From: Bacteroidales bacterium | Lineage (GTDB): Bacteria > Bacteroidota > Bacteroidia > Bacteroidales > P3 | Direction: 5' to 3' | DNA length: 64,000 bases | Assembly: GCA_009783885.1 (NCBI GenBank) | Contig: WRCN01000007.1 | Span: 16,953-80,952 of the forward strand | Part shown: one piece after another, positions 1 through 64,000 of the stretch | Layout: each line of letters starts with the position of its first letter | Position numbering within the stretch: position 1 is the stretch's first letter | The notes under the pieces: generated by a model | Told to the model about the DNA's origin: nothing | Databases searched by the model: none | Seen by the model: only the letters and a program-made list of their open reading frames with translations | Program-made: the position numbers and the translations under genes

Positions 1-301
1 TTTTCGCCTCTTTGTCGATTTCTTTCAGCAGTTTCAAACTATCAACACTATGTATCAAATGCACAAACGGCGCGATATATTTGACTTTATTTGTCTGTAA
101 ATGCCCAACGAAATGCCAGCGAATATCATTAGGTAGTTGCGGGTATTTTTCAATCAATTCCTGCACTTTATTTTCGCCAAAATCTCGCTGACCGGCTTCG
201 TAGACTTCTTGCAAATTCGAAACCGGCTTTGTTTTTGAGACCGCGATTAACTTCACGTTTTCGGGAATTTGTTCTAAAATGTATTTGAGGTTTTCGGCAA
301 T
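1..301 (-). CDS. yggS: YggS-family pyridoxal-phosphate homeostasis protein, N-terminal about 100 aa (3' end runs off the window)
   Basis: Own minus-strand translation: IAENLKYILEQIPENVKLIAVSKTKPVSNLQEVYEAGQRDFGENKVQELIEKYPQLPNDIRWHFVGHLQTNKVKYIAPFVHLIHSVDSLKLL. The SKTKP lysine motif and HxxGxLQxNK are typical of YggS. It is absent from the ORF track because the frame has no stop inside the window. There is no canonical in-frame start next to the conserved N-terminus. Confidence 0.75.
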   Translation of the reverse strand, partial: MAENLKYILEQIPENVKLIAVSKTKPVSNLQEVYEAGQRDFGENKVQELIEKYPQLPNDIRWHFVGHLQTNKVKYIAPFVHLIHSVDSLKLLKEIDKEAK

Positions 302-313
302 TACACTTCGTTC

Positions 314-390
314 GTCATGTTGAGCGAAGCGAAGCGAAGTCGAAACATCCCCTTGAAGTAGGGGGATTCCTCGACTTCGCTCGGAATGAC
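314..390. repeat. GAGCG-core hairpin repeat, two units in opposite orientation
   Basis: GTCATGTT-GAGCGAAGC(GAAGC)GAAGTCGA-AACATCCCC, loop TTGAAGTA, then GGGGGATTCC-TCGACTTCGCTC-GGAATGAC. It lies inside an uninterrupted minus-strand reading frame. Confidence 0.85.
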
Positions 391-967
391 GTGTATAATC
401 GTACCCCAACATTTGATTAGCCTTCTCTATCTCCCCTGCTCGTATGAGTTTCCGAATTTCCGACGAACTCACTTTTTCTCCATTTTCAAAATGTTGCTCG
501 GGAAAAATTTCAGCTTCAAAGCCGTGTTTATTCGCCAATTCCTGAAGTTTTTCGAAATTTCCCTTGCGATTATTTCCGAAATTATGATTAAATCCAACTA
601 AAAACAATTTCGGATTAAGATTTTTTACAATAAATTCCTCAACAAAACCAGTATACGACAACGTTGCAAACTCTTTGGTAAACGGCAATACAACCAAATA
701 ATCAATCCCGATGTCTCGAAATAATTCTATTTTTTCGTCTAATGTTGTCAGTAGAAACACGTCTTTTCCGTAGCGTTCAGGCGCAATCACTTCGCAAGGA
801 TGTTTGTCGAATGTAACCACAACCGACTTTGCAGAAAACTCTTTCGCTTTGCTTTTCAACTCATCCAAAATCAAGCGATGGGCGATGTGGACGCCGTCGA
901 AAATGCCAACTGTGACGACAGTTGGCTGTTCTTTTGGAAAATTTTGTATGTTTGTGATTATTTGCAT
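391..967 (-). CDS. ribF: FAD synthetase (FMN adenylyltransferase) domain protein: RibF N-terminal domain only, no riboflavin-kinase domain and no stop codon before the downstream repeat
   Basis: Own translation from ATG at 967: MQIITNIQNFPKEQPTVVTVGIFDGVHIAHRLILDEL...VSSSEIRKLIRAGEIEKANQMLGYDYT. It carries the GxFDGxHxxH and SSxIR motifs of the RibF adenylyltransferase domain. About 186 aa end at the usual domain boundary, then the frame reads straight into the repeat at 314-390. Confidence 0.65.
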
Positions 968-975
968 CTCTCTCC

Positions 976-1039
976 GTCATTCCGAGCGCAGTCGAGGAAT
1001 CCCCCTTGCATGGGATGTCTCGGCTACGCTCGACATGAC
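976..1039. repeat. GAGCG-core hairpin repeat pair
   Basis: GTCATTCC-GAGCGCAGTCGA-GGAATCCCCC, loop TTGCAT, then GGGATGTC-TCGGCTACGCTC-GACATGAC. It sits between the ribF-like start (967) and the stop of the upstream gene (1045). Confidence 0.85.
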
Positions 1040-1044
1040 GCGTT

Positions 1045-2907
1045 TTATAAATTAAACGTTGCTCCCACAATAAAATTCGTCCTAAACGACCTGTAATTAT
1101 ACCAATGATAATACTTTTGGTTCAGTATATTATTCAAATCCAAAAACGCTGACCAACGTCTGTTGAAGCGGTATTCGGCGCCTATGCTCCAATCTACGAT
1201 GGGTTTGAAGGTTTCGAGTTTTGGAGTAATGAGTTCTATTTTAGAAAAATCATGATATTTTGTTCCTGCAAAAACATACAATTGTGTTTTCAAAATAATT
1301 TTGTTCTGCATGTTGTATCGTGCCATTAAATTGGCTTCATACTTAGGTTTGTAAAGAATTTCATCATCATAAAAATTTGCACGGGCCATTGCAGAAATAG
1401 CAATTTTTTCATCCAAATGATAGTTCAAATTGGCTTGCAGTTGGAAACAGTTGATATCTTGGTACGTTGAATTGAAAAATGGTGTTGGTACAGGCGTTGG
1501 AAGACCAATATAAATATTGTCATTAGGTAAGTAGTATGTCCTCCAAGCATCAAAACTCAACAAACGTTTGTATGAAACAAGTTTTCCTTTCATTGAAAAA
1601 TCAATGGCTTTGCTCAATGCTGTATTTAAGCCTAAATAATATTCACGGTGCAGTTGGGTTATATATGGCCCAAAATATAAAAGAAAAACTTCTTTGCCTA
1701 AAAGAGCAAATGGGTTGGCTTCAACAATTTTTTGAGAAGTCAAATATTCTGCATTGCCGTCTAATCCAAATTCTATAGCGAACAAATTATCAATCAAATT
1801 AAATTTGGCATGAAGTGTTGGTACTAATTGGAAGTCCGTTTTTGTCTTTATCTCGTACATATCATTGGCAACTTCATCAAACGTATTAATTCTTAAACCT
1901 AAAGAAAAATCATGTCCTGAAAAACGTAATTTTCCATAAGGGTGAAATTTTAACATTTTGGATCCATTGTCAATTTGATATGTTTTACCATCAAGTGGGT
2001 CATCAGGAAGCACTAAAACCAAGTCTTTACTACTATTTGTTTTGTGCCAACCGAAAGAAACATCAAGACCGATGGTGGTTTGATTAAAGATAGAATGTCT
2101 AAAATCGAATGTTTGATGTGTGTTTCCATCAAATCCTACTGACCATTCTTTTGTGTTGAAATAATCGGGTTGAAAATACCATATTGGATTTCTTATGTCG
2201 AAATTAGGTTGAAACATATTTATTGCTAAATTTCCACTGTAGCCAAAACTGTTTGGCTCTGTGTTATTGTCAGAAAATCCAATATTTCCTCCAACGTTGT
2301 TGTAAATTAGTTTATATTGTTCATCTTTCAAAAAACGTTCATCATTGGTAACGCTGTCATAGTGCAAAAACGGAACATCCGCCCCATACGCCGAATACCG
2401 CTGTCTATCATAATAAAAATCCGTAGAAACAATGGCTTTTTTGCCAAAATAACTACCAAACAATTTAATCAAATTCTCCGAATTATCAAACGGCACTTCG
2501 TGATTTTTAAACGTACCTCTCGACGAATGGTGTTTGAGATGTGTACCATATTGCCATTGTGCTGAACGCTCGCTACCGTAGAATAATTCACCGTAAGCCG
2601 TTGCATAATTACCAAAACCCCCACGCACATGAAGCGGCGAAAGTTTGGTCAACGGTTCGCCTGCAACTCTTGCAGGTCTGATGTGATCCATGCCGAACGA
2701 GGTTACCACCTTACGGCTCAAAATGTCGAAACGCGCTTCGCGAGGTCTCAAAACGCTGTCAATCGTTTGCGGCATAACATTGATTTTATGCGCATCAAGC
2801 ACCGTTGGTTGAAATGGAGCGATAACTGTTACCTGTTCGTTTTGAACTTGGGGAAACAGGGTTCCTGCGAGGAGAAGTAATGTGATTGTGATTTGTATTT
2901 TTTTCAT
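1045..2907 (-). CDS. Outer-membrane beta-barrel protein (putative porin-like), function uncertain
   Basis: 620-aa ORF with signal peptide MKKIQITITLLLLAGTLFPQ. It is rich in aromatic/Gly/Asn residues in an alternating beta-strand pattern through to the C-terminus (FIVGATFNL). It lies directly downstream of the TPR gene on the same strand. Confidence 0.55.
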   Translation of the reverse strand: MKKIQITITLLLLAGTLFPQVQNEQVTVIAPFQPTVLDAHKINVMPQTIDSVLRPREARFDILSRKVVTSFGMDHIRPARVAGEPLTKLSPLHVRGGFGNYATAYGELFYGSERSAQWQYGTHLKHHSSRGTFKNHEVPFDNSENLIKLFGSYFGKKAIVSTDFYYDRQRYSAYGADVPFLHYDSVTNDERFLKDEQYKLIYNNVGGNIGFSDNNTEPNSFGYSGNLAINMFQPNFDIRNPIWYFQPDYFNTKEWSVGFDGNTHQTFDFRHSIFNQTTIGLDVSFGWHKTNSSKDLVLVLPDDPLDGKTYQIDNGSKMLKFHPYGKLRFSGHDFSLGLRINTFDEVANDMYEIKTKTDFQLVPTLHAKFNLIDNLFAIEFGLDGNAEYLTSQKIVEANPFALLGKEVFLLYFGPYITQLHREYYLGLNTALSKAIDFSMKGKLVSYKRLLSFDAWRTYYLPNDNIYIGLPTPVPTPFFNSTYQDINCFQLQANLNYHLDEKIAISAMARANFYDDEILYKPKYEANLMARYNMQNKIILKTQLYVFAGTKYHDFSKIELITPKLETFKPIVDWSIGAEYRFNRRWSAFLDLNNILNQKYYHWYNYRSFRTNFIVGATFNL

Positions 2908-2936
2908 TTTTTCTAGTTTTAAAAGGTTAAAGGTGC

Positions 2937-3001
2937 GTGGTCGTTTCGACTCCGCTCAACGACCACAATAAGGTTGGTGGCTGAGCGGAGCCGAAGCCAC
3001 C
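2937..3001. repeat. GAGCG-core hairpin repeat pair
   Basis: GTGGTCGTT-TCGACTCCGCTC-AACGACCAC, then GGTGGCT-GAGCGGAGCCGA-AGCCACC. It abuts the stop codon of the TPR gene (3003). Confidence 0.85.
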
Positions 3002-3002
3002 T

Positions 3003-6000
3003 CTAAAATTCATCGGGCAACATAATCAAGTCTTCCTCCCCGGCTTCTTCGGCGCGTCTTCTATCTTCTTCAGCGCGGAGTTGAGCTTCTTTGTCCAAAA
3101 TAGTTTGGATTCCGAGTCTAGCGGTTTCTATGATACCATCATTTTCGATATCATAGTTATCAATGATACTTTGAAACGTTTGTTTGGCTTGCAAAAAGTT
3201 ACCGCGTTCCGCATAAATCGCGCCCCAAAGCAAATACGTTTTTGCCAAAAAATAATCGCTCGAAGGGGCTTCGTTGATAAATTCAAAAATTTTCTTTTCT
3301 GCTAATTCGAATTCTTTCTTGGTAAACAACTCTTCGATTTCGAAGTAGCGTGCTTGTGCCACAAACTCGCTGTTTTTTGAATTTCGCAATTTAGCAAAGG
3401 TTTCTCTTGCTAACTCATTTTGTCCCAAACGCTGTGCCGACGTGGCGATGGCGTGATTGGCTTCATCTCGAATATCATCGGTCAATTTACCCAATTTCAA
3501 CACATTTTGAGCGGCTGCCAAAATTCGATCATCGTTACCCAAGCGCATTTCGCAACGCATGATGGCGATGATAGCCATGTTGATATTTGCTGTATTTTCG
3601 GAAAATTCCGACAGTAAGGTGTAAAGTTTCAAAGCCTGTTGAAAATCTTGCAAATCGAACGAAATCTTAGCCGCGCTGATGATTGAGCGTTCTGTAAAAT
3701 TTGATTCCGGGAGAGAAACCACCGTTAGAAAATGTTTTCGTGCTTGCAGCACATTACCGCTTCGCATTTCGCAATCTGCTAAATAATACATGGCTTCAGT
3801 GATAAATATACCATTCGGAAATCGCTGTAAATAACTCTCCAAAGAGGGTTTCGCACCATGACAATCGTTTTCCAAATAGCGGTTTTCGGCTGCAGAGAAA
3901 GCAATCGAATCTTGCGTATTTTCATGGATATTTGCCCCAATTTTTCTTACATAAGCAAAGAAATCATCGGTTCTGTTAATTGCCACATAAATATTTCGTA
4001 AGCTCATCAAAGCCTCTTTGGCCTCTGTGGTTCCTGGATGATCGGCAATCACTTTTTCAAACATCGCAATCGCTTCATTATTTTTTCCGATGTTGTAATA
4101 AATCAAACCTTGTTTGAGTAAAGCCATTTTTCCGAAACTTGATCGCCCGTGCTGAGTTGAGAGTAACCTGTAGTATTCGAGAGCTTTTGCGTTGTTGTCC
4201 AAAATCAGGTATGTACTTGCTAATTCGTTGATGGCTTTGGGTATCAACGGCGAATTTTCATAGTTTTTGAGTATGGAAAGTAAGGTTGTGATTGCGGCAT
4301 CATATCGTCCTAAAATGCGCAAACTGATTGCCTTTTGAAGCATTGCATAATCTCTATCGGCTTGGTTCAATTGTATAGCCGATTCATAATTTTGCAACGC
4401 TTCATTGAGTCTTCTTTGCATAAAAAACGCATCGCCCAAACGCAAGAACGCATCATTCAAAATCGCTTGGTTCAACTGATTTTTGTGCTGAATAACTATT
4501 GTAAAGTATTTGGCTGCTTGCGCATAATTTCTCATTTGGAAATTGGCATATCCTGCCCCATAAGCGGCAAATGGGAATTCCGGAAACGTTTCGAAAAGCG
4601 ATGAAAAAAGAGCTCTTTCATAATTTTCAAGGGCATCCTCAAATCGCCCCATGCGGTAATACGCCTCGCCTTTCCAATAAAATGCCAATAGCGTCAACTT
4701 CTCGTCGTAACTGCTTTGAATCGCTTCATCAAACATTCTTTGCGCTTCAATAAATTTCATTTCATTGAACAATTCAACCCCACGATTAAAAGCAATTCGT
4801 TGCGCGGCTTCGAGCAAACGTGGGTCTTTGCGCTTTACGTTAGCAATGGAAGCATAAGCATCTCTGTAATTTCTCGTAGTAGTGTACATCGCTACCAAAT
4901 AGCCGTAAATTTCGTCCGCATATCTTGAATCGGGATATTTTTCTAAATAGGATTGCATGGCTTTTAGCGCTTCGTTGTATGGACTTGGCGAAAGTTTATA
5001 CGACAGTTTTGCATAATTGTAAAATGCGTCTTCTTGTATACGTTCGTCAATATCGATTTTAGAAGCATCAAAAAACGCAGCTTGCGCAAATTTATATTGG
5101 CCAAGTTTCACATAACAATCGCCCAAATGGTAGAGAGCGCTTTGTTTCATCAAGTCATTTTCTTCAGAAGTATTCACTACTTTTTGGAAATAAATCACAG
5201 CCGTATCACATTTTCCAAGACTGTAATACACAAATCCCATAATGTAATTATCTTCTCTAGAAGGCGTTACCGCAGATTTTTCAAAATACAACTGCAAAAA
5301 TGGCAAAGCTTCAGCATACCTGTTTTCATTGTAAAACGCTTCGCCTATTAATCGTGAAATCTCAACAGCCCTGCGAGGTGTAGCCGTTTCAAGTAAGGCA
5401 GGACCTTGTGCAATAATTAAATCATTTTTGCCTTGTCTGTAAAAAATTTGCATCATGTAGAATGGCACAATTGAACCGAATGTTTCATCATTTTGCAATT
5501 TTTCAAACTCAATCAAAGCCGATTGGAAGTTGCCTTCGGTATAGAGAATATAAGCATAAAAATACGTTGCTAAAGACGTGTAGCGGCTTTCTCTGTTTCT
5601 TATTTCTGCAAAATGAGGTTTCGCCTTTGACATTTGGTTTCTCATAAAATAGGAGTACCCTTTTTTGAAATGATATTCTATTTGCTGTTTTTCAGGCAAA
5701 TCCCTCACATCAATTTGATCGTAAACTTCGATGGCTCTCTCATAGTCTTTTTCCACATAAAACACGTTTGCCAATTCTAACATAACTTCTGGAATTCGCG
5801 TACTTTCCGGATAATCCAAAATAAACTGTTGCAAATTTTTCACCGCATCACGATGTGATAACCTTGCCGACGAAACGGCAGCATAAAATGCGGCATTCAT
5901 CGCCATCATCGGGTCAGTTTTTCTTGTTTCTGCAACTACCGAACGCATCAACTCGTTGGCAGATGCAAATTTTTCGAGATTAAAAAGTTCTACACCCATG

Positions 6001-6107
6001 CGGTATTTTTCGCCCGGGTTTCTTTTCGACATGGTTTGTTGTCCGATTGCAGAAACACTCATTAACACAAACATTCCAAACAACAAACATTTAATTATTT
6101 TTTTCAT
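3003..6107 (-). CDS. Large tetratricopeptide-repeat (TPR) protein, secreted
   Basis: 1034-aa ORF with signal peptide MKKIIKCLLFGMFVLMSVSAIGQQ. It has many 34-aa helical repeats with the A/Y/G spacing of TPRs and an acidic C-terminus. Confidence 0.8.
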   Translation of the reverse strand: MKKIIKCLLFGMFVLMSVSAIGQQTMSKRNPGEKYRMGVELFNLEKFASANELMRSVVAETRKTDPMMAMNAAFYAAVSSARLSHRDAVKNLQQFILDYPESTRIPEVMLELANVFYVEKDYERAIEVYDQIDVRDLPEKQQIEYHFKKGYSYFMRNQMSKAKPHFAEIRNRESRYTSLATYFYAYILYTEGNFQSALIEFEKLQNDETFGSIVPFYMMQIFYRQGKNDLIIAQGPALLETATPRRAVEISRLIGEAFYNENRYAEALPFLQLYFEKSAVTPSREDNYIMGFVYYSLGKCDTAVIYFQKVVNTSEENDLMKQSALYHLGDCYVKLGQYKFAQAAFFDASKIDIDERIQEDAFYNYAKLSYKLSPSPYNEALKAMQSYLEKYPDSRYADEIYGYLVAMYTTTRNYRDAYASIANVKRKDPRLLEAAQRIAFNRGVELFNEMKFIEAQRMFDEAIQSSYDEKLTLLAFYWKGEAYYRMGRFEDALENYERALFSSLFETFPEFPFAAYGAGYANFQMRNYAQAAKYFTIVIQHKNQLNQAILNDAFLRLGDAFFMQRRLNEALQNYESAIQLNQADRDYAMLQKAISLRILGRYDAAITTLLSILKNYENSPLIPKAINELASTYLILDNNAKALEYYRLLSTQHGRSSFGKMALLKQGLIYYNIGKNNEAIAMFEKVIADHPGTTEAKEALMSLRNIYVAINRTDDFFAYVRKIGANIHENTQDSIAFSAAENRYLENDCHGAKPSLESYLQRFPNGIFITEAMYYLADCEMRSGNVLQARKHFLTVVSLPESNFTERSIISAAKISFDLQDFQQALKLYTLLSEFSENTANINMAIIAIMRCEMRLGNDDRILAAAQNVLKLGKLTDDIRDEANHAIATSAQRLGQNELARETFAKLRNSKNSEFVAQARYFEIEELFTKKEFELAEKKIFEFINEAPSSDYFLAKTYLLWGAIYAERGNFLQAKQTFQSIIDNYDIENDGIIETARLGIQTILDKEAQLRAEEDRRRAEEAGEEDLIMLPDEF

Positions 6108-6303
6108 AAAAACAGTTTTTTCAGAATGTAAAATTACAAAAAAATAGCCTTGGATTGAAGACTTTTAGGCTTAACTTATTAACAAGTGAGATTTAATAAG
6201 TCTGAACCTTGATTTCAATAAGATTTTCAAGATTTATAAGATTTTTTTTCTCAATCTTGATAATCTTTTTAATCTTGAAATAATCGTGGTTCAAATTTTT
6301 TTG

Positions 6304-6311
6304 TATCTTTG
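6304..6311 (+). promoter_or_regulatory. Bacteroidota -7 promoter box TATCTTTG (TAnnTTTG)
   Basis: TTGTATCTTTGCAAAAAAA lies 25 nt upstream of the dcp ATG at 6336. Confidence 0.55.
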
Positions 6312-6335
6312 CAAAAAAATAAATCAATAAAAAAT

Positions 6336-8435
6336 ATGAAAACACTTCTAACTTTTTCAATCGCTGCCTTTATAGGCTTACAAGGATTCTCCCAAGACAA
6401 TCCATTCTTCAAAGAGTGGAACACGCCGTTTGGTGTTCCGCCGTTTGACGAAATTAAAGTCGAACATTTTATGCCTGCTTACCAAGCCGGAATCGCCGAA
6501 GAGGCCACTGAAATCTGGGCAATTATTCGAAATCCGGAACCTCCGAATTTCCAAAACACAATTTTAGCGATGGATAGAAGCGGGGCTTTGCTTCGTAAGG
6601 TAACGCCTGTATTTGGTGGGCTTTCAAGCGTAAACAACAATCCTGAATTACGAAGTTTGGCTCGTCAATTTTCGCCGATGATGAGTAAACATCGCGATGA
6701 CATCAACTTGAATCCCCTATTGTTTCAACGGGTTAAAGCCGTTTATACACAAAAAGATCAATTAAATTTGAATCCTGAACAACTAAAATTGTTGGAAAAC
6801 ACGTATCGCCGATTTATTCGAAGTGGTGCGGATTTACCGGCAGACAAACAAGAAAGATTACGTCAACTCAACAGTGAATTATCGGCTTTGCAAGTGCAAT
6901 TTGCTCAAAATGTATTGGCGGAAACGGCTAATTTCACGTTGAAAGTAACGGATAGAAACAGGCTAAAAGGCTTATCCGCAGCACAGTTGGCAGACGCTCA
7001 ATCTCGCGCACAAAAAGCAGGAGAGATGAGCGCATTCTTTTTCGGCTTGGATAACCCGAGTATCATGCCGTTTTTGGAAAGTGCCGATGATCGCGAACTT
7101 CGCACAGAACTGTTGAACGCTTTCCTCAATCGTGGCAACAATAACAACGAGTTTGACAATAAAGAAATTGTCAAAAAAATCGTAACTAATCGCTTGGAAC
7201 GTGCTAAACTTATGGGCTACGAGAATTACGCAGAAATGGCGATTGAAGATCGTATGTCGAAAAACCCAGAAACTGTGATGACTTTTTTGAATAAAATGTG
7301 GACTCCGACCTTGACTGCAGCGAAAAGAGAATTAGTCGATATCGAAAATATGATGAGAAGACAACGCGTTGCACTACCTTCAACAGCAGCCGATTGGCGT
7401 TATTTCTCAAACAAAGCCAAACAGCAAAAGTTTAATTTAAATCCTGAAGAAGTTCGTGAATACTTCCAATTAGAAAAAGTTATGGAAGGCATTTACTACG
7501 TTTGCACTCGCCTTTGGGGTATCACGTTTGAGCCGTTGAAAGATATTCCCCTTCCTCATCCCGAAGCCACGGCTTGGAAATGTTTGGACAAAGATGGCAC
7601 AATTTTGGGTATCTTTTACTGGGATATGCACCCACGTCCGGGCACGAAAAACGGCGGTGCGTGGTGCGGCACCTATCGTGCAACAAATTATGATGAAAAC
7701 GGAAATCGTATCATTCCAATCATAACGCTTGCTTGTAATTTCACACGCCCTTCGGGTGGAAGACCGGCTTTGTTGACGACCGACGAAGTCAAAACTTTTT
7801 TCCACGAATTCGGACATGCCCTCGGTCATTTGCTTAGAGATACCAGATATTTCGGAACAGCACGGCCGGAAAGGGATTTTGGCGAGTTTGACGCACAAAT
7901 TATGGAACATTGGGCATTTCAACCCGAAGTGTTGAGAGTGTATGCCAAACACTTCAAAACAGGACGAGTAATTCCGAATACATTAATTAAAAAAATAGAG
8001 GAAAGCAGGAAATACGGTCAAGGCTTCCGCACGTCCGAATTTTTAGCGTCTGCATTGGTGGATATGGAAGTTCACATGCTTCCGGAAATCCCCAAAGATT
8101 TCGATATCGTAGACTTCGAATACGCCATAAGAGAGAAATACACGATGCTTCCGCAAATTCCGTTACGCCATCGTCCGACTTATTTTACACATACGTTTTC
8201 GGGCGGTTACAATGCCGGATATTACATGTATTTGTGGGCTGCACAATTAGACAGCGATGCATTTGAAGCGTTTGTGGAAACCGGCGATATTTTTAATCAA
8301 GAGTTGGCACGCAAATTGCGTTTCGAAGTTTTTGCTCGCGGCGGTATTGATAATGCTATGACCTTGTATAAAAATTTCCGAGGACGAGAGCCGGATGTGA
8401 ATGCGTTGTTGCGTAGTCGAGGGTTAATTCAATAA
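6336..8435 (+). CDS. dcp: Peptidyl-dipeptidase Dcp, M3 family zinc metallopeptidase
   Basis: The HEFGH zinc motif (FFHEFGHALGH) sits in a roughly 700-aa M3-like protein with signal peptide MKTLLTFSIAAFIGLQGFSQ. The start was moved from the TTG at 6309, which lies inside the promoter box, to the ATG at 6336. Confidence 0.85.
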   Translation: MKTLLTFSIAAFIGLQGFSQDNPFFKEWNTPFGVPPFDEIKVEHFMPAYQAGIAEEATEIWAIIRNPEPPNFQNTILAMDRSGALLRKVTPVFGGLSSVNNNPELRSLARQFSPMMSKHRDDINLNPLLFQRVKAVYTQKDQLNLNPEQLKLLENTYRRFIRSGADLPADKQERLRQLNSELSALQVQFAQNVLAETANFTLKVTDRNRLKGLSAAQLADAQSRAQKAGEMSAFFFGLDNPSIMPFLESADDRELRTELLNAFLNRGNNNNEFDNKEIVKKIVTNRLERAKLMGYENYAEMAIEDRMSKNPETVMTFLNKMWTPTLTAAKRELVDIENMMRRQRVALPSTAADWRYFSNKAKQQKFNLNPEEVREYFQLEKVMEGIYYVCTRLWGITFEPLKDIPLPHPEATAWKCLDKDGTILGIFYWDMHPRPGTKNGGAWCGTYRATNYDENGNRIIPIITLACNFTRPSGGRPALLTTDEVKTFFHEFGHALGHLLRDTRYFGTARPERDFGEFDAQIMEHWAFQPEVLRVYAKHFKTGRVIPNTLIKKIEESRKYGQGFRTSEFLASALVDMEVHMLPEIPKDFDIVDFEYAIREKYTMLPQIPLRHRPTYFTHTFSGGYNAGYYMYLWAAQLDSDAFEAFVETGDIFNQELARKLRFEVFARGGIDNAMTLYKNFRGREPDVNALLRSRGLIQ

Positions 8436-8622
8436 GGTTCAAGATTAGAATAGCTAACAGATGTCTCGCTTCGCTCGACATGACGAGTAACAATTTTAAA
8501 GCATCGGTGGCTACGCCACCGATGCTTTCCTCTTATCCCCACATATGATAAGTTGTCATTCAGAGCGAAGCATACGAAGTATGCGAAGTCGTGGAATCTG
8601 TTAGCTATTCTAATCTTGAACC
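8436..8622. repeat. 187-bp long imperfect palindrome with perfect 27-bp terminal inverted repeats (MITE-like composite)
   Basis: GGTTCAAGATTAGAATAGCTAACAGAT (8436-8462) is the exact reverse complement of 8596-8622. The interior carries two GAGCG-core units (8460-8484, 8555-8598) and a central terminator hairpin. Confidence 0.8.
8501..8525 (+). terminator. Rho-independent terminator-like hairpin after dcp
   Basis: GCATCGGTGGC-TAC-GCCACCGATGC forms an 11-bp stem, flanked by AAA on the 5' side and TTTCC on the 3' side. Confidence 0.65.
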
Positions 8623-8699
8623 AAAAAAAATTACCATGTTTGTCACAAATTCATACCCTTGTTCGTCTTATTACTGAAACATCAAAAAATAATAAACAA

Positions 8700-9197
8700 A
8701 TGAAAACAAAAACAAACTTATTTCTCTTGCTTCTCTTGCTTGCATTGTTTTTTATAACTCCTACGATGCACAGTCAAAACACCAATTCAGGTAGTAGTTC
8801 AAAAAATGTAAACCAACTTTTTAAAGAATTTTCAAAAAAAGAAGGCGTTGAGCGTGTTAATCTTGGTCGTATTTCGATGGGTTTGGTCAGGCTCTTCACC
8901 GGCATGAAAGGAGTAAGTGATATAGAAATGTTGGATTTTTCCGACTGCTGTCCACTTGTGAAAGATCGAATAAATCGTGAATTTATCTCTTTGAGAGATG
9001 CGGATTACCAAACATTGATTTCGGTAAATGATGAAGGAGAACGAGTTAGAATTTTGGTAAAACTAAAAAACGATGCTATCCGAGAATTGATTGTGATGAT
9101 TGCCGGAAACGAGCCTGCGTTAATCCGTATCAAAGGAAAAATCAGACCTTCGGAAATTGAAAATGTAATAAATAAAGGTAACATAAGTAAAAGATGA
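8700..9197 (+). CDS. DUF4252-like secreted protein
   Basis: Signal peptide MKTKTNLFLLLLLLALFFITPTMHSQ. It is a paralogue in layout of the 10203-10676 product (IELLxFxxC..., ...ELIVMI...) and flanks an ECF sigma gene, as is typical in Bacteroidota. The ORF-track start at 8553 lies inside a repeat. Confidence 0.6.
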   Translation: MKTKTNLFLLLLLLALFFITPTMHSQNTNSGSSSKNVNQLFKEFSKKEGVERVNLGRISMGLVRLFTGMKGVSDIEMLDFSDCCPLVKDRINREFISLRDADYQTLISVNDEGERVRILVKLKNDAIRELIVMIAGNEPALIRIKGKIRPSEIENVINKGNISKR

Positions 9198-9691
9198 GTG
9201 CGGAAGAATTCAAACAATTATATTATCCTTTTCATCCAAAACTTTACCGAGTTGCTTTTGCTCTACTAAACAATGCAGATGATGCAAACGACATTCTTCA
9301 AGACACTTATTGCAAACTGTGGAGTAAACGAAAGGAATTAGCCGATATTCTTCAACCGGAAGCATTTTGTGTCAGATTAGTAAAAAATCTTTGCTTGGAT
9401 TTTCTGCGGCTGCCAAGAAATCGGCAGAATAACGAGCCGCCGGAATTAATACAAATAACCGCAGACACAACGCCCGAAAAAGAATTGGAAAGTAAAGAAA
9501 GAATTCAGCAAATAGGAGCGATGATTGGCCGGCTTCCCGAAAAACAGCGCATAGTGATGCAAATGAAAAGTTGTGGCAACTGTTCGCTCAAAGACATAGA
9601 AATCGCAATGGGCGAAAGCGCGGAAAATGTACGAATGTTACTTTCGAGAGGGCGAAAAACGTTGAAAAGTATGCTCTCAAACAGAATTTAA
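9194..9691 (+). CDS. ECF-type RNA polymerase sigma-70 factor
   Basis: 165 aa with region 2 (DDANDILQDTYCKLW) and a region 4 HTH (LPEKQRIVMQMK...SLKDIEIAMGESAENVRMLLSRGRKTL). It has a 4-nt ATGA overlap with the upstream gene. Confidence 0.85.
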   Translation: MSAEEFKQLYYPFHPKLYRVAFALLNNADDANDILQDTYCKLWSKRKELADILQPEAFCVRLVKNLCLDFLRLPRNRQNNEPPELIQITADTTPEKELESKERIQQIGAMIGRLPEKQRIVMQMKSCGNCSLKDIEIAMGESAENVRMLLSRGRKTLKSMLSNRI

Positions 9692-9704
9692 AAAAAATAC
9701 CAAA

Positions 9705-10196
9705 ATGAATATCGAACACTTATTAAATAAATTTTACGAAGGAAATTCTACTTCGGAAGAAGAACGCTTTTTAACAGAATATTTTCTAAACGAAGAAAAT
9801 GTAGAAGAGCGTTGGAAAGAAGACCGGCAGTTGTTTCGTGCTTTGCACGATATGCAGATTGAAGTTCCGGCGAATGTTTCCAACCGGTTGGAAAAAACCA
9901 TAATGCAATTCGATGTTTCGCAGAAAATCCAACCTCGCAAACAAACATTATATTATTGGATAAGCGGTGCGGCAGCCGTTGTGTTGCTGTGCGTCGGACT
10001 GCATTTTTTTACCGCACAGCCATCGCCTCAGTTTATGCTGACAGATACTTTCAGCACACCGGAAGAAGCCACATTGGTGGTAGAACAAACATTAGTCTTT
10101 ATATCCACTAAATTGAATAAAGGGTTGGACATAGCGGCTGATGCCGGACAGGAATTTGAAAAATTAAACCAATTATTAAATAAACATTTTAATTAA
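9705..10196 (+). CDS. Putative anti-sigma factor, single-pass membrane protein
   Basis: It lies immediately downstream of the ECF sigma gene and has one central TM helix (LYYWISGAAAVVLLCVGLHFF). The call rests on position and topology only. Confidence 0.45.
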   Translation: MNIEHLLNKFYEGNSTSEEERFLTEYFLNEENVEERWKEDRQLFRALHDMQIEVPANVSNRLEKTIMQFDVSQKIQPRKQTLYYWISGAAAVVLLCVGLHFFTAQPSPQFMLTDTFSTPEEATLVVEQTLVFISTKLNKGLDIAADAGQEFEKLNQLLNKHFN

Positions 10197-10202
10197 AAAA
10201 GT

Positions 10203-10676
10203 ATGAAAACAAAATGTATTTTTATAAGCCTTTGCTTATTTTTTGCAAGTGCAGGATTTGCACAAAATAAACCGTTTCAAAAGTATGCCGAAATGGACGA
10301 TGTAACTTCGGTTTTTATCTCAAGAGCAATGCTCGGATTGATAGGCAATATGGGCAATGTTAGCGGCATAGACAAAGCCGGAGTAAACATTTCGAAGATG
10401 ATAAACCGCATCGAGTCGTTGCAAATTCTTTCTTCCGACAAGCCAGCAAGAGCAGCGCAAATGAAAAGAGATTTTTCTCATTTTACATCTGCTAATTATC
10501 AAGAATTGATGCGTGTAGCAGATGGAACAAGCCGTGTTAATTTTTATTCCAATATGCAAAACAACCGAATAAAAGAACTGATTATGCTGATAGAGGACGA
10601 AGGCGAATTCACGGTTATTCTGCTTGTTGGCGATTTTTCCTTGCAGGATATTCAACAAATCACAAATCAAAATTAA
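10203..10676 (+). CDS. DUF4252-like secreted protein
   Basis: Signal peptide MKTKCIFISLCLFFASAGFAQ. It has the same architecture as the 8700-9197 product. Confidence 0.6.
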   Translation: MKTKCIFISLCLFFASAGFAQNKPFQKYAEMDDVTSVFISRAMLGLIGNMGNVSGIDKAGVNISKMINRIESLQILSSDKPARAAQMKRDFSHFTSANYQELMRVADGTSRVNFYSNMQNNRIKELIMLIEDEGEFTVILLVGDFSLQDIQQITNQN

Positions 10677-10700
10677 ACGTACACATAGTATGTTTTTTTG

Positions 10701-10708
10701 CAAAGGTA
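10701..10708 (-). promoter_or_regulatory. Orphan promoter-like box (TACCTTTG on minus strand) pointing antisense into the DUF4252 gene
   Basis: The minus strand reads TTGTACCTTTGCAAAAAAAC. No credible minus-strand gene lies downstream. Confidence 0.3.
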
Positions 10709-10760
10709 CAATTTTTTTTGATATTTATAGCAAAAAATTGTCCAAATAAAATAAAATTCG

Positions 10761-10768
10761 TACCTTTG
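10761..10768 (+). promoter_or_regulatory. -7 promoter box TACCTTTG
   Basis: TTCGTACCTTTGCAAAAATG. Only 5 nt separate the box from the U32 ATG at 10774. Confidence 0.55.
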
Positions 10769-10773
10769 CAAAA

Positions 10774-12588
10774 ATGAAACACCTCGAACTTCTTGCTCCT
10801 GCGAAAAACCTGCAACAAGGCAAATCCGCTATAAACTATGGTGCAGACGCTGTTTATGTGGGTGCGCCGATGTTTAGTGCGCGTGCAAGTGTTGGCGTGA
10901 GTGTGGACGATATTGCAGAGTTAGTGCAGTTCGCACATCGTTACAATGCTAAAGTTTTTTCGGCTTTGAACACGATTTTATTCGATGATGAATTGGAAAA
11001 AGCGCAACAAATTATTCATCAACTTTACAATGTTGGTGTTGATGCGCTGATAATTCAAGATATGGGAATTTTGGAAATGGATTTGCCTCCAATTTCTCTA
11101 CATGCCAGCACACAAGCCAATAATAGAGATTTAGCACATATTCAATTTTTAGAAAAAGTTGGTTTCGATCGCGTGATTTTAGCACGAGAATTAGATTTGA
11201 AAACCATTCAAACCATTCATCAAAACACAACCATCGGGCTTGAAGCCTTTGTGCATGGCGCGTTGTGCGTGTGTTACAGTGGACAGTGCTACATGAGTTT
11301 TGAAGCTACCAAACGCAGCGCCAATCGTGGCGAATGTGCGCAATTTTGCAGATTACCTTACACGTTGAAAGATGAAAACGGAAAGCTAATTTTCAGAGAT
11401 AAACATTTACTTTCGCCCAAAGATTTGAATTTGTCAAATCGCTTAAAAGAATTGATTGACGCTGGAATTACGTCTTTCAAAATCGAAGGACGATTGAAAG
11501 ATGAAACGTATATCAAAAACGTGGTTTCGTATTACCGAAACGCATTGGATAAAATTATTTCTCAACGTTCGGATTGCAAAAAATCATCATTCGGTTCAAC
11601 CGAAATTTCCTTCATCCCGAATTTGGAAAAGTCCTTTAATAGAGGCTTTACAGACTATTTTTTGAACGGAAAACCAACTTCGCTTTGCTCTATGGATACA
11701 CCCAAATCCAAAGGTGAATATTTGGGAAAGATATCAAAGATTGAAAAACACTATTTTGAAATTGACAACAAAACAGTTCAATTTCAAAACGGCGACGGTT
11801 TGTGCTTTCTCAACAAAGACAACGTTTTTACAGGATTGAACATTAATAAAATCGAAGACTCAAAAATTTTCCCAAACCAGTTTAACGGTTTAACTATCGG
11901 CACAACGATTTATCGAAATTTCGACACTGCTTTCGAAAAACAAGTTAAAAACGACGCTTCAATTCGACAAATGAAGGTTGAAATTTCCATTCAAGAAACT
12001 GACGAGCATTTAGAATTATCAGGCATGTTAGAAAATGGATTGCAACATTCCAAATCCATTCCGAAAAGCAACGAACGTGCAAATGATTTGCAAAAAAATA
12101 TTGAAACCATTCGCAAACAATTGGAAAAATCAGGTGGAACGATTTTTAATGTATCTTTGAAATTCCCTGAGAAATCAGGAATTTCAGGTTATTATCCTAT
12201 TTCTGTTTTGAATCAATTGCGACGGGAATTTTTGGATGAATTGTTAGAAATAAATGGACGACAACGTAGAGACACACGGCCGTGTGTCTCTACACACCCT
12301 GTTTATCCACAAAAATCATTAACCTACAAACACAATGTCTCAAACCGATTAGCCAAACAATTCTACCAAAAATGCGGTGTTCAAACCATCGAACCTGCGT
12401 TTGAACTCAATCCAAAACCAAATGCAGACTTAATGGTTACAAAATATTGCTTAAATCACGAACTTAGCAGATGCCAAAAAAATGGCACGGATTGCAAATC
12501 CGCGCCAACGACACTAATCACATCCAACAACGAATATACGCTACATTTCGATTGTGAAAATTGCGAAATGATAATTAAACGAGCATAG
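10774..12588 (+). CDS. Peptidase U32 family protein (collagenase-like / YhbU-YegQ type)
   Basis: The N-terminus MKHLELLAPAKNLQQGKSAINYGADAVYVGAPMFSARA and the ExxxHGALCxxYSGxC region are characteristic of U32 proteins. 604 aa. Confidence 0.8.
   Translation: MKHLELLAPAKNLQQGKSAINYGADAVYVGAPMFSARASVGVSVDDIAELVQFAHRYNAKVFSALNTILFDDELEKAQQIIHQLYNVGVDALIIQDMGILEMDLPPISLHASTQANNRDLAHIQFLEKVGFDRVILARELDLKTIQTIHQNTTIGLEAFVHGALCVCYSGQCYMSFEATKRSANRGECAQFCRLPYTLKDENGKLIFRDKHLLSPKDLNLSNRLKELIDAGITSFKIEGRLKDETYIKNVVSYYRNALDKIISQRSDCKKSSFGSTEISFIPNLEKSFNRGFTDYFLNGKPTSLCSMDTPKSKGEYLGKISKIEKHYFEIDNKTVQFQNGDGLCFLNKDNVFTGLNINKIEDSKIFPNQFNGLTIGTTIYRNFDTAFEKQVKNDASIRQMKVEISIQETDEHLELSGMLENGLQHSKSIPKSNERANDLQKNIETIRKQLEKSGGTIFNVSLKFPEKSGISGYYPISVLNQLRREFLDELLEINGRQRRDTRPCVSTHPVYPQKSLTYKHNVSNRLAKQFYQKCGVQTIEPAFELNPKPNADLMVTKYCLNHELSRCQKNGTDCKSAPTTLITSNNEYTLHFDCENCEMIIKRA
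12266..12293. repeat. Perfect 28-bp palindrome, GTAG-headed REP-like, inside the U32 coding frame
   Basis: GTAGAGACACACGG/CCGTGTGTCTCTAC. It is translated as RRDTRPCVSTH without breaking the ORF. Confidence 0.85.
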
Positions 12589-12591
12589 CAA

Positions 12592-12644
12592 GGGGATTCC
12601 TCGACGGAGTTTATCCTGAGCATAGTCGAAGGGCTCGGAATGAC
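12592..12644. repeat. GAGCG-core unit with a second unit nested in its core
   Basis: GGGGATTCC-TCGAC[ggagtttat CCT-GAGCATAGTCGA-AGG g]CTC-GGAATGAC. It begins 4 nt after the U32 stop. Confidence 0.75.
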
Positions 12645-12652
12645 GGGTATAA

Positions 12653-13813
12653 TTACACAAACCGCGCTAACGCTGCCACCCACCGATCGGGTAATTCATT
12701 GCGCATGGCTTGCTCATAATCGGCATAACTGCAAGGCAACATGTAATGCGCTTGAAACTTGGCTTTATCTTCGTGTCCTGGGATTTCCATCCACCAACGG
12801 TCTGTAGTTTTACTTTTGTAGAACACAATTTCTTGATCATGTTCGTCTACCGAAACAATGAATTTTGTTAATTTTTCCTTGTCTTTGTAAGGGTATTCGT
12901 GCTTGCGCTGATAAAATCCTTCAACGAAGCACCAGAGCATAATTCCGATTAATTGCGCTGTTTGCCCGTCAATATCGAAACTCGGATTGTATTCGTAAAA
13001 ACCAATCGCTCGCATTTTTTCGCTCATCCCCGCATAACGCATAATTTGTGAAGCCTCCTCGCCGAAAAGCCCTGTAACAAAAGCGTTTGGATTACCCGGA
13101 GCATCGTTTTTACGAATAGCAGAAATATCCACGCTCATCACATCTGCATTGCGAACAACAGGTTCAATATTGTGAATATCCTGACGGAGAACGCCTAAAC
13201 GATACGCATCAAAATTCAAATTTTTCATCAACTGAATAGCATGTTTGTCTACCAAATAGGTTTGGAAACCCGCGTTGGAGTATGTAAATAAGTAATTCGG
13301 CTGACTCACAATAATTTTGCTGAGATAAGAGCGAGAGGTAATTTCATGTTCGGGATCACCTAAATCAAAACGGTTGTCCAATGCAAAAAGATTGATGATT
13401 TGCTTGCGATGAGCAAAGGCATTATAAGTTGCGATGGTCAAATCCTGACTGCCTCCGAGTATAATCGGCAGAATATTCGCGTCAAGCAAACGCCCAACAA
13501 TATCAGCCAATGCAGCATAGGTATCTTTTGGTGTTTGACCGATTTTTAAGTTTCCAAGGTCGACAATTTTGTGTTTAAATTCGCCTTGATGAAGAGCGTA
13601 AAAATATTCGCGAATGATATCGGGCGCTTGTTCGCACTTAGCGTTATTCCAAGCATTTCGAAATTCGGGCACGCCAATAATGGCCATGTCCACATCGTCC
13701 AACTCCGGAAATTTGTCTGTTTCGGAATATACGCGAACATCCTGTATCATCAACATTTGCGACTGGTCGTCAATTGCAATTAAAGTCGGTTCTAAGTAAG
13801 TTTGTAAATCCAT
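12653..13813 (-). CDS. Arginase/formimidoylglutamase-fold protein with divergent metal-binding motifs
   Basis: 386 aa with ureohydrolase-like blocks: AIIGVPEF, DLGNL, PIILGGSQD (in place of GGDHS), ALDNRFDLG (in place of DAHxD), SVDISAIRKNDAPG (in place of SxDxDxxDP) and EYNPSFD. Confidence 0.7.
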   Translation of the reverse strand: MDLQTYLEPTLIAIDDQSQMLMIQDVRVYSETDKFPELDDVDMAIIGVPEFRNAWNNAKCEQAPDIIREYFYALHQGEFKHKIVDLGNLKIGQTPKDTYAALADIVGRLLDANILPIILGGSQDLTIATYNAFAHRKQIINLFALDNRFDLGDPEHEITSRSYLSKIIVSQPNYLFTYSNAGFQTYLVDKHAIQLMKNLNFDAYRLGVLRQDIHNIEPVVRNADVMSVDISAIRKNDAPGNPNAFVTGLFGEEASQIMRYAGMSEKMRAIGFYEYNPSFDIDGQTAQLIGIMLWCFVEGFYQRKHEYPYKDKEKLTKFIVSVDEHDQEIVFYKSKTTDRWWMEIPGHEDKAKFQAHYMLPCSYADYEQAMRNELPDRWVAALARFV

Positions 13814-13820
13814 AGTGGTG

Positions 13821-13828
13821 CAAAGATA
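13821..13828 (-). promoter_or_regulatory. -7 promoter box (TATCTTTG on minus strand)
   Basis: The minus strand reads TTTTCGTATCTTTGCACCACTATG. 7 nt separate the box from the ATG at 13813. Confidence 0.55.
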
Positions 13829-13835
13829 CGAAAAA

Positions 13836-13860
13836 ATTACGAATTATCAATTACGAATTT
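13836..13860. repeat. 7-nt tandem repeat array (ACGAATT/ATCAATT) between divergent promoters
   Basis: ATTACGAATTATCAATTACGAATTT. Almost the same string recurs at 29815-29842. Confidence 0.75.
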
Positions 13861-13897
13861 ACCCTCATTCTCCATTTTTAATTCTCAATTATTTTCG

Positions 13898-13905
13898 TAT
13901 CTTTG
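13898..13905 (+). promoter_or_regulatory. -7 promoter box TATCTTTG
   Basis: CATTCTC-CATTTTT-AATTCTC-AATTATT-TTCGTATCTTTGCAAAA, upstream of the rhodanese gene. Confidence 0.55.
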
Positions 13906-13946
13906 CAAAAAATACAATAAACAAGTATACCTTACCATCCATTCGT

Positions 13947-14333
13947 ATGAAAAAAATAATTGTTACCTTCGTTTTTATTTTGCTTTGCTTTTGTGCTTTT
14001 GCGCAACTACAAACCATTTCTGTTAACGAATTTGAAAAACAACTTATCAATTCAAAAGGCGAACAATTAATTGATGTTCGAACACCTCAGGAATACGAAA
14101 GATACCGAATTCCTGGCGCAAAAAATATTAATTTTAGAAGTCCTGAATTTCGAAAACAAATAGAACACCTTGACAAAAACAAATCTGTTTTGATTTATTG
14201 TTTAGCAGGTCCTCGTAGCAAATCTGCAATGGAAATTTTTCGACAAGCCGGCTTCAAAACGGTTTATGAACTCAATGGTGGTGTAAATGCCTGGTTAAGA
14301 GCTGGAAAAGACATTGAACAAGACAGCAAATAG
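13947..14333 (+). CDS. Rhodanese-like sulfurtransferase domain protein, secreted
   Basis: Signal peptide MKKIIVTFVFILLCFCAFAQ. It has an active-site loop CLAGPRS and ends with the GGVNAW motif. The ORF-track start at 13815 runs through the promoter and repeats. Confidence 0.8.
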   Translation: MKKIIVTFVFILLCFCAFAQLQTISVNEFEKQLINSKGEQLIDVRTPQEYERYRIPGAKNINFRSPEFRKQIEHLDKNKSVLIYCLAGPRSKSAMEIFRQAGFKTVYELNGGVNAWLRAGKDIEQDSK

Positions 14334-14371
14334 AGATAAATTGATGGAACGCGATTACGCTGATGAAGAAT

Positions 14372-14407
14372 GTAGTCTCATAGGGTCGAGGCATGTCTCG
14401 ACCCTAC
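14372..14407. terminator. GTAG/CTAC-bounded REP-like hairpin between convergent genes (bidirectional terminator candidate)
   Basis: GTAGTCTCA-TAGGGTCGAG-GCATGT-CTCGACCCTA-C with a 10-bp perfect stem. It sits between the stops at 14333 and 14413. Confidence 0.6.
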
Positions 14408-14412
14408 ATGAA

Positions 14413-15297
14413 TTATTTCACACCCACAATTTCAATATCAAAAACCAACGGCGAAAACGCAGGAATTGGCCCATGTGGACGCGATCCGTAAGCCATGTTT
14501 GACGGGATAATCAACGTTGCTTTGGTACCAACTCGCATACCTACAACAGCATTGTCCAAACCGGGAATCATTCGTCCGGCACCAACCAAAAATTCGAGTG
14601 GCTCAAACGAAAAACGTGGAATGTCATTCTCTTTTGCAATGGTTTCAAAACTTGTATCAAACACTGTTCCATCCAACAAACTTCCGGTGTAATTTAGGCT
14701 AATCGTTTTCCCTTGGGCAGCAACAGCACCAGTTCCTCTCGTTTTGATAATCACATACACACCATCAGCATTGGGTTTCACAGTGATCCCTTTTTCAGAA
14801 ATATAAGCCTGTAATCTCGCAGCTTCTTCAAGTTCACCTGCGATTTGATCAGCTTCCATTTTAGCTTGGAACTCTTCTAGAGTGTAAATTCCGTGAACTT
14901 TGATGGTATAGAACACGTGTGTTGCATCTTCTTCAGGCACAGTAGGATCGTATTTTCTCATCTCATTGAGGTTAAACGCAAACGTTACGCTATCACCTGT
15001 TCCAATCATTTGAAGGGCTTCCATCAAATCTCCGGGATGTTGTGGCTCCATGACTTGGAACATCGGTTCGGGAGACCCAGCATTGGTATATTCCAATTCT
15101 TCACCTAAATACATCCAAATTTCTGCAATAATGATGTCGTCGAGTTGTGCTCTCGGGCTATCGGTTTTAATGTGAAATTTATAATTCAATCCGCTTTCAG
15201 TACGTTTGAATCCTTTGAGTTTACCTCCTCTTCCGCAAGAGGTCAAAATGCTTGCTGTCATGAGCAAAGCAGCTGCTACAAATAAAATTTTTCTCAT
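14413..15297 (-). CDS. FKBP-type peptidyl-prolyl cis-trans isomerase, lipoprotein
   Basis: C-terminal FKBP domain (GKTISLNYTGSLLDGTVFDTSF...FLVGAGRMIPGLDNAVVGMRVGTKATLIIPSNMAYG). Lipoprotein signal MRKILFVAAALLMTASILTSC. The start was trimmed to 15297 because the longer ORF overlaps the upstream gene. Confidence 0.8.
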   Translation of the reverse strand: MRKILFVAAALLMTASILTSCGRGGKLKGFKRTESGLNYKFHIKTDSPRAQLDDIIIAEIWMYLGEELEYTNAGSPEPMFQVMEPQHPGDLMEALQMIGTGDSVTFAFNLNEMRKYDPTVPEEDATHVFYTIKVHGIYTLEEFQAKMEADQIAGELEEAARLQAYISEKGITVKPNADGVYVIIKTRGTGAVAAQGKTISLNYTGSLLDGTVFDTSFETIAKENDIPRFSFEPLEFLVGAGRMIPGLDNAVVGMRVGTKATLIIPSNMAYGSRPHGPIPAFSPLVFDIEIVGVK

Positions 15298-15319
15298 TTG
15301 GTTTAATGTTTGATAGTGG

Positions 15320-16339
15320 TTAAAAGTTGTTTTTTTGTTTAAATTCGGATAATAATTTTTCAAATTTTTGTATGGTTTCTTGTATATTTTCAAACGAATT
15401 TCCACCGGAAGCATTGCGATGCCCACCGCCATTGAAGTATGTTTTGGCAAATTCGTTGCAATCAATATCGCCTTGAGAACGGAATGAAATTCGAATGCGA
15501 TTTTCTCGTTCGATAAAAAACGCAGCAAATTTTATGTCCTTTATCGAAAGTGCATAATTTACAACACCTTCCGTATCGCCCGGAACATAGCGAAAATCGC
15601 GCAAATCTTCTTTGGTAAGATACATGTAAGCCGTTGCTAATTCAGGAAAGACGGTCAATCGGTTAGTTAAACAATGTCCCAACAATCTCATTCTATCTTC
15701 CGAAAATGTATTGTAAACTTCCTCATGAATACGGCGTGTATCAATTCCAAAATCAATCAATTTTGCAACGATTTCAAAGGTTCTTTTATGATTGCACGAA
15801 TAGCTGAATGAACCGGTATCTGTCATAATTCCCGCGTAAATTGCTTCCGCAGCAGCAGTATCTACAGGTTTTTCAGGAGTTAGTCGCGTTATCAATTCAA
15901 AGAGCAGTTCGGCTGTTGAGGAACTTTCAGTGTTTGAAAAAATCAAATCAAATTGTTCAACATCCGGCTCAATATGATGATCAACCAAAACTTTTATTGC
16001 TTCCGATTTTCGAACACTATCCTCAAGTTTATCAATTCTCGAAAGCGACTGAAAATCATTACAAATCAACAAATTTGCATGGGTGATAAACGCCTCTGCT
16101 TTTTCCATATTTTGATTGGCAAGCAACGCCGTTTCCGAGCCTTTAATCCACTTGAGATTTTGTGGAAAATCGTTGGGAAGAATAATTTGCGAATCTTTTC
16201 CCAAACTCTGCAAGTAATTGTACCACGCTACACTCGAACCTATCGCATCCCCATCGGGGTTGTAATGTGTCAAAATCACAATACGTTCCGATTGTTCAAT
16301 CAGGCTTTTAAGTTTAGGTATGTGCTGAAAAATATCCAT
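15320..16339 (-). CDS. DHH/DHHA1 family phosphoesterase (NrnA-like oligoribonuclease / pAp phosphatase)
   Basis: Motifs HYNPDGDAIGS, LVDHH and GGGHRNASGG. 339 aa. Confidence 0.8.
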   Translation of the reverse strand: MDIFQHIPKLKSLIEQSERIVILTHYNPDGDAIGSSVAWYNYLQSLGKDSQIILPNDFPQNLKWIKGSETALLANQNMEKAEAFITHANLLICNDFQSLSRIDKLEDSVRKSEAIKVLVDHHIEPDVEQFDLIFSNTESSSTAELLFELITRLTPEKPVDTAAAEAIYAGIMTDTGSFSYSCNHKRTFEIVAKLIDFGIDTRRIHEEVYNTFSEDRMRLLGHCLTNRLTVFPELATAYMYLTKEDLRDFRYVPGDTEGVVNYALSIKDIKFAAFFIERENRIRISFRSQGDIDCNEFAKTYFNGGGHRNASGGNSFENIQETIQKFEKLLSEFKQKNNF

Positions 16340-16355
16340 GCAAAAAAATATTCGA

Positions 16356-16363
16356 CAAAGGTA
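16356..16363 (-). promoter_or_regulatory. -7 promoter box (TACCTTTG on minus strand)
   Basis: The minus strand reads CCGTACCTTTGTCGAATATTTTTTTGCATG, upstream of the DHH gene start at 16339. Confidence 0.5.
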
Positions 16364-16372
16364 CGGAAAAAA

Positions 16373-17248
16373 TCAGATATGAACAAATAATTTTAATAAT
16401 TTATTCAACAAAGCCATCTTTCCTTCATCGCCTTTGCGAATATAGGCTTGATGAATAAACCATAACCATCGGCGTGCAATATCTGTATTGGAACAAGGTG
16501 TGATGTCGGCTACATTCAGTTCCACGCCTGCGTTTGCGAAAAATTCAAGCAGATTGGGCAAAGAAAATTTTGCTGCGTTTTTATCACGCTTATTTGGTAG
16601 AATTTTGTATGGATTTAAGTAGAACAAAACATCATCAATCTCTTTATTTTCCAAAGAGTCCGTATACGCCAATATAAAATTTGAAAGCAATTTCACACCC
16701 CAAAACGAGATTTTTTGAGATTGAGCCAGATATAGATACAACAATCCCAATGTGGTGTCATTTCCTCTTTTACTTTTCAAGAGACTATAAATAAAGTAAT
16801 TTGACAGCGCATAAGGCTCTTTTTCATCTGCCGTAAATTCATGTTTGGTATAAAAAATTCGATCAATGATGTTAATTTGCTCCAAAATAGTTTGATTCTC
16901 ATTCAATTCAAGCCAAATATCCATTTTGATTTGAGCAATGATTTCGATAATGTTTTGTTTAGAAAAATTAAAATCACGAATTTGTTCTACCAAAATCATC
17001 AATTCCAATAAGTCCTGCTCTTTGCTGTGTTTCCAATCTTCAAAATTTTGATACAGATTTTCAATTTGAATTTCGTTCAGAATTTCAGAAATTCGTTCAA
17101 CAGAATCCGCGTTTGGAGCAGTAACCAAAGCACTTTCCAAGTTTGGAATAATCATCGGCCCCATAGATAAAATTTCGTTTCGCACTTGCAAAAAAATTTG
17201 TTCGTCGGGATCTTCGATGAGCTTAATTAATGCGGATATTTTGCTCAT
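16373..17248 (-). CDS. Hypothetical protein (weak resemblance to transglutaminase-like/SirB1-type proteins)
   Basis: 291-aa ORF packed tightly between two genes on the same strand. The only hint is the segment RGNDTTLGLLYLYLAQSQKISFWGVKLLSNFILAY. No firm motif was recognised. Confidence 0.5.
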   Translation of the reverse strand: MSKISALIKLIEDPDEQIFLQVRNEILSMGPMIIPNLESALVTAPNADSVERISEILNEIQIENLYQNFEDWKHSKEQDLLELMILVEQIRDFNFSKQNIIEIIAQIKMDIWLELNENQTILEQINIIDRIFYTKHEFTADEKEPYALSNYFIYSLLKSKRGNDTTLGLLYLYLAQSQKISFWGVKLLSNFILAYTDSLENKEIDDVLFYLNPYKILPNKRDKNAAKFSLPNLLEFFANAGVELNVADITPCSNTDIARRWLWFIHQAYIRKGDEGKMALLNKLLKLFVHI

Positions 17249-17250
17249 TA

Positions 17251-18123
17251 TTATATTTCCAAAATTCGGTCTAATAAATTTTCGATGCTGTCTTCCATCG
17301 TTTGTTTGTAGTTTTCCGAGAATTTTTTGGTTACTCGGTTTGCCACAACCAAGCAGGCTGTAAGCGTTTTATGTCCAAGCGATTGTCCAAGTCCGTAAAG
17401 CGCTGAGGTTTCCATTTCGAGATTAGTAATTTTCAAACCATTGTATTCAAACGATTTCATTACATCGTGCATCTGCGGAAACGCCAACGGCAAACGCAAC
17501 ACACGGCCTTGCGGACCATAAAATCCTTGCGCCGTTGCTGTAATTCCTCGGTACATATCGTCTTTGGCAATACGTTCCATCAACTCGTCCGATGCTTTTA
17601 CAAAATACGGTCTCGGCAGTGTTTCCAACCATTTCGCATGATTTAAAAATGCCGTTTCCATAGCGCGATCGCACACATCGTGTTCGGGTTTGTAGAAATT
17701 CATCAAGCCGTCAATTCCAAATCCATACGCCGAAGCAATGAACTTATTGATGTCTATTTCTTCTTGCAATGATCCGCAAGTACCTATTCTAACAAGGGTT
17801 AGCGACGTTTTATCGGGTTTGATTTCTCGTGTTTTCAAGTCGATATTGACCAAAGCGTCCAACTCATTCACAACGATATCTAAATTGTCTGTACCCATTC
17901 CTGTTGACAAAATGGAACAAGGCTTTCCCTTGTAAATACCAGTATGCGTGCATATTTCGCGATTCATTTGTTTGTGTTCAATACGTTCGAAATGTTTCGA
18001 GAACGTGGCTACACGTCCGGGATCGCCAACCAATACAACGGTTTTTGCAAGTTGTTCGGGCAGTAAATGAAGGTGATATACACTGCCATCGGCGTTTTGT
18101 GGAAATTCTGATGCTTGTATCAT
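17251..18123 (-). CDS. Nucleoside phosphorylase (PNP/UDP family 1)
   Basis: About 290 aa with VLVGDPGR, ILSTGMG, RIGTCGS and ETSALY(G) blocks typical of the family. The start was trimmed to the ATG at 18123 because the ORF-track extension enters a repeat. Confidence 0.75.
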   Translation of the reverse strand: MIQASEFPQNADGSVYHLHLLPEQLAKTVVLVGDPGRVATFSKHFERIEHKQMNREICTHTGIYKGKPCSILSTGMGTDNLDIVVNELDALVNIDLKTREIKPDKTSLTLVRIGTCGSLQEEIDINKFIASAYGFGIDGLMNFYKPEHDVCDRAMETAFLNHAKWLETLPRPYFVKASDELMERIAKDDMYRGITATAQGFYGPQGRVLRLPLAFPQMHDVMKSFEYNGLKITNLEMETSALYGLGQSLGHKTLTACLVVANRVTKKFSENYKQTMEDSIENLLDRILEI

Positions 18124-18141
18124 GATTGTTTTTATTAAGTC

Positions 18142-18238
18142 GTCACTCCGAGCGCAGTCGAGGAACCGAAGCACGAAGTGCGAGTTCGGCGAAGCCGATC
18201 CCTTCGCTATGGGATGTTTCGACTGCGCTTGACATGAC
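18142..18238. repeat. GAGCG-core hairpin composite (two units plus small internal hairpins)
   Basis: GTCACTCC-GAGCGCAGTCGA-GGAAC, spacer, then GGGATGTT-TCGACTGCGCTT-GACATGAC. It forms the last 32 or so codons and the stop of ptrB. Confidence 0.85.
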
Positions 18239-20287
18239 GTGATTATTCAATGTTTTTAATAGAAAAGTGTATTCAAGTGCAGTTTCTTTCAATGCTTCAA
18301 ATCGTCCGGAAGCACCACCATGCCCGAAGTTCATCTCTGTCTTGAATAGTAATAGATTGTTGTCCGTTTTCGTTGCTCGCAGTTTGGCAACCCATTTTGC
18401 AGGCTCCCAATATTGCACTTGCGAATCATGATAACCCGTTGTTATCAACATATTCGGATAGTTTTGCGGTTTTACATTATCGTAAGGCGAATAAGACAAC
18501 ATATAATCGAAAAATTCTTTTTCGTTGGGATTTCCCCATTCTTCATATTCACCTGTTGTTAGCGGAATATCTTCGTCGAGCATCGTTGTAACCACGTCTA
18601 CAAAAGGCACTTGCGCGATGAGTGTGTGAAACAAATCAGGTCGCATGTTTGCTACTACACCAATCAGCAATCCGCCTGCGCTCCCACCCATTGCTGCAAG
18701 TTTTTGAGGTGATGTAAAATTCTCTTGTATCAACATTTCTGCACAAGCGATAAAGTCTAAAAACGTGTTTTTTTTCTTTAAGAGTTTTGCATTTTCATAC
18801 CATTTTCTGCCCATTTCCTCGCCACCTCGAATGTGCGCAATCGCATACACGAAACCTCTATCTAAGAGGCTCAATCGTGCCGAACTGAAATTCGGGTCAA
18901 TTGAAATTCCATACGAACCATAACCATAAAGCAAGGTTGGATTTTGTCCGTTTTTTTCCACACCCTTTCTGTAAACAATCGAAATAGGTACGCGTTCACC
19001 ATCGTGAGAAATTGCCCACAAACGTTTGCTTTCGTAATTTTCAGGTTTGAAATTTTTATCTAAAACCACCTGCTGTTTCAGCATCACGATTTCGCGAGTT
19101 TTCAGATTGTATTCGTACGAAGTGCGTGGCGTTGTCATAGATGTATAACCGTATCTCAACGTCGTGGCATAAAAATCCGGATTGTAGCCAATACCTGTAT
19201 TATAGACTTCTTCGGGAAATTCAAGATAGTAATCCTCGCCGTTTTTCAAACTGATAATTCGAATATGATTGAGCGCATTTTTTCGCTCCTCTAAAACCAA
19301 ATAATCGGAAAAAACTTCAAAATCCTCCAATTTCACATCATCACGATGCGGAATGATGTCTTTCCAATTCTCTTTGTTTGTCAAACGTTCTGGCGTTTTC
19401 ATCAATTTGAAATTGGTGGCTTGCCAATTCGTCATCACAAAAAAATGATCTTCAAAGTGCTCGATAGAATATTCCAAATCTTTTTCTCTGCGATGAAATA
19501 TTTGAAATTCTGCTTCGGGCTGATTAGCAGGAATAATACGATATTCAGACGATGTAGAACTCCCTGAAAACAAAAAAACGTAGCTTTCCGATTTCGTTCG
19601 TCCCACGCCAACATTAAATTTTGCATCTTTCTCAAAAAAGATTTCTTGTTCGTTTTTCGGATTTCCAAGCGTATATCTTATCACTCGGCAATCACGCAAT
19701 TGGCGGTTTTGCTTAACATAAAACAAGGTTTTGTTATCTGCAGTCCAAGTAAAATTTCCTGAAGTTTTTTCAATTTTTTCGTTCAAGATTTCACCGGTTT
19801 CTAAATTTTTAAACCAAATATCATAAATCCGACGACTTACAAAATCCACTGCAAACGCCAACATTTTATTATCGTCGCTAATCGCTAATTCGCTCACAGC
19901 ACAGAACGCGTGACCTTCGGCAAGTTTATTCACATCCAAAATTATTTCCTCTAAATTTTCCAATGTTTGGAATTTTCGGCAATAAATCGGGTATTCTTTG
20001 CCTGTTTCGTAACGTGTGTAATACCAATATGCTTTGCGAAAAAACGGAACGCTTTGGTCGTCCTCTTTGATACGCGATTTGATTTCATCAAACAGTTGTT
20101 TTTGTAAGCCTTCCGTATCTTTCATTATCGCATCGCCATAAGCATTTTCGGCATTCAAATACCCCAAAACATCCGGCGTATCACGCTGATTCAGCCAAAA
20201 ATAATCGTCTTGACGAACAACATCGTGCATAGTCAACACTTTCGGATCTTTCTTTGCAATTGGCGCAGTATTTTGCGAATTTATCAT
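18143..20287 (-). CDS. ptrB: Oligopeptidase B / prolyl oligopeptidase family S9A serine protease with a repeat-encoded C-terminal tail
   Basis: N-terminal beta-propeller region (DDYFWLNQRD) and catalytic Ser motif GGSAGGLL. The C-terminal 32 aa, HVMSSAVETSHSEGIGFAELALRASVPRLRSE, come from the repeat. Confidence 0.8.
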   Translation of the reverse strand: MINSQNTAPIAKKDPKVLTMHDVVRQDDYFWLNQRDTPDVLGYLNAENAYGDAIMKDTEGLQKQLFDEIKSRIKEDDQSVPFFRKAYWYYTRYETGKEYPIYCRKFQTLENLEEIILDVNKLAEGHAFCAVSELAISDDNKMLAFAVDFVSRRIYDIWFKNLETGEILNEKIEKTSGNFTWTADNKTLFYVKQNRQLRDCRVIRYTLGNPKNEQEIFFEKDAKFNVGVGRTKSESYVFLFSGSSTSSEYRIIPANQPEAEFQIFHRREKDLEYSIEHFEDHFFVMTNWQATNFKLMKTPERLTNKENWKDIIPHRDDVKLEDFEVFSDYLVLEERKNALNHIRIISLKNGEDYYLEFPEEVYNTGIGYNPDFYATTLRYGYTSMTTPRTSYEYNLKTREIVMLKQQVVLDKNFKPENYESKRLWAISHDGERVPISIVYRKGVEKNGQNPTLLYGYGSYGISIDPNFSSARLSLLDRGFVYAIAHIRGGEEMGRKWYENAKLLKKKNTFLDFIACAEMLIQENFTSPQKLAAMGGSAGGLLIGVVANMRPDLFHTLIAQVPFVDVVTTMLDEDIPLTTGEYEEWGNPNEKEFFDYMLSYSPYDNVKPQNYPNMLITTGYHDSQVQYWEPAKWVAKLRATKTDNNLLLFKTEMNFGHGGASGRFEALKETALEYTFLLKTLNNHVMSSAVETSHSEGIGFAELALRASVPRLRSE

Positions 20288-20402
20288 ACTGCAAAAGTAG
20301 TCAAAAAAAGTACGTAATTTTGAGTTTTGAAAGAGAAGTTATCAACAGGCAGGTATGAATTAAGCCTACGCCAAAAATTGACGCAGGCTTCAGAGGTTTT
20401 TG

Positions 20403-20475
20403 TCGGGATAACAAGACTCGAACTTGCGACCTCGTCGTCCCGAACGACGCGCGCTACCAACTGCGCCACATCCCG
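20403..20475 (-). tRNA. tRNA-Pro (anticodon CGG)
   Basis: The minus strand reads CGGGATGTGGCGCAGTTGGTAGCGCGCGTCGTTCGGGACGACGAGGTCGCAAGTTCGAGTCTTGTTATCCCGA. It has a 7-bp acceptor stem, anticodon stem CGTCG/CGACG with loop TTCGGGA, and a T-loop GTTCGAGTC. CCA is not encoded. Confidence 0.85.
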
Positions 20476-20519
20476 ATTGTAGACTGCAAAATTACAATTT
20501 TTTTTTGAAATAACAAAAT

Positions 20520-21668
20520 TTACTCCGCATTTTTAGACTTTTTCCGAGACCCTTCATAAAGTTCAAACTTTTGAAATTTACAGAGCAAAGAACCGTTATA
20601 AAGTTCAATTTTTTTCGATGGATGTAAGCCGAAACGTTTCATCGCGTCTACGTCCGAACTGATAAACCATGCTATCCAATCTTGATAATCTTTCTTGAGT
20701 TTATCACCGATATTTTGATACATTTCTATCAAGTCTTCAACTTCCAAACGCACGCCATACGGTGGATTGCTAACGATCATTCCTTTTTCACAAGGCTTAT
20801 CCAATTTCATAAAATCGCCCAAACGCAAGCTAATGTCTTTGTGCAAGCGCGCTTGCTTGATATTTTGCTCTGCGATATACAAACTCTCTTCGGAAATATC
20901 CGACCCGAAGATTTCGCATTCAGGATCACTGATATTCTCTACAGCCATTGTCTGCACTTGTTTCCAGAGCATTGTATCAAAATCGTTCCAATATTGAAAA
21001 GCGAATTTTTTTCGATAAAATTGCGCCGGCATATTACAGGCTTTCATTGCTGCCTCTATCAGCAGCGTACCCGAACCACACATCGGATCGTAAAAATCTG
21101 TTTTCATATCCCACTCGCTCAACACAATCAAACCAGCTGCCAGCACTTCGTTTATCGGCGCTTGATTCGCTTGAATTCGGTAATTGCGGCGATGCAAAGA
21201 ATCTCCCGAACTGTTTAGCGAGATCACACAACGATTTCGATATAAATACACATCAATTTTCACATCCGCATTTTCTAAATCCACATACGGACGCTTGTGA
21301 AACAATCTTCTGAAATGGTCGCAAATAGCGTCTTTCGTGCGTTGCGAAACAAATTTAGTGTGTGTGAAAACGGAATCCATACAAAAGGATTCTACCATCA
21401 TTTTACTATCTACGCAGAATAGTTTTTCCCACGCCATACTCACGACTTTGTCGTACAAATCGTCTTGCGTTTTGATTTGAAAATCCACTAAAGGTTTCAA
21501 AATCGCCAATGCTGTACGACACTCGTAATTAGCTCGATACATCACTTTTTGATCGCCCTCGAACATCACGGCACGGTTTCCTATTTCGATATTGGTAGCA
21601 CCCAAATCAGCTAATTCCTTAGCCAAAATGGGCTCTAGTCCTTTCATTGTTTTTGCGGTTAACTTCAT
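20520..21668 (-). CDS. THUMP-domain class I SAM-dependent RNA methyltransferase (RlmL/COG0116-like)
   Basis: It carries the motifs DPMCGSGTLLIEA (SAM binding) and VSNPPYG (catalytic NPPY). The start was trimmed to MKLTAKTMKGLEP at 21668. Confidence 0.8.
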   Translation of the reverse strand: MKLTAKTMKGLEPILAKELADLGATNIEIGNRAVMFEGDQKVMYRANYECRTALAILKPLVDFQIKTQDDLYDKVVSMAWEKLFCVDSKMMVESFCMDSVFTHTKFVSQRTKDAICDHFRRLFHKRPYVDLENADVKIDVYLYRNRCVISLNSSGDSLHRRNYRIQANQAPINEVLAAGLIVLSEWDMKTDFYDPMCGSGTLLIEAAMKACNMPAQFYRKKFAFQYWNDFDTMLWKQVQTMAVENISDPECEIFGSDISEESLYIAEQNIKQARLHKDISLRLGDFMKLDKPCEKGMIVSNPPYGVRLEVEDLIEMYQNIGDKLKKDYQDWIAWFISSDVDAMKRFGLHPSKKIELYNGSLLCKFQKFELYEGSRKKSKNAE

Positions 21669-21692
21669 TATTTTTCCAGTGGTATTTTTCTG

Positions 21693-21700
21693 CAAAGGTA
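21693..21700 (-). promoter_or_regulatory. -7 promoter box (TACCTTTG on minus strand)
   Basis: The minus strand reads TTTTTGTACCTTTGCAGAAAAATACC, 24 nt upstream of the ATG at 21668. Confidence 0.5.
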
Positions 21701-21707
21701 CAAAAAT

Positions 21708-21780
21708 AAATTGAGAATTGAAAATGGAAAATGGAGAATGAAAAATAATTTTCAATTTTCAATTCTCAATTCTCAATTTT
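21708..21780. repeat. Inverted pair of 7-nt tandem repeat arrays between divergent promoters
   Basis: AAATTGAGAATTGAAAATGGAAAATGGAGAATGAAAA-ATA-ATTTTCAATTTTCAATTCTCAATTCTCAATTTT. The right arm is TTTTCAA x2 plus TTCTCAA x2. Confidence 0.8.
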
Positions 21781-21784
21781 TTCG

Positions 21785-21792
21785 TATCTTTG
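21785..21792 (+). promoter_or_regulatory. -7 promoter box TATCTTTG
   Basis: TTTTTTCGTATCTTTGTAG lies 24 nt upstream of the kdsA ATG. Confidence 0.55.
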
Positions 21793-21815
21793 TAGTCTAA
21801 AAATCGAAAAACAAA

Positions 21816-22619
21816 ATGCTCCCCAAATTATTGCATAACCATTCCGACACAAATTTTTTCCTTCTAGCAGGACCTTGTGTGATTGAAAATGAGACTATGC
21901 CATTCGAAATTGCCGAACGGATCTCAAAAATTTGCAAAAAATTAGAGATTCCGTTTGTTTTCAAAGCCTCGTATCGCAAGGCTAATCGCTCGAAACTGAG
22001 TTCATTTACTGGTATTGGCGATTTGGAAGGTTTGAAAATTTTGCGCGACATTCGTAAACAGTTCGAAATTCCGGTTGTTACCGATATTCATTCTGCCGAG
22101 GAAGCCCAAACTGCTGCTGAATATGTAGATATATTGCAGATTCCGGCGTTTTTGTGTCGTCAAACGGAATTGTTGGTTGCTGCAGCGAAAACCGGACGTT
22201 GTGTGAATGTCAAAAAAGGGCAATTCCTTTCGCCCGATGCGATGAGATTTGCTGTGGAAAAAATCAAACAGGCAGGAAATTATGATGTGATGCTCACCGA
22301 ACGCGGTACAACATTTGGCTATCAAGATTTGGTAGTTGATTTTCGAAGCATTCCGATGATGCAAAAAAACGAGGTTCCCGTAATTGTAGATATTACACAC
22401 TCTCTACAACAACCCAATCAAGTCAGCGGCGTTACCGGCGGGCAGCCCGAAATGATTGAAACCATTGCAAAAGCGGCCGTTGCCGTGGGAGTTGATGGAT
22501 TATTTATCGAAACCCATCCCAACCCCAAACAAGCCCTTTCGGACGGTGCAAATATGCTCGAATTGGATTTGTTGGAAGACCTTTTGGAAAAATTGATTAG
22601 AATACGAAAAAGCCTTTAA
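21816..22619 (+). CDS. kdsA: 3-deoxy-8-phosphooctulonate synthase
   Basis: Blocks LLAGPCVIE, FKASYRKANRS, VTDIH, LQIPAFLCRQTEL and DITHSLQ are all KdsA hallmarks. 267 aa. Confidence 0.9.
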   Translation: MLPKLLHNHSDTNFFLLAGPCVIENETMPFEIAERISKICKKLEIPFVFKASYRKANRSKLSSFTGIGDLEGLKILRDIRKQFEIPVVTDIHSAEEAQTAAEYVDILQIPAFLCRQTELLVAAAKTGRCVNVKKGQFLSPDAMRFAVEKIKQAGNYDVMLTERGTTFGYQDLVVDFRSIPMMQKNEVPVIVDITHSLQQPNQVSGVTGGQPEMIETIAKAAVAVGVDGLFIETHPNPKQALSDGANMLELDLLEDLLEKLIRIRKSL

Positions 22620-22621
22620 TT

Positions 22622-23791
22622 ATGAAACGTTTATCTATTATTGTTATCTTGGTAGGTGTTTTGATTTCATGCAAAACGCCTCAACTTGTAGTAACTCCAT
22701 ACGAAGTGACGCCGATTACGGGAAAATCGGGTACCATCAACTCAACAGGAGTTTTTTACGCCTTACCCCGTCAAAGTGTGGAGGTAGATATTTTGGTTCG
22801 TAAACAAGATTTCATCAAAGGACCATACGCTGAATTTGCAGAGCGACTTTTGGGTATAAAAAATGTTATTAAAGAAAACTACAGTGTTTATAATATTGAA
22901 AATGTATCTGTTTCACAAAGATCGGAGGTTGATCCTAACAACATCTATTTCGTTCAATTTAACGATTCAGAATTGGCTTTGACGTATGACAATAGCCTAA
23001 TTATCAGTAGTGTAAATATCTCAAACCGTGAATCTTCCGAACAAAGCAAGAGGACTCATCCACCACAAGTCGTTCAAACAGCAAGAGCAACAAGTCGCCC
23101 GTTAATTCCAACATTTAATTTAGTTGAACGAACCGATACGGTATTTTTCAATCAAATGGTCGACACGCAACTCGTTCAGCATTACAATATTCGTACAGTA
23201 AAAGCCGAAAAAACACCTCTGCAAAAAGCGGAGGAAATTGTAGAACAAATCGCCAAAATTCGTGAAGACAGAAATAGACTTTTGACAGGTTTTCAAGAAG
23301 TTAACTATGAAGCCGCTGCAATCAAATATATGAATGAAGAGTTTAATCGTATGGAAGACGAATACATTCGGTTGTTTATTGGCACAACGAAAGTATCTTA
23401 TGAAACGGCGCATTTTGATTTTTTGCCGGAAGATAAAGATCGTCTGACTACCGAATTAGCTTGGTTTTCAGTAAGTTTAGGCTTATTAAATTTAGATACG
23501 GAATGGGGATCGGACGGCAAAAAAATTACATTGAACATTATATTGGATGATGATATTTTAGCCTCCATAGAACAGTTTTCCGAAAACATTAAATTACCGA
23601 AAAATGGTTTTTTTTATAGCATTCCAAGTCCGGCTTTAGTAAAAGTAATGCTTGACGACCAGGTAATTTACTCCAATCAAATGCCTTTTAGCCAATTTGG
23701 AATTACACAATCGCTTGCACCGGGTTTGTTGCAGATTGATTTTTCACCGCAAACAGGGGAAATTCGGAGTGTTCGTGCAATTGAAAACTAA
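22622..23791 (+). CDS. Hypothetical lipoprotein
   Basis: Lipoprotein signal MKRLSIIVILVGVLISC. It starts 3 nt after the kdsA stop. No catalytic motif was recognised. Confidence 0.6.
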   Translation: MKRLSIIVILVGVLISCKTPQLVVTPYEVTPITGKSGTINSTGVFYALPRQSVEVDILVRKQDFIKGPYAEFAERLLGIKNVIKENYSVYNIENVSVSQRSEVDPNNIYFVQFNDSELALTYDNSLIISSVNISNRESSEQSKRTHPPQVVQTARATSRPLIPTFNLVERTDTVFFNQMVDTQLVQHYNIRTVKAEKTPLQKAEEIVEQIAKIREDRNRLLTGFQEVNYEAAAIKYMNEEFNRMEDEYIRLFIGTTKVSYETAHFDFLPEDKDRLTTELAWFSVSLGLLNLDTEWGSDGKKITLNIILDDDILASIEQFSENIKLPKNGFFYSIPSPALVKVMLDDQVIYSNQMPFSQFGITQSLAPGLLQIDFSPQTGEIRSVRAIEN

Positions 23792-23912
23792 GTGTGAATA
23801 AATATCTTTGGAATAATTTTGTAGTTTTAGATAGAAAATAAAAAAACAGAAAAAATGAAAAAGACTTTATGGGATTTGAAAAAGGTTATACCGTTGAAAA
23901 TATAAGAACATT

Positions 23913-24695
23913 ATGGTTACAAAATTTATCACACTGACAAAAGAAAATATCGACAGAGAACATGTCTGTTGTGCCATTTCCGACAAGAAATGTGCAGAAA
24001 GTTACGAAGCGAAAAAAACATGGTTAAAGCGGGAATTTGACAACGGATACGTTTTTCGAAGACTTGATGAGCGAGTAAAAGTTTTTATCGAATATGTTCC
24101 CGCTGAAAAAGCGTGGTTACCTGTTGAAGCCCCGAATTATTTAATGATAAACTGTTTTTGGGTTTCGGGGCAGTACAAAGGAAAAGGTTATGCAAAAGCG
24201 TTGCTCCAAACGGCGATTGATGATGCAATATCACAAGGTAAAGACGGGCTTGTAACCGTTGTCGGAACAAGTAAATTTCATTTCATGAGTGACCCTAAAT
24301 GGTTTTTGAAACAAGGTTTTGAAGCAGTTGAAAAGTTGCCCTATGGATTTAGTTTGTTGGTTAGAAAAATAAATCCTAATGCGAAAAAACCGTTATTCGG
24401 CCAATCTGTACAGAGTGGTGAATGTGCAGAAAAGAACGGTTTGGTAGCATATTACACTAACCGTTGTCCGTTTACTGAATACTACGTAAATACGGAATTG
24501 CCAAAAACAGCCCAAAACAGAAAACTTCCGCTGAAATTGATAAAACTTGAAACAATGGAGCAGGCACAATCTGCGCCGACTCCAGCCACAATATTCAGTT
24601 TGTTCTATGACGGAAAATTTGTTACGACAGACATTAGCTCTTGTATGGATAATAGGTTTGATAAAACTGTAAAGATGTTGAAACACAACGTCTAA
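23913..24695 (+). CDS. GNAT N-acetyltransferase with YoaP-like C-terminal domain
   Basis: GNAT core (FWVSGQYKGKGYAKALL). The C-terminal half (VAYYTNRCPFTEYY...IFSLFYDGKFVTTD) looks like the YoaP-like domain. Confidence 0.65.
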   Translation: MVTKFITLTKENIDREHVCCAISDKKCAESYEAKKTWLKREFDNGYVFRRLDERVKVFIEYVPAEKAWLPVEAPNYLMINCFWVSGQYKGKGYAKALLQTAIDDAISQGKDGLVTVVGTSKFHFMSDPKWFLKQGFEAVEKLPYGFSLLVRKINPNAKKPLFGQSVQSGECAEKNGLVAYYTNRCPFTEYYVNTELPKTAQNRKLPLKLIKLETMEQAQSAPTPATIFSLFYDGKFVTTDISSCMDNRFDKTVKMLKHNV

Positions 24696-24771
24696 CGTGC
24701 AGTTTTGCGTTAGTCTAGGTCTAGCAAAGCTGCCGGAACGGCACGTTATATCCGTATATCCGTGATAAAAT

Positions 24772-25296
24772 TTAGGTGTAGCTTTTAAATGTTCCATCCA
24801 TAAAAAACACGATAATTCTTTCGATATCAGAATTTTGATTAGATTCCCGTTTGCTTGCAGGCGGGGCTTTTTCGTGCTGCTCAATTGAAGTAGATGGTGG
24901 CGCGGACTTGTAGTCTGTGCCGTTCCCTTCGACTCCGCTCAGGGATCGGTCGTTGATCGGAGCCGAAACGAGCGTCCGCACCACTGGTAAGTCTGTATCA
25001 ACAGTTTCACTATTCCATTCAAATTCAGGCGTTTTAAAGTCTAATTTAGGCTCTTGTTGTACCGATAGGGTGGGGGCGGATTTTTCAAGGCTAAACATCT
25101 GGTTTTTGCCTGTAAGCAGCCATTCGGCATTGATTTCGGGGAAACGATTGAGGGTTTTCATCACAAAATCCAAACTTGGATTGTTTCGGCGAGCCAATAT
25201 ATGAGACATACTTGAGCGTTGAATTCCGATCGCATCTGCGAACTGGGTTGGGGTTAAATTTTGAGTTTTTAAAATTAACTCGATTCGGTTGATCAT
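24772..25296 (-). CDS. XRE/Cro-type helix-turn-helix transcriptional regulator with a repeat-encoded internal segment
   Basis: N-terminal HTH: MINRIELILKTQNLTPTQFADAIGIQRSSMSHILARRNNPSLDFVMKTLNRFPEINAEWLLTGK. The middle segment ...RTLVSAPINDRSLSGVEGNGTDYKSAP... is encoded by the repeat at 24896-24984. Confidence 0.75.
   Translation of the reverse strand: MINRIELILKTQNLTPTQFADAIGIQRSSMSHILARRNNPSLDFVMKTLNRFPEINAEWLLTGKNQMFSLEKSAPTLSVQQEPKLDFKTPEFEWNSETVDTDLPVVRTLVSAPINDRSLSGVEGNGTDYKSAPPSTSIEQHEKAPPASKRESNQNSDIERIIVFFMDGTFKSYT
24896..24984. repeat. GAGCG-core two-unit element with outer stem, inside the HTH gene
   Basis: Outer arms GGTGGCGCGGAC / GTCCGCACCAC. Inner units are GTTCCC-TTCGACTCCGCTCA-GGGA and TCGTT-GATCGGAGCCGA-AACGA. 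GTAGTCTG at 24910. Confidence 0.8.
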
Positions 25297-25652
25297 TGTT
25301 TACAAAAGTGAATTCGATTTACATTCGACAAAAATCGTCTATTTAATTTTGTAAAATTATATAAAATTACAAATATAAACAAGTCGTTATGTGGAAACTT
25401 ATCAACAATTATTTCAATAAAACGATGTAATTATGTAATTATCAATTGTTTTAATGTTTAATATTTTATTTGTAAAATTTGTTAATTTAAAAGCGTTTAG
25501 TACTGGTGTATTACTTCAAATAATATTTTTTAAACGCTGGTTTTCAAGATAAAAAATTATAAAATTGGATGCATTTATAAATAATTGATTGTTTACAAAT
25601 TTAACATTGTAAATTGATGTTATTTTTACAATTTTACACTAATTTAATCGCG

Positions 25653-25690
25653 TTATTTTTGTAACTTCATTTACGTAGTTACAAAAATAA
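25653..25690. promoter_or_regulatory. Perfect 14-bp inverted repeat (operator candidate) in a 0.5-kb AT-rich spacer
   Basis: TTATTTTTGTAACT-tcatttacgt-AGTTACAAAAATAA. Each arm contains a TATTTTTG box. Confidence 0.35.
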
Positions 25691-25810
25691 TATGAATTTA
25701 CGAAAAATAGAATCAGATAAATTTGAGATTTGACCGGCTTTTCTTTGGAAAAATAACAACGAGTTCAATGGAAAAAAAATCGTTGGTTAGAGGGCTGATT
25801 TTGCGTTTGC

Positions 25811-25870
25811 CATTCCGAACGAAGTGAGGAATCTGTTAGCAAGTAGATTTCTAACTTCGTTCGGAATGAC
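25811..25870. repeat. Diverged hairpin repeat pair (core GAACGAAGTGA)
   Basis: CATTCC-GAACGAAGTGA-GGAATC tgttagcaagta GATTTC-TAACTTCGTTC-GGAATGAC. It shares GGAATCTGTTAGC with the element at 8594. Confidence 0.75.
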
Positions 25871-25884
25871 ACCTTTCATTTTGA

Positions 25885-26655
25885 TTATCTCCTTCTCCCA
25901 AAATGATAAGCAATATAAAAATTGGCAAAAAAGAAATTTTTATTGTTATGTGCCATCATCGGAATAGGAACGGGAAATAGATCAATCATTGCCCCCACTT
26001 CAAGAGCACTCACCCGCTCCTGATAGTTTCCAAAATCGAAGTTAAAGCCGAATCTACCGTAAATTCCAGGGTATGGACGAAGGTTAAACAATCCTTTAAA
26101 CATGGGGCCCATGCCATTAATAAATTGATTGTCGGGATGTTTAATAGGGTCGTATCTTTCCACTCGAACTTCCAAAGGTTGGCCAGAAAACCAGTTATTC
26201 GTATCTATGATACTCAAATACTGTGGAATCGCTAAACCTAAAACGGCACCAACGGAAACAATATAATCCACTTGAATACCACCCCAATAGGGTTTTTCAT
26301 TGAGTGTGCGTTGTGTGCCAAGGCCGTACCGAAAAGCATACAGTTGATTTAGGCCACCATTAATATATCTTCGAGGCGAGCCAACCCAATTTAACCCGGA
26401 ACTCCTTATAGCCTTCGGATGTCTGAGTTGAAGAAATTCAAACTCTTGAAAATTGTACTTGTAAATAGAACGTATTTTTCCGTAGCGATAACCAAAACCG
26501 AAACCATTGCTATGAATTTGTCCGAAAAACGAATGTTGGTTATAGAGTTTTAATTCCGTGTCCGGAGTTAAATCTTCTATTACTTCAACCTGTGAAAATG
26601 CGGATAAAGCAGGAAAAAGCAAAGCTACAAAAACATATCGAAATGGCCTACACAT
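25885..26655 (-). CDS. Hypothetical outer-membrane beta-barrel protein
   Basis: Signal peptide MCRPFRYVFVALLFPALSAFSQ. It is Gly/aromatic-rich with an alternating pattern. No motif was recognised. Confidence 0.5.
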   Translation of the reverse strand: MCRPFRYVFVALLFPALSAFSQVEVIEDLTPDTELKLYNQHSFFGQIHSNGFGFGYRYGKIRSIYKYNFQEFEFLQLRHPKAIRSSGLNWVGSPRRYINGGLNQLYAFRYGLGTQRTLNEKPYWGGIQVDYIVSVGAVLGLAIPQYLSIIDTNNWFSGQPLEVRVERYDPIKHPDNQFINGMGPMFKGLFNLRPYPGIYGRFGFNFDFGNYQERVSALEVGAMIDLFPVPIPMMAHNNKNFFFANFYIAYHFGRRR

Positions 26656-26661
26656 CTCAGG

Positions 26662-26796
26662 TTAATAGGGCAAACGCTCGTATTTGTTGGATTTGTTGCC
26701 GTAAGCGGGACAAGTTGTTCTTTTCTTTGATGCACAAGAAAATACTAATGCGCAGACTATCAGCATCAATACAGCTATTTTAAGTATTTTTTTCAT
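26662..26796 (-). CDS. Small lipoprotein (44 aa), not in the ORF track
   Basis: Own translation: MKKILKIAVLMLIVCALVFSCASKKRTTCPAYGNKSNKYERLPY. It has the lipobox VFSC, a promoter box 22 nt upstream, and a stop 7 nt before the next gene start. Confidence 0.45.
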   Translation of the reverse strand: MKKILKIAVLMLIVCALVFSCASKKRTTCPAYGNKSNKYERLPY

Positions 26797-26817
26797 ATTT
26801 GTTAAAAAATATTTGGA

Positions 26818-26825
26818 CAAAGATA
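26818..26825 (-). promoter_or_regulatory. -7 promoter box (TATCTTTG on minus strand)
   Basis: The minus strand reads TTTTTTGTATCTTTGTCCAAATA, upstream of the 44-aa ORF. Confidence 0.5.
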
Positions 26826-26860
26826 CAAAAAATTTCGTAACTTTACAAAAAATTTTTCTT

Positions 26861-27526
26861 ATGGCTGTTAATATTGAACCTGCTTGGCTCTCCGTTTTGG
26901 CTCCCGAATTTGAGCAAAACTACATGTCTTCGTTGCGAAATTTCTTGCAAACCGAACAACGTCAATTTATTACTTACCCACCAAACAAATTGATTTTTAA
27001 TGCATTTAATCTCACTCCTTTTCACGATGTAAAAGTAGTGATTTTGGGACAAGACCCATACCATGGCGTCGGACAAGCGCACGGATTATGCTTTTCTGTA
27101 CCGGACGGTGTGTTTTTTCCACCGTCATTGCGGAATATTTTTCAAGAAATTTCAAGCGATTTGGGCGTTTCAGTGCCAACTTCAGGAAATCTGGAGCACT
27201 GGGCAAAGCAAGGCGTATTTTTGTTAAATACCACATTGACCGTTCGGGCACATAGTCCCCTATCCCATCAAAATCAAGGATGGGAGCAGTTTACAGACGT
27301 TGTTATTCGAAAACTTTCCGACGAGCGCGAGCATTTGGTGTTCATGCTTTGGGGCAGTCATGCGCAATCGAAAGAACGTTTGATTGATACGTCGAAACAC
27401 TTGATTTTAAAGACGGTCCACCCCTCCCCGCTTTCCGCACATCGCGGATTTTTCGGGAGCAAGCATTTTTCGAAATGTAATATGTATTTACAGGAGAACG
27501 GTGTGACGCCAATCGTTTGGGTATAA
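26861..27526 (+). CDS. ung: Uracil-DNA glycosylase
   Basis: Motifs VVILGQDPYHG and GLCFSV, with HPSPLSA near the C-terminus. The start was trimmed to the ATG at 26861. Confidence 0.9.
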   Translation: MAVNIEPAWLSVLAPEFEQNYMSSLRNFLQTEQRQFITYPPNKLIFNAFNLTPFHDVKVVILGQDPYHGVGQAHGLCFSVPDGVFFPPSLRNIFQEISSDLGVSVPTSGNLEHWAKQGVFLLNTTLTVRAHSPLSHQNQGWEQFTDVVIRKLSDEREHLVFMLWGSHAQSKERLIDTSKHLILKTVHPSPLSAHRGFFGSKHFSKCNMYLQENGVTPIVWV

Positions 27527-27533
27527 TTTATAA

Positions 27534-27558
27534 GGGCGGGTTTGAAACCCGCCCCTAC
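27534..27558. terminator. GTAG-headed REP-like hairpin between convergent ung and lpxA
   Basis: GGGCGGGTTT-G-AAACCCGCCC followed by CCTAC. On the minus strand it reads GTAGGGGCGGGTTTCAAACCCGCCC. Confidence 0.6.
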
Positions 27559-27571
27559 ATTGTAACCTGTT

Positions 27572-28360
27572 TTAATCCTCTTCCCTACCGATCCCCTTCA
27601 TAATACCGGTTTTCGAATTTCTGATAAACGACAGAATTTCGTCGCGTTCGGGAGTTTGCGGAAGTTCTTTTTCGATCAATTCAAGCGCATTACTCACACT
27701 TAAATCTTTCAAATAAATGTAGCGATAAATTTCTTGGATTTTTGAAATTTGTTCGTTTGTAAAACCGCGTCTTTGTAAGCCTACAGAATTTATTCCAACG
27801 TAGGAAATTGGTTCGCGAGCCGCTTTAGTAAATGGCGGAATATCTTTGCGAACGAGTGCTCCACCTGCAATATAAGTGTGCGAACCTATATGCATGAATT
27901 GTTGAACGGCACAAAATCCGCCCAAAATTGCCCAGTCATCAACGATAACATGCCCGGAAAGTCCTGAATAACCGGCAATAACACAATTGTTCCCTATAAC
28001 ACAATCATGTCCGAGATGAACGTAAGACATAATCAAACAATTATTTCCGACACGAGTTTCCCAATTGGCTTGCGTTCCGCGATTGATGGTTACACATTCG
28101 CGAATGATAGTATTGTCGCCGATAACAGTTGTGGTTTCCTCTCCAACAAATTTCAAATCTTGCGGAACGGCTGAAATCACAGCACCCGGAAAGATTTTAC
28201 AATTTTTTCCGATACGAGCGCCTTCCATAATAACAGCATTCGGTCCAATCCATGTGCCTTCGCCGATTTCTACATTTTTTTGAATCGTTGCAAACGGTTC
28301 GATAATCACGCCTTCTGCAATTTTTGCTTCCGGATTTACATTAGTTAATGGGTGGTACAT
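27572..28360 (-). CDS. lpxA: Acyl-ACP--UDP-N-acetylglucosamine O-acyltransferase
   Basis: 262 aa of hexapeptide-repeat left-handed beta-helix followed by the LpxA C-terminal helical domain. It lies adjacent to lpxC-fabZ. Confidence 0.9.
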   Translation of the reverse strand: MYHPLTNVNPEAKIAEGVIIEPFATIQKNVEIGEGTWIGPNAVIMEGARIGKNCKIFPGAVISAVPQDLKFVGEETTTVIGDNTIIRECVTINRGTQANWETRVGNNCLIMSYVHLGHDCVIGNNCVIAGYSGLSGHVIVDDWAILGGFCAVQQFMHIGSHTYIAGGALVRKDIPPFTKAAREPISYVGINSVGLQRRGFTNEQISKIQEIYRYIYLKDLSVSNALELIEKELPQTPERDEILSFIRNSKTGIMKGIGREED

Positions 28361-28372
28361 TACAGTTTGATT

Positions 28373-29782
28373 TTAAGATTTTTTTGCTAATTGGGCTAAC
28401 ATTTCGGCTTCGCAAGTGATGTTGTTTCCTACAAATGCTGTTCCTTTCATATTCACCAATCCTCGACGAATCGGCGAAAGCAGTTCTAATTTGAACACCA
28501 ACGTATCTCCTGGAACAACTTTTTGACGAAATTTTACATTGTCGATTTTCATAAAAAACGTCAAATAATTCTCCGGATCGGGCACACTGCTCAACGCTAA
28601 AATTCCACCGCATTGTGCCATCGCTTCGATTTGTAAAACGCCAGGCATAACAGGCTCTTCAGGAAAATGTCCGCGGAAAAATTCCTCATTCATTGTTACA
28701 TTTTTCACACCGATAACATGGGATTCGCTCATCTCCATAACTTTATCAACCAAAAGGAATGGCGGACGATGTGGGAGTTTTTGTTTGATTTGCTCAATAT
28801 CGAATAATGGTGCTGCATTCAAATCAATTTTCGGTACATTTTTATTGGCAATTTCTTCCAACATTCTTTGACGTATAACTTTCGCAAACTCCACATTGGC
28901 ACGATGCCCGGGACGATGAGCAATCACATGTCCTTTCATTCGTGCACCGACTAAAGTCATGTCGCCAATCAAATCTAACAATTTATGACGAGCGGGTTCG
29001 TTTTTGAAACGCAATTCAACATTATTCAAGATGCCCAAATCCTCAATAACCTTAAGGTTCGGCTTATTGAAAAATTTTGCCAAGCGTTCATTTTCTTCGG
29101 GTGAAATGGTTTTCTCGACAAACACAATCGCGTTGTTCAAGTCTCCACCTTTCACCAAATTATGTTTCACCAACTGTTCTAATTCGTGCAAAAATACAAA
29201 GGTTCTGCATGGTGCCACTTCCGCTTCGAAATTCGCTAAATCGTGCAACGATGCCAATTGCAACGGTAAAACATCCATGTTGTAATCAATCAAAACGGTA
29301 TATTTTGTACCGCTGCTGCTCACGACCATTTCCTCTACTTTTGTCGGTTTATCCACGTACGCCAAATGTTTTGGAACTTCGTAATATACGCGGTCTTCTT
29401 CTTGTTCTACCGTGCCTACTGCAGCAATCGCTTTAACAAATTCCAGAGCGCTTCCATCTGATATCGGCATTTCTATGTTGTCAACCTCAATCAAAGCATT
29501 ATCGATGCCCATTGCAAACAAAGATGCCAAAACGTGTTCAACCGTACAAACGGCGGCTTCACCAACTTGCAACGTTGTTCCTCGTGAAGTATCCGTCACA
29601 TTTTCAGCGACAGCAGCAATGGGTTTGGAGCCTTCCAAATCCACGCGTTTGAATTTATACCAATGGTTGGTGGACGCAGGTAAGATGTTCATCGTTACCT
29701 TTTGTCCCGAATGTAAGCCCACGCCTGTGATGGTTACAGGATTTTTTAATGTACGTTGTTTTTCTTGAATCATGAAGTTCAT
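28373..29782 (-). CDS. lpxC/fabZ: Bifunctional UDP-3-O-acyl-GlcNAc deacetylase / 3-hydroxyacyl-ACP dehydratase
   Basis: The N-terminal LpxC region has TITGVGLHSG and HRPGH. The C-terminal FabZ hot-dog region has LPHRPPFLLVD and FFRGHFP. The fusion is typical of Bacteroidota. Confidence 0.9.
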   Translation of the reverse strand: MNFMIQEKQRTLKNPVTITGVGLHSGQKVTMNILPASTNHWYKFKRVDLEGSKPIAAVAENVTDTSRGTTLQVGEAAVCTVEHVLASLFAMGIDNALIEVDNIEMPISDGSALEFVKAIAAVGTVEQEEDRVYYEVPKHLAYVDKPTKVEEMVVSSSGTKYTVLIDYNMDVLPLQLASLHDLANFEAEVAPCRTFVFLHELEQLVKHNLVKGGDLNNAIVFVEKTISPEENERLAKFFNKPNLKVIEDLGILNNVELRFKNEPARHKLLDLIGDMTLVGARMKGHVIAHRPGHRANVEFAKVIRQRMLEEIANKNVPKIDLNAAPLFDIEQIKQKLPHRPPFLLVDKVMEMSESHVIGVKNVTMNEEFFRGHFPEEPVMPGVLQIEAMAQCGGILALSSVPDPENYLTFFMKIDNVKFRQKVVPGDTLVFKLELLSPIRRGLVNMKGTAFVGNNITCEAEMLAQLAKKS

Positions 29783-29796
29783 TTGCTAATAAGATG

Positions 29797-29804
29797 CAAA
29801 GATA
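29797..29804 (-). promoter_or_regulatory. -7 promoter box (TATCTTTG on minus strand)
   Basis: The minus strand reads CTTTTTCGTATCTTTGCATCTTATTAGCAAATG. Confidence 0.55.
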
Positions 29805-29814
29805 CGAAAAAGTT

Positions 29815-29842
29815 GCGAATTATCAATTACGAATTACGAATT
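29815..29842. repeat. 7-nt tandem repeat array (CGAATTA type)
   Basis: GCGAATTATCAATTACGAATTACGAATT. It sits directly upstream of the lpxC-fabZ promoter box and is near-identical to 13836-13860. Confidence 0.75.
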
Positions 29843-29974
29843 TTTTAGAAGGGATTTATGGGTTATTAACATTTTTCAGAAAATTTTCAACATTTTGGCG
29901 CTTTTTTGCGCTTTTTTAAGAAAAAAATATACGAAAATTGAAATTTGAGCGTTATTATAGATGAAAGGAAAATT

Positions 29975-30000
29975 TAATTCCATCGAATTCGATGGAATTA
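29975..30000. repeat. Perfect 26-bp palindrome
   Basis: TAATTCCATCGAATTCGATGGAATTA. Confidence 0.8.
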
Positions 30001-30024
30001 GAAATTAATTAACCGTAAAAGGAA

Positions 30025-30049
30025 ATGTCTCGACTATGCTCGACATGAC
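30025..30049. repeat. Single GAGCG-core unit (reverse orientation)
   Basis: ATGTC-TCGACTATGCTC-GACATGAC. Confidence 0.8.
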
Positions 30050-30061
30050 GACCTTATTCGC

Positions 30062-30092
30062 AACTCATAACCCATAACTCATAATTCATAAC
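30062..30092. repeat. 7-nt tandem repeat array (CATAACT type)
   Basis: CATAACC-CATAACT-CATAATT-CATAACT runs straight into TTTTCGTATCTTTG. Confidence 0.75.
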
Positions 30093-30099
30093 TTTTTCG

Positions 30100-30107
30100 T
30101 ATCTTTG
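30100..30107 (+). promoter_or_regulatory. -7 promoter box TATCTTTG
   Basis: TTTTTCGTATCTTTGCAAAACCAATG. 8 nt separate the box from the ATG at 30116. Confidence 0.55.
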
Positions 30108-30115
30108 CAAAACCA

Positions 30116-31702
30116 ATGTCCAAACACATTTTATATTCGATTGCGGTGGCGATGTCGATTTCGCTGGTTACGCTTCTGTTTATTCAGGGTGTGTGGATTC
30201 GTAATGCATTTAAATTAAGTGAGGCGAATTTCAAATCGGAGGTTTCGGAAGCAGCAAACGCGTTTATTTTACAACTCGAAAAAAACGAAATTAGCGCTCA
30301 ATTCAAGGCACAAAATCGCCGAACAGCCATTTTGAATATGCTTGATTCGCTCAATCAGTCTATTGATAATCTCAAAATTCAAAATCCGGACGTGCGTTTT
30401 GAAGAAAGTGTGCAAGGCATTTTGTCTGCAATTAACAATGAAACCGGACTGATTATACAACAAGATACCTCGACTTCCGAACATCGCGAAGAGGCTACGG
30501 AGACAAGTATTCCAACATCTAAGACACAAGAGCAATCCGTTCGAAATATTCGCCGAATTTACAGACAATTGAGCACCGAACGCGACAATCTTTTGCATAA
30601 GTCTCGATTGGTGGATGAATTGTTGCAGGAAGTAGTGGGTTATCAAGATACACGACCGTTTGTCAGTCGTGTGAATCCGTACTCGATTGATTCCTTATTA
30701 CAAAAGCAGTTGATTCGACAAAACATCAATACACGCTGCGAATGGGGCGTTTTCAGCGCTTCTCAAAATAGATTGATTGTTCAAAAAACAGGGCGTTATC
30801 GGGAGGAATTATTGAAAAGTAAATTCATTTATAAACTATTTCCTTCGGACAGAGAGCAAAATGCCCACTTTTTGATTTTGTATTTTCCTGATTTCAAACA
30901 AGCCATTTTTTCGAGAGTTTCCGCACTGTTAGTGCTTTCGCTGATTTTGATTGCGAGCATTGTTTCAGTATACGCTTACGCGTTGTATAAGATGTTTCAA
31001 AATCGAAGATTGTCTGAAATTAAGACGGATTTTATCAACAATATCACGCACGAAATCAAAACGCCAATTTCCACAATCGCTTTAGTTTGCGAAGCTTTAG
31101 AAGATTTCGATGTAGAAAAAAACGAAGAAAACTTAAAACATTTTACAAGTTTAATCAAACAAGAAAACGAACGATTAAAGACCTTAAGTAAACATATTAT
31201 CGAAATTTCAAAATTGGAACGCGGACAACTCCTTATGAACAAAGCACCTATGCACATTCATGAAGCGATTGAAACAGCTATTCAAAATATGGATTACCAA
31301 GTGAAACACAACAACGGCAAAATTATAAAATCGTTAAATGCCACAAACGACGTGATTAACGGCGATTTTGTGCATATTGTGAATGTGTTTACCAATTTAA
31401 TCGACAACGCTAACAAATATAGCAACACAATTCCGATTATTGAAATTTCAACTAAAAATACGCCAAAAGGCATTGAAATTCAGTTTAAAGATAACGGTAT
31501 GGGTATTTCGAAAACCCATTTGAAGAAAATTTTCGAAACCTTGTACCGGATTCCAACTGGTAATGTTCACGACGTAAAAGGCTTCGGCTTGGGGTTAAGT
31601 TATGCTAAACAAGTCATAACCATGCATCAAGGGCTAATTCGCGTGGAAAGTCAACCCAAAAAAGGCACTATATTTACCATAAGTTATCAACAAAACGCAT
31701 AA
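30116..31702 (+). CDS. Sensor histidine kinase (HisKA + HATPase_c)
   Basis: H-box NNITHEIKTPIS, N-box LIDNANKY, G1 FKDNGMGI and G2 GFGLGLSY. It has two TM segments. Confidence 0.85.
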   Translation: MSKHILYSIAVAMSISLVTLLFIQGVWIRNAFKLSEANFKSEVSEAANAFILQLEKNEISAQFKAQNRRTAILNMLDSLNQSIDNLKIQNPDVRFEESVQGILSAINNETGLIIQQDTSTSEHREEATETSIPTSKTQEQSVRNIRRIYRQLSTERDNLLHKSRLVDELLQEVVGYQDTRPFVSRVNPYSIDSLLQKQLIRQNINTRCEWGVFSASQNRLIVQKTGRYREELLKSKFIYKLFPSDREQNAHFLILYFPDFKQAIFSRVSALLVLSLILIASIVSVYAYALYKMFQNRRLSEIKTDFINNITHEIKTPISTIALVCEALEDFDVEKNEENLKHFTSLIKQENERLKTLSKHIIEISKLERGQLLMNKAPMHIHEAIETAIQNMDYQVKHNNGKIIKSLNATNDVINGDFVHIVNVFTNLIDNANKYSNTIPIIEISTKNTPKGIEIQFKDNGMGISKTHLKKIFETLYRIPTGNVHDVKGFGLGLSYAKQVITMHQGLIRVESQPKKGTIFTISYQQNA

Positions 31703-31773
31703 TTTATTAACATTTTTATACGAAAATCGAAAGTCGAGCGTTATATAGGGTGTAAATCCTAAATAACACCATT

Positions 31774-32490
31774 ATGAAAACAGCAAAAGACATTAAAATT
31801 TTACTCGCCGAAGACGATCCAAACTTCGGTCCATTCCTCCAAACGTATTTGGTTGCCAAAGGCTATTCGTGCTTTTTAGCCAAAAACGGAAACGAGGCGT
31901 TGGATGCTTTTTTAACGGGGCAATTCAATTTTTGCATTACCGATGTGATGATGCCCGCCAAAGACGGCTTTTCGTTAGTCAAAGAAATTCGCAAACGTAA
32001 CGCAACCGTGCCGATTTTGTTTATTACGGCAAAAAATTTGGAAGAAGACCGTTTGCAAGGCTTTCAGGTTGGTGGTGATGACTACATTACCAAGCCGTTC
32101 AGCATGGACGAACTCACGTTTCGAATTCAAGCCATCATTCGTCGTACCGAAGCCGCGAAACAGCAGGAACGGCCGGTATTTCCAATTGGTCGACTAAAAT
32201 TTGATTATGATCAACAATTAGTCATTACGCCGGTTCAAGAAATCAGACTGACACCGAAAGAGAACGATTTGCTTCGATTGTTGTGCCAATATCAAAACGA
32301 AATTGTGTATCGAAACATTGCATTGACAAAGATTTGGGGTGATGACAACGTTTACACGGCCCGTAGTATGGACGTTTATATGACCAAACTTCGAAAGGTT
32401 TTGCGCGATGATCCCGAAGTTGAACTTCAAAACATTCATGGCGTTGGCTTCAAGTTGACCACGCCTCAAAACAAACGAAAGCGAGGATAA
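31774..32490 (+). CDS. OmpR/PhoB-family response regulator
   Basis: Receiver domain (LLAEDD ... DVMMPAKDG ... ITAK) plus a winged-helix C-terminus (LTPKENDLLRLL ... VHGVGFKL). Confidence 0.9.
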   Translation: MKTAKDIKILLAEDDPNFGPFLQTYLVAKGYSCFLAKNGNEALDAFLTGQFNFCITDVMMPAKDGFSLVKEIRKRNATVPILFITAKNLEEDRLQGFQVGGDDYITKPFSMDELTFRIQAIIRRTEAAKQQERPVFPIGRLKFDYDQQLVITPVQEIRLTPKENDLLRLLCQYQNEIVYRNIALTKIWGDDNVYTARSMDVYMTKLRKVLRDDPEVELQNIHGVGFKLTTPQNKRKRG

Positions 32491-32496
32491 ACGTTA

Positions 32497-34023
32497 CTAA
32501 TCTAACGATACTTTCGACAAATAAAACACCACTCGTCTATTTGCGCCTTTCAGTGTGTTGTTTTGAACGGTTTGATAACCGCAAACCAAAAAATGTGAAT
32601 CGTACCAGTTTAAAATTCGCGAATCGTAGTCTTCCACAATTCTGTCACCTCTGTGAAGCGGCTGAAGTCTTAAGGTATGATGGGAATCTTCGTGAGGTCG
32701 GAGTGATTTGTAAAACACGTTGGTGGCGTTTGCAAACAAAATGACTGTTTCGTTTTTGTTGATGGAAAGCGCCACTTTGTTAAATAATGTTTTGCTGTTG
32801 AGTGTCATTGAAATGTCTGAAACGTAGTTTTGGCGGACTTCTCCATTCGCATCCAAATGCCAAATGAAAGCATCGTTAAACCGATAACCATCGAAAGTAG
32901 TTGTGGTATAAGGTATCACACGACCATAGTAATCATAGTATGTTCGAGTGGTTGTTCTATATTCTCGCGTAACGCTTTCGCCGACCATTAGCAAGTTTTC
33001 GCCAATCGTTTTGAGTTGAAACGGCATCAAAGCTTCCAATGAAAAAGGGTGTTGCCGCCTGTGTCGTTTTTGACGAAGAATTTGAGATTGGTCAGGGCTG
33101 ATACGCACATCAACACTATCAAAATCGGCATAGTTCTGCATGGACAAGAGTCGCATAGATGAACCATCAAAACCCATACTAAAAAAACCTGCGGATGCTG
33201 TGAGGCGATCCATAGTTTCGGTTCTTTGGCGCTCAGACATTAGGTTGTAGGTGCCGTAAATAAAGAGTTTCCCGTTTGTGTCGAGGTGTAATTTGGCATG
33301 AATGGGACGATTTTCATCATTCAGTCGAACTTCTTTTGACAGTAGCAGATTGGCAGATGTATCAAAAACAGTAAGCGTGAAAGAATTATCTCTACGAGAA
33401 TCGTCGCCATAAAGAACGTACAATTTTTGCGAAATCGTGTCTAATGCTGCGTCTATAAGCTCCTGACTTGAAAATTTCGGAAAATCGTATTTAAAAATGA
33501 TGCTATCCCCTATTTTAGCTGTATTTACAGAGCAATCCGAACGGTCGATTTGAACTAACCAAACTCGCGAATTATGTACAAATCCTGCAAATGTGGGAGT
33601 TTTTGCTAACGAAAATAAGGTATCTATCGTAACTTCACCGTCGAGCAAATTCACATTCATCAGGAAGGTAGGCGTATGTGTGTTTCGATAAACTTGATTA
33701 CGTAGAATTATGCGTAATTGCTCACCTTCAAGAGTATGGCCTACCACAGCGTATTCAACAGAAAATCGTGTTTTTATTTGCCATGTTTGCCTAAGAAAAA
33801 CGTCATAGAAAAAAAAATCCTGAATGCTGCTATTTTGCGAACTTCTATTGACATCAGTCGTTGCCGTATGAACCAAAACACCTTTATTTTCGAGATTTAT
33901 CAGTGCAAACGGATAAGAGCCTTGAGGTACGTTGATTTCCGCTCGCAAGGGCTTATCCAATTGCGAATAGGCAACAACAGAGATAGCCAAACATAAAAAC
34001 ATAATCAAAAAGCGTGGTTTCAT
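32497..34023 (-). CDS. Hypothetical secreted protein
   Basis: Signal peptide MKPRFLIMFLCLAISVVAYSQ. No motif was recognised. The start was trimmed to 34023 because the 5 upstream codons are the promoter box. Confidence 0.6.
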   Translation of the reverse strand: MKPRFLIMFLCLAISVVAYSQLDKPLRAEINVPQGSYPFALINLENKGVLVHTATTDVNRSSQNSSIQDFFFYDVFLRQTWQIKTRFSVEYAVVGHTLEGEQLRIILRNQVYRNTHTPTFLMNVNLLDGEVTIDTLFSLAKTPTFAGFVHNSRVWLVQIDRSDCSVNTAKIGDSIIFKYDFPKFSSQELIDAALDTISQKLYVLYGDDSRRDNSFTLTVFDTSANLLLSKEVRLNDENRPIHAKLHLDTNGKLFIYGTYNLMSERQRTETMDRLTASAGFFSMGFDGSSMRLLSMQNYADFDSVDVRISPDQSQILRQKRHRRQHPFSLEALMPFQLKTIGENLLMVGESVTREYRTTTRTYYDYYGRVIPYTTTTFDGYRFNDAFIWHLDANGEVRQNYVSDISMTLNSKTLFNKVALSINKNETVILFANATNVFYKSLRPHEDSHHTLRLQPLHRGDRIVEDYDSRILNWYDSHFLVCGYQTVQNNTLKGANRRVVFYLSKVSLD

Positions 34024-34027
34024 TTTG

Positions 34028-34035
34028 CAAAGATA
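34028..34035 (-). promoter_or_regulatory. -7 promoter box (TATCTTTG on minus strand)
   Basis: The minus strand reads TTTTTTGTATCTTTGCAAAATG. 4 nt separate the box from the ATG. Confidence 0.55.
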
Positions 34036-34230
34036 CAAAAAATTGGCATTAAAACGAAATAAAAAAAAAGTACTTGAATGTTATCCTCACAACATTAGTA
34101 CTAACGTGCCGCCCGCGTTCATCATAACAATTCAACTCATTATTTTCTTATCATAATTATTGTTTCAATATTTGCCGGATTTTTTTTTCTGCACTACGCA
34201 ATTCAACGAAACCATGTCTTTCGTATAAAA

Positions 34231-34395
34231 TTATAACATTTTTCTATTCATTTTCAATTCAATACCAAGTGGATTTGCAATTTCTGTTGCTAATTCTCGT
34301 ACAAATTTACTCTTTTCTTTCAATTCAACATTCGCAACCGTCTTTCGCGATTCATTACGTATTTCCTGCAATTTATCAATCATTTTTGGATTCAT
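34231..34395 (-). CDS. Possible small ORF (54 aa), helical and charged, function unknown
   Basis: Own translation: MNPKMIDKLQEIRNESRKTVANVELKEKSKFVRELATEIANPLGIELKMNRKML. It is below the ORF-track cut-off and lies in a gene-poor AT-rich stretch. Confidence 0.25.
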   Translation of the reverse strand: MNPKMIDKLQEIRNESRKTVANVELKEKSKFVRELATEIANPLGIELKMNRKML

Positions 34396-34809
34396 TTTTC
34401 GGTTTTTCTTTCTCGCTGCGCTGTCACCGCATTGCCTATATCGCTAACCAGCGGCTTGGCGAAGTGGCGAACGCCATTGCGCCAAACCGCAAGTTAAAGG
34501 CAGTTTCGTTTTTATTAATCAGCAAACGCTTGTCCATAGATATTTTTAAATGTATTCGTTGATTTATCATATAACAAACATTCCCAATTATTGTAAACCG
34601 AATTTGTTGCAATACGCAATGAACTCAGAGGATTCTTTTTAGAACGATTTTTTGCAAAACATCCACTATCCAAAACAAAACCTTCATCATTCAAAATATC
34701 AGTTATTCTGCACGGTTCATAATATTTTATAAAAATTTATATACTTCGCACGAAATCAATAACTTAATGACTAGAATCATATTGCAATATTTTTTCATAA
34801 TAACAAAAT

Positions 34810-36021
34810 TTAATTATAAATTTGTCTAATAACATTTCGGTCTGTTACAGAAATAGCTGAGGGGCGCTCCCATGTAGTGCCGTCTTTTCTGGTCAATGTG
34901 GCATTCCCATTTTTAGTAAAAGCCCACGAACTATACATCATAATTGAATTAAAATCAAATGCTGAACCATAATAATTAAAGGACCCTGCTGTCATTTTTG
35001 AAAAATTACTTCCTGCTCCTGACTCGACATTACTAGAATGGTATACTATGTGATCATCCCTATCCCGTCTTTGATGTTCGTGATACAAACCTAACACATG
35101 ACCCAATTCATGCCTATATGTACGTGGATAGCTAGCAGTGCTTGTAAAATCCATAATAGCCCATGGAACTCTGCCAAGCGTGGCGCGCCCAGGAAAGTTA
35201 TTTGAACTTAGCAAACTTATTCGTAAAAAATACTTCCATCCCATAATCCAACAGGTTTTATTCCAACCTACATTTTTAGTTATTTCGGAAAATGAAATTT
35301 TGTTATTTGCCGCAGCTCTCCAATCCGCCATAGCCAAAAGAGTATTTATTCTAACCGTCGAAGAAGAAGTGTTCCACATATATTCAATAGTTTTACCCCA
35401 TTTTAAATGTAACATATATCTTACCCCTTTTGGTGCGGGATTTTCATCAGATCCAATAATTTCAATTGGATAATAACTCCATTCTTCATACCCTGCTAGA
35501 TTATTACGTTTTGAGTAGTGAGCAATAATGTCAATTCCATCTTCGTAGTATTTCAAAATTTGAAATTTTGAAATTGCATCATCGCAATCGGAATAACCTG
35601 TATAAATCATCATATCATTTTCATCATAATTGTCTTTTATAGCGAAACGACTAGCAAATTTTTGAATATAGGGATGCTTATTAATGTCATCCATCAATCC
35701 TCTCTGTAAATTTTCATGAAAATCGGAATCTCCTACTGTTTCTTTTAGTATTCCTTCTCTCATTAGCGAATCAAGATGAAGTATTATTTCTAATTTTTCT
35801 TCAAGCGAAAATTTTTCAGGATAATATTTTTGATCCTGTTTTTTAAACTCGTAAGCAAGTACTAAATCAATATACTTATTTTGCAAATAAGTATAAGGTT
35901 GCCTAATAAACTCATCTGCTAATCCTTTTTGCATAGAGTATTGTTCATCATCCATTTTACTTTTTTTGCAAGCGACTAAAGCAATTGCGGCTACTACCGC
36001 AACAAAAATAATTTTTTTCAT
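34810..36021 (-). CDS. Astacin-family (M12A) zinc metallopeptidase, lipoprotein, with an unknown N-terminal domain of about 250 aa
   Basis: It has the full astacin signature HELGHVLGLYHEHQRRDRDDHI (HExxHxxGxxHExxRxDRD) and a Met-turn SIMMY. Lipoprotein signal MKKIIFVAVVAAIALVAC. Confidence 0.8.
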   Translation of the reverse strand: MKKIIFVAVVAAIALVACKKSKMDDEQYSMQKGLADEFIRQPYTYLQNKYIDLVLAYEFKKQDQKYYPEKFSLEEKLEIILHLDSLMREGILKETVGDSDFHENLQRGLMDDINKHPYIQKFASRFAIKDNYDENDMMIYTGYSDCDDAISKFQILKYYEDGIDIIAHYSKRNNLAGYEEWSYYPIEIIGSDENPAPKGVRYMLHLKWGKTIEYMWNTSSSTVRINTLLAMADWRAAANNKISFSEITKNVGWNKTCWIMGWKYFLRISLLSSNNFPGRATLGRVPWAIMDFTSTASYPRTYRHELGHVLGLYHEHQRRDRDDHIVYHSSNVESGAGSNFSKMTAGSFNYYGSAFDFNSIMMYSSWAFTKNGNATLTRKDGTTWERPSAISVTDRNVIRQIYN

Positions 36022-36077
36022 GTGAATTAATTTTTTAGTTAATATTTTTACTTATTGTTCCAACAAATTTTGAAATT

Positions 36078-36791
36078 CTAAAAACCAAAGGCTGAGCAGA
36101 GGTTTTTGTCGAAAGCTGGGGGAAGAGTAGGCAACTTTAAAGTTTGTACGCGAACATATCCTAATCTAGGCTTCCCAAACCATTTTTTAGTACACAACCA
36201 TCCGCTTAAAAATAAACCAGTAACCTGAACAGAACGAGCTTGGTTATTATAACTACCAAAACTCGGCCAGAATACTGGCCAAAAGCCATAGTAATCCACA
36301 CTGTAATTTTGTGTTTTATACAACCTGCCTAATACATTTCTATTTGCTACAGGAAAAGAAGTTTTAAATAGTTGCTCATAATAATTAAGCATTTCTACAG
36401 GTATCTCATCCATTTCCTTTTCTAGTAAGTCTAGCTCAACAGCTTTTTCATACACTGAATCGAGAAGTTTACTGATGCGATACATTTCAAGTGAGTGTAC
36501 TTCAATACAAAATTCATAAAAGGCAGCATCTACATCAAAAATATGTACAGCATCTATAGTAAGCATTGTTACATCTTCCATATCAACGTTTTTGTGTACA
36601 GGCTTTTGAAAGTCTTCCAGTAGGACATTCATTGCAAGTCCATTATAATAAACAGGGAGTTTGTTCATATCTAGAACTAGTACTTCACTATTGTCCGTTT
36701 TTAAGTTTTTGTCTTTATACTCTTCACAAGATGAGAAGATAAACGTAGCAGCAACTATTACTATTATCATTAATAAAATATATTTTTTCAT
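36078..36791 (-). CDS. Hypothetical lipoprotein; the C-terminal ~90 aa is possibly beta/gamma-crystallin-like
   Basis: Lipoprotein signal MKKYILLMIIVIVAATFIFSSC. The C-terminal region has two Greek-key-like segments ending in NNQARSVQV and FDKNLCSAF. It lies immediately upstream of the astacin gene. Confidence 0.55.
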   Translation of the reverse strand: MKKYILLMIIVIVAATFIFSSCEEYKDKNLKTDNSEVLVLDMNKLPVYYNGLAMNVLLEDFQKPVHKNVDMEDVTMLTIDAVHIFDVDAAFYEFCIEVHSLEMYRISKLLDSVYEKAVELDLLEKEMDEIPVEMLNYYEQLFKTSFPVANRNVLGRLYKTQNYSVDYYGFWPVFWPSFGSYNNQARSVQVTGLFLSGWLCTKKWFGKPRLGYVRVQTLKLPTLPPAFDKNLCSAFGF

Positions 36792-37501
36792 AACATATTG
36801 ATTTAAAGGTTAATTTTATGTCTCTTAACGTAGAGCGTCCACTTAGCATTTTATACAAGTGTACGGTTTGTGATGACATTGAAAAAAAGTTATTTTTGTC
36901 GCCAATTTTGTGCTATCGTTACAAACATACGATATATGCCTAGGTGCAGCAGAGCAGGGTTGGGTAAATACTATGTTTCAAGGCAATAAATACCTTTCCC
37001 GGCAACGCACCTTTATGTTATCGCCCTCTGCCAACAGGCGCACACAATGGCAGAGGCTTACGCCTCAAAGTCATTTTTACCTAAATACCATATATCATTA
37101 TAAATAGGCAAATAGATATCGGTATAAAAGCATGAATGAACAAATAGAAGAAAAGAGAAATTTATGGTTAATGTAGAATATGTATCGTACAAAAAAAACT
37201 TACTTACAAAAATATTACACAAACGTGCAATGGCTTTATTAGATATATCGGCGGCTTTCATATAGTCGGAGATTCTGATAATAAACGTCAATGCAAAAAT
37301 ATTAAAAATATAACCCTCCTCGAAAAAGAAAAAATAGTTTTCTGTTACACTTTCTTCGCCCAAATTCTATCCCAAGTACTCATTTTTTAATCCCTAATAC
37401 GCGCCAGGCGCAACCTTTAAATAAAACTGCAGTTAATGTTCAAAATTTCAGCAATTTATCAACGCACACTGCCCTGCATTCCCTTCAATTTTAACTACAC
37501 G

Positions 37502-37509
37502 CAAAGATA
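37502..37509 (-). promoter_or_regulatory. Orphan -7 promoter box (TATCTTTG on minus strand), about 710 nt upstream of the nearest minus-strand gene
   Basis: The minus strand reads GAAAAAAAGTTGTATCTTTGCGTG. Confidence 0.35.
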
Positions 37510-37602
37510 CAACTTTTTTTCAAACTATGCAATACTTTCTTAAAAAATTTATACACAAACCAAAAAAGATTAAAAGTGTTGCGCAATTTGTATATTTTTT
37601 TG

Positions 37603-37610
37603 TATCTTTG
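37603..37610 (+). promoter_or_regulatory. -7 promoter box TATCTTTG
   Basis: TTTTTTTGTATCTTTGCAAAAAC lies 16 nt upstream of the rmuC ATG at 37627. Confidence 0.55.
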
Positions 37611-37626
37611 CAAAAACATTATCTAT

Positions 37627-38862
37627 ATGCTGACAACAATTCTACTCATATCACTGCTTGTTTTAACCATCCTTAACATTTGGATTTCACTCTCTCAAAA
37701 ACCCAAAGACCACACGGAGGACATCAAAACCACATTCATAAAGTTCGATACCAACCTTTCGCGTATAGACCCGCTCATGCGCGAAGAATTTGATCGAAGC
37801 CGAAAAGAGCTGCAAAACAATCGCGAAGAACTGAATAAATCCTTAAAAGATAATCGCGAAGAGCAAAGCAAATCCATCGAAAAAATTCGCGAAACCATTG
37901 AAATCAAACTGAAATCCATTCAAGAGGACAACAACAAACGGTTGGAGGAAATGCGCAAAACCGTTAATGAAAAACTGCAAGAAACGGTTGAAAAACGCTT
38001 CAACGAATCATTCAAACTCATCAGCGAACGCTTGGAACAAGTACACAAAGGACTCGGTGAAATGCAAACGCTGGCTTCGGGTGTAGGCGATTTGAAAAAA
38101 GTTTTAACCAATGTAAAAACTCGCGGAAATCTTGGAGAAATACAACTTGGCGCAATTCTAGAACAAATTCTTTCGCCCGAACAATACGAACAAAACGCTG
38201 CCGTGAAAAAAGGAAGTTTGGAACGCGTGGAATACGTGGTTAAACTTCCGGATAAAAATACAGAAGATCAATTGGTGCTTTTACCAATCGATTCAAAATT
38301 TCCAACCGAAGACTATCAAAGGCTTTTAGAGGCTTATGAACATTCTAAAGATGTGGATGTTATATCCAAACAATTCGAAAACTCAGTCAAAAAGAATGCC
38401 AAAGATATTCGCGATAAATACATTAATCCGCCAATTACAACGGATTTCGCGATTATGTTTGTGCCTACAGAAGGTTTGTATGCTGAGATTTTACGACGAA
38501 CCGGATTGTTTGAAACACTACAAAGAGACTACAAAATTACGGTTGTTGGGCCAACAAATTTAGTCGCATTTTTGAGCAGTTTGCAAATGGGATTTCGAAC
38601 CTTAGCTATTGAAAAACAAACGAGCAAAGTGTGGGAAACCTTAGGCACTGTAAAAAATGAATTCGGAAAGTTTGGCGATGTATTAGAAAAAACCAAAAAG
38701 AAATTGCAAGAAGCCACAAACGTGATTGATGATGCTTCTGTGCGTTCGCGTGCGATTGAGCGTAGTTTGCGAACTGTGCAGAAACTACCCTCCGAACAAA
38801 CAACGGCATTATTGGACGAGGTAATTGACATTGAAATAGAGGAGGAAGATGGCCAAAGGTAA
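37627..38862 (+). CDS. rmuC: DNA recombination protein RmuC
   Basis: N-terminal TM helix, then a long coiled coil, then a C-terminal RmuC nuclease-like region (VEYVVKLPD ... LPIDSKFP ... FAIMFVPTEGLY). Confidence 0.85.
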   Translation: MLTTILLISLLVLTILNIWISLSQKPKDHTEDIKTTFIKFDTNLSRIDPLMREEFDRSRKELQNNREELNKSLKDNREEQSKSIEKIRETIEIKLKSIQEDNNKRLEEMRKTVNEKLQETVEKRFNESFKLISERLEQVHKGLGEMQTLASGVGDLKKVLTNVKTRGNLGEIQLGAILEQILSPEQYEQNAAVKKGSLERVEYVVKLPDKNTEDQLVLLPIDSKFPTEDYQRLLEAYEHSKDVDVISKQFENSVKKNAKDIRDKYINPPITTDFAIMFVPTEGLYAEILRRTGLFETLQRDYKITVVGPTNLVAFLSSLQMGFRTLAIEKQTSKVWETLGTVKNEFGKFGDVLEKTKKKLQEATNVIDDASVRSRAIERSLRTVQKLPSEQTTALLDEVIDIEIEEEDGQR

Positions 38863-38911
38863 AGGGTGAAAAGACAAAAAACCTTTTACCCTTAACCCTC
38901 GATAGCAAACA

Positions 38912-38936
38912 GATCCCTCACTTCGTTCGGGATGAC
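38912..38936. repeat. Single diverged hairpin unit (core TCACTTCGTTC)
   Basis: GATCCC-TCACTTCGTTC-GGGATGAC. It supplies the spurious upstream ATG of the pepD ORF. Confidence 0.7.
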
Positions 38937-38967
38937 AACAGACAACAATATAAATACTAAACATACT

Positions 38968-40407
38968 ATGGAACCAAAAATTCTTTGGAATTATTTCCTC
39001 GAAATCCTCAAAATCCCGCATGCATCGGGAAAAGAAGAAAAACTACGAAACTATCTAATCGACATCGCCAAACAACACAATTTGGAATATTCGGTTGATA
39101 AAGTCGGAAATTTACTAATTTGCAAACCCGCCACAAAAGGTTATGAAGACCGAAAAACTGTAGTTTTGCAAAGCCATATCGACATGGTTTGTGAAAAAAA
39201 CAATGATGTCGTTTTCGATTTCGACAAAGACCCGATTCAATACGAAATCGTCGACGGTTGGATTAAAGGCAAAGGCACGACATTAGGCGCAGACAACGGA
39301 ATTGGCGTTGCCGCACAGCTTGCAGTTTTAACTTCGAATGATATCGAACACGGCAACATCGAATGTTTGTTCACAGTAGAGGAAGAAACCGGTTTGACAG
39401 GTGCTGCCGGATTAGAACAAAATTGGATGAAAGCCGAAATCTTACTCAATTTGGATTCGGAGGACGACGGACAGTTTTTCATGGGTTGCGCCGGTGGAAT
39501 TGATACTGCAATTACTCTCCCCTATTCTCTCGAAGAACTTCCGAATACCTACAAATGCTATGAAATCGTCGTAAAAGGTTTAGCAGGCGGACATTCGGGC
39601 GACGACATCAACAAAGGTCGTGAAAATGCGCTCAAACTCTGTAATCGCGTTCTACTCACCGGAATTAGAAGTTATGATTTGAAATTAAATCAATTCGTTG
39701 GTGGAAATTTACGCAATGCTATTCCACGCGAAGCCTCTGCAAAAATCGCTGTACCGTCTGAAAAATCACAGAATTTCGAAAAATTTGTTAACGAATTTTA
39801 TGGATTGGTGAAAAAAGAATTGCCAGTGACCGAACCTAATGTTGTGGTACAATTACAACCGATCGAACCCTTCGCGGAAGCGCTCCCAAACGCGGAAACC
39901 GAAAAATTGGTAAAAGCCCTCGCAGCTGCGCCGCACGGCGTTATCCGCATGGCATCTGACATTCCAAATTTTGTGGAAACATCTACGAATTTAGCTGCCA
40001 TCAAAATGCAAAATGGTGAAATTTTAATCACCACTTCGCAACGCAGTTCAATCGAATCGCGCAAGTATGAAGTGGCAGACCAAGTGGCTTCAACATTCCA
40101 GTTGATTGGCGCTAAAACTAAGCATGGCGACGGTTACCCGGGATGGGCACCCAACATCAATTCGCCAATTTTGAAAGTGGCTTTGGATGCTTTCAAACGT
40201 TTGTATAACGAGGAAGGACAAGCCTTAGCCATCCATGCAGGCTTGGAATGCGGCTTGATTAGCGAAAAATATCCGAACATGGATATGGTTTCTTACGGCC
40301 CTACTATGCGTGGCGTGCATTCGCCGGACGAACGCATGAACATTGCCACTGTCGAGCGTTTTTGGGATTTGACACTGGAAATTTTGAAGAATATTCCGAA
40401 ACGGTAA
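38968..40407 (+). CDS. pepD: Aminoacyl-histidine dipeptidase (Xaa-His dipeptidase, M20C)
   Basis: The N-terminus MEPKILWNYFLEILKIPHASGKEEKL, HIDMV, TTLGADNGIG and EEETGLTGA are PepD hallmarks. Confidence 0.85.
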   Translation: MEPKILWNYFLEILKIPHASGKEEKLRNYLIDIAKQHNLEYSVDKVGNLLICKPATKGYEDRKTVVLQSHIDMVCEKNNDVVFDFDKDPIQYEIVDGWIKGKGTTLGADNGIGVAAQLAVLTSNDIEHGNIECLFTVEEETGLTGAAGLEQNWMKAEILLNLDSEDDGQFFMGCAGGIDTAITLPYSLEELPNTYKCYEIVVKGLAGGHSGDDINKGRENALKLCNRVLLTGIRSYDLKLNQFVGGNLRNAIPREASAKIAVPSEKSQNFEKFVNEFYGLVKKELPVTEPNVVVQLQPIEPFAEALPNAETEKLVKALAAAPHGVIRMASDIPNFVETSTNLAAIKMQNGEILITTSQRSSIESRKYEVADQVASTFQLIGAKTKHGDGYPGWAPNINSPILKVALDAFKRLYNEEGQALAIHAGLECGLISEKYPNMDMVSYGPTMRGVHSPDERMNIATVERFWDLTLEILKNIPKR

Positions 40408-40442
40408 ACAATAAAAAATTTGCATATATCAAAAAAAAATCG

Positions 40443-40450
40443 TATCTTTG
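40443..40450 (+). promoter_or_regulatory. -7 promoter box TATCTTTG
   Basis: AAATCGTATCTTTGCAAGATG. Only 4 nt separate the box from the bamD ATG. Confidence 0.55.
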
Positions 40451-40454
40451 CAAG

Positions 40455-41264
40455 ATGATTTTTCGTAGACTGACATATTACGCCGTATTCGCAACGGTGA
40501 TTTTGCTTTCGGCTTGTAATAAGGAATACAGACAGATTCAGAGATCAAACGACTCGGAAGCCAAGTTTGCTTTTGCCATGAAAATGTACGAAGCGGGCAA
40601 TTATTCTCGTGCATTGTCGATTTTTGAAGATATACAGCCTTTTATGCGAGGACGGGAAAATTTTGAAATCATGACCTACACCATGGCTCATGCGTATTTC
40701 AAAAGTCGCGACTTTTTCATGGCAGCTCACGCATTTCAAGGTTATACGCGCCTTTTTCCAAACAGCGAAAGAACCGAAGAAGCGTTCTTCATGGGAGCCT
40801 ATTGCATGATGTTGGATGTGCCGTATTACAAGTTAGACCAAACAAATGCACACACTGCAATCAGGCAATTCCAACTGTTTATCAACTCTTATCCGAGAAG
40901 TCCGAGAGTGAAAGAAGCCAACGAATTTATTGATGCTTTGCGCTTGCAATTAGCGCAAAAGGCTTTCGCTTTGGCAAACAACTATTATCGTCGTTCGCTG
41001 TTTCTCTCGGCATCCGTGTCTTTTAAAAATGTAATCAGAGATTTTCCTGAAACGAGATTTCGCGAAGAAGCAATGTACATGAATGTAAAAAGTCTTTACT
41101 TTTACGCCCATCACAGTATTCGTGAAAGGCAAGTTGAGCGCTACCTAAATACCGTTGATGCTTTCGAACAATTTGAACGGGCTTATCCAGAATCCTCATA
41201 TTTAGGCAGGCTTAGGAATTTTATGATTATAACAAACAATTTTTTAGATAAACACAAAAGTTAA
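40455..41264 (+). CDS. bamD: Outer membrane protein assembly factor BamD (TPR lipoprotein)
   Basis: Lipoprotein signal MIFRRLTYYAVFATVILLSAC. About 270 aa of TPR-like helices. It follows the order bamD, small rpoZ-like gene, coaBC. Confidence 0.7.
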   Translation: MIFRRLTYYAVFATVILLSACNKEYRQIQRSNDSEAKFAFAMKMYEAGNYSRALSIFEDIQPFMRGRENFEIMTYTMAHAYFKSRDFFMAAHAFQGYTRLFPNSERTEEAFFMGAYCMMLDVPYYKLDQTNAHTAIRQFQLFINSYPRSPRVKEANEFIDALRLQLAQKAFALANNYYRRSLFLSASVSFKNVIRDFPETRFREEAMYMNVKSLYFYAHHSIRERQVERYLNTVDAFEQFERAYPESSYLGRLRNFMIITNNFLDKHKS

Positions 41265-41275
41265 AAATACAAAAA

Positions 41276-41608
41276 ATGGATTACAAAAAAACAGGTGCCG
41301 CGCAAGATTGTATAACTCGCAACATTCAAAATTTCGACAAAACCACCGGTAACATCTATGAAACCGTTGTTATTTTGGGCAAACGTGCAAATCAAATTTC
41401 GACAGACTTGAAAGACGAACTTCAAAACAAAATTTCGGAATATTCGCACGGAGCTCGTTCGGATAATATGGACGATATTTTTGAAAACCGTGAACAAATT
41501 GAAATCGCCAAATTCTACGAAACCATTCCAAAATCTACACTTTTAGCGACACAAGAACTGTTAGCCGACAAAATCTTCTTCCGCGATCCATCTAAAGAAT
41601 TAGAATAG
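41276..41608 (+). CDS. rpoZ: Probable RNA polymerase omega subunit (Bacteroidota long form)
   Basis: 110 aa. The segment NIYETVVILGKRANQIS resembles the omega core. Its position between bamD and coaBC matches my recollection of conserved synteny. Confidence 0.5.
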   Translation: MDYKKTGAAQDCITRNIQNFDKTTGNIYETVVILGKRANQISTDLKDELQNKISEYSHGARSDNMDDIFENREQIEIAKFYETIPKSTLLATQELLADKIFFRDPSKELE

Positions 41609-41617
41609 TATAAATAG

Positions 41618-42931
41618 ATGTCTCTCGCAGGCAAAAATATCATTGTAGGAATTAGCGGAGGGATTGCAGCTTACAAAACTCTTTCGCTTATTCGGCTTTT
41701 CGTGAAAAACGGGGCTAATGTAAAAGTTGTTGTAACACCGAATGCCCTGAATTTTGTAACAAAATTATCATTGCAAACGCTGTCGAAAAATAAAATTTAC
41801 GACAGCGTTTTTTCTGAAATCAACGACTATTCGACCGAACATATTGCTTTGACTGATTGGGCTGATATGATGGTTGTTGCACCTGCCACAGCAAATATCA
41901 TCGGGAAATTCGCCACCGGTATTGCAGATGATGCCCTATCAACAACATTTTTAGCATTCGACAAACCTGTTTTTATTGCACCTGCAATGAACAACAAAAT
42001 GTACGAAAATCCGGCTGTTCAACGCAATTTACAAACGTTAATTGAGTGTGGCATTCATACGATTGAATCCCCAATCGGCGAATTGGCATGTGGTTGCGAA
42101 GGCAAAGGCAGAATGGAAGAACCTGAGGTGATTTTTGAGCGTATCACCGGTTTTTTTTTGACCTTAGAACATGCTGACCATGCTCCTACAAAACCGTTTT
42201 GTGGCAAAAAGGTTTTGGTAACGGCAGGTCCGACTTACGAAGTCATAGACCCCGTTCGATTTATTGGTAATCATTCATCAGGATTGATGGGGATTTGCAT
42301 TGCCGATGAGCTTGCTGATCGCGGTGCAGAAGTGATTTTAGTTTGTGGACCAAGTGTGATCAAATCGAAAAATTCTTCGGTTAAACGTATGGATGTTGTT
42401 TCTGCAAAAGACATGTTTGACGTTTGTAAACAACATTTCGAAACTGCTGATATTACCGTGTGTTCAGCAGCTGTTGCGGATTATACCCCAAAACAAATTG
42501 CATCACAAAAAATCAAGAAAAAAGACAATGATTTAGTCCTGAAACTCACCAAAACTCCTGATATTTTAGGTTATTTAGGTGAACATAAAACTTCTGAACA
42601 ATTTTTAGTTGGTTTCGCATTAGAAACGGAAAACGAATTTCAAAACGCCGAAACCAAGCTAAAATCAAAGCATTTGGATATGCTCGTTTTAAATTCTTTG
42701 AATGATGAAGGCGCAGGTTTTGGGCATATCACAAACAAAATTTCTATGCTTTTTAAACAAGGCACGGGTTGCGCTTCGACTCCGCTCAGCGCACGGACAT
42801 TGAGCGGAGCCGAAATGTCCGCGCCCACGATTAAACATTTTGAACTAAAAAATAAGATGGATGTGGCGAAGGATATTGTTGATGAAATTTTCAAAGCCGT
42901 CATGTCGAGCGCAGTCGAGACATCCCCTTAA
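41618..42931 (+). CDS. coaBC: Bifunctional phosphopantothenoylcysteine decarboxylase / phosphopantothenate-cysteine ligase, with repeat-encoded insert and tail
   Basis: CoaC motifs GISGGIAAYK and PAMNxxM. CoaB motifs VTAGPTxExIDPVRFIxNxSSG and AAVADY. The insert TGCASTPLSARTLSGAEMSAP and the tail VMSSAVETSP are encoded by repeats. Confidence 0.9.
   Translation: MSLAGKNIIVGISGGIAAYKTLSLIRLFVKNGANVKVVVTPNALNFVTKLSLQTLSKNKIYDSVFSEINDYSTEHIALTDWADMMVVAPATANIIGKFATGIADDALSTTFLAFDKPVFIAPAMNNKMYENPAVQRNLQTLIECGIHTIESPIGELACGCEGKGRMEEPEVIFERITGFFLTLEHADHAPTKPFCGKKVLVTAGPTYEVIDPVRFIGNHSSGLMGICIADELADRGAEVILVCGPSVIKSKNSSVKRMDVVSAKDMFDVCKQHFETADITVCSAAVADYTPKQIASQKIKKKDNDLVLKLTKTPDILGYLGEHKTSEQFLVGFALETENEFQNAETKLKSKHLDMLVLNSLNDEGAGFGHITNKISMLFKQGTGCASTPLSARTLSGAEMSAPTIKHFELKNKMDVAKDIVDEIFKAVMSSAVETSP
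42761..42826. repeat. GAGCG-core two-unit element inserted in frame in coaBC
   Basis: TGCGC-TTCGACTCCGCTCA-GCGCA, then GGACAT-TGAGCGGAGCCGAA-ATGTCC. Confidence 0.85.
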
Positions 42932-42964
42932 GCAGGGGGATTCCTCGACTACGCTCCGAATGAC
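42899..42964. repeat. GAGCG-core hairpin pair spanning the coaBC stop codon
   Basis: GTCATGTC-GAGCGCAGTCGA-GACATCCCC, loop TTAAGCA (the TAA stop lies in the loop), then GGGGGATTCC-TCGACTACGCTC-CGAATGAC. Confidence 0.85.
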
Positions 42965-43011
42965 GGACAAACAACTAAACAATTAAGCGACTAAACAACT
43001 AAACAAAACAT

Positions 43012-43917
43012 ATGAAAGGAAAAAGTTTAATCTCCATCAACGATTACAGCAAAGACGAAATGTTACGCATTTTAGACATTGCTGAAGATTTTGAAAAACA
43101 ACCTCATCAACCGATTTTGAGCGACAAGGTCGTATCAACACTGTTTTTTGAGCCATCCACACGCACGCGATTGAGTTTTGAGTCGGCCGCCAATCAATTA
43201 GGCGCACGCGTGATTGGTTTTTCAGACGCCAATTCGAGCAGCACGAAAAAAGGCGAATCCCTAAAAGACACCATTCTTACGGTAGCCTGTTATTCCGATC
43301 TCATCGTGATGCGTCATCCTCTTGCCGGAAGCGCAAGATGGGCAAGCGAAGTATCGCCTGTACCCATTATCAATGCAGGCGATGGTGCAAATCAACATCC
43401 GACACAATGTTTGCTGGATTTGTATTCCATTCGTAAAACGCAAGGCAAGTTGGATAAACTGAACATCGCATTTGTTGGCGATTTGAAATACGGACGGACC
43501 GTGCATTCGCTAACGATCGCAATGTGTAACTTTGATACAACATTTCATCTCATTTCGCCCGACGAGTTGAAATTACCGAGTTACGTGAAGCAACACATCA
43601 AAAACAAAAAATTAGAATACCACCAATACCGCACGATTGAGGAGGCTATCGGCAAAGCCGACATCCTCTACATGACCCGCGTGCAACGCGAACGCTTTGC
43701 CGATCCAATCGAATACGAGAACGTGAAAAATTCATACATCCTCACTAAAAATCAACTCAAAGGTTGCAAAGAAAATCTAAAAGTATTACATCCCCTACCC
43801 CGTGTAAACGAAATCTCTGAAAACGTTGACAACACACCGCAAGCGTATTATTTTCAACAGGCACAGAATGGCGTTTACGTCCGCCAGGCGTTGTTGGCAA
43901 CAATATTAGGGGCATAA
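43012..43917 (+). CDS. pyrB: Aspartate carbamoyltransferase catalytic subunit
   Basis: Motifs STRTR, HPxQ and HPLPR. 301 aa. Confidence 0.9.
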   Translation: MKGKSLISINDYSKDEMLRILDIAEDFEKQPHQPILSDKVVSTLFFEPSTRTRLSFESAANQLGARVIGFSDANSSSTKKGESLKDTILTVACYSDLIVMRHPLAGSARWASEVSPVPIINAGDGANQHPTQCLLDLYSIRKTQGKLDKLNIAFVGDLKYGRTVHSLTIAMCNFDTTFHLISPDELKLPSYVKQHIKNKKLEYHQYRTIEEAIGKADILYMTRVQRERFADPIEYENVKNSYILTKNQLKGCKENLKVLHPLPRVNEISENVDNTPQAYYFQQAQNGVYVRQALLATILGA

Positions 43918-43918
43918 T

Positions 43919-43999
43919 GTAGGGGCGACCCCTTGTGGTCGCCCTCGTTGATATTTAACACAATTGCAAGTAAGGGCGACCACAAGGAGTCGCCCCTAC
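43919..43999. repeat. Inverted doublet of GTAG-headed REP-like hairpins (REPIN/BIME-like)
   Basis: 43919-43946 reads GTAGGGGCGAC-CCCTTGTG-GTCGCCC. The minus strand of 43974-43999 reads GTAGGGGCGAC-TCCTTGTG-GTCGCCC. The two copies differ by 1 nt and have a 27-nt spacer. Confidence 0.8.
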
Positions 44000-44037
44000 A
44001 CAATAAAAAATAAATTTTCAATCCAAATTCAAACCCC

Positions 44038-44493
44038 ATGTCAAAAAAAGAACTAAACGTCTCCGCCCTCCAAAACGGCACCGTAATCGACCACATCGCT
44101 CAAGGTCAAGTCGAACGCGTGTTGTATATTTTGAATCTGCCTAACTATGACGATCAAATTTATTTGGGAGCAAACTTAGACAGTAAAAAATACGGCAAAA
44201 AAGGCATTATTAAAGTATCCAATAAATTTTTCGAACCTGAAGAAGTCAATAAAATTGCCCTAGTTTCGCCAACAGCATCCATTATCGAAATTCGAGATTA
44301 CGACGTCATCAAAAAAGGAAACGTTCAAATCTCCGATGAAATCAAGGGGTTCGTGAAATGTGTAAATCCGAATTGCATCACTAATCACGAAAATGTTCCT
44401 ACGTGGTTTGATGTTACAGACAAAAAAGAAATCGTTCTGAAATGTCGTTATTGCGAGAAAAATACGGCAAAGGCGAATATTGAATTTATTTAA
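44038..44493 (+). CDS. pyrI: Aspartate carbamoyltransferase regulatory subunit
   Basis: N-terminal allosteric domain (GTVIDHI) and a C-terminal zinc domain with CxNxNCIT ... CxYC. Confidence 0.9.
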   Translation: MSKKELNVSALQNGTVIDHIAQGQVERVLYILNLPNYDDQIYLGANLDSKKYGKKGIIKVSNKFFEPEEVNKIALVSPTASIIEIRDYDVIKKGNVQISDEIKGFVKCVNPNCITNHENVPTWFDVTDKKEIVLKCRYCEKNTAKANIEFI

Positions 44494-44498
44494 TTGTT

Positions 44499-44521
44499 GT
44501 AGGGGCGTATTGCATACACCC
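44499..44521. repeat. GTAG-headed REP-like hairpin (imperfect) between convergent genes
   Basis: GTAG-GGGCGTAT-TGC-ATACACCC. Confidence 0.6.
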
Positions 44522-44531
44522 ATAGATATTA

Positions 44532-45671
44532 TTACCTGATCAATCGCGCATTATCAACTAATGCAGAACGAATTTGTTCGCCCAAACCCCTCGAAGCCTC
44601 AATAAGCAGCATATCATCACTGGGCACTATAACAGGCGCCATAATTCGATTTCGGGTTCGATCTGATAATGCACGCAAATCTCCACTGGTGCTAAATCTT
44701 GAGAATTGAGCAACGGCGGTATGATTCAAAAAAACGGTTCGTATCACACGCTGATTTTCTACATCAAAATAGGTCAAAGTACCGTCTAATCGGGCTCTTC
44801 TTGTTGTGGTCGTTTCTGTTACCACACATCTTATCGTTACAGTTCTCGGCACTTCTACAATGTTTCCACTGGTATCTCTGCGACGTTCGGTACCATCAGT
44901 AATGGTTCGGGTTTCGGTAAATCGTCTCGTATTTGAAGTGGGGGGTTGCCAAAACCTTCGGTCAAGTGTAAACACAACTTCGAATTGATAATGCGCTCGA
45001 CGGGGTTCAACATCGTAGATCACCCATCGCCTATTCATGGATTGCGGACGAACGTTGGTCAAATTCCAAACCGCTTCATGAGGCAAAAAAGTCCCGCTAC
45101 GATTGATGAATTGAAACAATACAAACGTTGTTCCCAATTCCTCAGCATGGGCTTTGAGATTTTCTACATCTCTGAAATGAAGTCCTGAATACTGAACCAC
45201 TCTTTCAAAGTGAGCAAAAGCCTGTCGCGCCTCCCTTTTTGTTCCGGTGTTCAAAAGTTGAATACCGGCCGCATAGTGAAATTCGGTAGCTCTTAACTTT
45301 GCCACAGCCAATTCCTCGCTGTGAGATTCGTATACAAAACCAATTTCATTTTTCACCGAAGATGAGAGAGCGTCTATTTTATTGTTGCGCGTAATCATGC
45401 GTTCGTAAATCGTAACAATGCGTCCCCAAATATCCGGTGCTCCGGTTTGTCTTAAAGCCAATATCTGTTCCTTGTCGTTTGCGTTCGCTATACGATAAGC
45501 ATCTCTTAGAATGTCGAGATGTTTTTCATTAGACGGAGTTCTGTTAAGAACACTGATACTTCTGCTGATAGCCTCATCGTACCGTCCATTCCTGAAGGAC
45601 CTCGAAGCGCTGGCACAACCCATCAAAAAAATCGACAGCAGTAAAAGAGTAGTAAAATTTCGCAATTTCAT
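44532..45671 (-). CDS. Hypothetical lipoprotein
   Basis: Lipoprotein signal MKLRNFTTLLLLSIFLMGC. 379 aa with an Arg/Thr-rich C-terminal half. No motif was recognised. Confidence 0.6.
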   Translation of the reverse strand: MKLRNFTTLLLLSIFLMGCASASRSFRNGRYDEAISRSISVLNRTPSNEKHLDILRDAYRIANANDKEQILALRQTGAPDIWGRIVTIYERMITRNNKIDALSSSVKNEIGFVYESHSEELAVAKLRATEFHYAAGIQLLNTGTKREARQAFAHFERVVQYSGLHFRDVENLKAHAEELGTTFVLFQFINRSGTFLPHEAVWNLTNVRPQSMNRRWVIYDVEPRRAHYQFEVVFTLDRRFWQPPTSNTRRFTETRTITDGTERRRDTSGNIVEVPRTVTIRCVVTETTTTRRARLDGTLTYFDVENQRVIRTVFLNHTAVAQFSRFSTSGDLRALSDRTRNRIMAPVIVPSDDMLLIEASRGLGEQIRSALVDNARLIR

Positions 45672-45759
45672 AATTTTTATTTTTCTTATTTTGACAAAAT
45701 TACAAAAAAAAAACGAAAAAAAAAAACTCGAACGATTATGTTATGATGTTTTTTTTTCG

Positions 45760-45767
45760 TATCTTTG
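45760..45767 (+). promoter_or_regulatory. -7 promoter box TATCTTTG
   Basis: TTTTTTTCGTATCTTTGTAAATT lies 26 nt upstream of the ATG at 45794. Confidence 0.55.
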
Positions 45768-45793
45768 TAAATTTATATAACTTGATTTTGAAA

Positions 45794-48175
45794 ATGTGGA
45801 GTAAAATTGTTCGATATATTCTTCGTAATCGTTTGGGGAACCTTGTTGTAATCGGAATTTTGGCGATTTTTATGGCCGTCATGGCAACACGCGTGCAGAT
45901 GAGTTTTACGTTTCCGCAAATGTTGCCCGACAGCAATCAAACTATGAAGGATTATCGTACATTCCTATCGCAGTATGGTGCCGATGGAAATGTTATGTTT
46001 GCAGGAGTTTGCGATGATAGATTGTATGAAATTGACAATTTTAAGGCTTGGGATGTGCTTTCGTATCGCGTTCAGGAAGTGGATGGCGTAACCATGATTT
46101 TGTCGTTTAGCAACGCATTCCAACTTCTTAAAGAAAACGGTCAAAACAAATTTGTTTTGAAGGATATTTTTACACGAAAACCTATCGATCAAACGGAGTT
46201 GGACAGTTTGATGACGATCTTGAACAATCTTCCGTTTTACGATGGTTTTTTATACAATTCCGAAACCGGTGCCACGCTGATGATGATATTTTTCGATAAG
46301 GAAAAAATCAATACCGACGCACGAGATAAAATCGCTAAAAATTTAGAACATATATTTGCCGAATTTTCTCGACAAACCCATATCGAAACTTACATCTCGG
46401 GGTTGCCCTACATTCGTACGGTAACTTCGATGAAATTGAAACGAGAACTTATTTTGTTTTCGTTTTTGGCCTTGGCGGTTGCAGCGACGATTTTGATGAC
46501 ATTCTTCCGTTCGTTTAAAGCCATGATCGGACCCATTGTTATTGTTGGTATCACGGTGATTTGGGCGTTAGGACTCATGGCCATACTGGGTTATGAAATA
46601 ACAGTTTTGTCGAGTATGCTTCCGCCGTTGTTAATTATTATTGGAGTCGAAAATAGTATTTTTCTAACCAATAAATATCACTACGAATGTCATAAGCACG
46701 GCAATAAGACCTTAGCTCTATCCCGTGCCATTAGTCGCATTGGACGTGCTAATTTCATCGTCAATTTGACTACGGCAATCGGTTTTTCAACATTTGTGAT
46801 AACACAAAATCAAATGCTCATTCAGTTCGGTATAACAGCTGCTCTGACCATCATGCTATCCTACATTTTAGTATTGATACTTTTGCCGATATTTTTTAGT
46901 TACACGGCAATTCCAAACACGCGTCAAACCTTGCATTTAAACGATAAATGGATGGTTAATCTATTAGCGAAAATCGAATGGTTGATTATGAAAAGACGCA
47001 AATGGATTTTTGCAGTCTCGATAGCACTTTTTGTTGTAAGTGTGATGGGAATAAGCCAACTTAAAACTTCCGGGCGCCTTGTTGATGATATTCCCAAACG
47101 CGATAAATTGTGTAAGGATTTGTTGTTTTTTGAAGAGCAATTTAAGGGAATTATTCCGCTTGAAATCACCATTGATACCAGACGTCCGAGAGGTGTTCTG
47201 CAAATGTCGTTTTTGTCTATACTAAACAATTTTAAAGATGAACTTACGGAATTTCCCGAATTTGCAAAACCGCTCTCTATTATTGAAGTTTTGAAATATG
47301 GCAAACAAGCGTATTACAATGGAAATCCGGCTTTCTATTCGATGCCGAACAGTAGCGAAATGACCTTTATTATGAGCTATTTGCCTGAAATAGGAAAGGA
47401 TAACGAAAATCCGATGGTGAACCAAATCATGAAAATTTTTGTCGACAGCACGCTCCAAAAAACACGAATTAGCGTGCAAATGCAGAATATGACCACGCCG
47501 GAAATCGAAGAGCTGAAAGACCATTTGCAAGAAATTGTTGACGATATGTTTGATCCCGAAAGATATATCGTCAACATTACCGGTTCAAGCATCGTATTTA
47601 CGGAAGGAACCACATTTCTAATTCGTAATTTGCTGCAAAGTTTAGGCTTAGCTCTGCTCCTGATTATGGCCATTATGGCTTTGCTGTTTTCTTCTGTGCG
47701 AATGATTCTTTTAGCGATTATTCCGAATTTATTACCGCTGATTATGACTGCCGCAGTCATGGGATTTTTCGGAATTCCGTTGAAAGTATCAACCATTTTA
47801 GTGTTTAGTATAGCGCTTGGTATTTCGATAGATAACACGATTCACTTTTTGTCGCGTTATCGTTTGGAGCTTCGTATCAATAAAGGTCAAGTTGAGCCCT
47901 CTGTAATCTACGCCTTGGGCGAAGCAGGGTTCAGTATGGTGTATTCGTCAACGATTTTATTTTTTGGATTTTCTATTTTTGCTTTTTCGAGTTTTGGAGG
48001 AACGCAGATGGTTGGTATTTTAGTTTCTCTGACACTTTTAGTGGTTTTATTAGCAAATTTATTGCTATTGCCTTCATTACTTTTGTTTTTTGGAAAATCG
48101 TCGGAAAGGCCTCTGAAAATAAGTCGATATGAGCATTTTGTAAGATGGTTTAAACGATTACGAAGACATGGCTAA
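45794..48175 (+). CDS. RND-superfamily / MMPL-type membrane transporter
   Basis: It has twofold topology: a TM helix, a loop of about 170 aa and a 5-TM bundle, with this unit repeated once. The GxxxD/E-containing TM bundles are typical of RND/SSD proteins. The start was trimmed to MWSKIVRYIL. Confidence 0.7.
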   Translation: MWSKIVRYILRNRLGNLVVIGILAIFMAVMATRVQMSFTFPQMLPDSNQTMKDYRTFLSQYGADGNVMFAGVCDDRLYEIDNFKAWDVLSYRVQEVDGVTMILSFSNAFQLLKENGQNKFVLKDIFTRKPIDQTELDSLMTILNNLPFYDGFLYNSETGATLMMIFFDKEKINTDARDKIAKNLEHIFAEFSRQTHIETYISGLPYIRTVTSMKLKRELILFSFLALAVAATILMTFFRSFKAMIGPIVIVGITVIWALGLMAILGYEITVLSSMLPPLLIIIGVENSIFLTNKYHYECHKHGNKTLALSRAISRIGRANFIVNLTTAIGFSTFVITQNQMLIQFGITAALTIMLSYILVLILLPIFFSYTAIPNTRQTLHLNDKWMVNLLAKIEWLIMKRRKWIFAVSIALFVVSVMGISQLKTSGRLVDDIPKRDKLCKDLLFFEEQFKGIIPLEITIDTRRPRGVLQMSFLSILNNFKDELTEFPEFAKPLSIIEVLKYGKQAYYNGNPAFYSMPNSSEMTFIMSYLPEIGKDNENPMVNQIMKIFVDSTLQKTRISVQMQNMTTPEIEELKDHLQEIVDDMFDPERYIVNITGSSIVFTEGTTFLIRNLLQSLGLALLLIMAIMALLFSSVRMILLAIIPNLLPLIMTAAVMGFFGIPLKVSTILVFSIALGISIDNTIHFLSRYRLELRINKGQVEPSVIYALGEAGFSMVYSSTILFFGFSIFAFSSFGGTQMVGILVSLTLLVVLLANLLLLPSLLLFFGKSSERPLKISRYEHFVRWFKRLRRHG

Positions 48176-49664
48176 GCGAATTTTCATAGGATGTTTATTG
48201 GGGTTACTGTGTTTTACAACGCTTTCGGCAAATGATATTAGTCTGAGAGCTGAGGGAATTTGTGACAGTGTGGTGGGAAATTGTGACAATGGGCCTCCAG
48301 AACCGGTGGATATCAATGCGGTTAGTGTAGATCCTCAAACCAATCAAACACAAATTTTTTGGACACTCAGCCCGTCGTATTTTACCTACGGATATATTAT
48401 TTATAAAGGTGCTTTGGCAACTCCTTTTGATATAGTTGGAGCAGAAATTAGTAGTTACACTGTGCAAGGACAGGCAGATACAAGCCTGCAACTCTATATC
48501 GCCGCCGTAGATTCGTGTTGCAATACCCAAAGGAGAAGTTTCGCAAGACAAGTGTTTGCTTGCAAAATAGAAGAGCGTGCATGCGAAAGAAAAATAGATA
48601 TTTCATGGAATAATGCACAAAGAAGTGTGTCGAATATTATTCGTTATGATATTATGGTTTCGAAAAATGACAGCGCTTATACGCTTGCGGCTACAGTTGA
48701 TTCGTCGCAACGTTCAGCTGCTATTGATGTTTCCGGACATTTGCAAAAATACAAAATCTATGTTCGCGCAGTGAGTTCGGATACACCAATTTATGCCAAT
48801 TCGATTAGCGATTCGGTGATGGTAATTGCTGCACCGGAACCTGAATTTGCCTATATAGAAACGCTTAATGTAATCAATGATGAAACTGTTGAAATGCGTT
48901 GTCATGCAGATGTTTCGATCGCTTGGAAAGAACTCCTTGCCTATGTTGATGGTTTGCTCGAAAAAACCATAACTTACGATGATTTTCTAAAAAATAATCA
49001 TCTTTTATTACCTAGAAAAAACGCATTTTACCATTTCGAAATAAACGATACGTGTGGCCAAATCATTGGACATTCGAATAATGCCAAACCTATTCTTTTG
49101 AAAGCAGAACTTCATGGGAACATTGTGGAAATGGAGATTTCAGCATATCAAGGTTGGGTAGGCACAAATATTCGCTACGATGTTTTTGAAATTAAAGATA
49201 ATGACGACAATTTGGTATCATCACTTTGGCCAAATTCCACTACTGTTTTTACGCATCACGTACCAATTCCGAATTCTGAACAAATTTCGAGATTAAGTTA
49301 CTATGTTGTGGCCCATGAAGGAGAGGGAAATCCTCACGGAATTGAGGGTATTACAGCAAAATCAAATGTGGTAACCGTGATTTCTAAAAGAGAAGTTACC
49401 GTACATTTTCCAACAGGTTTTGTTCCCGGTGGAGTCACTCCTATTTATCGTCCAATCTATATTCCGTTACCGGGCGATGTCATGAAATTTCAAATTCATA
49501 ACAAATTCGGACAAATTGTTTTTTCAACCGATAATCCCGACGAAGGCTGGGACGGAACATTCCGAGGACAAGTACAATCGGGCGGCGTTTACATGTATCA
49601 ATTTGTTGTAACTCGAAATGGCCAGTCTACACAGAAAAAGGGATCGTTTGTGATTGTACGATAA
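48168..49664 (+). CDS. Secreted Ig-like repeat protein with type B T9SS C-terminal sorting domain (gliding-motility-associated CTD)
   Basis: Signal peptide MAKRIFIGCLLGLLCFTTLSAND. The C-terminus FPTGFVPGG...FQIHNKFGQIVFSTDNPDEGWDGTFRGQVQSGGVYMYQFVV...KGSFVIVR matches the type B CTD pattern. It overlaps the transporter gene by 8 nt. Confidence 0.7.
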   Translation: MAKRIFIGCLLGLLCFTTLSANDISLRAEGICDSVVGNCDNGPPEPVDINAVSVDPQTNQTQIFWTLSPSYFTYGYIIYKGALATPFDIVGAEISSYTVQGQADTSLQLYIAAVDSCCNTQRRSFARQVFACKIEERACERKIDISWNNAQRSVSNIIRYDIMVSKNDSAYTLAATVDSSQRSAAIDVSGHLQKYKIYVRAVSSDTPIYANSISDSVMVIAAPEPEFAYIETLNVINDETVEMRCHADVSIAWKELLAYVDGLLEKTITYDDFLKNNHLLLPRKNAFYHFEINDTCGQIIGHSNNAKPILLKAELHGNIVEMEISAYQGWVGTNIRYDVFEIKDNDDNLVSSLWPNSTTVFTHHVPIPNSEQISRLSYYVVAHEGEGNPHGIEGITAKSNVVTVISKREVTVHFPTGFVPGGVTPIYRPIYIPLPGDVMKFQIHNKFGQIVFSTDNPDEGWDGTFRGQVQSGGVYMYQFVVTRNGQSTQKKGSFVIVR

Positions 49665-49689
49665 TAATGTAATCGACGGCAATTTGTTG

Positions 49690-49717
49690 GCAGGGCGTAT
49701 ATGTAATACGCCCCTGC
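49690..49717. terminator. REP-like hairpin (GCAG-headed variant on minus strand) between convergent genes
   Basis: GCAGGGCGTAT-ATGTA-ATACGCCCCTGC. Confidence 0.55.
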
Positions 49718-49722
49718 ACTAT

Positions 49723-50145
49723 TTATTCATCGTGCATTTCCCCATCATCAATAATAGGACTAATCCCTAACAAATCCCTAACATTCAAAACATCACGAAC
49801 CACAAAGGCTTGCGGATAGCTCGCTTTCAAATTTTCTAAAGCCGCAGAGGCTTCAAGACGCGTGCGAAAATTTCCGACATTAACTCTAAAATACGGTTCC
49901 TCAAAACTTACATAACTTTGTATATTCGGAAAGCGCTCTGAAAAAGCGGTTTGAACAGCCATTGCTCCGCTTCGCGAATGATTCCCCGATTGGGAAAAAA
50001 TGTTGATCCGAAACCCGTTAACCGGAGTAATTTTATTGTATTCGATATGTTTATCAACCAACGTATTTACACGAAAATCATTCACAAAAGTTACAGGTTC
50101 TTCAACCAAACCAAGCATTGACAAAAAGCAAATAAACGTTATCAT
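49723..50145 (-). CDS. SPOR (peptidoglycan-binding) domain protein
   Basis: C-terminal region of about 75 aa: GFRINIFSQSG...AMAVQTAFSERFP...FRVNVGNFRTRLEASAALENLKASYPQAFVV. It has a 4-nt overlap with the usp gene. Confidence 0.7.
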   Translation of the reverse strand: MITFICFLSMLGLVEEPVTFVNDFRVNTLVDKHIEYNKITPVNGFRINIFSQSGNHSRSGAMAVQTAFSERFPNIQSYVSFEEPYFRVNVGNFRTRLEASAALENLKASYPQAFVVRDVLNVRDLLGISPIIDDGEMHDE

Positions 50146-50996
50146 GAGAAAGAAGTTGTTGCTAACACTTTCGGAGTGATAGATAAAACAGGAATTTCAG
50201 ACGAGCCAATCATTTGTTCGGCATACGTTCCCAAAAGAAAACTCCAAGCCGAACTTTCTTGTTCGGTTGTGATCGAAATCAAATCGGCATCCACTGATTC
50301 AGCATAGGCAATAGCGGTTTTCGTGATATTTTCGGCTTCTCTAAAAACAGTGGTAAACTCAACTTTTTCTTCGGAAATAAATTTCTCGACTTGCGCCACA
50401 TAATTGTCTACTTTGCGCTTAATCGAAGATAATTTCGAAGAATACACGCCCAAAATATGAATCTCGGCTTTTGCCATTCTCGCTAATTTACAAGTGAACG
50501 GCACTTTTTGACGAGTGTCCGTAGAACTGTCAATCGGCAATACAAAAATGTGGCTCGACGAACGAAAACGATAATTCGGACGAACAGTGATCACGGGAGA
50601 TTTGGAATACATCACAATACGATAGGCATTACTGCCAATATAGTGCTCTTCGAAACCTGAAGCGCCGTGTGTACCACAAACAATCAAGTCCACATCGTCA
50701 TACTTGGCTTGGTTAACAACCTCATTATGAACCTTTCCTTCACGAATGCGGTAACTCATTTTACTACCATCCTTCAGTTTCGGAAAATAGTCTGCAATAA
50801 TTTGCTCCAATCTAGAAACGGCTGCCTTTTCAAGAGAAGTTTCCTCGGTTTCCATAACTAAAATATCCTTGCCACGAATGCTGTTCACCCATATCAAGAC
50901 CACTTCAACAGCAACGTCTTTTACGTTCGCAACCACATAATCCAACGCTTTTAAAGAATTGTGGGAAAAATCCGTAGGGATCAATATTTTTCTCAT
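50142..50996 (-). CDS. Universal stress protein, tandem UspA domains
   Basis: Two Usp-like halves: MRKILIPTDFS ... DLIVCGTHGASG, and ... ILGV ... DLISITT. Confidence 0.8.
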   Translation of the reverse strand: MRKILIPTDFSHNSLKALDYVVANVKDVAVEVVLIWVNSIRGKDILVMETEETSLEKAAVSRLEQIIADYFPKLKDGSKMSYRIREGKVHNEVVNQAKYDDVDLIVCGTHGASGFEEHYIGSNAYRIVMYSKSPVITVRPNYRFRSSSHIFVLPIDSSTDTRQKVPFTCKLARMAKAEIHILGVYSSKLSSIKRKVDNYVAQVEKFISEEKVEFTTVFREAENITKTAIAYAESVDADLISITTEQESSAWSFLLGTYAEQMIGSSEIPVLSITPKVLATTSFS

Positions 50997-51020
50997 GATG
51001 TTAGAACTTAGAATTTTTCA

Positions 51021-51028
51021 CAAAGGTA
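51021..51028 (-). promoter_or_regulatory. -7 promoter box (TACCTTTG on minus strand)
   Basis: The minus strand reads AAAAAAAGTTTGTACCTTTGTGAAAAATTC, upstream of usp. Confidence 0.5.
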
Positions 51029-51061
51029 CAAACTTTTTTTGGAATTATCAACATTTTTTTG

Positions 51062-51069
51062 TATTTTTG
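51062..51069 (+). promoter_or_regulatory. -7 promoter box TATTTTTG
   Basis: TTTTTTTGTATTTTTGTGAAAC lies 14 nt upstream of the ruvB ATG. Confidence 0.5.
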
Positions 51070-51083
51070 TGAAACTTTTTTAA

Positions 51084-52109
51084 ATGAACGAAAATTTAGA
51101 CCCTACAAACATCCGTTTTTCCAATGTGGAAAAAGAGGTGGAACGCGCTTTGCGACCGCTTAGCTTCTCTGATTTTAGAGGTCAAGCACAGGTTTTGGAC
51201 AATCTGCAAGTGTTCGTTTTGGCAGCCAAACAGCGGGGTGAAGCTTTAGATCACGTTTTACTTCACGGTCCACCCGGGTTGGGAAAAACAACCCTGTCGT
51301 ATATCATTTCCAACGAACTCGAAGTGGGAATTAAAACCACATCCGGTCCGGTTTTGGATAAACCCGGAGAATTGGCGGGTTTGCTCACCAGTTTGGAACC
51401 GAATGATGTGCTGTTTATTGATGAAATTCACCGTTTAAGTCCTGTTGTGGAAGAGTATCTGTATTCGGCGATGGAAGATTATAAAATTGACATCCTGATT
51501 GAATCCGGACCGAATGCACGAAGTGTGCAAATTTCGCTCAATCCATTTACATTGATTGGCGCCACCACACGATCCGGATTGCTCACGGCACCGCTACGTT
51601 CACGCTTCGGCATCAATTCCAGATTGGAATATTACGACGCACAAACGTTGATGCAAATCATCAAACGCTCGGCAAAATTGTTGAATGTGACGATTGACGA
51701 TTTTGCAGCACACGAAATTGCTCGCCGCAGTCGTGGAACCCCGCGAATTGCGAACTTGCTGTTGCGACGTGTGCGCGATTTTGCACAAATTCGAGGCAAC
51801 GGAAAGGTAGACGTGGACATTTCGCAAATCGCCCTAACCGCATTGAATGTAGATAAAAACGGTTTGGATGAAATGGATAATCGCATTTTGACCACGATTA
51901 TCGACAAATTTAAGGGTGGCCCTGTTGGATTAACTACCATTGCCACAGCAGTTAGTGAAGAAGCCGGAACAATTGAAGAAGTATACGAGCCGTTTCTAAT
52001 CAAAGAGGGTTATTTGATGCGGACGCCACGCGGGCGCGAAGTAACCCTGAAAGCCTATCAGCACTTGGGAAAAATCAAACAAGTTACCAAACAAGATTCG
52101 TTGTTTTAG
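51084..52109 (+). CDS. ruvB: Holliday junction branch migration DNA helicase RuvB
   Basis: Walker [10 protein letters not shown], Walker B LFIDEIH, and the sensor and winged-helix regions are all present. 341 aa. Confidence 0.95.
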
Positions 52110-52112
52110 GAT

Positions 52113-52164
52113 GTAGGGACGAGGTATGCTTCGACTATGCTCAGCAACCGTGCCTCACCTCTAC
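52113..52164. repeat. Chimeric element: GTAG/CTAC REP-like arms with a GAGCG-type core in the loop
   Basis: GTAGGGACGAGGTATGC-TTCGACTATGCTCA-GCAACCGTGCCTCACCTCTAC. Confidence 0.7.
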
Positions 52165-52180
52165 GTTTAATCGTATTATT

Positions 52181-52996
52181 ATGTATTTTGAACAAACGTC
52201 AAACATAAAAAAACACGCTTTGAATCTTGGTTTTTTTGCGTGTGGAGTAGCTAAATCGGAAGTTTTGAGCGATGACAAAATTCACTACGAAAACTATCTT
52301 CAACGTGGTGATCACGGTGAAATGAATTACCTGACCAATTATTTTGACAAACGTTTCAATCCTGCGTTAGTGTTGGAAAACACGAAATCGGTGATTGTAG
52401 TTTTGTGGGATTATTCAATGTATGACCCCAAAAAAACTCCTGAAGGAAAACTTGCGAAATACGCCTGTGGAGAGGATTACCACATTGTTATCAAATCTAA
52501 ACTTTTACAGTTAGAAAATGAAATTCACAAACTTTTTCCACAAGCCAACATGCGCTCATTTGTCGACGCATCGCCGGTTTTGGAAAAAACATGGGCTATC
52601 AAAGCAGGGGTGGGATTTCGAGGGAGAAATACATTATTGATCAATCCTACCATTGGCTCCTATTGCAATATTGGTGTAATTTTAACCGACCAAGAATTGG
52701 CTTACGATACACCGCTCGAAATCACGTGTGGCACGTGTTCTCGATGTTTGGAAAGTTGCCCGACAGGCGCATTGGCTCTCCCCTATCAACTGAATGCACG
52801 AAACTGTATTTCGTATTACAATGCCGAAAAAAAACGCGCTGCAACATTTGATTTGCATGGTTGGGCACAGGGGTGCGATGAATGTCAGATGTGTTGTCCA
52901 TGGAATATGGGTACGAGGTATGAGGTGGCGGGGTACGAGGTTTCCTCGAAGCACACCCCGCACCTCGAACCCCGTAACCCCGCACCAAATAACTAA
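52181..52996 (+). CDS. queG: tRNA epoxyqueuosine(34) reductase QueG, apparently short, with repeat-encoded C-terminus
   Basis: Two 4Fe-4S motifs, CGTCSRCLESCP and CDECQMCCPWN. The ORF ends about 30 codons after CPWN inside a GC-rich heptad palindrome (GTRYEVAGYEVSSKHTPHLEPRNPAPNN). Confidence 0.75.
   Translation: MYFEQTSNIKKHALNLGFFACGVAKSEVLSDDKIHYENYLQRGDHGEMNYLTNYFDKRFNPALVLENTKSVIVVLWDYSMYDPKKTPEGKLAKYACGEDYHIVIKSKLLQLENEIHKLFPQANMRSFVDASPVLEKTWAIKAGVGFRGRNTLLINPTIGSYCNIGVILTDQELAYDTPLEITCGTCSRCLESCPTGALALPYQLNARNCISYYNAEKKRAATFDLHGWAQGCDECQMCCPWNMGTRYEVAGYEVSSKHTPHLEPRNPAPNN
52908..52986. repeat. GC-rich 7-nt repeat palindrome
   Basis: GGGTACGA-GGTATGA-GGTGGCG-GGGTACGAGG TTT CCTCGAAGCACACCCCGCACCTCGAACCCCGTAACCCCGCACC. 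Confidence 0.7.
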
Positions 52997-53009
52997 ATTA
53001 GAATTCCAA

Positions 53010-53588
53010 ATGAAAATTATTATTATTGAAAAGAATAATCAGTTTCGCCTAATCCCCGATTCCGCGCTATTGCTGAAAAATAGACCATTGTTTTGCCCTG
53101 ATTATGTGCAGACATTACACGCAAAAATCGCATTGGTTGTAAAAATTAACCGCTTGGGCAAATATATTCAAGAAAAATTTGCACCAACATATTACGATGA
53201 AGTCGGTTTTGCTATTAATTTTTACGACAAAACTTGTTTAGATTCTCTTATTCAACAGGGTTTACCATGGGAACGTGCCACGTGTTTTGATGGCAGTTTT
53301 GCGCTGTCGGAATTTGTGGCTTCGACTTCGCTCAGTCACCGTGTGCAGGTGCGGACGTTGAGCGCAGTCGAAACGCCCGCGCCGATAGAAAAGAAACAAA
53401 CATTTGAAATCGTACAAACCATTCAAAAAATCCCTTCTATAATTTCAAAATTATCCACCTACATGACCTTGAAAATTGGGGATTATATTGCATTTGAAAT
53501 TAGTGAATTTCCCGAATCGATTGCGATTAATGATGTTTTGCGATTGTCGGTTGATGGTAAACAAATGGTAAATGTTGTTGTAAAGTAA
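53010..53588 (+). CDS. Fumarylacetoacetate-hydrolase (FAH) fold-like protein with divergent catalytic motifs and a repeat-encoded insert
   Basis: MKIIIIEKNN..., LLLKNRPLF and GLPWERATCFDGSFALSEF parallel the MKIICIGRNY, lFlKp and G.PWe.aK.FD blocks of small FAH proteins. The insert ASTSLSHRVQVRTLSAVETPAP comes from a repeat. Confidence 0.55.
   Translation: MKIIIIEKNNQFRLIPDSALLLKNRPLFCPDYVQTLHAKIALVVKINRLGKYIQEKFAPTYYDEVGFAINFYDKTCLDSLIQQGLPWERATCFDGSFALSEFVASTSLSHRVQVRTLSAVETPAPIEKKQTFEIVQTIQKIPSIISKLSTYMTLKIGDYIAFEISEFPESIAINDVLRLSVDGKQMVNVVVK
53316..53382. repeat. GAGCG-core two-unit element inserted in frame in the FAH-like gene
   Basis: GTGGC-TTCGACTTCGCTCA-GTCAC (one G-T pair in the stem), then GCGGACGTT-GAGCGCAGTCGA-AACGCCCGC. 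Confidence 0.85.
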
Positions 53589-53589
53589 A

Positions 53590-53651
53590 GTTCCCTTCGA
53601 CTCCGCTCAGGGAACAAGTAAATTTGGTCGTTGAGCGAAGTCGAAACGACC
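53590..53651. repeat. GAGCG-core hairpin pair between convergent genes (terminator candidate)
   Basis: GTTCCC-TTCGACTCCGCTCA-GGGAAC, then GGTCGTT-GAGCGAAGTCGA-AACGACC. Confidence 0.85.
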
Positions 53652-53661
53652 GGCAACAAAA

Positions 53662-54636
53662 TCAAAATTCCATCACCCGCGTATACAATTCTCGAATCGT
53701 CCATCCCATGGCTCGCGCCTGTTGTGGGACAATGCTGTTTTCCGATTGTCCGGGAACGGTGTTTACTTCAAGAAAATACAGGGCATTCGTGTTGTCTTCT
53801 AAAATGAAATCGAAACGCACAATACCGGCGCAGTTCAGTTCGTCGTAAAGTTTGGAAGCCGTATCTTGCATGAGTTTGCTGTATGTTTCGTCTACCTGTG
53901 CGGGTGTCACTTCATCCGTTAATCCTGTGGTGTATTTAGCTTCGTAATCGAAAAATTCTTTTTTACTGATGATTTCCGTTATCGGGAATATAATTTTTTT
54001 GCCTTTTGAGCGAAACAGACCACATGAAAATTCGCGTCCTTTCACGAATTTTTCGATGAGCACTTGCGAGTCCTCTTCAAAAGCACGGTCAATAGCCGGT
54101 TTCAGTTCGTTAAACGTTTTCACTTTTGACATCCCGATACTCGAACCTCCGCAATTCGGTTTCACAAAGCATGGAAAGCCTAATTTTTCAGATATTTCGG
54201 AAACATGGTAAGGTTTGTCTTTAAAAATATGCACCGAATCAGAAACGTTTACCACATTTAGATTTTTTACGACTTTGTTGCAAAATCCTTTGTTGAATGT
54301 AAGTGCGGACGTAATGGCATCGCACGTGTTGTATGGGATTTTGAGCATGTCGAGATAACCTTGCAATTTTCCGTCTTCGCCCGGAGTGCCATGCACAATG
54401 ATGAATGCCGCATCAAATGTGATGTGTTTGCCGTCGATGGTTAAACTAAAATCGTTTTTATCAACGGAAATTTGCTTACCGTCGCCCGTGGTATGTATCC
54501 AGCTTTCGGGTGTAATGATAATCTTGTAAACGTTGAATAATGCGGGGTCTAAGTGTTGTTCAACCACCGTTGCACTGCGAATCGAAACCACGTTTTCTCC
54601 GGAATATCCGCCTGCAAGTAATGCGATGTTTTTCAT
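53662..54636 (-). CDS. ddl: D-alanine--D-alanine ligase
   Basis: The N-terminus MKNIALLAGGYSGE and the ATP-grasp blocks (FVKPNCGGSSIGMSKV, EVNTVPG) are present. The start was trimmed to 54636. Confidence 0.9.
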   Translation of the reverse strand: MKNIALLAGGYSGENVVSIRSATVVEQHLDPALFNVYKIIITPESWIHTTGDGKQISVDKNDFSLTIDGKHITFDAAFIIVHGTPGEDGKLQGYLDMLKIPYNTCDAITSALTFNKGFCNKVVKNLNVVNVSDSVHIFKDKPYHVSEISEKLGFPCFVKPNCGGSSIGMSKVKTFNELKPAIDRAFEEDSQVLIEKFVKGREFSCGLFRSKGKKIIFPITEIISKKEFFDYEAKYTTGLTDEVTPAQVDETYSKLMQDTASKLYDELNCAGIVRFDFILEDNTNALYFLEVNTVPGQSENSIVPQQARAMGWTIRELYTRVMEF

Positions 54637-54641
54637 AACCG

Positions 54642-54649
54642 CAAAGATA
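54642..54649 (-). promoter_or_regulatory. -7 promoter box (TATCTTTG on minus strand)
   Basis: The minus strand reads TTTTTTTTTGTATCTTTGCGGTTATG. 5 nt separate the box from the ATG. Confidence 0.55.
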
Positions 54650-54715
54650 CAAAAAAAAATGCAATTAACAAAAAAACGCCCCAAATTGGGGCGTTTTCAA
54701 TTTGCAAAGTGCCGC

Positions 54716-57700
54716 TTATTTTTTAACGAATCTCTGCGTTGTAACACCTTGATCGGTTGTAATTTTAATCAGATATGTACCCGATTTCAAATCGCCAACT
54801 TGGATTTCTTGTGTGCTGTTTATAACAACTTTCACAAGTTTTCCTTGTAGATTGTAGATTTCTACGCGTTTTACCGATTCGGTTGAGCTGATAAACAATC
54901 TGTCTTCTACAGGGTTCGGATAGATGGTTATTCTGCTCAAATCAATAGGTTTAACACTAACTTCCGTTACTTCAAAGGCAATAGGTACAATGGCCGAAAG
55001 GCTACCGCCGTCACCAACAGCTTGTACGCCGGCAACATAGCTACCCGGTGCAAGATCATTAAACACATATTGCATAGTGGTAGCACTAACTGCATCAAAA
55101 AGATTACCATCCAAGAAAATATTAAAGCCTGCAAGCTCTTCTTCAGAAGCTTTGCCTTGACTTTCAATTGAAATATCATCAATGGTGATATACAATCCTT
55201 CTTCTTGCGGTGTCATATCGTGGAAACCAAGGAAGTATTCGCCTGATGTAGTTGGAGTGAAATTAAACGTAACCTGCGTCCACTCTGTAACTCTTTGGTT
55301 AGTGTTACTAAACACCGTTGTTGCGCCAGTCATTGTTGCAGAAGCACCACTTCCTGTTCGGTCTGTAGTAGTTCCGATTTGTACTTTGAACATATCAAAT
55401 TCATTAAACTGAGGATAGCCTGGAGCTCTATACCAGAAACTAATGGTATAGGTTGTTCCTCCAGTAAGGTTGATACCGTTGCTAAATGTCCAAGTAAAGC
55501 CACCGGTGTTAGCCCAGCTTCTGTTTAATTGACGTGTTCCTGTTCTTGGTACAATGGTAGCAGGAGTTGATCCTCCTGATGTTACACCAAATACAGTATT
55601 GCCTGTAGTTCCCCAAGCAACCTCGCTTGTGCGTGTCCAACCTTCAGGCATAGTACTTGCCGGCTGAGTATCGCCATCGCCAAAACCACCGCCTGTTGTG
55701 CCCTCAAAGCCTTCAAAGTAAGGCGTATCATCACCACCTGCTCCTCCTCCATGGCTCCATGTCAATGTAGCTGTAGATCCGTTAACGTTAACTGCTAACG
55801 TGTGAGGATTAGGAAAATCTCCTTCATCGAGAACTGTTGTAAACGTCCAACTGATTGGATCAGCATAATCTACAATAGCGCCTGCAGGAATATTAACCGT
55901 ATAAATGGTTCCTTGTTCGAAGTTATCATGAGCAATGATTAAATCCGTGCCAACAACACTTGCAGAAATTCCTGTGACTGTCGGTGAGAACGTAATTCCG
56001 CTCAATGTGCCTGCTGTTACATTTTGGTTGAAGGTTGCTTTTACAACTGCATCAACGGCTACGTCTGTAGCGTTGTTAGCAGGAGTTGTTGAAGTGAGTT
56101 CTACAGGAATCTCTCCAGGGGTTCCAACAACCAAACGAATAGCACAAGTAAATGCATTCGCATTATTCAGTGTTGTAGTACCGTTATGGAGGTAAACCAC
56201 ACCTCCGGCTACATAAGCTACGGAAACGTTAGTAGCGGTAAGTTGTCTTACAGCTATCAGGTAACGACCCGGAGCCAATGCTTGTGGTGTAGTAAGCGTA
56301 ACCGTATTCCAACCTACTGCTGTTCGTTGTGTGGTTTGGGTGTACATCGGCGTTTCCGCAACAGCCAAACCGGAACTTCCTGTCATAGCATAGATTGCAA
56401 CCTCATAGTTTAGAGGAGTTGCAGTTGCATGTCCAACTACGATTTGGAGTGCTGAAGTTGCGTTGGCAATTTCAAAGATATTACCAAACGTAAGTGCACC
56501 ATCGTTAGAACCGATACCTAATGCAAAAGTAGTTTCGTTATCTACAGCAAACGTACCTTCTGTACCCATGATGTTAAGCGTAGCTGTAATCGAACCGGCA
56601 GGGGTTTCCGTTGAACTTGCTGTGTAAACAAACGTGTTGTTTCCAAGTGGAACAGTAGTCATACCTGTTGCTACAGTCATTGCAGCAGAAGTTGCGCCCG
56701 GAGCCAAAGTATCTACAGGAGTAGACGGCGTACCAACTGCAGTTCCGTTCATTGCAACAGAGAATTTCACGTTAGTTTGTGCTGCTGAACCGATGTTTTT
56801 AACAGTTGCTGTTAGGTTTGCAGGGAAAACATTTTGAGAAGTTGGGATTTGGGTGTAAGGTAATGCAGCTGCAATAACTTCCAAATCATTTGCTGCAGGT
56901 ATTGTGATCGAAATGTCGTCAATAGAGATAACAAAACCTCTACCGCTTGGCGTTTGATCGTGGAATCCGAGGTAATGAAGTCCGGTTGTTGTCGGCGTGT
57001 ATTGGAAAGTTGCTTGAGTCCAAACTGAAACAGATGTTGCGGTTTGAGTAAATATGGTTGTACCACCGGTCATCGTAGCGTTAGCATTTGTGCCAGTTCT
57101 CGCTGTTGATGGTCCAATTTGTACTTTAAACAAATCTCTTTCTGCTGTCTGTCCTTGATAACCCGGAGCTTGATACCAGAAACTTACGGTGTAAGTGGTT
57201 CCTGCTGTAAGTGCAATAGGCTCGCTAAATGCCCATGAAAAACTACCGCTTCTCGACCAGCTTTTTGTCAAGAAACGAGTTCCTGTGCGTGCATTTGGAG
57301 TTCCGCCCTCTATACCTTCCGCTTGTTGACCGCTTGTTAGAGTTTTCCAAGCAATAGTAGCAGTTGAATGTGTCCATCCGGCAGGAAGAACAGTGTCAAC
57401 AGTAGCTTCAAAACCTTCGAAATAAGGAATAGGAGCACCTGTAACGATGGTATTGGTTATCGTACGTGTAGTATCAGCTCTATTGGTAGCTGTTGGAGTA
57501 TTGCCTGGGAAGGCGATAACCACTCTAACTTGATGTGGTCCGGCTGCCGCAAGGTTGGCTTTCGCGTTGAATGTATAAGTTGTGCGAGAGGTAGCAGCAG
57601 TGGCTCCTCTTGCAACCCTATCAATATTTTCGGTAGCGATAAGTACTCCGCCAACCCACAATTCCACAGGTATATTTCTAACGCTGAATGTTCCACCGTT

Positions 57701-60700
57701 TTCAACAGTAATAGTTACTGTTTCGGCATTGCTTGCATTTGTTAATTGAGCAGCTGGAACAGTCCAAGCTTGAACACCTAACACAACGTTATTCGTAACG
57801 TTGCGTACAGCAGTATCATTTACTGCACTTGTGTCGTTTGGAACAGCATTAACGTATGCTCTAATAGCGTTAGCACCGGCTACAAGAGCAACCGGCAAAA
57901 TAACGGTTTCAGAAGCGCCAACGGCAAGGCTTGGAATAGTCGTTGTAACTGGTGTTCCATAGTTAACAGAAGCATTAACAACAAGACTTGTTAATGGCAT
58001 GTTACCATTGTTGCGAACAACGATTGTTGCAGGAATACTGTCCATATTGGTAGCAGTGGCTGTAGGGGTCATAACACTAACAACTTGCGCATCAACGATG
58101 AATGTATTCGTTACAGCCAAACGTGCAGTATCGTTGCTTGCATCTTCATCACCTGTAAGACCAGCAATTGCCATAAGGTTAGTTGTGCTGGTTACCATTG
58201 AATTGGTAAAGTCAACTTGTTGTGAGAACGTATGGAAATAAACGTCTCCACTGGCCATACTGTCTACACCAGCTGCAAAGCTAGTAACGGTATCAGTAAC
58301 AAGCAATGTGCCATTAACATACAATGAAACAGGAAGTGAGTTGAATGAAGTTGTTCCTGCATTCATAACTTCAACGGTTACATTTTGTGGTGTTGTTTGT
58401 GCTGTTAAATTTGCATTTGGAGCAGTAAATTGTACAATCATTGCATCGGTTATACCAGCGTCAGAAGCACTAATGATACCATGCTCGTAAACATTGTTGG
58501 TGAGATTTCCGTCATTGTAAAGATCGGCCGTAACAATGAGGTCGTAAGCACCAAACGCTGAAAAATCAACCGTTGTTTGGAAAACCACATTATAGGTTGC
58601 TCCTGCAGCAATGCTGAGACCTGTAAGCGTAGTATCCAAAGTTGCTGTAAAACCGATTGCAGCCTGTGTTTTTCCTTCAATTTCCACATTAAGAGCAAAA
58701 TCTGTAATGGTAACAGAACCCATGTTGGTTACTTGAACCGTAAGAACTTCTGCATTGGTCGCATTTATAATCGGAGTAACAGGAGTAACAACACCTGTAA
58801 CAGCAATGTCAATCGTATTATTGGTTCCGCTTATAGTTGCTGTATCGTCAGCAGCTATCATGTCTCTTGTGTCGGTGATAACAGCTTGAACTGTGAAAGC
58901 TCCGGCAGCTGTAAGATCAACTTGAAGAGTAGACGTATAGTTTTGTGTAGCACCCGGGGCAATGTTGGTTGTTGAGGTTGTATCCATACCGATAGACGTT
59001 CCGTTAACGAAAATTTCAAACGCAATTTGGCTGTAGCCTAAACCTGTGTTTGATAAGTTTTGGATTTGTACAGTAGGATAGTAAGTCGTAAGGTTTGTGT
59101 CTTGTCCTGAAGGAATTCCTGTCATAGCAACCATTGCAAAGTTAACTGTATCAGGATCTGTTGTGAAAGTTCCGGTTGCAGAAGTCATCATCTGAGCACA
59201 AACACCGGTTACGTTCCAAGTATAAGTTGTGTTGCCTAACAAACCGGGAACCATGATTTCTGTAGCTGATGTAGTTGTTGTGTAAACAACAGCAGTAGTT
59301 GCATCATAAACATTCACTTGGTAAACAGGTGCCGTACCGCTCCACTCCAATTTCGCTTGCGGACGAGAACCCACAGCAGCCATGTTATCCGGAGCAGTAC
59401 AAGGATCTGCCATAATCATACGAACGCAAGGCATACCTACAGCAGCTGAAGTATTAACAATAAGGTTTCCTGTAGTTCTGGTGTAGAATGTTCTGCCGGC
59501 AACACTGTCGTGACGAAGAGCAACAGTTGCTGTGGTGCTTTGACGGATGCCTAAGAAATAGGAGCCAGGTTCTAATACAACCGGTGTAGCAAGCGTGTGC
59601 ACATTCCAACCTACTGTTGGCGTACCGAAAGCCACATTATTGATCAATACATCCCCTGTTAGCGTAGTTCCTGTAACGGCTTGCAAGAATATTTGAGGAA
59701 CACCTGTAGTTGCGTTGAAGTTTGCTTTCACACCTGAAAGTACAGTTGTGTCGGTAATGGTGAAAACGTGTCCTCTTGCGGTTCCGTTCGTACCGTTCAC
59801 GTTACCCCATGTAGTACGAGTCGGATCATCCAAAGAGTATTCGTTTGCCGTTCCTTCGAAGGTTTGTGTAGCTGTTAAAACTGTTCCACCTGTGTAGAAA
59901 TCAGAAGAAACCGTATAATTCAACGTGTTGGTTCCTGGAGCAATAACAGCTGTAGGAGCAGCAGTCGGAGTAGCAGTTAAAGTTTGAGACGTACCGAAAA
60001 CCATAGAAGCAACAGGCGTAGATGTTGCAATTGAAGTGGCTCCTAATGCAACACCAAGCGTTACGTTGGTTTGTGGATTAAGCCCTGCGTTTTTAACAGT
60101 TGCCGACATCGGTGCAACGATTGATTGCGTAGTCGGAATTTGTGTAAATGGGAATGGAGCTACCGCAGTTACTACCATTTCATTTGCAGGAACAAGAGCA
60201 ACCGACATATCATCGATCTCCCAAGAAGTAGTCCAACCTGATGCGGTAGCTTCAACAATAAATGCGAGGTAAATGGTTTGCCCTGCATATGCGTCAAGCA
60301 AAATAGCATTTTCTTGCCATGGGGTTCGTGTCGCACCTGTACCTCTTATCGCAACAGGAGAAAGTAAGGTAAATGATGCCGGATCATTGTTTGTGTTTGA
60401 AACCCAAACGCCAAATGTACCGCCATCTTCTCCATATTGAAAACGATCCCAGAAATTAAGGGCGTAAACCCCTATAGCAGGTATGGCTAAGGCTTCAGTA
60501 ATTAAGTAACTGAATTGCCCGGCGGCATTGTTTGTATTAGGATATCTTGCTTGAGCCGTACTGCCCGGTCTTAGTGGAGCGTCTGTGCCTCTTACCCATC
60601 TTGATGCAGTAGCGTTACTGGATAGATTTGCCCAGCATGCACTAGGCGGGAATGTTGTTGCGTCAAAACCTTGAGTATACGGGAATGTGCTAACAGCAAC

Positions 60701-62521
60701 ACAAGCCATTGGGGTGAATGGAGTTCCCGGAGTTACCGAAGTATTCGTAGCATCACACAACGCTTCAACAGCCCATGTGTATGTGCCGGGTTGCAGGTTG
60801 TTAATGGTCAACGTTTTGTTCCATGTTGTAAAAACTTGATCGGCAGTTCCATTATTGATAACCACTTTGTATTGTGGCGCAGTTCCTTCCCAAGTTAACG
60901 TTATCGTATTAAAATCCGGAGAAACAGCAGCCAAAGCACTTGGAGCAGTGCAAGTCGCATCTACGAAAATAAGTTGAAGTGCACCGGCACCAAAAGAATT
61001 TTGGCGGAACAAGTTAGAATTTGCACGACCGGTGTACATACTTCTAGTTGTATTACCATCGTGTCCAAATCCGATATTGGCTGAACCTGTCTGAACAAGA
61101 CAAACATAATAGCGACCCGGAGTCAATGCCAATGGAGTTGGAAGATTAACAGTGGTATAACCACCTGTATTTCTGGCTATGTCTGGGATTGCAACCAATG
61201 GCGTAGCCGCAGTTGTCAATCCGTTTACGGCATATACTTCCAAGTCATAATTTGCAGCAGTAGTACTCGTGCTGAAACCCACTACAATTTGAGAAAGAGT
61301 AGTTGCTGTAGTGATGTCATAAACATTTCCCATAGTGATTGGACTTGTGTTTCCAATTCCACCGGTGATAGGACCATTAACAACCATGAAGTTGGTTGTT
61401 CCTGTGAAGTTAGGAAGGGTTACTGTATTATCATTTAGATCATCATCGGTCTGAGTTTGACTCACGGTATAAACTAATGTATTTGTTCCAAGAACTCCAT
61501 TAAAAGCCGGAACGCTGAGATTTACATTTGCACCTGGTGCCAAGGAAGCGTGCGGAGCAGATGTTCCGGCAGGATTACCGTTAAGAGTAGCCGAAAGCGT
61601 GATATTGGTTTGTGCTAATGCTCCAATATTACTAACCGCTCCTGTCAAAGGCATTACAAAATTTGCCGGAATTTGTAAAGGCCATTGTGGCGAAACTGCC
61701 ACAGTTAGAGCCAAATCGTTGTCATTAACAGCTCCAACGAAAATATCATCAAGCAATACGGCATAACCGGAATACGGCGATGCCGCCGGTGTACGATCGT
61801 TAAAACCTAAAAAGTAATTGCCGGTTGTCGTAGCTGTATAAAATATAGTAACGTTAGTCCAACCATCAATATTCGTGTTAGTGGTAAAAAGCGTTTCTGT
61901 CATGCTGGCTTCCGCCGCTGCAGATCCTATTTTTACATCAAATTGATTAGGGGGAAGCGGAGTACCACCGGCATTAACTTCAGGTATTTGATACCAAAAA
62001 CTTACCATATAGGTTTGTCCTGATGTCATAGCAATTGCGGGCGTAAACAACCATGCATTCACAGCAGTTGTACCAACTGCCGAAGTAAACGCCAATCGAG
62101 TCCCTGTACGGGGAGCCCATGTTAAGCCACTGTGGCTGGTGGTACTGGTACCAGTAGTCCAGGCTCCAAAAACAGGCGTGCTGCTTCCCGTTACGTTCGC
62201 ACCGGTTCTTGTCCAACCTGCCGGTAATTGACTGGCTGCCGTGTTAGAAGTGCCGTTGAAATTGCCATTTGCAAGCAAGTTAGCTCCCGGCGCTCTGTTT
62301 GGTCCTGATGGAGCAGTTTCAATTGCTTCTGCAATTTTCTGTTGGAGTTCCATCTCCATTGTTCTTTCGCTACTCTCACAAACTTGTAGAGGAGCGTTTG
62401 TGGCTTTAAAAGGCTGAACCCCAGCTCTTGTCGGCTTCGACGAGCTAAAGTCAGCCATTTGTTGTCCATACATGCTTACTATAGCAAACATCAGGACGAG
62501 AAAAGTAAATAGTCTTTTCAT
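54716..62521 (-). CDS. Giant (2601 aa) modular cell-surface protein with type A T9SS C-terminal sorting domain
   Basis: Signal peptide MKRLFTFLVLMFAIVSMYGQQ. There are four modules with the signature PxGW...SFWY...LGFxD...IDDI (about nt 61735-62230, 60198-60685, 56904-57433 and 55165-55729). There are at least 8 CARDB-like Ig units (VKNAG/VKNIG...TNV), FN3-like units (TLTWEGTAPQYKV, KLEWSGTAPVYQV) and one SbsA-type Ig unit (TPANNATDVAVDAVVKATFNQNV). The last 70 or so aa, ITIYPNPVEDRLFI...GTYLIKITTDQGVTTQRFVKK, form the Por secretion tail. Confidence 0.85.
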   Translation of the reverse strand: MKRLFTFLVLMFAIVSMYGQQMADFSSSKPTRAGVQPFKATNAPLQVCESSERTMEMELQQKIAEAIETAPSGPNRAPGANLLANGNFNGTSNTAASQLPAGWTRTGANVTGSSTPVFGAWTTGTSTTSHSGLTWAPRTGTRLAFTSAVGTTAVNAWLFTPAIAMTSGQTYMVSFWYQIPEVNAGGTPLPPNQFDVKIGSAAAEASMTETLFTTNTNIDGWTNVTIFYTATTTGNYFLGFNDRTPAASPYSGYAVLLDDIFVGAVNDNDLALTVAVSPQWPLQIPANFVMPLTGAVSNIGALAQTNITLSATLNGNPAGTSAPHASLAPGANVNLSVPAFNGVLGTNTLVYTVSQTQTDDDLNDNTVTLPNFTGTTNFMVVNGPITGGIGNTSPITMGNVYDITTATTLSQIVVGFSTSTTAANYDLEVYAVNGLTTAATPLVAIPDIARNTGGYTTVNLPTPLALTPGRYYVCLVQTGSANIGFGHDGNTTRSMYTGRANSNLFRQNSFGAGALQLIFVDATCTAPSALAAVSPDFNTITLTWEGTAPQYKVVINNGTADQVFTTWNKTLTINNLQPGTYTWAVEALCDATNTSVTPGTPFTPMACVAVSTFPYTQGFDATTFPPSACWANLSSNATASRWVRGTDAPLRPGSTAQARYPNTNNAAGQFSYLITEALAIPAIGVYALNFWDRFQYGEDGGTFGVWVSNTNNDPASFTLLSPVAIRGTGATRTPWQENAILLDAYAGQTIYLAFIVEATASGWTTSWEIDDMSVALVPANEMVVTAVAPFPFTQIPTTQSIVAPMSATVKNAGLNPQTNVTLGVALGATSIATSTPVASMVFGTSQTLTATPTAAPTAVIAPGTNTLNYTVSSDFYTGGTVLTATQTFEGTANEYSLDDPTRTTWGNVNGTNGTARGHVFTITDTTVLSGVKANFNATTGVPQIFLQAVTGTTLTGDVLINNVAFGTPTVGWNVHTLATPVVLEPGSYFLGIRQSTTATVALRHDSVAGRTFYTRTTGNLIVNTSAAVGMPCVRMIMADPCTAPDNMAAVGSRPQAKLEWSGTAPVYQVNVYDATTAVVYTTTTSATEIMVPGLLGNTTYTWNVTGVCAQMMTSATGTFTTDPDTVNFAMVAMTGIPSGQDTNLTTYYPTVQIQNLSNTGLGYSQIAFEIFVNGTSIGMDTTSTTNIAPGATQNYTSTLQVDLTAAGAFTVQAVITDTRDMIAADDTATISGTNNTIDIAVTGVVTPVTPIINATNAEVLTVQVTNMGSVTITDFALNVEIEGKTQAAIGFTATLDTTLTGLSIAAGATYNVVFQTTVDFSAFGAYDLIVTADLYNDGNLTNNVYEHGIISASDAGITDAMIVQFTAPNANLTAQTTPQNVTVEVMNAGTTSFNSLPVSLYVNGTLLVTDTVTSFAAGVDSMASGDVYFHTFSQQVDFTNSMVTSTTNLMAIAGLTGDEDASNDTARLAVTNTFIVDAQVVSVMTPTATATNMDSIPATIVVRNNGNMPLTSLVVNASVNYGTPVTTTIPSLAVGASETVILPVALVAGANAIRAYVNAVPNDTSAVNDTAVRNVTNNVVLGVQAWTVPAAQLTNASNAETVTITVENGGTFSVRNIPVELWVGGVLIATENIDRVARGATAATSRTTYTFNAKANLAAAGPHQVRVVIAFPGNTPTATNRADTTRTITNTIVTGAPIPYFEGFEATVDTVLPAGWTHSTATIAWKTLTSGQQAEGIEGGTPNARTGTRFLTKSWSRSGSFSWAFSEPIALTAGTTYTVSFWYQAPGYQGQTAERDLFKVQIGPSTARTGTNANATMTGGTTIFTQTATSVSVWTQATFQYTPTTTGLHYLGFHDQTPSGRGFVISIDDISITIPAANDLEVIAAALPYTQIPTSQNVFPANLTATVKNIGSAAQTNVKFSVAMNGTAVGTPSTPVDTLAPGATSAAMTVATGMTTVPLGNNTFVYTASSTETPAGSITATLNIMGTEGTFAVDNETTFALGIGSNDGALTFGNIFEIANATSALQIVVGHATATPLNYEVAIYAMTGSSGLAVAETPMYTQTTQRTAVGWNTVTLTTPQALAPGRYLIAVRQLTATNVSVAYVAGGVVYLHNGTTTLNNANAFTCAIRLVVGTPGEIPVELTSTTPANNATDVAVDAVVKATFNQNVTAGTLSGITFSPTVTGISASVVGTDLIIAHDNFEQGTIYTVNIPAGAIVDYADPISWTFTTVLDEGDFPNPHTLAVNVNGSTATLTWSHGGGAGGDDTPYFEGFEGTTGGGFGDGDTQPASTMPEGWTRTSEVAWGTTGNTVFGVTSGGSTPATIVPRTGTRQLNRSWANTGGFTWTFSNGINLTGGTTYTISFWYRAPGYPQFNEFDMFKVQIGTTTDRTGSGASATMTGATTVFSNTNQRVTEWTQVTFNFTPTTSGEYFLGFHDMTPQEEGLYITIDDISIESQGKASEEELAGFNIFLDGNLFDAVSATTMQYVFNDLAPGSYVAGVQAVGDGGSLSAIVPIAFEVTEVSVKPIDLSRITIYPNPVEDRLFISSTESVKRVEIYNLQGKLVKVVINSTQEIQVGDLKSGTYLIKITTDQGVTTQRFVKK

Positions 62522-62646
62522 GTTTTTCGGTTTTGGTTAATAATTTGGTTTTGGTTTATGTTGTTTCCATTTTTTCAGAAAGCGAAGTTACGAATAATTT
62601 TTGAATTGACAAAATTTTGTTAAAAAAAAAATTTAGAGTTTTTGGG

Positions 62647-64000
62647 TTAATTTTCTCTTCGCCGTGAAAACAACGGTCGAAACGAATCAAATTCACGTTT
62701 GTAAGCAATGCCAATCCCTTGCAGGTAACCCGTTTGTGGAGAACGCCCCAAATCTCGTTCGGACGGACGAGTGAACGCCCTAAAACTGAAGCGATTAGTG
62801 ATTTTCCATTCAGCATTAACTTCACCTGCCCAAGATTGCTGTTCGACATCAGACAAATTTGTTGATAAGCCACCGTAACCAAAGTGCCCATCAATAAGCA
62901 ACCGATTGTCAAAAAACTGCGTGCTTAAAAAAAGTTGTGTTTGTTGAGTGTTGTAAGGATCTCCAGGTCTATGATTGAATCCCACATTAAAATTACTGCT
63001 AAAGTTCTGTAAAATGTTGCTGACCTGATTGGATAACATATCCCAAGCCATTGCTTCGGCATTTACATCCGCTGCCGGTCCCAAAATTGCATTGTTTCCG
63101 GGTGCCGTAAACCCACCAAAAAGCAAAAGGTAAAACGTTTGTTTAGTCATTTCGTTTTCATCGTTATTCACTATATTGAAAAATTGTGTGCGAATATTGT
63201 CGTCCGTATTTGGTAATCTGAAATCAAACCGAACGTTGGGTTGCGACATTCGCCCGTCTAAGCTGATTACACTCTGAACATTTGCTTTTCGTCTAAGTTC
63301 AGCATAATTATGATCCAATGCGACAAAACTGGTGGAAAGAACAGGAAACAAACTCGCTCTTGTCGAATAAATTGCCGAAATATTCAAAATCATATTCCCC
63401 GGATCTCCCGTCCACTGAATAGTTCCACCTCGCTCAATCTGAAATCGCCGTGTGATCAATCGTCCAAAGGCTCTATCTTCAAAGGAAAAATCATAAAAAC
63501 CGTCTTGCAAAACATAATCACCAAACATGGTAAACAAACGGCTTCTCGATTCAAAATTCAATCGCAAGTTGCCACTTCCCGAAACATGGATCAAACCGGC
63601 GGTTGGCGGAATATCCATGTCGAAAAGGAAGGTTGCATCAGGTGTTACTTCAATGTTCAACCTAACGATGATATTGGCCGGATTTGCTTCAATAGTGGGC
63701 GTTTGAACAATTATCGTGTCGATGTTTATCGTTGGTGTAACAAAATGAATAAACTGGTTTGTTTCGGAAATATTGACATTCGAACTGTGATTGACTTGAA
63801 TTTCTGTACCCCGCTCGGTACGTGCCTGAACGTCAATCAGAATATCTTGGGCCTTCCCGGTAAGATTCGTACGCCCTGTAACAAAAGCCTTTCCAAAGAA
63901 AACTTCGTTGTGCAATTGAGACGTATTCAAGGCAAGAAAGTTAGTCATATCAAGCCCAAGATCAAGTCGAAAATCCTTAAATCTGTTGTGATATAATCCG
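62647..64000 (-). CDS. tamB: Translocation and assembly module protein TamB, C-terminal part (5' end runs off the window)
   Basis: It is a beta-rich repetitive sequence with a C-terminal DUF490-like end (...GEVNAEWKITNRFSFRAFTRPSERDLG...GIGIAYKREF). The frame stays open upstream of the listed ATG (63948) to the window edge by my own translation. Confidence 0.7.
   Translation of the reverse strand, partial: GLYHNRFKDFRLDLGLDMTNFLALNTSQLHNEVFFGKAFVTGRTNLTGKAQDILIDVQARTERGTEIQVNHSSNVNISETNQFIHFVTPTINIDTIIVQTPTIEANPANIIVRLNIEVTPDATFLFDMDIPPTAGLIHVSGSGNLRLNFESRSRLFTMFGDYVLQDGFYDFSFEDRAFGRLITRRFQIERGGTIQWTGDPGNMILNISAIYSTRASLFPVLSTSFVALDHNYAELRRKANVQSVISLDGRMSQPNVRFDFRLPNTDDNIRTQFFNIVNNDENEMTKQTFYLLLFGGFTAPGNNAILGPAADVNAEAMAWDMLSNQVSNILQNFSSNFNVGFNHRPGDPYNTQQTQLFLSTQFFDNRLLIDGHFGYGGLSTNLSDVEQQSWAGEVNAEWKITNRFSFRAFTRPSERDLGRSPQTGYLQGIGIAYKREFDSFRPLFSRRREN

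Follow-up and report, generated by a model that had tools for sequence, protein, structure and literature searches.

A stop-free frame joins FAD_syn and YggS modules

The window (the whole 64,000-nucleotide stretch of Bacteroidales DNA analysed here) carries at one end a minus-strand reading frame that runs stop-free from ATG 967-965 for 322 codons to the window edge (translation of window:1-967). This single frame encodes, in order, an FMN-adenylyltransferase (FAD_syn) module, a 29-codon repeat stretch and the N-terminus of YggS. In the translation, Pfam FAD_syn (PF06574) matches aa 12-169 (E 3e-46), Pfam Ala_racemase_N matches aa 223-321, and the NCBIfam YggS model TIGR00044 matches aa 232-321 (E 1.9e-26). 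The features, all read on the minus strand, are:

404-967, minus: FMN-adenylyltransferase-like (FAD_syn) module, aa 1-188, from ATG 967-965 to ...ANQMLG (PF06574, RibF models, CaFADS alignment)
407-412, minus: in-frame ATG 412-410 (M186) and TTG 409-407 (L187) (codon reading)
392-403, minus: Y-D-Y-T codons TAC GAT TAT ACA (junction comparison)
313-391, minus: 79-nt type-1 palindromic element CGTCAT...ATGACG, in-frame reading RHSERSRGIPLLQGDVSTSLRFAQHD (hairpin, copies, covariation)
305-312, minus: 8-nt spacer AACGAAGT from the element to the old yggS start, codons E-R-S with the preceding base
299-304, minus: GTA 302-304 at the position of the ancestral yggS ATG, then ATT 299-301 (junction comparison)
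1-304, minus: N-terminal ~101 codons of YggS/PLPBP, cut at the window edge (TIGR00044; PDB matches to YggS/PLPBP/PipY)

Junction sequence of 12 nt and 8 nt borders the 79-nt element, and the predicted linker from FAD_syn to YggS has ~34 residues, made up of YDYT, the element and ERS. The conserved YggS N-terminus, M-I-x-E-N-L-K in relatives, reads GTA ATT GCC GAA AAC (V-I-A-E-N) in the window. Besides ATG 967, the only canonical in-frame starts upstream of YggS are ATG 412-410 and TTG 409-407, and no in-frame ATG, GTG or TTG lies between M186/L187 and YggS.

A preliminary description, made from the letters of the window, had claimed one uninterrupted frame through the FAD_syn module, the repeat and YggS, and the 322 open codons together with the Pfam and NCBIfam matches to both domains bear this out. 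As it also stated, the ORF list holds no closed minus-strand ORF at 1-967, and YggS has no canonical start at its conserved N-terminus, where the codons are GTA ATT. Its 29-codon repeat is present as quoted; the repeat itself, however, is the 79-nt palindromic element, with junction sequence on its flanks. It had further placed the end of the adenylyltransferase where riboflavin kinase normally begins and reported the kinase half of ribF as absent, and both statements agree with the module comparison below.

The FAD_syn half and the missing riboflavin kinase

NCBIfam RibF models match only the first ~190 positions and score below their cut-offs (best 176.8 vs 295). Likewise, the alignment to the FAD synthetase of C. 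ammoniagenes (CaFADS, PDB 2X0K; E 1.3e-27) stops at chain residue 187, which is the boundary of the FMNAT and kinase modules. The FAD_syn module therefore ends at the place where RibF naturally bears its C-terminal domain.

We compared the residues of the window FAD_syn with those of CaFADS by alignment to 2x0k. H28, H31, N125, S164, P58 and F128 of CaFADS are kept, the kept FMNAT residues including H27, H30, N127 and S. Two changes, R161K and T165S, are conservative, and two positions differ, P56K (in an invariant FDKHPCE) and F126H (in GFNHNFG). Both of the latter are flavin-site positions and both are fixed across the kinase-less FAD_syn clade. The catalytic and substrate residue set of an FMNAT appears to be present in the window FAD_syn, and activity is predicted.

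With an HMM from 10 distant loci, a search of the 64-kb window and ~370 kb of loci found no riboflavin-kinase module (PF01687) either in the window or at any clade locus. All ~20 close loci lack the module, including the repeat-free junctions of L007, L010, L014 and L016, whereas at ≤45% identity nearly every locus encodes an ordinary bifunctional RibF, which has ~120-130 kinase residues and no yggS beside it. Loss of the kinase is thus clade-wide and predates the repeat insertion. The window module is homologous to the N-terminal FMNAT module of bifunctional RibF (type I FAD synthetase) and ends at the same module boundary; it differs in that no clade member has a kinase module and in that the C-terminal partner is YggS. 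Since the kinase module is lacking, the upstream half stands outside the bifunctional family, although akin to its FMNAT module. A distant stand-alone FAD_syn without an adjoining yggS, a 197-aa frame, was also seen in L040 (Ga0247610_10005671).

The YggS half and its internal hairpins

The window holds ~100 of the ~220 residues of YggS, and this query, cut by the window edge, scores 93.1 bits with TIGR00044 against a cut-off of 106.25. The motif AVSKTKP is present with its lysine, which we take to be the PLP Schiff-base residue by analogy with K36 in E. coli YggS. The full-length YggS product of the window's own gene, P0023, has 240 aa, and both P0023 and its relatives carry PF01168 and are named YggS. 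The relatives are ordinary proteins of ~220 aa. The window thus matches the YggS/PLPBP/PipY family (TIGR00044, PF01168) over ~100 N-terminal residues and in the SKTKP lysine motif. Unlike an ordinary YggS, this copy lacks its own start codon, is fused to the enzyme upstream and, in the part of P0023 beyond the window, bears an extra in-frame hairpin insert mid-protein. YggS homologues with N-terminal extensions do exist: the yeast protein begins ~20 residues earlier, and longer YggS proteins are found among cluster representatives.

The insert in P0023 is of a kind found across the clade, where differing near-perfect in-frame hairpins occupy one fixed loop site inside yggS (...KFGL..ILS / LQNVRICG). 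Examples begin GTAGGGGCGTATTGCATACGCCCC... and reach -56.6 and -59.8 kcal/mol. The inserts in relatives are, by locus:

L001, 6976-7095: yggS-internal hairpin insert
L002, 6433-6558: yggS-internal hairpin insert
L086, 1047-1142: yggS-internal hairpin insert
L087, 1347-1442: yggS-internal hairpin insert
L014, 1246-1338: yggS-internal hairpin insert

P0025 and P0031 carry no such yggS-internal hairpin. The family resembles window 43918-44000. Because these hairpins lie in frame inside yggS, reading through such elements appears to be routine in this clade.

A dispersed palindromic element at the junction

The 79-nt element at 313-391 folds into a hairpin of -40.9 kcal/mol (z = -5.7 vs shuffles). 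Four copies of the type-1 family lie in the 64-kb window, with arms at 365, 978, 18144 and 42939, where 0 are expected by chance. Besides the junction copy, these are:

975-1040, plus: type-1 copy, 66 nt, in the gap that separates ATG 967 from the stop (1045-1047) of the upstream outer-membrane-protein gene
18141-18239, plus: type-1 copy, 99 nt, with a larger loop, at a gene boundary
42898-42965, minus: type-1 copy, 68 nt, in which the ORF 41618-42931 ends

The first of these copies lies 7 nt from the FAD_syn ATG 967. Six type-1 copies share 23 base pairs, one of which covaries (C-G, A-U, U-A, U-G). The 79-nt variant is common to the window, L001 and L002. It carries an extra 11-nt segment and, in the 431 kb examined, is confined to the FAD_syn/yggS junction. 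Rfam 15 gave no match to the element (E up to 1 in 1-1300). A scan of the junction for promoters and terminators was negative; in particular, the hairpin is not followed by a U-tract terminator. In the window, what may be a duplicated yggS 5' end, a candidate target-site duplication too decayed to call, lies on both flanks of the element (TACGATTATACA and GTAATTGCCGA).

In-frame palindromic repeats are best known from Rickettsia, as the Rickettsia palindromic elements (RPEs); other intragenic repeats of the MITE/REP kind are ERIC, BOX and Correia. A review describes the in-frame insertion of intragenic MITEs as not unusual (PMC10969869). The element of the window shares with the RPE-like repeats that it is short, dispersed and hairpin-forming, and that it forms an in-frame part of a predicted protein at the surface or linker positions where such repeats are tolerated. 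It differs in its host, a Bacteroidales rather than a Rickettsia, and in its length (66-99 nt vs ~150 bp), the comparison being one of properties. In addition, it joins two overlapping genes by a frame shift instead of interrupting one gene, and the peptide that it encodes is not conserved as a peptide. With multiple dispersed copies, a conserved hairpin and a stop-free in-frame reading within coding sequence under selection, it resembles RPE and MITE/REP elements.

Further palindromic families lie between genes of the window at 2939-3001, 21705-21782, 25808-25871 and 43918-44000. Several of these four match types found at the FAD_syn/yggS junction of relatives.

Element-free relatives have overlapping genes

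A protein search returned three kinds of match: FAD_syn-only proteins of ~190 aa, separate YggS proteins of ~220 aa and one two-domain protein of 436 aa (P0001). The stand-alone FAD_syn relatives of ~190 aa are 70-89% identical to the window. At the ~20 close loci, which where named belong to termite-gut Bacteroidales MAGs (Emb289 isolates), yggS lies directly downstream of a kinase-less FAD_syn. This answers the comparison of synteny in relatives raised in the preliminary description: the two genes are adjacent in ~20 loci, and none of these has a full-length ribF.

The element-free loci L007, L010 and L014 reveal the arrangement that we take as ancestral. Here the two genes overlap in different frames. 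The yggS ATG falls within the G-Y-D codons of FAD_syn (GGxTATGATxxC), while FAD_syn, in the other frame, reaches its stop 10-15 codons into yggS. SSEIR and AVSKTKP are 124 nt apart in these three loci, compared with 222 nt in the window (+98) and 204 nt in L001, L002 and L004 (+80). Window 392-403 matches TAT GAT TAC AGA of L007, which contains ATGATTACAGA, at 9/12 positions; from this match and from its position, 392-403 appears to be a degraded version of the ancestral overlap with the yggS start.

A stop-free fusion is present in three lineages from independent assemblies, with diverged sequence and the same frame: the window, L001 (ENA; continuous ORF of 453 aa) and L002 (NCBI MAG; 477 aa). 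The fused ORF is the same in L001 and L004, two loci that derive from separate assemblies and are 99.77% identical. Length differences of 12 nt and 6 nt, each divisible by 3, separate the junction of the window from the L001/L002 junctions. The first codon of yggS is ATG in 14/14 loci without a type-1 element; at the fused junctions it is GTA (window), GTG (L001) and GCG (L002). The following codon, ATT or ATA, is the conserved Ile-2 codon of all relatives. Upstream, the M codon of ANQ-M is ATG in the window, TTG in L001 and CTG in L002, the ATG TTG pair of the window corresponding to TTG CTA and CTG TTA, respectively. An in-frame ATG in the hairpin loop of L001 and L002 corresponds to CTT in the window. 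In L086, the nearest relative at 89% identity, the two genes are split.

Two further loci vary the junction. In L016 (2998-3170; QMCD01000152.1) an element-free fusion passes from FAD_syn through RKQKLNPN to M-IAQNL, 438 aa from stop to stop, with the yggS ATG kept. In L006 (647-1091; Ga0082212_10492983) a FAD_syn 84% identical to that of the window is followed by the left type-1 arm and then by unrelated nuclease-like coding sequence, ...IDRMDSIDGYLRIVDYKTGG...; either the locus was rearranged at the element or the 1.1-kb contig is a chimera.

The gene order over 967-6107 of the window is also seen in L001, L002 and L088: a ~1035-aa TPR protein, a ~600-aa outer-membrane-like protein, FAD_syn, yggS and a divergent arginase-family gene. 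No Pfam match was obtained for the ~600-aa protein. Hairpins fill the first intergenic gaps, where promoters would hardly fit, and the genes may thus share one transcript.

An insertion hotspot

In other lineages the junction holds type-2 and type-3 elements, a type-4 hairpin or AT-rich palindromes, each with its own stop and ATG. The sequences include GTCATCCCGAACGAAGTGAGGGAC..., GTCATTCCCGCGCAGGCGGGAATCC..., GGTGGCTTCGACTACGCTCAGCCACC... as well as tandem AT-rich palindromic units. The junctions of L015, L017-L020, L086, L087, L088, L008, L011 and L012 together show at least five types of hairpin or palindrome besides type 1. The FAD_syn/yggS junction is thus an insertion hotspot. Roughly 1 in 3 to 1 in 6 insertions would by chance leave an in-frame, stop-free reading, so that one such outcome among the many insertions at the hotspot is no more than chance predicts.

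The terminal CGTCATTCC is common to types 1 and 3, as is a left boundary between GGT and CGTCAT. The junction element may have had one origin followed by turnover, may have been inserted repeatedly at the same site, or may have moved between lineages by recombination. A single origin is possible given that the 79-nt variant is confined to this junction within 431 kb, and that L001, L002, L006 and the type-3 loci have the left boundary in common; against it, the bearers of type 1 are not monophyletic on the FAD_syn tree, and the insertion point in the window is offset by 12 nt.

Origin of the fusion

We propose the following route to the fused frame. A kinase-less FAD_syn would have overlapped yggS in another frame, with its stop inside yggS. 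A 79-nt element of the REP/MITE kind would then have landed at the overlap, with a net insert of 98 nt in the window and 80 nt in L001 and L002. Both lengths are 2 mod 3, which brings FAD_syn into the frame of yggS, so that its old stop is never read, and the element is free of stops in that frame. Ribosomes starting at ATG 967 would make FAD_syn, the ~34-residue linker and YggS as one polypeptide, and the internal yggS ATG, no longer needed, would decay.

Selection on the two halves was compared with that on the linker. Both enzyme halves are under long-term purifying selection, FAD_syn with a dN/dS of 0.10-0.13 and YggS with one of 0.04-0.08, at a dS of at least 1. If the insertions are recent, the flank dN/dS would mostly record the history before fusion. 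The linker has a dN/dS of 0.3-1.1 with an unusually low dS of 0.1-0.5, which fits a linker that is young or constrained at the nucleotide level and not conserved as a peptide.

Overall, the uninterrupted frame is real and was created by insertion of the element, and it is likely to be translated as a tolerated fusion. Of the options in the preliminary description, a real fusion is the best supported, with the same frame in three diverged lineages and the yggS start decayed in all of them. We infer that both enzymes function as this fused polypeptide, and that the fusion is tolerated, being neutral or nearly so, and not selected for. One two-domain cluster (P0001) is found among the top protein matches, and no two-domain FAD_syn-YggS representative is present in the best 150 of 1.84 billion cluster representatives, where a fusion would score highest. 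Fusion is thus not a widely selected architecture, no example being seen beyond this clade, and FAD_syn-YggS does not appear to be an established family that recurs across taxa.

In the main rival reading, the locus would instead yield two proteins, with YggS made from its own non-canonical or lineage-specific start and read-through either incidental or limited by the hairpin. The window would then use ATT 301-299, L001 its GTG, and L001 and L002 the loop ATG. Gene calling offers precedents, since the call P0023 for the window begins MAENLK, i.e. at ATT, and NCBI annotated the YggS of L002 (P0024) from the hairpin-loop ATG. Codon 2, ATT or ATA, is a minor table-11 start and L001 retains GTG, so YggS might be initiated separately at a low level. 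FAD_syn itself starts 7 nt after another hairpin copy, so initiation beside hairpins is possible. RNA accessibility and A-richness around the yggS start do not clearly separate fused from unfused loci, and we gave them no weight. We nevertheless consider this unlikely. No candidate start is common to the three fused lineages, which leaves the FAD_syn start as the only shared route to YggS; GTA and GCG are not start codons, and the ATT/ATA codon, being the Ile-2 codon of all relatives, is no new adaptation. The Met of ANQML, named in the preliminary description as a possible start, is replaced by TTG in L001 and CTG in L002, and this option finds no support. With no stop in the frame, ribosomes from upstream must enter YggS unless they stall, and decay from GTG to GTA and GCG is expected if the start is no longer needed.

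A degenerative accident, in which the junction is damaged, the product poorly functional and one or both genes on the way to loss, perhaps backed up elsewhere in the genome, would suit the restriction of the architecture to few lineages, the lack of peptide-level selection on the linker, the split genes of the closest relative L086 and the broken junction at the same element in L006. It seems quite improbable, given that both halves are free of stops and frameshifts in all three lineages, that dN/dS is 0.04-0.13, that the catalytic motifs are intact and every indel is a multiple of 3, and that two populations of one species (L001 and L004) have the identical fused allele. Very improbable, and largely refuted, is a deletion scar or an assembly or sequencing artefact, by which the kinase half and the gene boundary were lost through repeats or mis-assembly. 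Multi-copy repeats could mislead assemblers, and the 1.1-kb contig of L006 does join the left arm of the element to unrelated sequence. However, the same fused junction, diverged and with its frame kept, comes from independent assemblies (the window, an ENA assembly and two NCBI MAGs), which argues against an artefact. The repeat-mediated deletion scar considered in the preliminary description fails because the kinase is also absent from element-free loci of the clade, being missing in ~20 clade loci and present in distant ones.

Finally, the fusion might be adaptive: a kinase-less FMN adenylyltransferase and YggS would have been joined more than once, with the element in the window, L001 and L002 and without it in L016, to give a two-cofactor flavin/B6 enzyme with a domesticated selfish repeat as its linker. 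We hold this to be improbable. If it were true, the clade-wide overlap of the two genes would point to an undescribed metabolic coupling of FAD and PLP; a literature search for a link between YggS and FMNAT found no relevant paper.

Implications for gene fusion and annotation

The tolerated fusion that we favor resembles stop-loss fusion of adjacent or overlapping genes, in that co-transcribed neighbours become one ORF; L016 (...LLGRKQKLNPN-MIAQNL) is an example from the same clade. It differs from plain stop-loss in its cause, an inserted, putatively mobile hairpin whose length sets the frame, and in the subsequent loss of the downstream start. Gene overlap, an insert of suitable length and the later decay of the internal start codon would together form a stepwise route by which a selfish hairpin may weld two enzymes, and would extend translated palindromic elements of the Rickettsia type to gut Bacteroidales. 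The tight coupling of a kinase-less RibF to yggS also raises the questions of where riboflavin kinase comes from and whether flavin and B6 metabolism are linked.

Such loci are a trap for annotation. The same structure has received three gene models from three pipelines: a fusion (P0001), a YggS from the loop ATG with FAD_syn uncalled (P0024) and a YggS from an ATT start (P0023). ORFs that end or start in type-1 copies indicate that the elements often supply last codons or apparent starts, and hence a risk of wrong gene models. At the 18141-18239 copy, a 714-aa ORF has its stop at 18143 and a 307-aa ORF its GTG at 18174; the stop of a 437-aa ORF, at 42931, lies inside the copy at 42898-42965.

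Follow-up and report, generated by a model that had tools for sequence, protein, structure and literature searches.

The window, a stretch of 64,000 nucleotides of a Bacteroidales bacterium (contig WRCN01000007.1, positions 16,953–80,952), contains many short hairpin units formed around the 12-nucleotide core GAGCGNAGYCGA (core, or core' in the complementary orientation). The first is a family A pair (313–391), located within the open frame 2–967(-). It reads CGTCAT-GTT-core with a GCGAA-expanded loop, followed by a central ATCCCC..GGGGAT and by TCC-core'-GGA-ATGACG. Another family A pair, with TCC and GTC arms (974–1040), lies between this frame and ORF 1045–2907(-), followed by an intergenic family B pair (2937–3001) made up of GGTCGTT-core'-AACGACC, a spacer and GGTGGCT-core-AGCCACC, which is also present in the related genome G002. 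Residing at 8437–8621 is a palindromic composite of 185 bp, containing a family A half-unit with a GTC arm, a GC-rich central hairpin and a second family A half-unit, whose loop is expanded (GAGCGAAGCATACGAAGTATGCGAAGTCG). It is built like the region directly upstream of the subfamily-2 GIY-YIG genes on contigs C18, C23 and C31, but without the gene, and G002 has unrelated sequence at this site. The preliminary description had listed 8460–8484 and 8555–8598 as separate units; both are real, as the two arms of this single composite. Likewise, its single unit at 12592–12644 exists, but as a composite of two (12592–12645), in which a second unit, TTATCCT-GAGCATAGTCGA-AGGGCTC, interrupts the core of an A-type unit; a simple A unit is found at this site in G002.

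A family A pair whose long middle part is partly palindromic (18141–18239) overlaps the 3' end of ORF 18143–20287(-). The orthologous site of G002 is occupied by a 2-kb insert, which encodes a Y1 transposase (RAYT) flanked by a different REP, GTCCCGTAGGGAC. The family B pair at 24919–24973, with GTTCCCT and GGTCGTT stems and one mismatch in its second core, is in frame in ORF 24772–25296(-), and G002 has a different, shorter segment there. A diverged A-like pair (25809–25870) contains the core variant GAACGAAGTGA. Two single units follow, both on the minus strand: an intergenic A-type unit (30024–30050, ATGTC-TCGACTATGCTC-GACAT-GACG), with one mismatch in the core, and a diverged A-like unit (38912–38936, GATCCC-TCACTTCGTTC-GGGATGAC).

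The coaBC gene contains two elements. A family B pair (42762–42826) forms an in-frame insert of about 22 codons (...ASTPLSARTLSGAEMSAP...), while a family A pair (42897–42966) at the 3' end provides the last codons and the stop. None of the four genus mates has either element, and at the second site three of them have an ordinary terminator hairpin instead. Towards the end of the window, a family C unit (52113–52164, minus strand) has an outer stem GTAGGGACGAGG../..CCTCACCTCTAC around TGCT-TCGACTATGCTC-AGCA and is missing in G002. Of this unit, which is framed by GTAG...CTAC, the preliminary list had given the core only (52130–52143). A family B pair (53316–53380) is in frame in ORF 52794–53588(+), where G002 has an unrelated segment, six residues shorter. 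It is followed by an intergenic family B pair with GTTCCCT and GGTCGTT stems (53590–53651), which is also missing in G002.

Exact cores occur 15 times in the window, against 0.01 expected from shuffled sequence, and matches with up to two mismatches 42 times, against 13.5 expected. The earlier count of at least 25 units is reached, at about 25, once the degenerate and one-mismatch copies in hairpin context (at 332, 12618, 18219, 24955, 30030, 52131, 8460, 8563, 25811–25870 and 38912) are added to the exact cores; a further one-mismatch match, at 37792, lacks stems and probably arose by chance. When the search is extended to the whole genome (2.05 Mb), 252 exact cores are found on 60 contigs, so the family is not restricted to the window. 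They make up about 170 elements, of which 115 have two cores, 72 in the '-+' and 34 in the '+-' orientation, in agreement with the proposal that units mostly occur as pairs with opposed cores.

Three families can be distinguished. Family A (34 '+-' pairs) has the consensus cGTCAT-nnn-core-nnn'-ATCCCC, with a Watson-Crick stem of 5 bp around 12 nucleotides. Family B consists of two adjacent hairpins forming a '-+' pair, with units such as GGTGGCT-GAGCGGAGTCGA-AGCCACC, and has neither a CGTC head nor a C following the palindrome. The minor family C has a GTAG...CTAC frame, of which the GTAG head is absent from families A and B. About 30 pairs in the genome are in frame within genes, and 40% of the family B pairs are intragenic. 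Between genes, the density is about 1.1 per kb in tandem spacers, 1.0 in convergent and 0.4 in divergent ones.

The stems flanking the core are 4 to 8 bp long and covary. Positions 1 to 5 beside the core are Watson-Crick paired in 94, 93, 94, 84 and 70% of the units, respectively, against 54, 50, 44, 33 and 39% after permutation of the 3' flanks between units. Across 95 distinct units, drawn both from this genome and from other phyla, 75% of the cells pair, compared to 42–46% with the partner slid, and the covariation score of 0.69 (against about 0.2) is reached by none of 500 shuffles. The four inner pairs are formed in 89–95% of these units, with three to six pair types each. The proposed compensatory change of the stems around a constant core is thus borne out, and the conserved part of the unit is the hairpin top rather than the stem. 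Nearest-neighbour folding, in which a G·A/GNA top is not part of the model, gives an open 12-nucleotide loop for a single unit and one long hairpin as the optimum for a pair. The top is probably not an open loop, and it may plausibly be what is recognised.

Such hairpins might act in RNA, as terminators, mRNA 3' stabilisers or a protein-binding motif kept by host selection. Tandem G·A and GNA motifs are stable in RNA too. The higher density in tandem and convergent spacers than in divergent ones would fit this, as would the copies that stand in for an ordinary terminator, for instance at the 3' end of coaBC. However, neither single units nor family A pairs favour one orientation relative to the genes beside them, and a T-rich 3' flank is present in only 8 of 42 intergenic family B pairs, which leaves intrinsic terminators a weak candidate. 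The roughly 30 pairs in coding frames are also at odds with an RNA function, and in a search of the window with Rfam at gathering thresholds only a tRNA was found, with no family matching the units. In addition, a nuclease gene is bracketed by units across phyla, and the related nuclease SsnA does not bind RNA (PMC11893778). Taken together, host-selected RNA hairpins are an improbable explanation. DNA is more likely than RNA as the acting form, given that SsnA is active only on DNA in single-stranded form (PMC11893778) and that orientation with respect to transcription is unbiased among the units.

The arrangement of the units invites comparison with REP/BIME and REPIN elements, moved by RAYT, a Y1 transposase of the IS200/IS605 type (Nunvar 2010; Bertels and Rainey 2011, PMC3116915). 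They share inverted pairs of small palindromes, mostly sited between tandem or convergent genes and depleted in divergent regions, two stem variants per pair (as in the Y and Z REPs of BIMEs) and one enzyme gene located between its repeats. The GTAG...CTAC frame of family C and the one to seven Y1 genes in genus mates point the same way. The preliminary description had suggested a search for a RAYT-like gene flanked by units, but this idea fails. Y1_Tnp is absent from this genome, which is 98% complete and the richest in cores within its genus, and none of about 40 Y1 loci elsewhere is bracketed by units. Among relatives, 26 Y1 loci are unflanked, 24 without any core and two with a single core 0.4–1 kb away; in six copy-rich genomes of other phyla the core occurs at none of 17 Y1 loci, and the genome with the most copies (631 cores) has no Y1 gene. 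Where a RAYT does sit at an orthologous site, in G002, it is flanked by GTCCCGTAGGGAC and not by these units. RAYT belongs to the HUH/Y1 class, while the enzyme gene found with the units encodes a GIY-YIG protein, and families A and B lack the GTAG head. Mobilisation by a RAYT is therefore highly improbable.

This genome contains five small GIY-YIG ORFs, on contigs C2, C3, C18, C23 and C31, all outside the window. They encode 81–101 amino acids, matched over their full length by PF01541 and containing no other domain; the nearest solved structures are those of the UPF0213 proteins 1ZG2 and 1YWL. Subfamily 1 shares 39% identity with a GIY-YIG protein flanked by NTS-like repeats and 36% with BH0048. 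Units lie beside four of the five ORFs, and beside the fifth, on C18, only if an expanded loop is accepted. The gene at C2:103633–103935 has three units upstream and two downstream, that at C3:41679–41981 follows a degenerate unit and precedes a pair, and those on C18, C23 and C31 are each preceded by an A-type composite ending about 25 nucleotides before the ATG. Since cores are dense here, with 16% of the genes having one within 150 nucleotides of one end, the adjacency in this genome taken alone reaches a chance level of only about 1e-4.

Homologues of the C2 protein are encoded in 13 of 14 core-rich genomes of other phyla. At eleven loci, exact cores are present on both sides of the gene, within about 150 nucleotides and mostly within 80. 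These loci belong to Aequorivita (two), Flagellimonas, Tenacibaculum (two), Flavobacterium agri, a Bacteroidota MAG, Scalindua and cyanobacteria (three); per locus, chance would give such a two-sided bracket with an expectation of 1e-4 to 1e-7. The arrangement in Flavobacteriia is TGTCAGGTC-core-GAC..ATG..stop..GTC-core'-GACCTGACA, a family A pair with the gene in its middle. The gene-bearing form is thus a nuclease gene of about 300 bp between two inverted units, and the scattered A ('+-') and B ('-+') pairs look like the same brackets minus the gene, in the way MITEs relate to insertion sequences.

Among relatives with at least 20 cores, the nuclease is encoded in G000, G001, G004 and G023, and the G004 gene is likewise flanked by hairpin repeats. 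The G001 orthologue, 87% identical, has the same stems with a different top, GAGCCTGTCGA, of which there are 45 in G001 and two in G000. A nuclease copy in G027 is flanked by GAGTTTATCGA hairpins and one in G023 by the NTS-like ATTCCTGC-TTTC-GCAGGAAT. From these sequences, the repeat type follows the nuclease copy. At E ≤ 1e-5, no nuclease is found in G002 (103 cores), G003 (41), G014 (55) and G022 (24), all fragmented MAGs of 190–600 contigs, nor is there a match in Leucothrix G033 (236 cores).

The Ssn nucleases and their NTS/SRM repeats, with SsnA of Neisseria meningitidis as the characterised member (Chenal et al., Nat Commun 2025, PMC11893778), provide the closest parallel. Binding of SsnA to its hairpin repeat requires single-stranded DNA, and the cut falls a few nucleotides upstream; repeats of this kind adjoin 71% of the ssn genes (PMC11893778). 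As in our case, Ssn proteins are single-domain GIY-YIG proteins of about 95 amino acids, their genes lie between inverted hairpin repeats, and hundreds of copies without a gene exist as well. One criterion of the Ssn system is membership of CDD cd10448 (GIY-YIG_unchar_3); the proteins described here are likened to Ssn by PF01541, size and gene-repeat layout. The NTS (CGTCATTCCCGCGMAVGCGGGAATCYRG) and family A have a common CGTC-AT...AT-C frame, including ATTCC/GGAAT and a central GNAG. They differ in that the NTS has a fixed 8-bp stem and a 4-nucleotide loop, the loop being dispensable and the stem sequence important (PMC11893778), while our units have variable stems of 4–8 bp and a conserved 12-nucleotide top. 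For SsnA the CGTC head matters, as does the C that follows the palindrome; family B, unlike family A with its CGTC-AT...AT-C frame, lacks both. Only 2% of NTS are intragenic, against 40% of the B pairs. The published SRM motif (HGTCWYN(0-2)YYVSBRHN(0-5)WNVSBRGN(0-2)RNCYNB) has three matches in the genome, against three to seven in shuffles, and none contains the core.

The units are likely to be the cognate hairpin repeats of small, single-domain, Ssn-type GIY-YIG nucleases. The earlier proposal of a dedicated enzyme behind the units remains the best explanation, with the Y1/RAYT identity replaced: the genes that units flank encode small GIY-YIG nucleases. The variant is new and its kind is known, the SRM-ssn-SRM layout reported in 2025 from Neisseria and other bacteria, with units outside the published SRM motif.

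Family A, unlike family B, also resembles the CGTC-tagged REPs, which include Neisseria dRS3 and Rickettsia RPE-4 and RPE-6 and are reported from Proteobacteria, Chlorobi, Bacteroidetes, Spirochaetes and Thermotogae (Di Nocera et al. 2013, PMC3733652). Both have the CGTC head, A-T at the first two stem positions, a CC tail, head-to-head pairs and intragenic copies, and neither has a known transposase. The CGTC-tagged REPs have a stem of 8–9 bp and a loop of 4–5 nucleotides, which the 5-bp stem of family A would match only with the G·A/A·G and G-C pairs of the core counted as stem. The 2013 text and the supplements searched contain no mention of the GAGCGNAGTCGA top (PMC3733652), and literature searches with the core sequences and the related tops GAGCCTGTCGA and GAGCTTGTCGA gave chance primer matches only. 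A phage origin was also considered and rejected, the pair pattern being present in only 10 stretches among 2.9 million viral contigs. Rickettsia palindromic elements (RPE), which Ogata and colleagues reportedly described in 2000, are said to be inserted in frame in many protein-coding genes, adding short peptides, as do the in-frame palindromic units here. RPE-1 differs in being 100–150 bp long, and in that its host is an obligate intracellular alphaproteobacterium.

The hairpins could also be mobile with the GIY-YIG gene as a passenger, or with its flanks as a preferred landing site, the spread being due to host replication or repair (hairpin-primed copying, gene conversion) or to another enzyme. 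Several copy-rich genomes have no GIY-YIG match, and the CGTC-tagged REPs have no dedicated transposase according to the 2013 survey (PMC3733652). Units also land within units, at 12592–12645 and at C30:7784, so repeat-rich flanks draw further repeats. The bracket, however, is symmetric and tight, with one inverted unit per side, mostly at less than about 80 and up to about 150 nucleotides, in genomes where cores are rare; the repeat dialect shifts with the nuclease copy; and such repeats are just what relatives of the protein cleave in vitro (PMC11893778). A passenger role is thus unlikely, if slightly less so than an RNA function.

For the Ssn-type nuclease, a way of working can be proposed by analogy with SsnA. 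Wherever replication, repair, uptake or transfer leaves DNA single-stranded, the units in it would each fold locally, and the nuclease would bind the folded unit and nick the single strand nearby. It may recognise the conserved top, Y-GAG-CGNAGY-CGA-R, which could form a stack of tandem G·A/A·G pairs with a G-C pair and a GNA-type mini-loop, kept in place by a stem of any sequence of at least 4–5 bp. Because the top is conserved and the stems vary here, the reverse of the NTS, recognition must differ from the SsnA case, which suggests structure-specific reading of the G·A/GNA module. Such recognition would be easily tested and re-targeted. The nicks may drive copying of pairs to new sites, while copies in genes would persist only with the frame open, which would account for the inserts of about 20 residues in proteins. 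That the nuclease binds, cuts and mobilises the units is inferred.

A bolder version, possible though rather doubtful, holds that the GIY-YIG protein of about 95 amino acids is itself the mobilising enzyme, reading the structured 12-nucleotide top. The bracketed gene would then be a minimal autonomous transposon whose chemistry falls outside the recognised classes of transposase, with the A and B pairs as its non-autonomous copies. Recognition would rest on a top (tandem G·A pairs and a GNA mini-loop) that has remained unchanged from Bacteroidota to cyanobacteria, Planctomycetota and Gammaproteobacteria while the stems drift, with dialects such as GAGCCTGTCGA and GAGTTTATCGA emerging alongside nuclease variants.

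The Ssn family was presented in 2025 as the first site-specific single-stranded DNA nucleases, with a potential as tools that needs many enzyme-site pairs (PMC11893778). Although the published SRM motif misses the present hairpin class, genomes of at least six phyla contain it, in hundreds of copies. Ssn-site pairs are therefore probably far more numerous than the reported catalogue. Peptides of about 20 residues written into some 30 genes of a 2-Mb genome, including coaBC, also form a clean non-rickettsial case of repeat-driven protein insertion. As ORFs fuse or extend through units, caution is needed in gene calling.

The inspected multi-copy protein families of the genome, considered as candidate transposases, are surface proteins, integrases and T9SS proteins, none of them associated with units. 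Copies are insertion-polymorphic between species of the genus, the nearest genome compared being 88% identical: besides the coaBC elements, missing in four genus mates, two others are missing in G002, in line with the presence/absence differences that the preliminary description had proposed to look for. At one nested copy the sequence suggests, ambiguously, a CG target duplication. Exact-core counts range from 252, in this genome, down to 41 within the genus, and are 0–6 in most of the family.

The hairpin units consist of a conserved 12-nt top (the core, GAGCG-N-AG-Y-CGA) and complementary stems. The 12-nt word GAGCGNAGYCGA is present in 15 exact copies in the window, against 0.01 expected, and in 252 copies in the entire assembly of the studied Bacteroidales genome, G000 (2.05 Mb, 60 contigs), so the family extends well past the window, which corresponds to positions 16953–80952 of contig C7. 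At positions 1 to 5 outward from the core, the flanks form Watson-Crick pairs in 94, 93, 94, 84 and 70% of the units; when the 3' flanks are permuted among units, these values are 54, 50, 44, 33 and 39%. In an alignment of 95 distinct units, drawn from G000 and other phyla, pairing in the named helix amounts to 75%, versus 42–46% when the partner strand is slid by one to three columns. The covariation score in this alignment is 0.69, compared with about 0.2, and the observed value was reached by none of 500 shuffles. Pairing reaches 89–95% at the four inner stem positions, each of which shows three to six pair types. Exact counts, flank pairing and covariation therefore bear out the preliminary description of a fixed core with compensatory stems, and its coordinates are right, small corrections aside.

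The cores of G000 group into about 170 elements, of which 72 are '-+' pairs, 34 are '+-' pairs and 49 are singletons. Family A is formed by '+-' pairs with cores 36–39 nt apart, arranged as cGTCAT-TCC-GAGCGyAGTCGA-GGA-ATCCCCTTGCTATGGGAT-GTC-TCGACTACGCTC-GAC-ATGACg. Family B is formed by '-+' pairs with cores 26–40 nt apart, arranged as two adjacent hairpins with a spacer of 0–14 nt between them. Typical hairpins are GGTCGTT-core'-AACGACC (core' being the reverse complement of the core) and GGTGGCT-core-AGCCACC, in variable order, and further stems include GTTCCCT/AGGGAAC and GCTCCCT/AGGGAGC. An outer stem, GGTRCGAG...CTCGYACC, is frequent in this family; pairs that contain it, for example at C29:5518, C18:12556 and C1:139675 (contig:position), have a potential three-stem, cloverleaf-like fold of 80–90 nt. 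In the minor family C, GTAGGGGCGAGG...CCTCGCCCCTAC encloses the unit. Loops can be longer, through GCGAA repeats or a small hairpin nested inside them. Tandem GCGAA/GCGGA pentamers enlarge the top (GAGCGAAGCGAAGCGAAGTCGA) at window positions 313–345 and at C1:50603, C6:78060 and C10:57564, which suggests slippage within the loop.

Folding programs predict a single long hairpin for each pair, in which the two cores are paired together. The stems of one pair differ mutually, at compensated positions; evolution conserves the stem local to each unit, despite the predicted long hairpin. Known properties of sheared G·A pairs and of GNA mini-hairpins, d(GCGAAGC) among them, lead us to infer a structured core rather than an open loop. 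In the proposed stack, G1 would pair with A12, A2 with G11 and G3 with C10, the C4-G8 pair would close the G5-N6-A7 turn and Y9 would be bulged. This G·A/GNA fold is absent from nearest-neighbour folding models. The variant tops GAGCCTGTCGA and GAGTTTATCGA retain exactly GAG...CGA.

Units are found at about 1.1 per kb of spacer between tandem genes, 1.0 between convergent and 0.4 between divergent genes. Crude ORF calls place 110 of the 252 exact cores within ORFs, 69 of these more than 100 nt from either ORF end, and 29 of the 72 family B pairs are intragenic. Use of the frames is uneven: S-T-P-L ... L-S-G-V-E is read in 45 and 44 cores and F-D-S-A-Q ... E-R-S-R in 14 and 22, with a TGA in the third reading frame of the units. 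Gene callers will merge or lengthen ORFs across these hairpins. The open frame at 2–967 on the reverse strand joins a ribF-like part to the frame of the next gene by way of the family A pair at 313–391.

A comparison with related genomes, proposed in the preliminary description, shows that individual copies are present in some and absent from others. The family B pair within coaBC (42762–42826, about 22 codons) is missing in all four genus mates, as is the family A pair that provides the final part of coaBC (42897–42966), where three of the four have an ordinary terminator. The genus mate G002 lacks the elements at 52113–52164 and 53590–53651 and shares that at 2937–3001 with G000. In the FAH-like and XRE genes, an element stands in place of a short, variable segment. 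Exact cores number 252 in G000; its four genus mates have 73, 103, 41 and 53, one other genus of the family has 55 and most other relatives have 0–6.

In a collection of one genome per species, at least 118 stretches match the pair pattern TCGACTNCGCTC-N14-28-GAGCGNAGTCGA. Those listed come from Flavobacteriia, Bacteroidales, Chitinophaga, Ignavibacteria, cyanobacteria (Pseudanabaena, Leptolyngbya, Nostoc), Leucothrix, Moraxellaceae, Scalindua, Geobacter, Spirochaetota, Daviesbacteria and others. Among the matches listed, all cores have their own complementary stems, which vary by taxon. Counted over entire genomes, exact cores number up to 631 (one cyanobacterium), with 458 and 345 in two Pseudanabaena, 250 in a Moraxellaceae genome, 236 in Leucothrix and 166 in Scalindua, while the reversed word occurs 0–3 times per genome. 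The pair pattern is scarce in viral contigs (10 stretches).

An IS200/IS605-type Y1 (RAYT-like) transposase flanked by the units had been proposed as their partner. This was not borne out: G000 contains no Y1 gene, and no Y1 locus examined in relatives or in other phyla is bracketed by cores. Y1 genes are numerous in the relatives; 26 loci examined there have no flanking cores, two having a lone core 0.4–1 kb off. In six genomes from other phyla that are rich in copies, none of 17 Y1 loci has a core, and Y1 genes are absent from the cyanobacterial genome that has 631 cores. The RAYT of G002 at the site orthologous to 18141–18239 is flanked by a palindrome, GTCCCGTAGGGAC, that is unlike the units. 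It lies in a 2-kb insert (locus L016, G002:C155, 4136–6128), where G000 has the hairpin pair only. The insert codes for the 153-residue RAYT-like Y1 transposase, with GTCCCGTAGGGAC-type palindromes on both sides, and for a 408-residue ORF with a carboxy-terminal HNH-like CxxC...H motif.

Clustering of ORFs from the 118 foreign loci listed showed that one small family, a GIY-YIG nuclease, recurs beside the repeats. G000 has five such genes, on contigs C2, C3, C18, C23 and C31, encoding proteins of 81–101 residues with PF01541 as sole domain. Subfamily 1 (C2, C3) is flanked by B-type units. Each gene of subfamily 2 (C18, C23, C31) is preceded by an A-type composite, built like the gene-less 185-bp palindrome at 8437–8621. 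Because the units are so dense, adjacency within G000 itself is only moderately significant. Homologues of subfamily 1 are present in 13 of 14 core-rich genomes of other phyla; the Leucothrix metagenome-assembled genome (MAG) and several fragmented core-rich relatives gave no nuclease match. At 11 loci the units form a tight bracket around the GIY-YIG gene, with exact cores on both sides, inverted and within about 150 nt, mostly within 80: two in Aequorivita, one in Flagellimonas, two in Tenacibaculum and one each in Flavobacterium agri, a Bacteroidota MAG and Scalindua, plus three in cyanobacteria. From the genome-wide core density, the chance of a two-sided bracket is 1e-4 to 1e-7 per locus. 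In Flavobacteriia the gene is placed precisely mid-way in an otherwise A-type pair. In Aequorivita vladivostokensis (G039 C1:566700–568250, loci L219 and L232), two nuclease genes, 70% identical, are located about 1 kb apart, with a tandem array of at least seven hairpin pairs between and around them at a regular period of about 94 nt.

Small GIY-YIG single-stranded DNA nucleases (Ssn) with hairpin repeats (NTS/SRM) have been described. SsnA of Neisseria meningitidis is a 94-residue single-domain GIY-YIG protein (cd10448), which binds the NTS repeat (CGTCATTCCCGCGMAVGCGGGAATCYRG) as single-stranded DNA only and cuts a few nucleotides upstream; SRM repeats adjoin 71% of ssn genes, an Ssn is encoded in 81% of those genomes that have over 200 SRMs, and NTS-ssnA-NTS has been likened to an insertion sequence (Chenal et al. 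2025, PMC11893778). CGTC-tagged REPs are defined by a CGTC head, a stem whose first two pairs are A-T, a CC(A) tail and a head-to-head arrangement of pairs; RPE-4 and RPE-6 are among the intragenic copies, and no transposase is known (Di Nocera et al. 2013, PMC3733652). Family A matches the CGTC/NTS frame (CGTC-ATTCC...GGAAT-CC, central GNAG), with GAGC/TCGA where NTS has CGC/GCG, and the CGTC head is absent from family B. NTS depends on its stem sequence and can do without its loop, whereas our units keep one top from phylum to phylum and vary freely in their stems. The search motif published for SRMs fits none of the units: it has three matches in G000, versus 3–7 in shuffles, none containing the core. 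From the shared frame and these differences in motif, head and top, the units are filed as a variant within the Ssn/SRM kind. The nearest solved structures of the G000 GIY-YIG proteins are UPF0213 proteins, and the proteins are about equidistant from BH0048 and a GIY-YIG protein flanked by NTS-like repeats. By analogy with SsnA, the nuclease would bind the folded single-stranded unit via its top and nick nearby. Such putative nicks may copy pairs to new sites.

Repeat type tracks nuclease copy. At G001:C24:25202–25643 (L194, 1400–1870), in a genus mate, an orthologue of the C2/C3 nuclease, 87% identical, is bracketed by four hairpins that share stems with G000 (GGTGGCT, GTTCCCT) and have GAGCCTGTCGA as top. 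This top occurs 45 times in G001, 13 times in G004, another genus mate, and twice in G000, a change of dialect inside one genus. In the genome G027 (L195, C503, 1350–2000), a GIY-YIG gene is located amid arrays of GCCTTCGATAAACTCAGGCTGACA units and GGTCAGTCT-GAGTTTATCGA-AGACTGACC hairpins, GAGTTTATCGA being a third top that retains GAG...TCGA. The GIY-YIG copy of G023 has NTS-like flanks, ATTCCTGC-TTTC-GCAGGAAT. In G000, two canonical NTS-like units (CGTCATTCCCGCGAAGGCGGGAATCCCC, CGTCATTCCCCGTGCAGACGGGGAATCCCC) are present at C8:67956 and C14:21526, beside the family with GAGCG tops.

Follow-up and report, generated by a model that had tools for sequence, protein, structure and literature searches.

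coaBC, which encodes phosphopantothenoylcysteine decarboxylase/phosphopantothenate-cysteine ligase (CoaBC), is generally regarded as an essential gene. In a 64-kb stretch of DNA from an uncultured Bacteroidales bacterium (hereafter, the window), the coaBC open reading frame (ORF; 41618 to 42931, plus strand, 437 aa) runs through 22 codons that have the appearance of a palindromic repeat. This locus raises the question of whether the repeat was inserted in frame and is translated as part of the enzyme, or whether the gene is decayed, the segment is skipped, or the hairpins are kept for a role of their own. The evidence set out below favors the first reading, a translated and tolerated in-frame insertion, to which we assign a probability of about 0.8.

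coaBC encodes a conserved enzyme

The encoded protein matched the Pfam families Flavoprotein (residues 6-177) and DFP (residues 196-377), as well as the TIGR00521 equivalog model (423 bits), and its best solved relatives were M. smegmatis CoaBC (6TGV) and the CoaB domains 5INT and 1U7U. Profile matches ended at residues 377-383, and the C-terminal helix resumed past the insert. The gene order bamD-like / rpoZ / coaBC / pyrB / pyrI was kept in relatives. Neither a frameshift nor an internal stop codon was found in the ORF, and the invariant CoaBC columns of a 113-sequence alignment were all retained in the window protein. When compared with the orthologs L001, L002, and L003 by the Nei-Gojobori method, dN/dS was 0.135, 0.083, and 0.103, with dS values of 0.43, 1.28, and 1.24, respectively; to judge from these ratios (0.08-0.14), coaBC is under strong purifying selection. 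Separate assemblies, including some from ENA and Logan, contain 6 contigs that encode the identical 437-aa protein, and the insert is therefore no assembly artifact of the window. An earlier note on this DNA held that the reading frame and the C-terminal segment are preserved, which agrees with the intact frame, the C-terminal helix, and the low dN/dS. An outcome it had named as fatal to its reading, a frameshift on resequencing together with a second intact coaBC elsewhere, was not seen within the 64-kb window: there was no frameshift, and no second copy was found there.

The insert is an inverted pair of hairpin units

The in-frame insert, GTGCASTPLSARTLSGAEMSAP (42761 to 42826, plus strand), extends from the first base of codon 382 to the last base of codon 403, in the protein context ...ISMLFKQGTGCASTPLSARTLSGAEMSAPTIKHFELKNK.... 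It is a head-to-head pair of hairpin units sharing the core TCGACTNCGCTC. The description of this segment in the earlier note, as some 22 codons made up of a two-unit GAGCG-core element, proved accurate, with exactly 22 in-frame codons and two inverted units. The two cores lie in opposite orientation (42776-42787 on the plus strand and 42802-42813 on the minus strand), each within its own short inverted repeat. In unit 1 (42770 to 42793, plus strand), the stem TGCGC(T)/(A)GCGCA encloses the 12-nt core TCGACTCCGCTC (42776-42787). Unit 2 (42789 to 42824, minus strand) has the stem GGACATT/AATGTCC around the minus-strand core at 42802-42813; this stem can be extended to GCGC(A)CGGACATT/AATGTCCGCGC, and the 5' arm of unit 2 overlaps the 3' arm of unit 1.

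The minimum-energy fold of the isolated 81-nt strand was one long hairpin with the two cores mutually paired (-33.3 kcal/mol, z = -3.1), which the isolated strand prefers because the paired units are inverted and their loops complementary. Both folds, the long hairpin and the two unit hairpins, are possible; the covariation described below backs the unit hairpins only. The element is open in four of its six frames, the sole stop being the TGA of TTGAGCG, and is thus easily accommodated in a coding sequence. Predicted peptides that would span the insert junctions include ...MLFKQGTGCASTPLSAR and TLSGAEMSAPTIK. With regard to miniature transposons (MITEs), the pair is itself an inverted repeat, and a consistent flanking direct repeat was absent across the five pairs of the window. 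Comparison of the insert with an empty site is blurred, as the junction residues differ too.

The units belong to a dispersed hairpin family

Allowing at most one mismatch, the core TCGACTNCGCTC occurred 20 times in the 64-kb window, versus 0.43 occurrences expected, and none of 100 shuffled sequences reached 20. Twenty-eight units, taken from the window and four related loci, could be aligned without gaps once oriented alike. In every unit, the core formed the loop of a small hairpin, with a stem sequence that varied between copies (for example, ATTCC/GGAAT, ATGTC/GACAT, GGTCGT/ACGACC, GGTGGC/GCCACC, GTTCCC/GGGAAC, TGCGC/GCGCA, and GGACAT/ATGTCC). The five inner stem positions were paired in approximately 90% of the 28 units, each with two to five standard pair types. 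The stem covariation score was 0.745 versus 0.283 in shuffles (0 of 500 reached 0.745), and dropped to 0.07-0.16 when the pairing was slid; this covariation over 28 family copies supports the two-hairpin reading of the insert.

Two arrangements were observed: inverted unit pairs in which each unit has its own stem (at approximately 2939, 24929, 42770, 53322, and 53597, with one unpaired unit at 52131); and a long hairpin, hereafter type A, with the layout CGTCAT-unit-ATCCCC ... GGGGAT-unit-ATGACG (approximately 320-400, 975-1045, 18140-18245, and 42897-42966). Half copies of the type A hairpin were present at approximately 12600 and 30030.

No Rfam family was detected in the window at the gathering threshold, and at the E-value threshold the region around coaBC gave weak generic hairpin (miRNA) matches only. 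A literature search with the core sequence returned chance primer matches only, and the core was absent from the searchable text supplements of PMC6006769 and PMC3733652. A 43-aa concatenate of the repeat-encoded peptides yielded no candidate in the protein database. A search of the six frames of the 64-kb window for RAYT/IS200-like (HUH/Y1) motifs found no such ORF. A tRNA-derived origin was also considered and rejected: the loop TTCGACTCC is T-loop-like, but the flanking 5 nt + 5 nt never pair as a T-stem, and the CCA end is inconsistent across copies.

Close orthologs lack the insert or carry shorter versions of it

We compared the 19 closest CoaBC sequences, with identities of 66-90% and a typical length of 398-402 aa. 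The closest ortholog, P0003/L001 (from the metagenome-assembled genome Bacteroidales bacterium isolate Crp329_bin6; 398 aa, 90% identity over shared columns), has no insert and is 39 residues shorter than the window protein. At the insert site, it reads ...ISILFPNKNTKHFELKNK..., with a five-residue turn. In P0003 and most relatives, such a turn of 5 residues (PNKNT and similar) stands in place of KQG, 19 residues, and TI in the window protein. The clean indel of roughly 66 nt that the earlier note had anticipated was thus borne out, as one of 21 codons versus P0003 and most relatives; these have just the 5-residue turn at this site, and not the homologous residues that would have spoken against its reading.

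Two other assemblies, L002 (P0002) and L003 (P0004), carry a version of the pair at the same site and in frame. The insert measures 66 nt in the window and 57 nt in each of these two assemblies, always a multiple of three. Stem 2 (GGACAT/ATGTCC) is identical in all three. Stem 1 reads TGCGC/GCGCA in the window, which has 9 extra nt here, and GGCAC/GTGCC in L002 and L003, so that both arms differ and both versions pair. L085 (P0005) and L141 (P0019) hold what appear to be internally deleted remnants at the insert site.

In a neighbor-joining tree (393 gap-free columns), every insert-bearing sequence adjoined an insert-free one: the window with P0003, P0002 with P0010, and P0004 with P0014. On this tree, the distribution of the insert conflicts with the history of the CoaBC gene. 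The ancestral PN[KQ]xx-type turn is retained by every insert-free allele and missing from the insert alleles, and simple deletion therefore cannot interconvert the two. A single ancient vertical insertion followed by simple losses is insufficient, since deletion of the insert could not regenerate the PN[KQ]xx turn of the insert-free sisters. Either allelic recombination or repeated events are needed to explain the distribution, and the flanks are too short to choose between them. We also looked for a recombinant tract beyond the insert; the window flanks were closer to L001 than to L002, and no long tract was visible in these short regions.

The insert lies in a predicted loop of the CoaB domain

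An AlphaFold2 model of the window CoaBC, built on the 113-sequence alignment, had a mean pLDDT of 91.6. Its CoaB half superposed on E. coli CoaB (1U7Z/1U80) with a TM-score of 0.94-0.95 and an rmsd of 1.5-1.8 Å. In the model, the insert is flanked by beta-strands 372-379 and 404-412, the last two of CoaB, followed by helix 413-434. Averaged over 10-residue blocks, pLDDT was 60 (residues 381-390) and 52 (residues 391-400). The insert is therefore predicted to be an extra loop in the turn of the last beta-hairpin, and is probably disordered. As for the question put by the earlier note, whether the site falls in a surface loop, the model shows a low-confidence loop between strands 372-379 and 404-412 of an intact CoaB fold (TM 0.94); to judge from the secondary structure and confidence of this model, the loop may be solvent-exposed.

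Two further segments of coaBC are repeat-derived

The earlier note was right about the loop insert and had overlooked a further two pieces of repeat origin in coaBC, one in the linker and one at the C-terminus. In the window, the CoaC-CoaB linker reads T-LEHADHAP-TKPF. Its extra part corresponds to a decayed GTAG-type REP in reversed orientation (42167 to 42189, minus strand; GTAG-GAGCATG-GTCAG-CATGTTC), encoding approximately 8 codons (LEHADHAP). L001, L002, and L085 have a short linker and no REP, and a REP is present at the same site in L003 (GTAG-GGGCGCG-GTCAG-CGCGCCT) and L144 (P0010; GTAG-GGGCAGG-GTCAA-CCTGCCC). The 7-bp stem is kept in the window, L003, and L144, although both arms differ. 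REPs of the GTAG-GGGC form are also intergenic in the window, as in the inverted pair at 43918-44000.

The C-terminal segment is a type A hairpin from the TCGACTNCGCTC-core family (42897 to 42966, plus strand; CCGTCATGTCGAGCGCAGTCGAGACATCCCC ... GGGGATTCCTCGACTACGCTCCGAATGACGG), with arms at 42897-42927 and 42936-42966 that are 81% complementary. It encodes the last 11 residues of the protein (AVMSSAVETSP), and the stop codon TAA (42929-42931) comes from its central loop. Orthologs without this repeat end in ...EIANN, ...EITHYIF, or ...EITNYIQ. Together, the repeat-encoded residues (8 + 21 + 10) make up the 39-residue excess over P0003. The three repeat-derived segments are the low-confidence parts of the model, with pLDDT below 50 at residues 187-190 in the linker.

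In-frame repeats occur in other genes and other coaBC sequences

Three of the five unit pairs of the window lie in frame within ORFs: in coaBC; in an FAA-hydrolase-family ORF (53005-53588), with the in-frame pair ASTSLSHRVQVRTLSAVETPAP read in the same frame as in coaBC; and in the ORF of an HTH protein (24772-25296, minus strand). Complete type A copies overlapped ORF 3' ends in two cases out of four. In a prolyl-oligopeptidase-family ORF (18143-20287), the type A copy forms a 32-residue tail, HVMSSAVETSHSEGIGFAELALRASVPRLRSE, after a complete Peptidase_S9 domain. The FAA-hydrolase-like ORF proved not to be a second clean indel, given the hypervariability of the entire region in close relatives. 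In these relatives, the region is filled by differing repeat-derived peptides, one of which, RTLSEVEM, is the same as in the coaBC insert of L002.

Other coaBC sequences of the clade carry repeats of their own. In P0007, an independent unit pair directly follows the KIKKN loop of CoaB, and yet another repeat is found after KIKKN in P0016; the K-x-K-K loop closes the CoaB active site (PMC7794376). The linker of P0010 contains a classical CGTC-type REP pair (GTCATTCCCGCGTAGGCGGGAATCCCC...) in addition to the GTAG REP, and in P0019 both the linker and the C-terminus bear forward GTAG REPs. As far as the sequences compared can tell, in-frame repeats are habitual in this genome and clade, beyond a single case.

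The hairpin units are more conserved than their surroundings

Between lineages, the insert was 87-96% identical when third codon positions were 54-60% identical (binomial p = 2e-6 to 6e-10). Differences within the units numbered 0/45, 4/45, and 4/45, versus 5/12 in every pair for the 12-nt 3' tail of the insert (Fisher p = 2e-4 to 0.015). The divergence of this tail argues that the insert is old, in which case the units would have been held near the family consensus, either by structural selection or by conversion from other copies. By this comparison, the hairpin units have changed far less than would be expected of a neutral insert under passive drift. Together with the tree conflict, this conservation makes an account in terms of merely tolerated junk incomplete.

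Origin of the insert and alternative explanations

In the favored reading, a translated and tolerated in-frame insertion, each unit is a variable stem of 5-7 bp closing the conserved 12-nt loop TCGACTNCGCTC, and the family is dispersed in an uncultured Bacteroidales lineage, having spread most likely in trans through a single-strand hairpin-recognizing enzyme of the kind that moves REPs. One unit pair became fixed in coaBC, at the tip of the CoaB domain's last beta-hairpin. Divisible by three in length and devoid of in-frame stops, the pair would be transcribed and translated with coaBC, giving a loop of approximately 21 residues, probably disordered, that the enzyme would tolerate. We infer from the sequence that the peptide is actually made, and it is presumably neutral for the enzyme; we read the insert as tolerated selfish or structural DNA, and not as a new protein function.

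It is very improbable that coaBC is instead a decaying pseudogene or an assembly chimera, with the working copy elsewhere. The sequence is metagenomic, the window extends over 64 kb, and a single gene holds three repeat insertions, all of which would allow for this, but dN/dS is 0.08-0.14 in a frame free of frameshifts and stops, all invariant residues are present, the same protein recurs on the 6 contigs, homologous inserts occur in two other assemblies, and the window has no second copy. We find it hardly credible, too, that the segment is left untranslated, through ribosome bypass or RNA removal, so that the mature enzyme has a normal short turn. Bypass is known from T4 gene 60 and from the mitochondrial 'byp' elements, stable hairpins occur at bypass sites, and the insert is a stable GC-rich hairpin within an AT-rich gene. 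However, a bypassed or excised element would escape constraint on its length and frame, and every coaBC insert examined is a stop-free multiple of three (66 nt in the window, 57 nt each in L002 and L003, the pair of P0007, the REPs of the linker, and the remnants of L085 and L141), which counts against bypass. At the insert, the sequence shows neither an evident take-off/landing codon pair nor a following stop codon. Nor do the coaBC inserts resemble an intron or an intein, as they are stop-free multiples of three with no intron match in Rfam, and 22 residues is far below intein length.

A further explanation is that the hairpins are kept for a nucleic-acid role in the coaBC-pyrBI transcript or in the DNA, either as an RNA structure (acting in mRNA stability, processing, or ribosome pausing) or as a protein-binding site, the peptide being a by-product. 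Several observations fit this explanation: the units diverged by 0-9% at a synonymous divergence of about 1-1.3, when the 12-nt tail diverged by 42%; stem 1 changed on both arms between the window and L002/L003 and still pairs; the orthologous linker REP keeps its 7-bp stem in three lineages despite changes on both arms; and the insert folds more stably than shuffles (z = -3.1). We nevertheless consider it unlikely, since gene conversion from copies of the same subfamily could give the same pattern, the RTLSEVEM peptide is also found in an unrelated gene of a relative, and no Rfam family was matched. Moreover, the insert is absent in most relatives and apparently internally deleted in L085 and L141, and is therefore dispensable. 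A broader proposal, which remains doubtful but deserves slightly more credit, is that the units are actively maintained, either by selection on RNA or DNA structure or by an element family that repairs or re-seeds its copies at a few permissive sites; re-seeding may proceed by conversion or by site-preferring insertion. Active maintenance, if true, would explain the near-identical units despite saturated synonymous divergence, the paired stem substitutions, and the tree conflict, and with re-seeding, essential genes would be long-lived safe havens for the repeat.

Relation to known in-frame repeats

The insert, read as a translated and tolerated repeat, has a parallel in the Rickettsia palindromic elements (RPEs), which were reportedly the first-described in-frame palindromic repeats (Ogata et al. 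2000). As with RPEs, a dispersed palindromic repeat has a large share of its copies inside ORFs, in frame, housekeeping genes included. The dispersion is seen in the 20 core matches versus 0.43 and in the covariation across 28 units, and the in-frame insertion in a conserved gene whose close orthologs have no insert and whose downstream frame is kept. Also as with RPEs, the copies would form extra loops at permissive sites, the downstream frame is preserved, and most frames are open; translation is predicted here. Unlike RPEs, the repeat occurs in Bacteroidales and not in Rickettsiales, and its sequence appears to be different. The unit here, a short hairpin, combines a variable stem with a conserved loop of 12 nt and occurs alone, as inverted pairs, or within a longer hairpin, and several unrelated repeat families occur in one gene, coaBC.

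The earlier note had drawn the RPE parallel, which stands; in-frame colonization, however, is not confined to Rickettsia (PMC3733652, PMC6006769). Di Nocera et al. (2013) described intragenic GTAG and CGTC REPs in known proteins from several phyla, with REP dimers inside ORFs encoding 20-30 residues and REP termini sometimes supplying stop codons; CGTC REPs were reported in Bacteroidetes, without a dedicated transposase (PMC3733652). Quentin et al. (2018) found in-frame REPs in tnpA(REP) genes, in a subclass abundant in Cyanobacteria and Bacteroidetes, and 'atypical secondary structures' around the Bacteroidetes-specific subclass 2.6 (PMC6006769); the host is here a core metabolic enzyme and not a transposase.

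The CGTC and GTAG REPs (PMC3733652), like the present units, form head-to-head dimers; those REPs lie mostly at gene 3' ends, with a minority inside ORFs. Type A copies begin with CGTC-AT... and end with ...AT-CCCC, and thus show the CGTC tag, AT stem start, and CC(A) tail of CGTC REPs (e.g., CGTC-ATGTC-...-GACAT-CCCC at 42898-42927); these features are absent from the units of the loop insert, which are flanked by GGGTTGCGC and GCGCCC. CGTC REPs have a stem of 8-9 bp and a loop of 4-5 nt, whereas the units described here have a stem of 5-7 bp and a loop of 12 nt. The linker insert (42167-42189) is a plain GTAG REP; the GTAG foot next to the hairpin is found there and in other REPs of the window, and is absent from the loop insert. 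Two inverted hairpin units forming a mobile-looking unit are also reminiscent of the REPIN-RAYT system (Bertels and Rainey 2011, PMC3116915), which differs in that no RAYT gene lies within the 64-kb window. The coaBC insert is a new example of a known phenomenon, assigned to no named repeat family.

This example extends the notion of selfish palindromes inside proteins to a core metabolic enzyme of uncultured Bacteroidales, and in a dense form, with repeat segments covering every extra residue of one enzyme. Strong conservation of hairpins within coding sequence offers a testable handle on how repeats are maintained, whether by selection, conversion, or renewed insertion. For annotation, length outliers and odd C-termini in such genomes should be viewed with the warning that they may be repeat-encoded. 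Across the clade, the sites of CoaBC that are hit recurrently are the domain linker, the K-x-K-K loop, the last beta-hairpin, and the C-terminus, which provide a natural map of insertion-tolerant sites in an enzyme that is a drug target in other bacteria.

Type A and similar long hairpins

A type A long-hairpin repeat was found at the 3' end (18143-18245) of ORF 18143..20287 (minus strand), which encodes a protein of the prolyl-oligopeptidase family (Peptidase_S9_N and Peptidase_S9). The peptidase domain is complete by residue 682 of 714 and is followed by a 32-residue tail, HVMSSAVETSHSEGIGFAELALRASVPRLRSE, which is encoded over its whole length by the repeat, read in the same frame as in the coaBC tail (VMSSAVETS). 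In the related loci L002 and L003, a hairpin resembling an intrinsic terminator, with a T-run (GGGCGACGCAATTGTTGCCC TTTTTTTT), lies just 3' of the coaBC stop codon; in the window, this place is occupied instead by a type A repeat, without a T-run. A long hairpin at 25808-25871 (TGCCATTCCGAACGAAGTGAGGAATCT / AGATTTCTAACTTCGTTCGGAATGACA) looks like a diverged type A subfamily, with the loop GAACGAAGTGA versus GAGCGAAGTCGA in type A.

In-frame unit pairs

Pairs of inverted units also lie in frame elsewhere. In an FAA-hydrolase-family protein (ORF about 53005-53588, plus strand), the complete pair at 53313-53388 encodes the peptide ASTSLSHRVQVRTLSAVETPAP; this region is hypervariable in length in close relatives, where it is filled by differing repeat-derived peptides, and distant homologues have native strands at that place. 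Another unit pair (24920-24978; ORF 24772..25296, minus strand) encodes VSAPINDRSLSGVEGN in a 174-aa protein, within the low-complexity region that follows its N-terminal HTH domain. A larger palindrome encloses this pair, GTGGCGCGGAC...GTCCGCACCAC, part of which, GGCGCGGACTTGTAGTC[CT]GTGCC, was found again within the coaBC insert of the related locus L141.

Among the CoaBC proteins of relatives, P0007 carries an independent in-frame unit pair (L140, 5878-5950; peptide VSTSLNDRVSDTERSRSVET) directly after the KIKKN motif. The site adjoins the lysine-rich loop, by which the active site of CoaB is closed in CoaBC of M. smegmatis (PMC7794376), and in P0016 and P0019 this position is taken by other inserts.

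Other repeats and ORFs in the window

Between pyrB and pyrI, an inverted GTAG REP pair was observed (43918-44000; GTAG-GGGCGACC-...-GGTCGCCC), with arms 96% complementary, and further GTAG-GGGC REPs were located at about 44499, 27558 and 14407. A 35-nt AT-rich inverted repeat (21705-21782; AATAAATTGAGAATTGAAAATGGAAAATGGAGAAT / ...), unrelated to the GC-rich repeat families, lies between ORFs 20520..21755 (minus strand) and 21816..22619 (plus strand). One ORF in the window (54716-62521, minus strand) is very large, with a length of 2601 aa.
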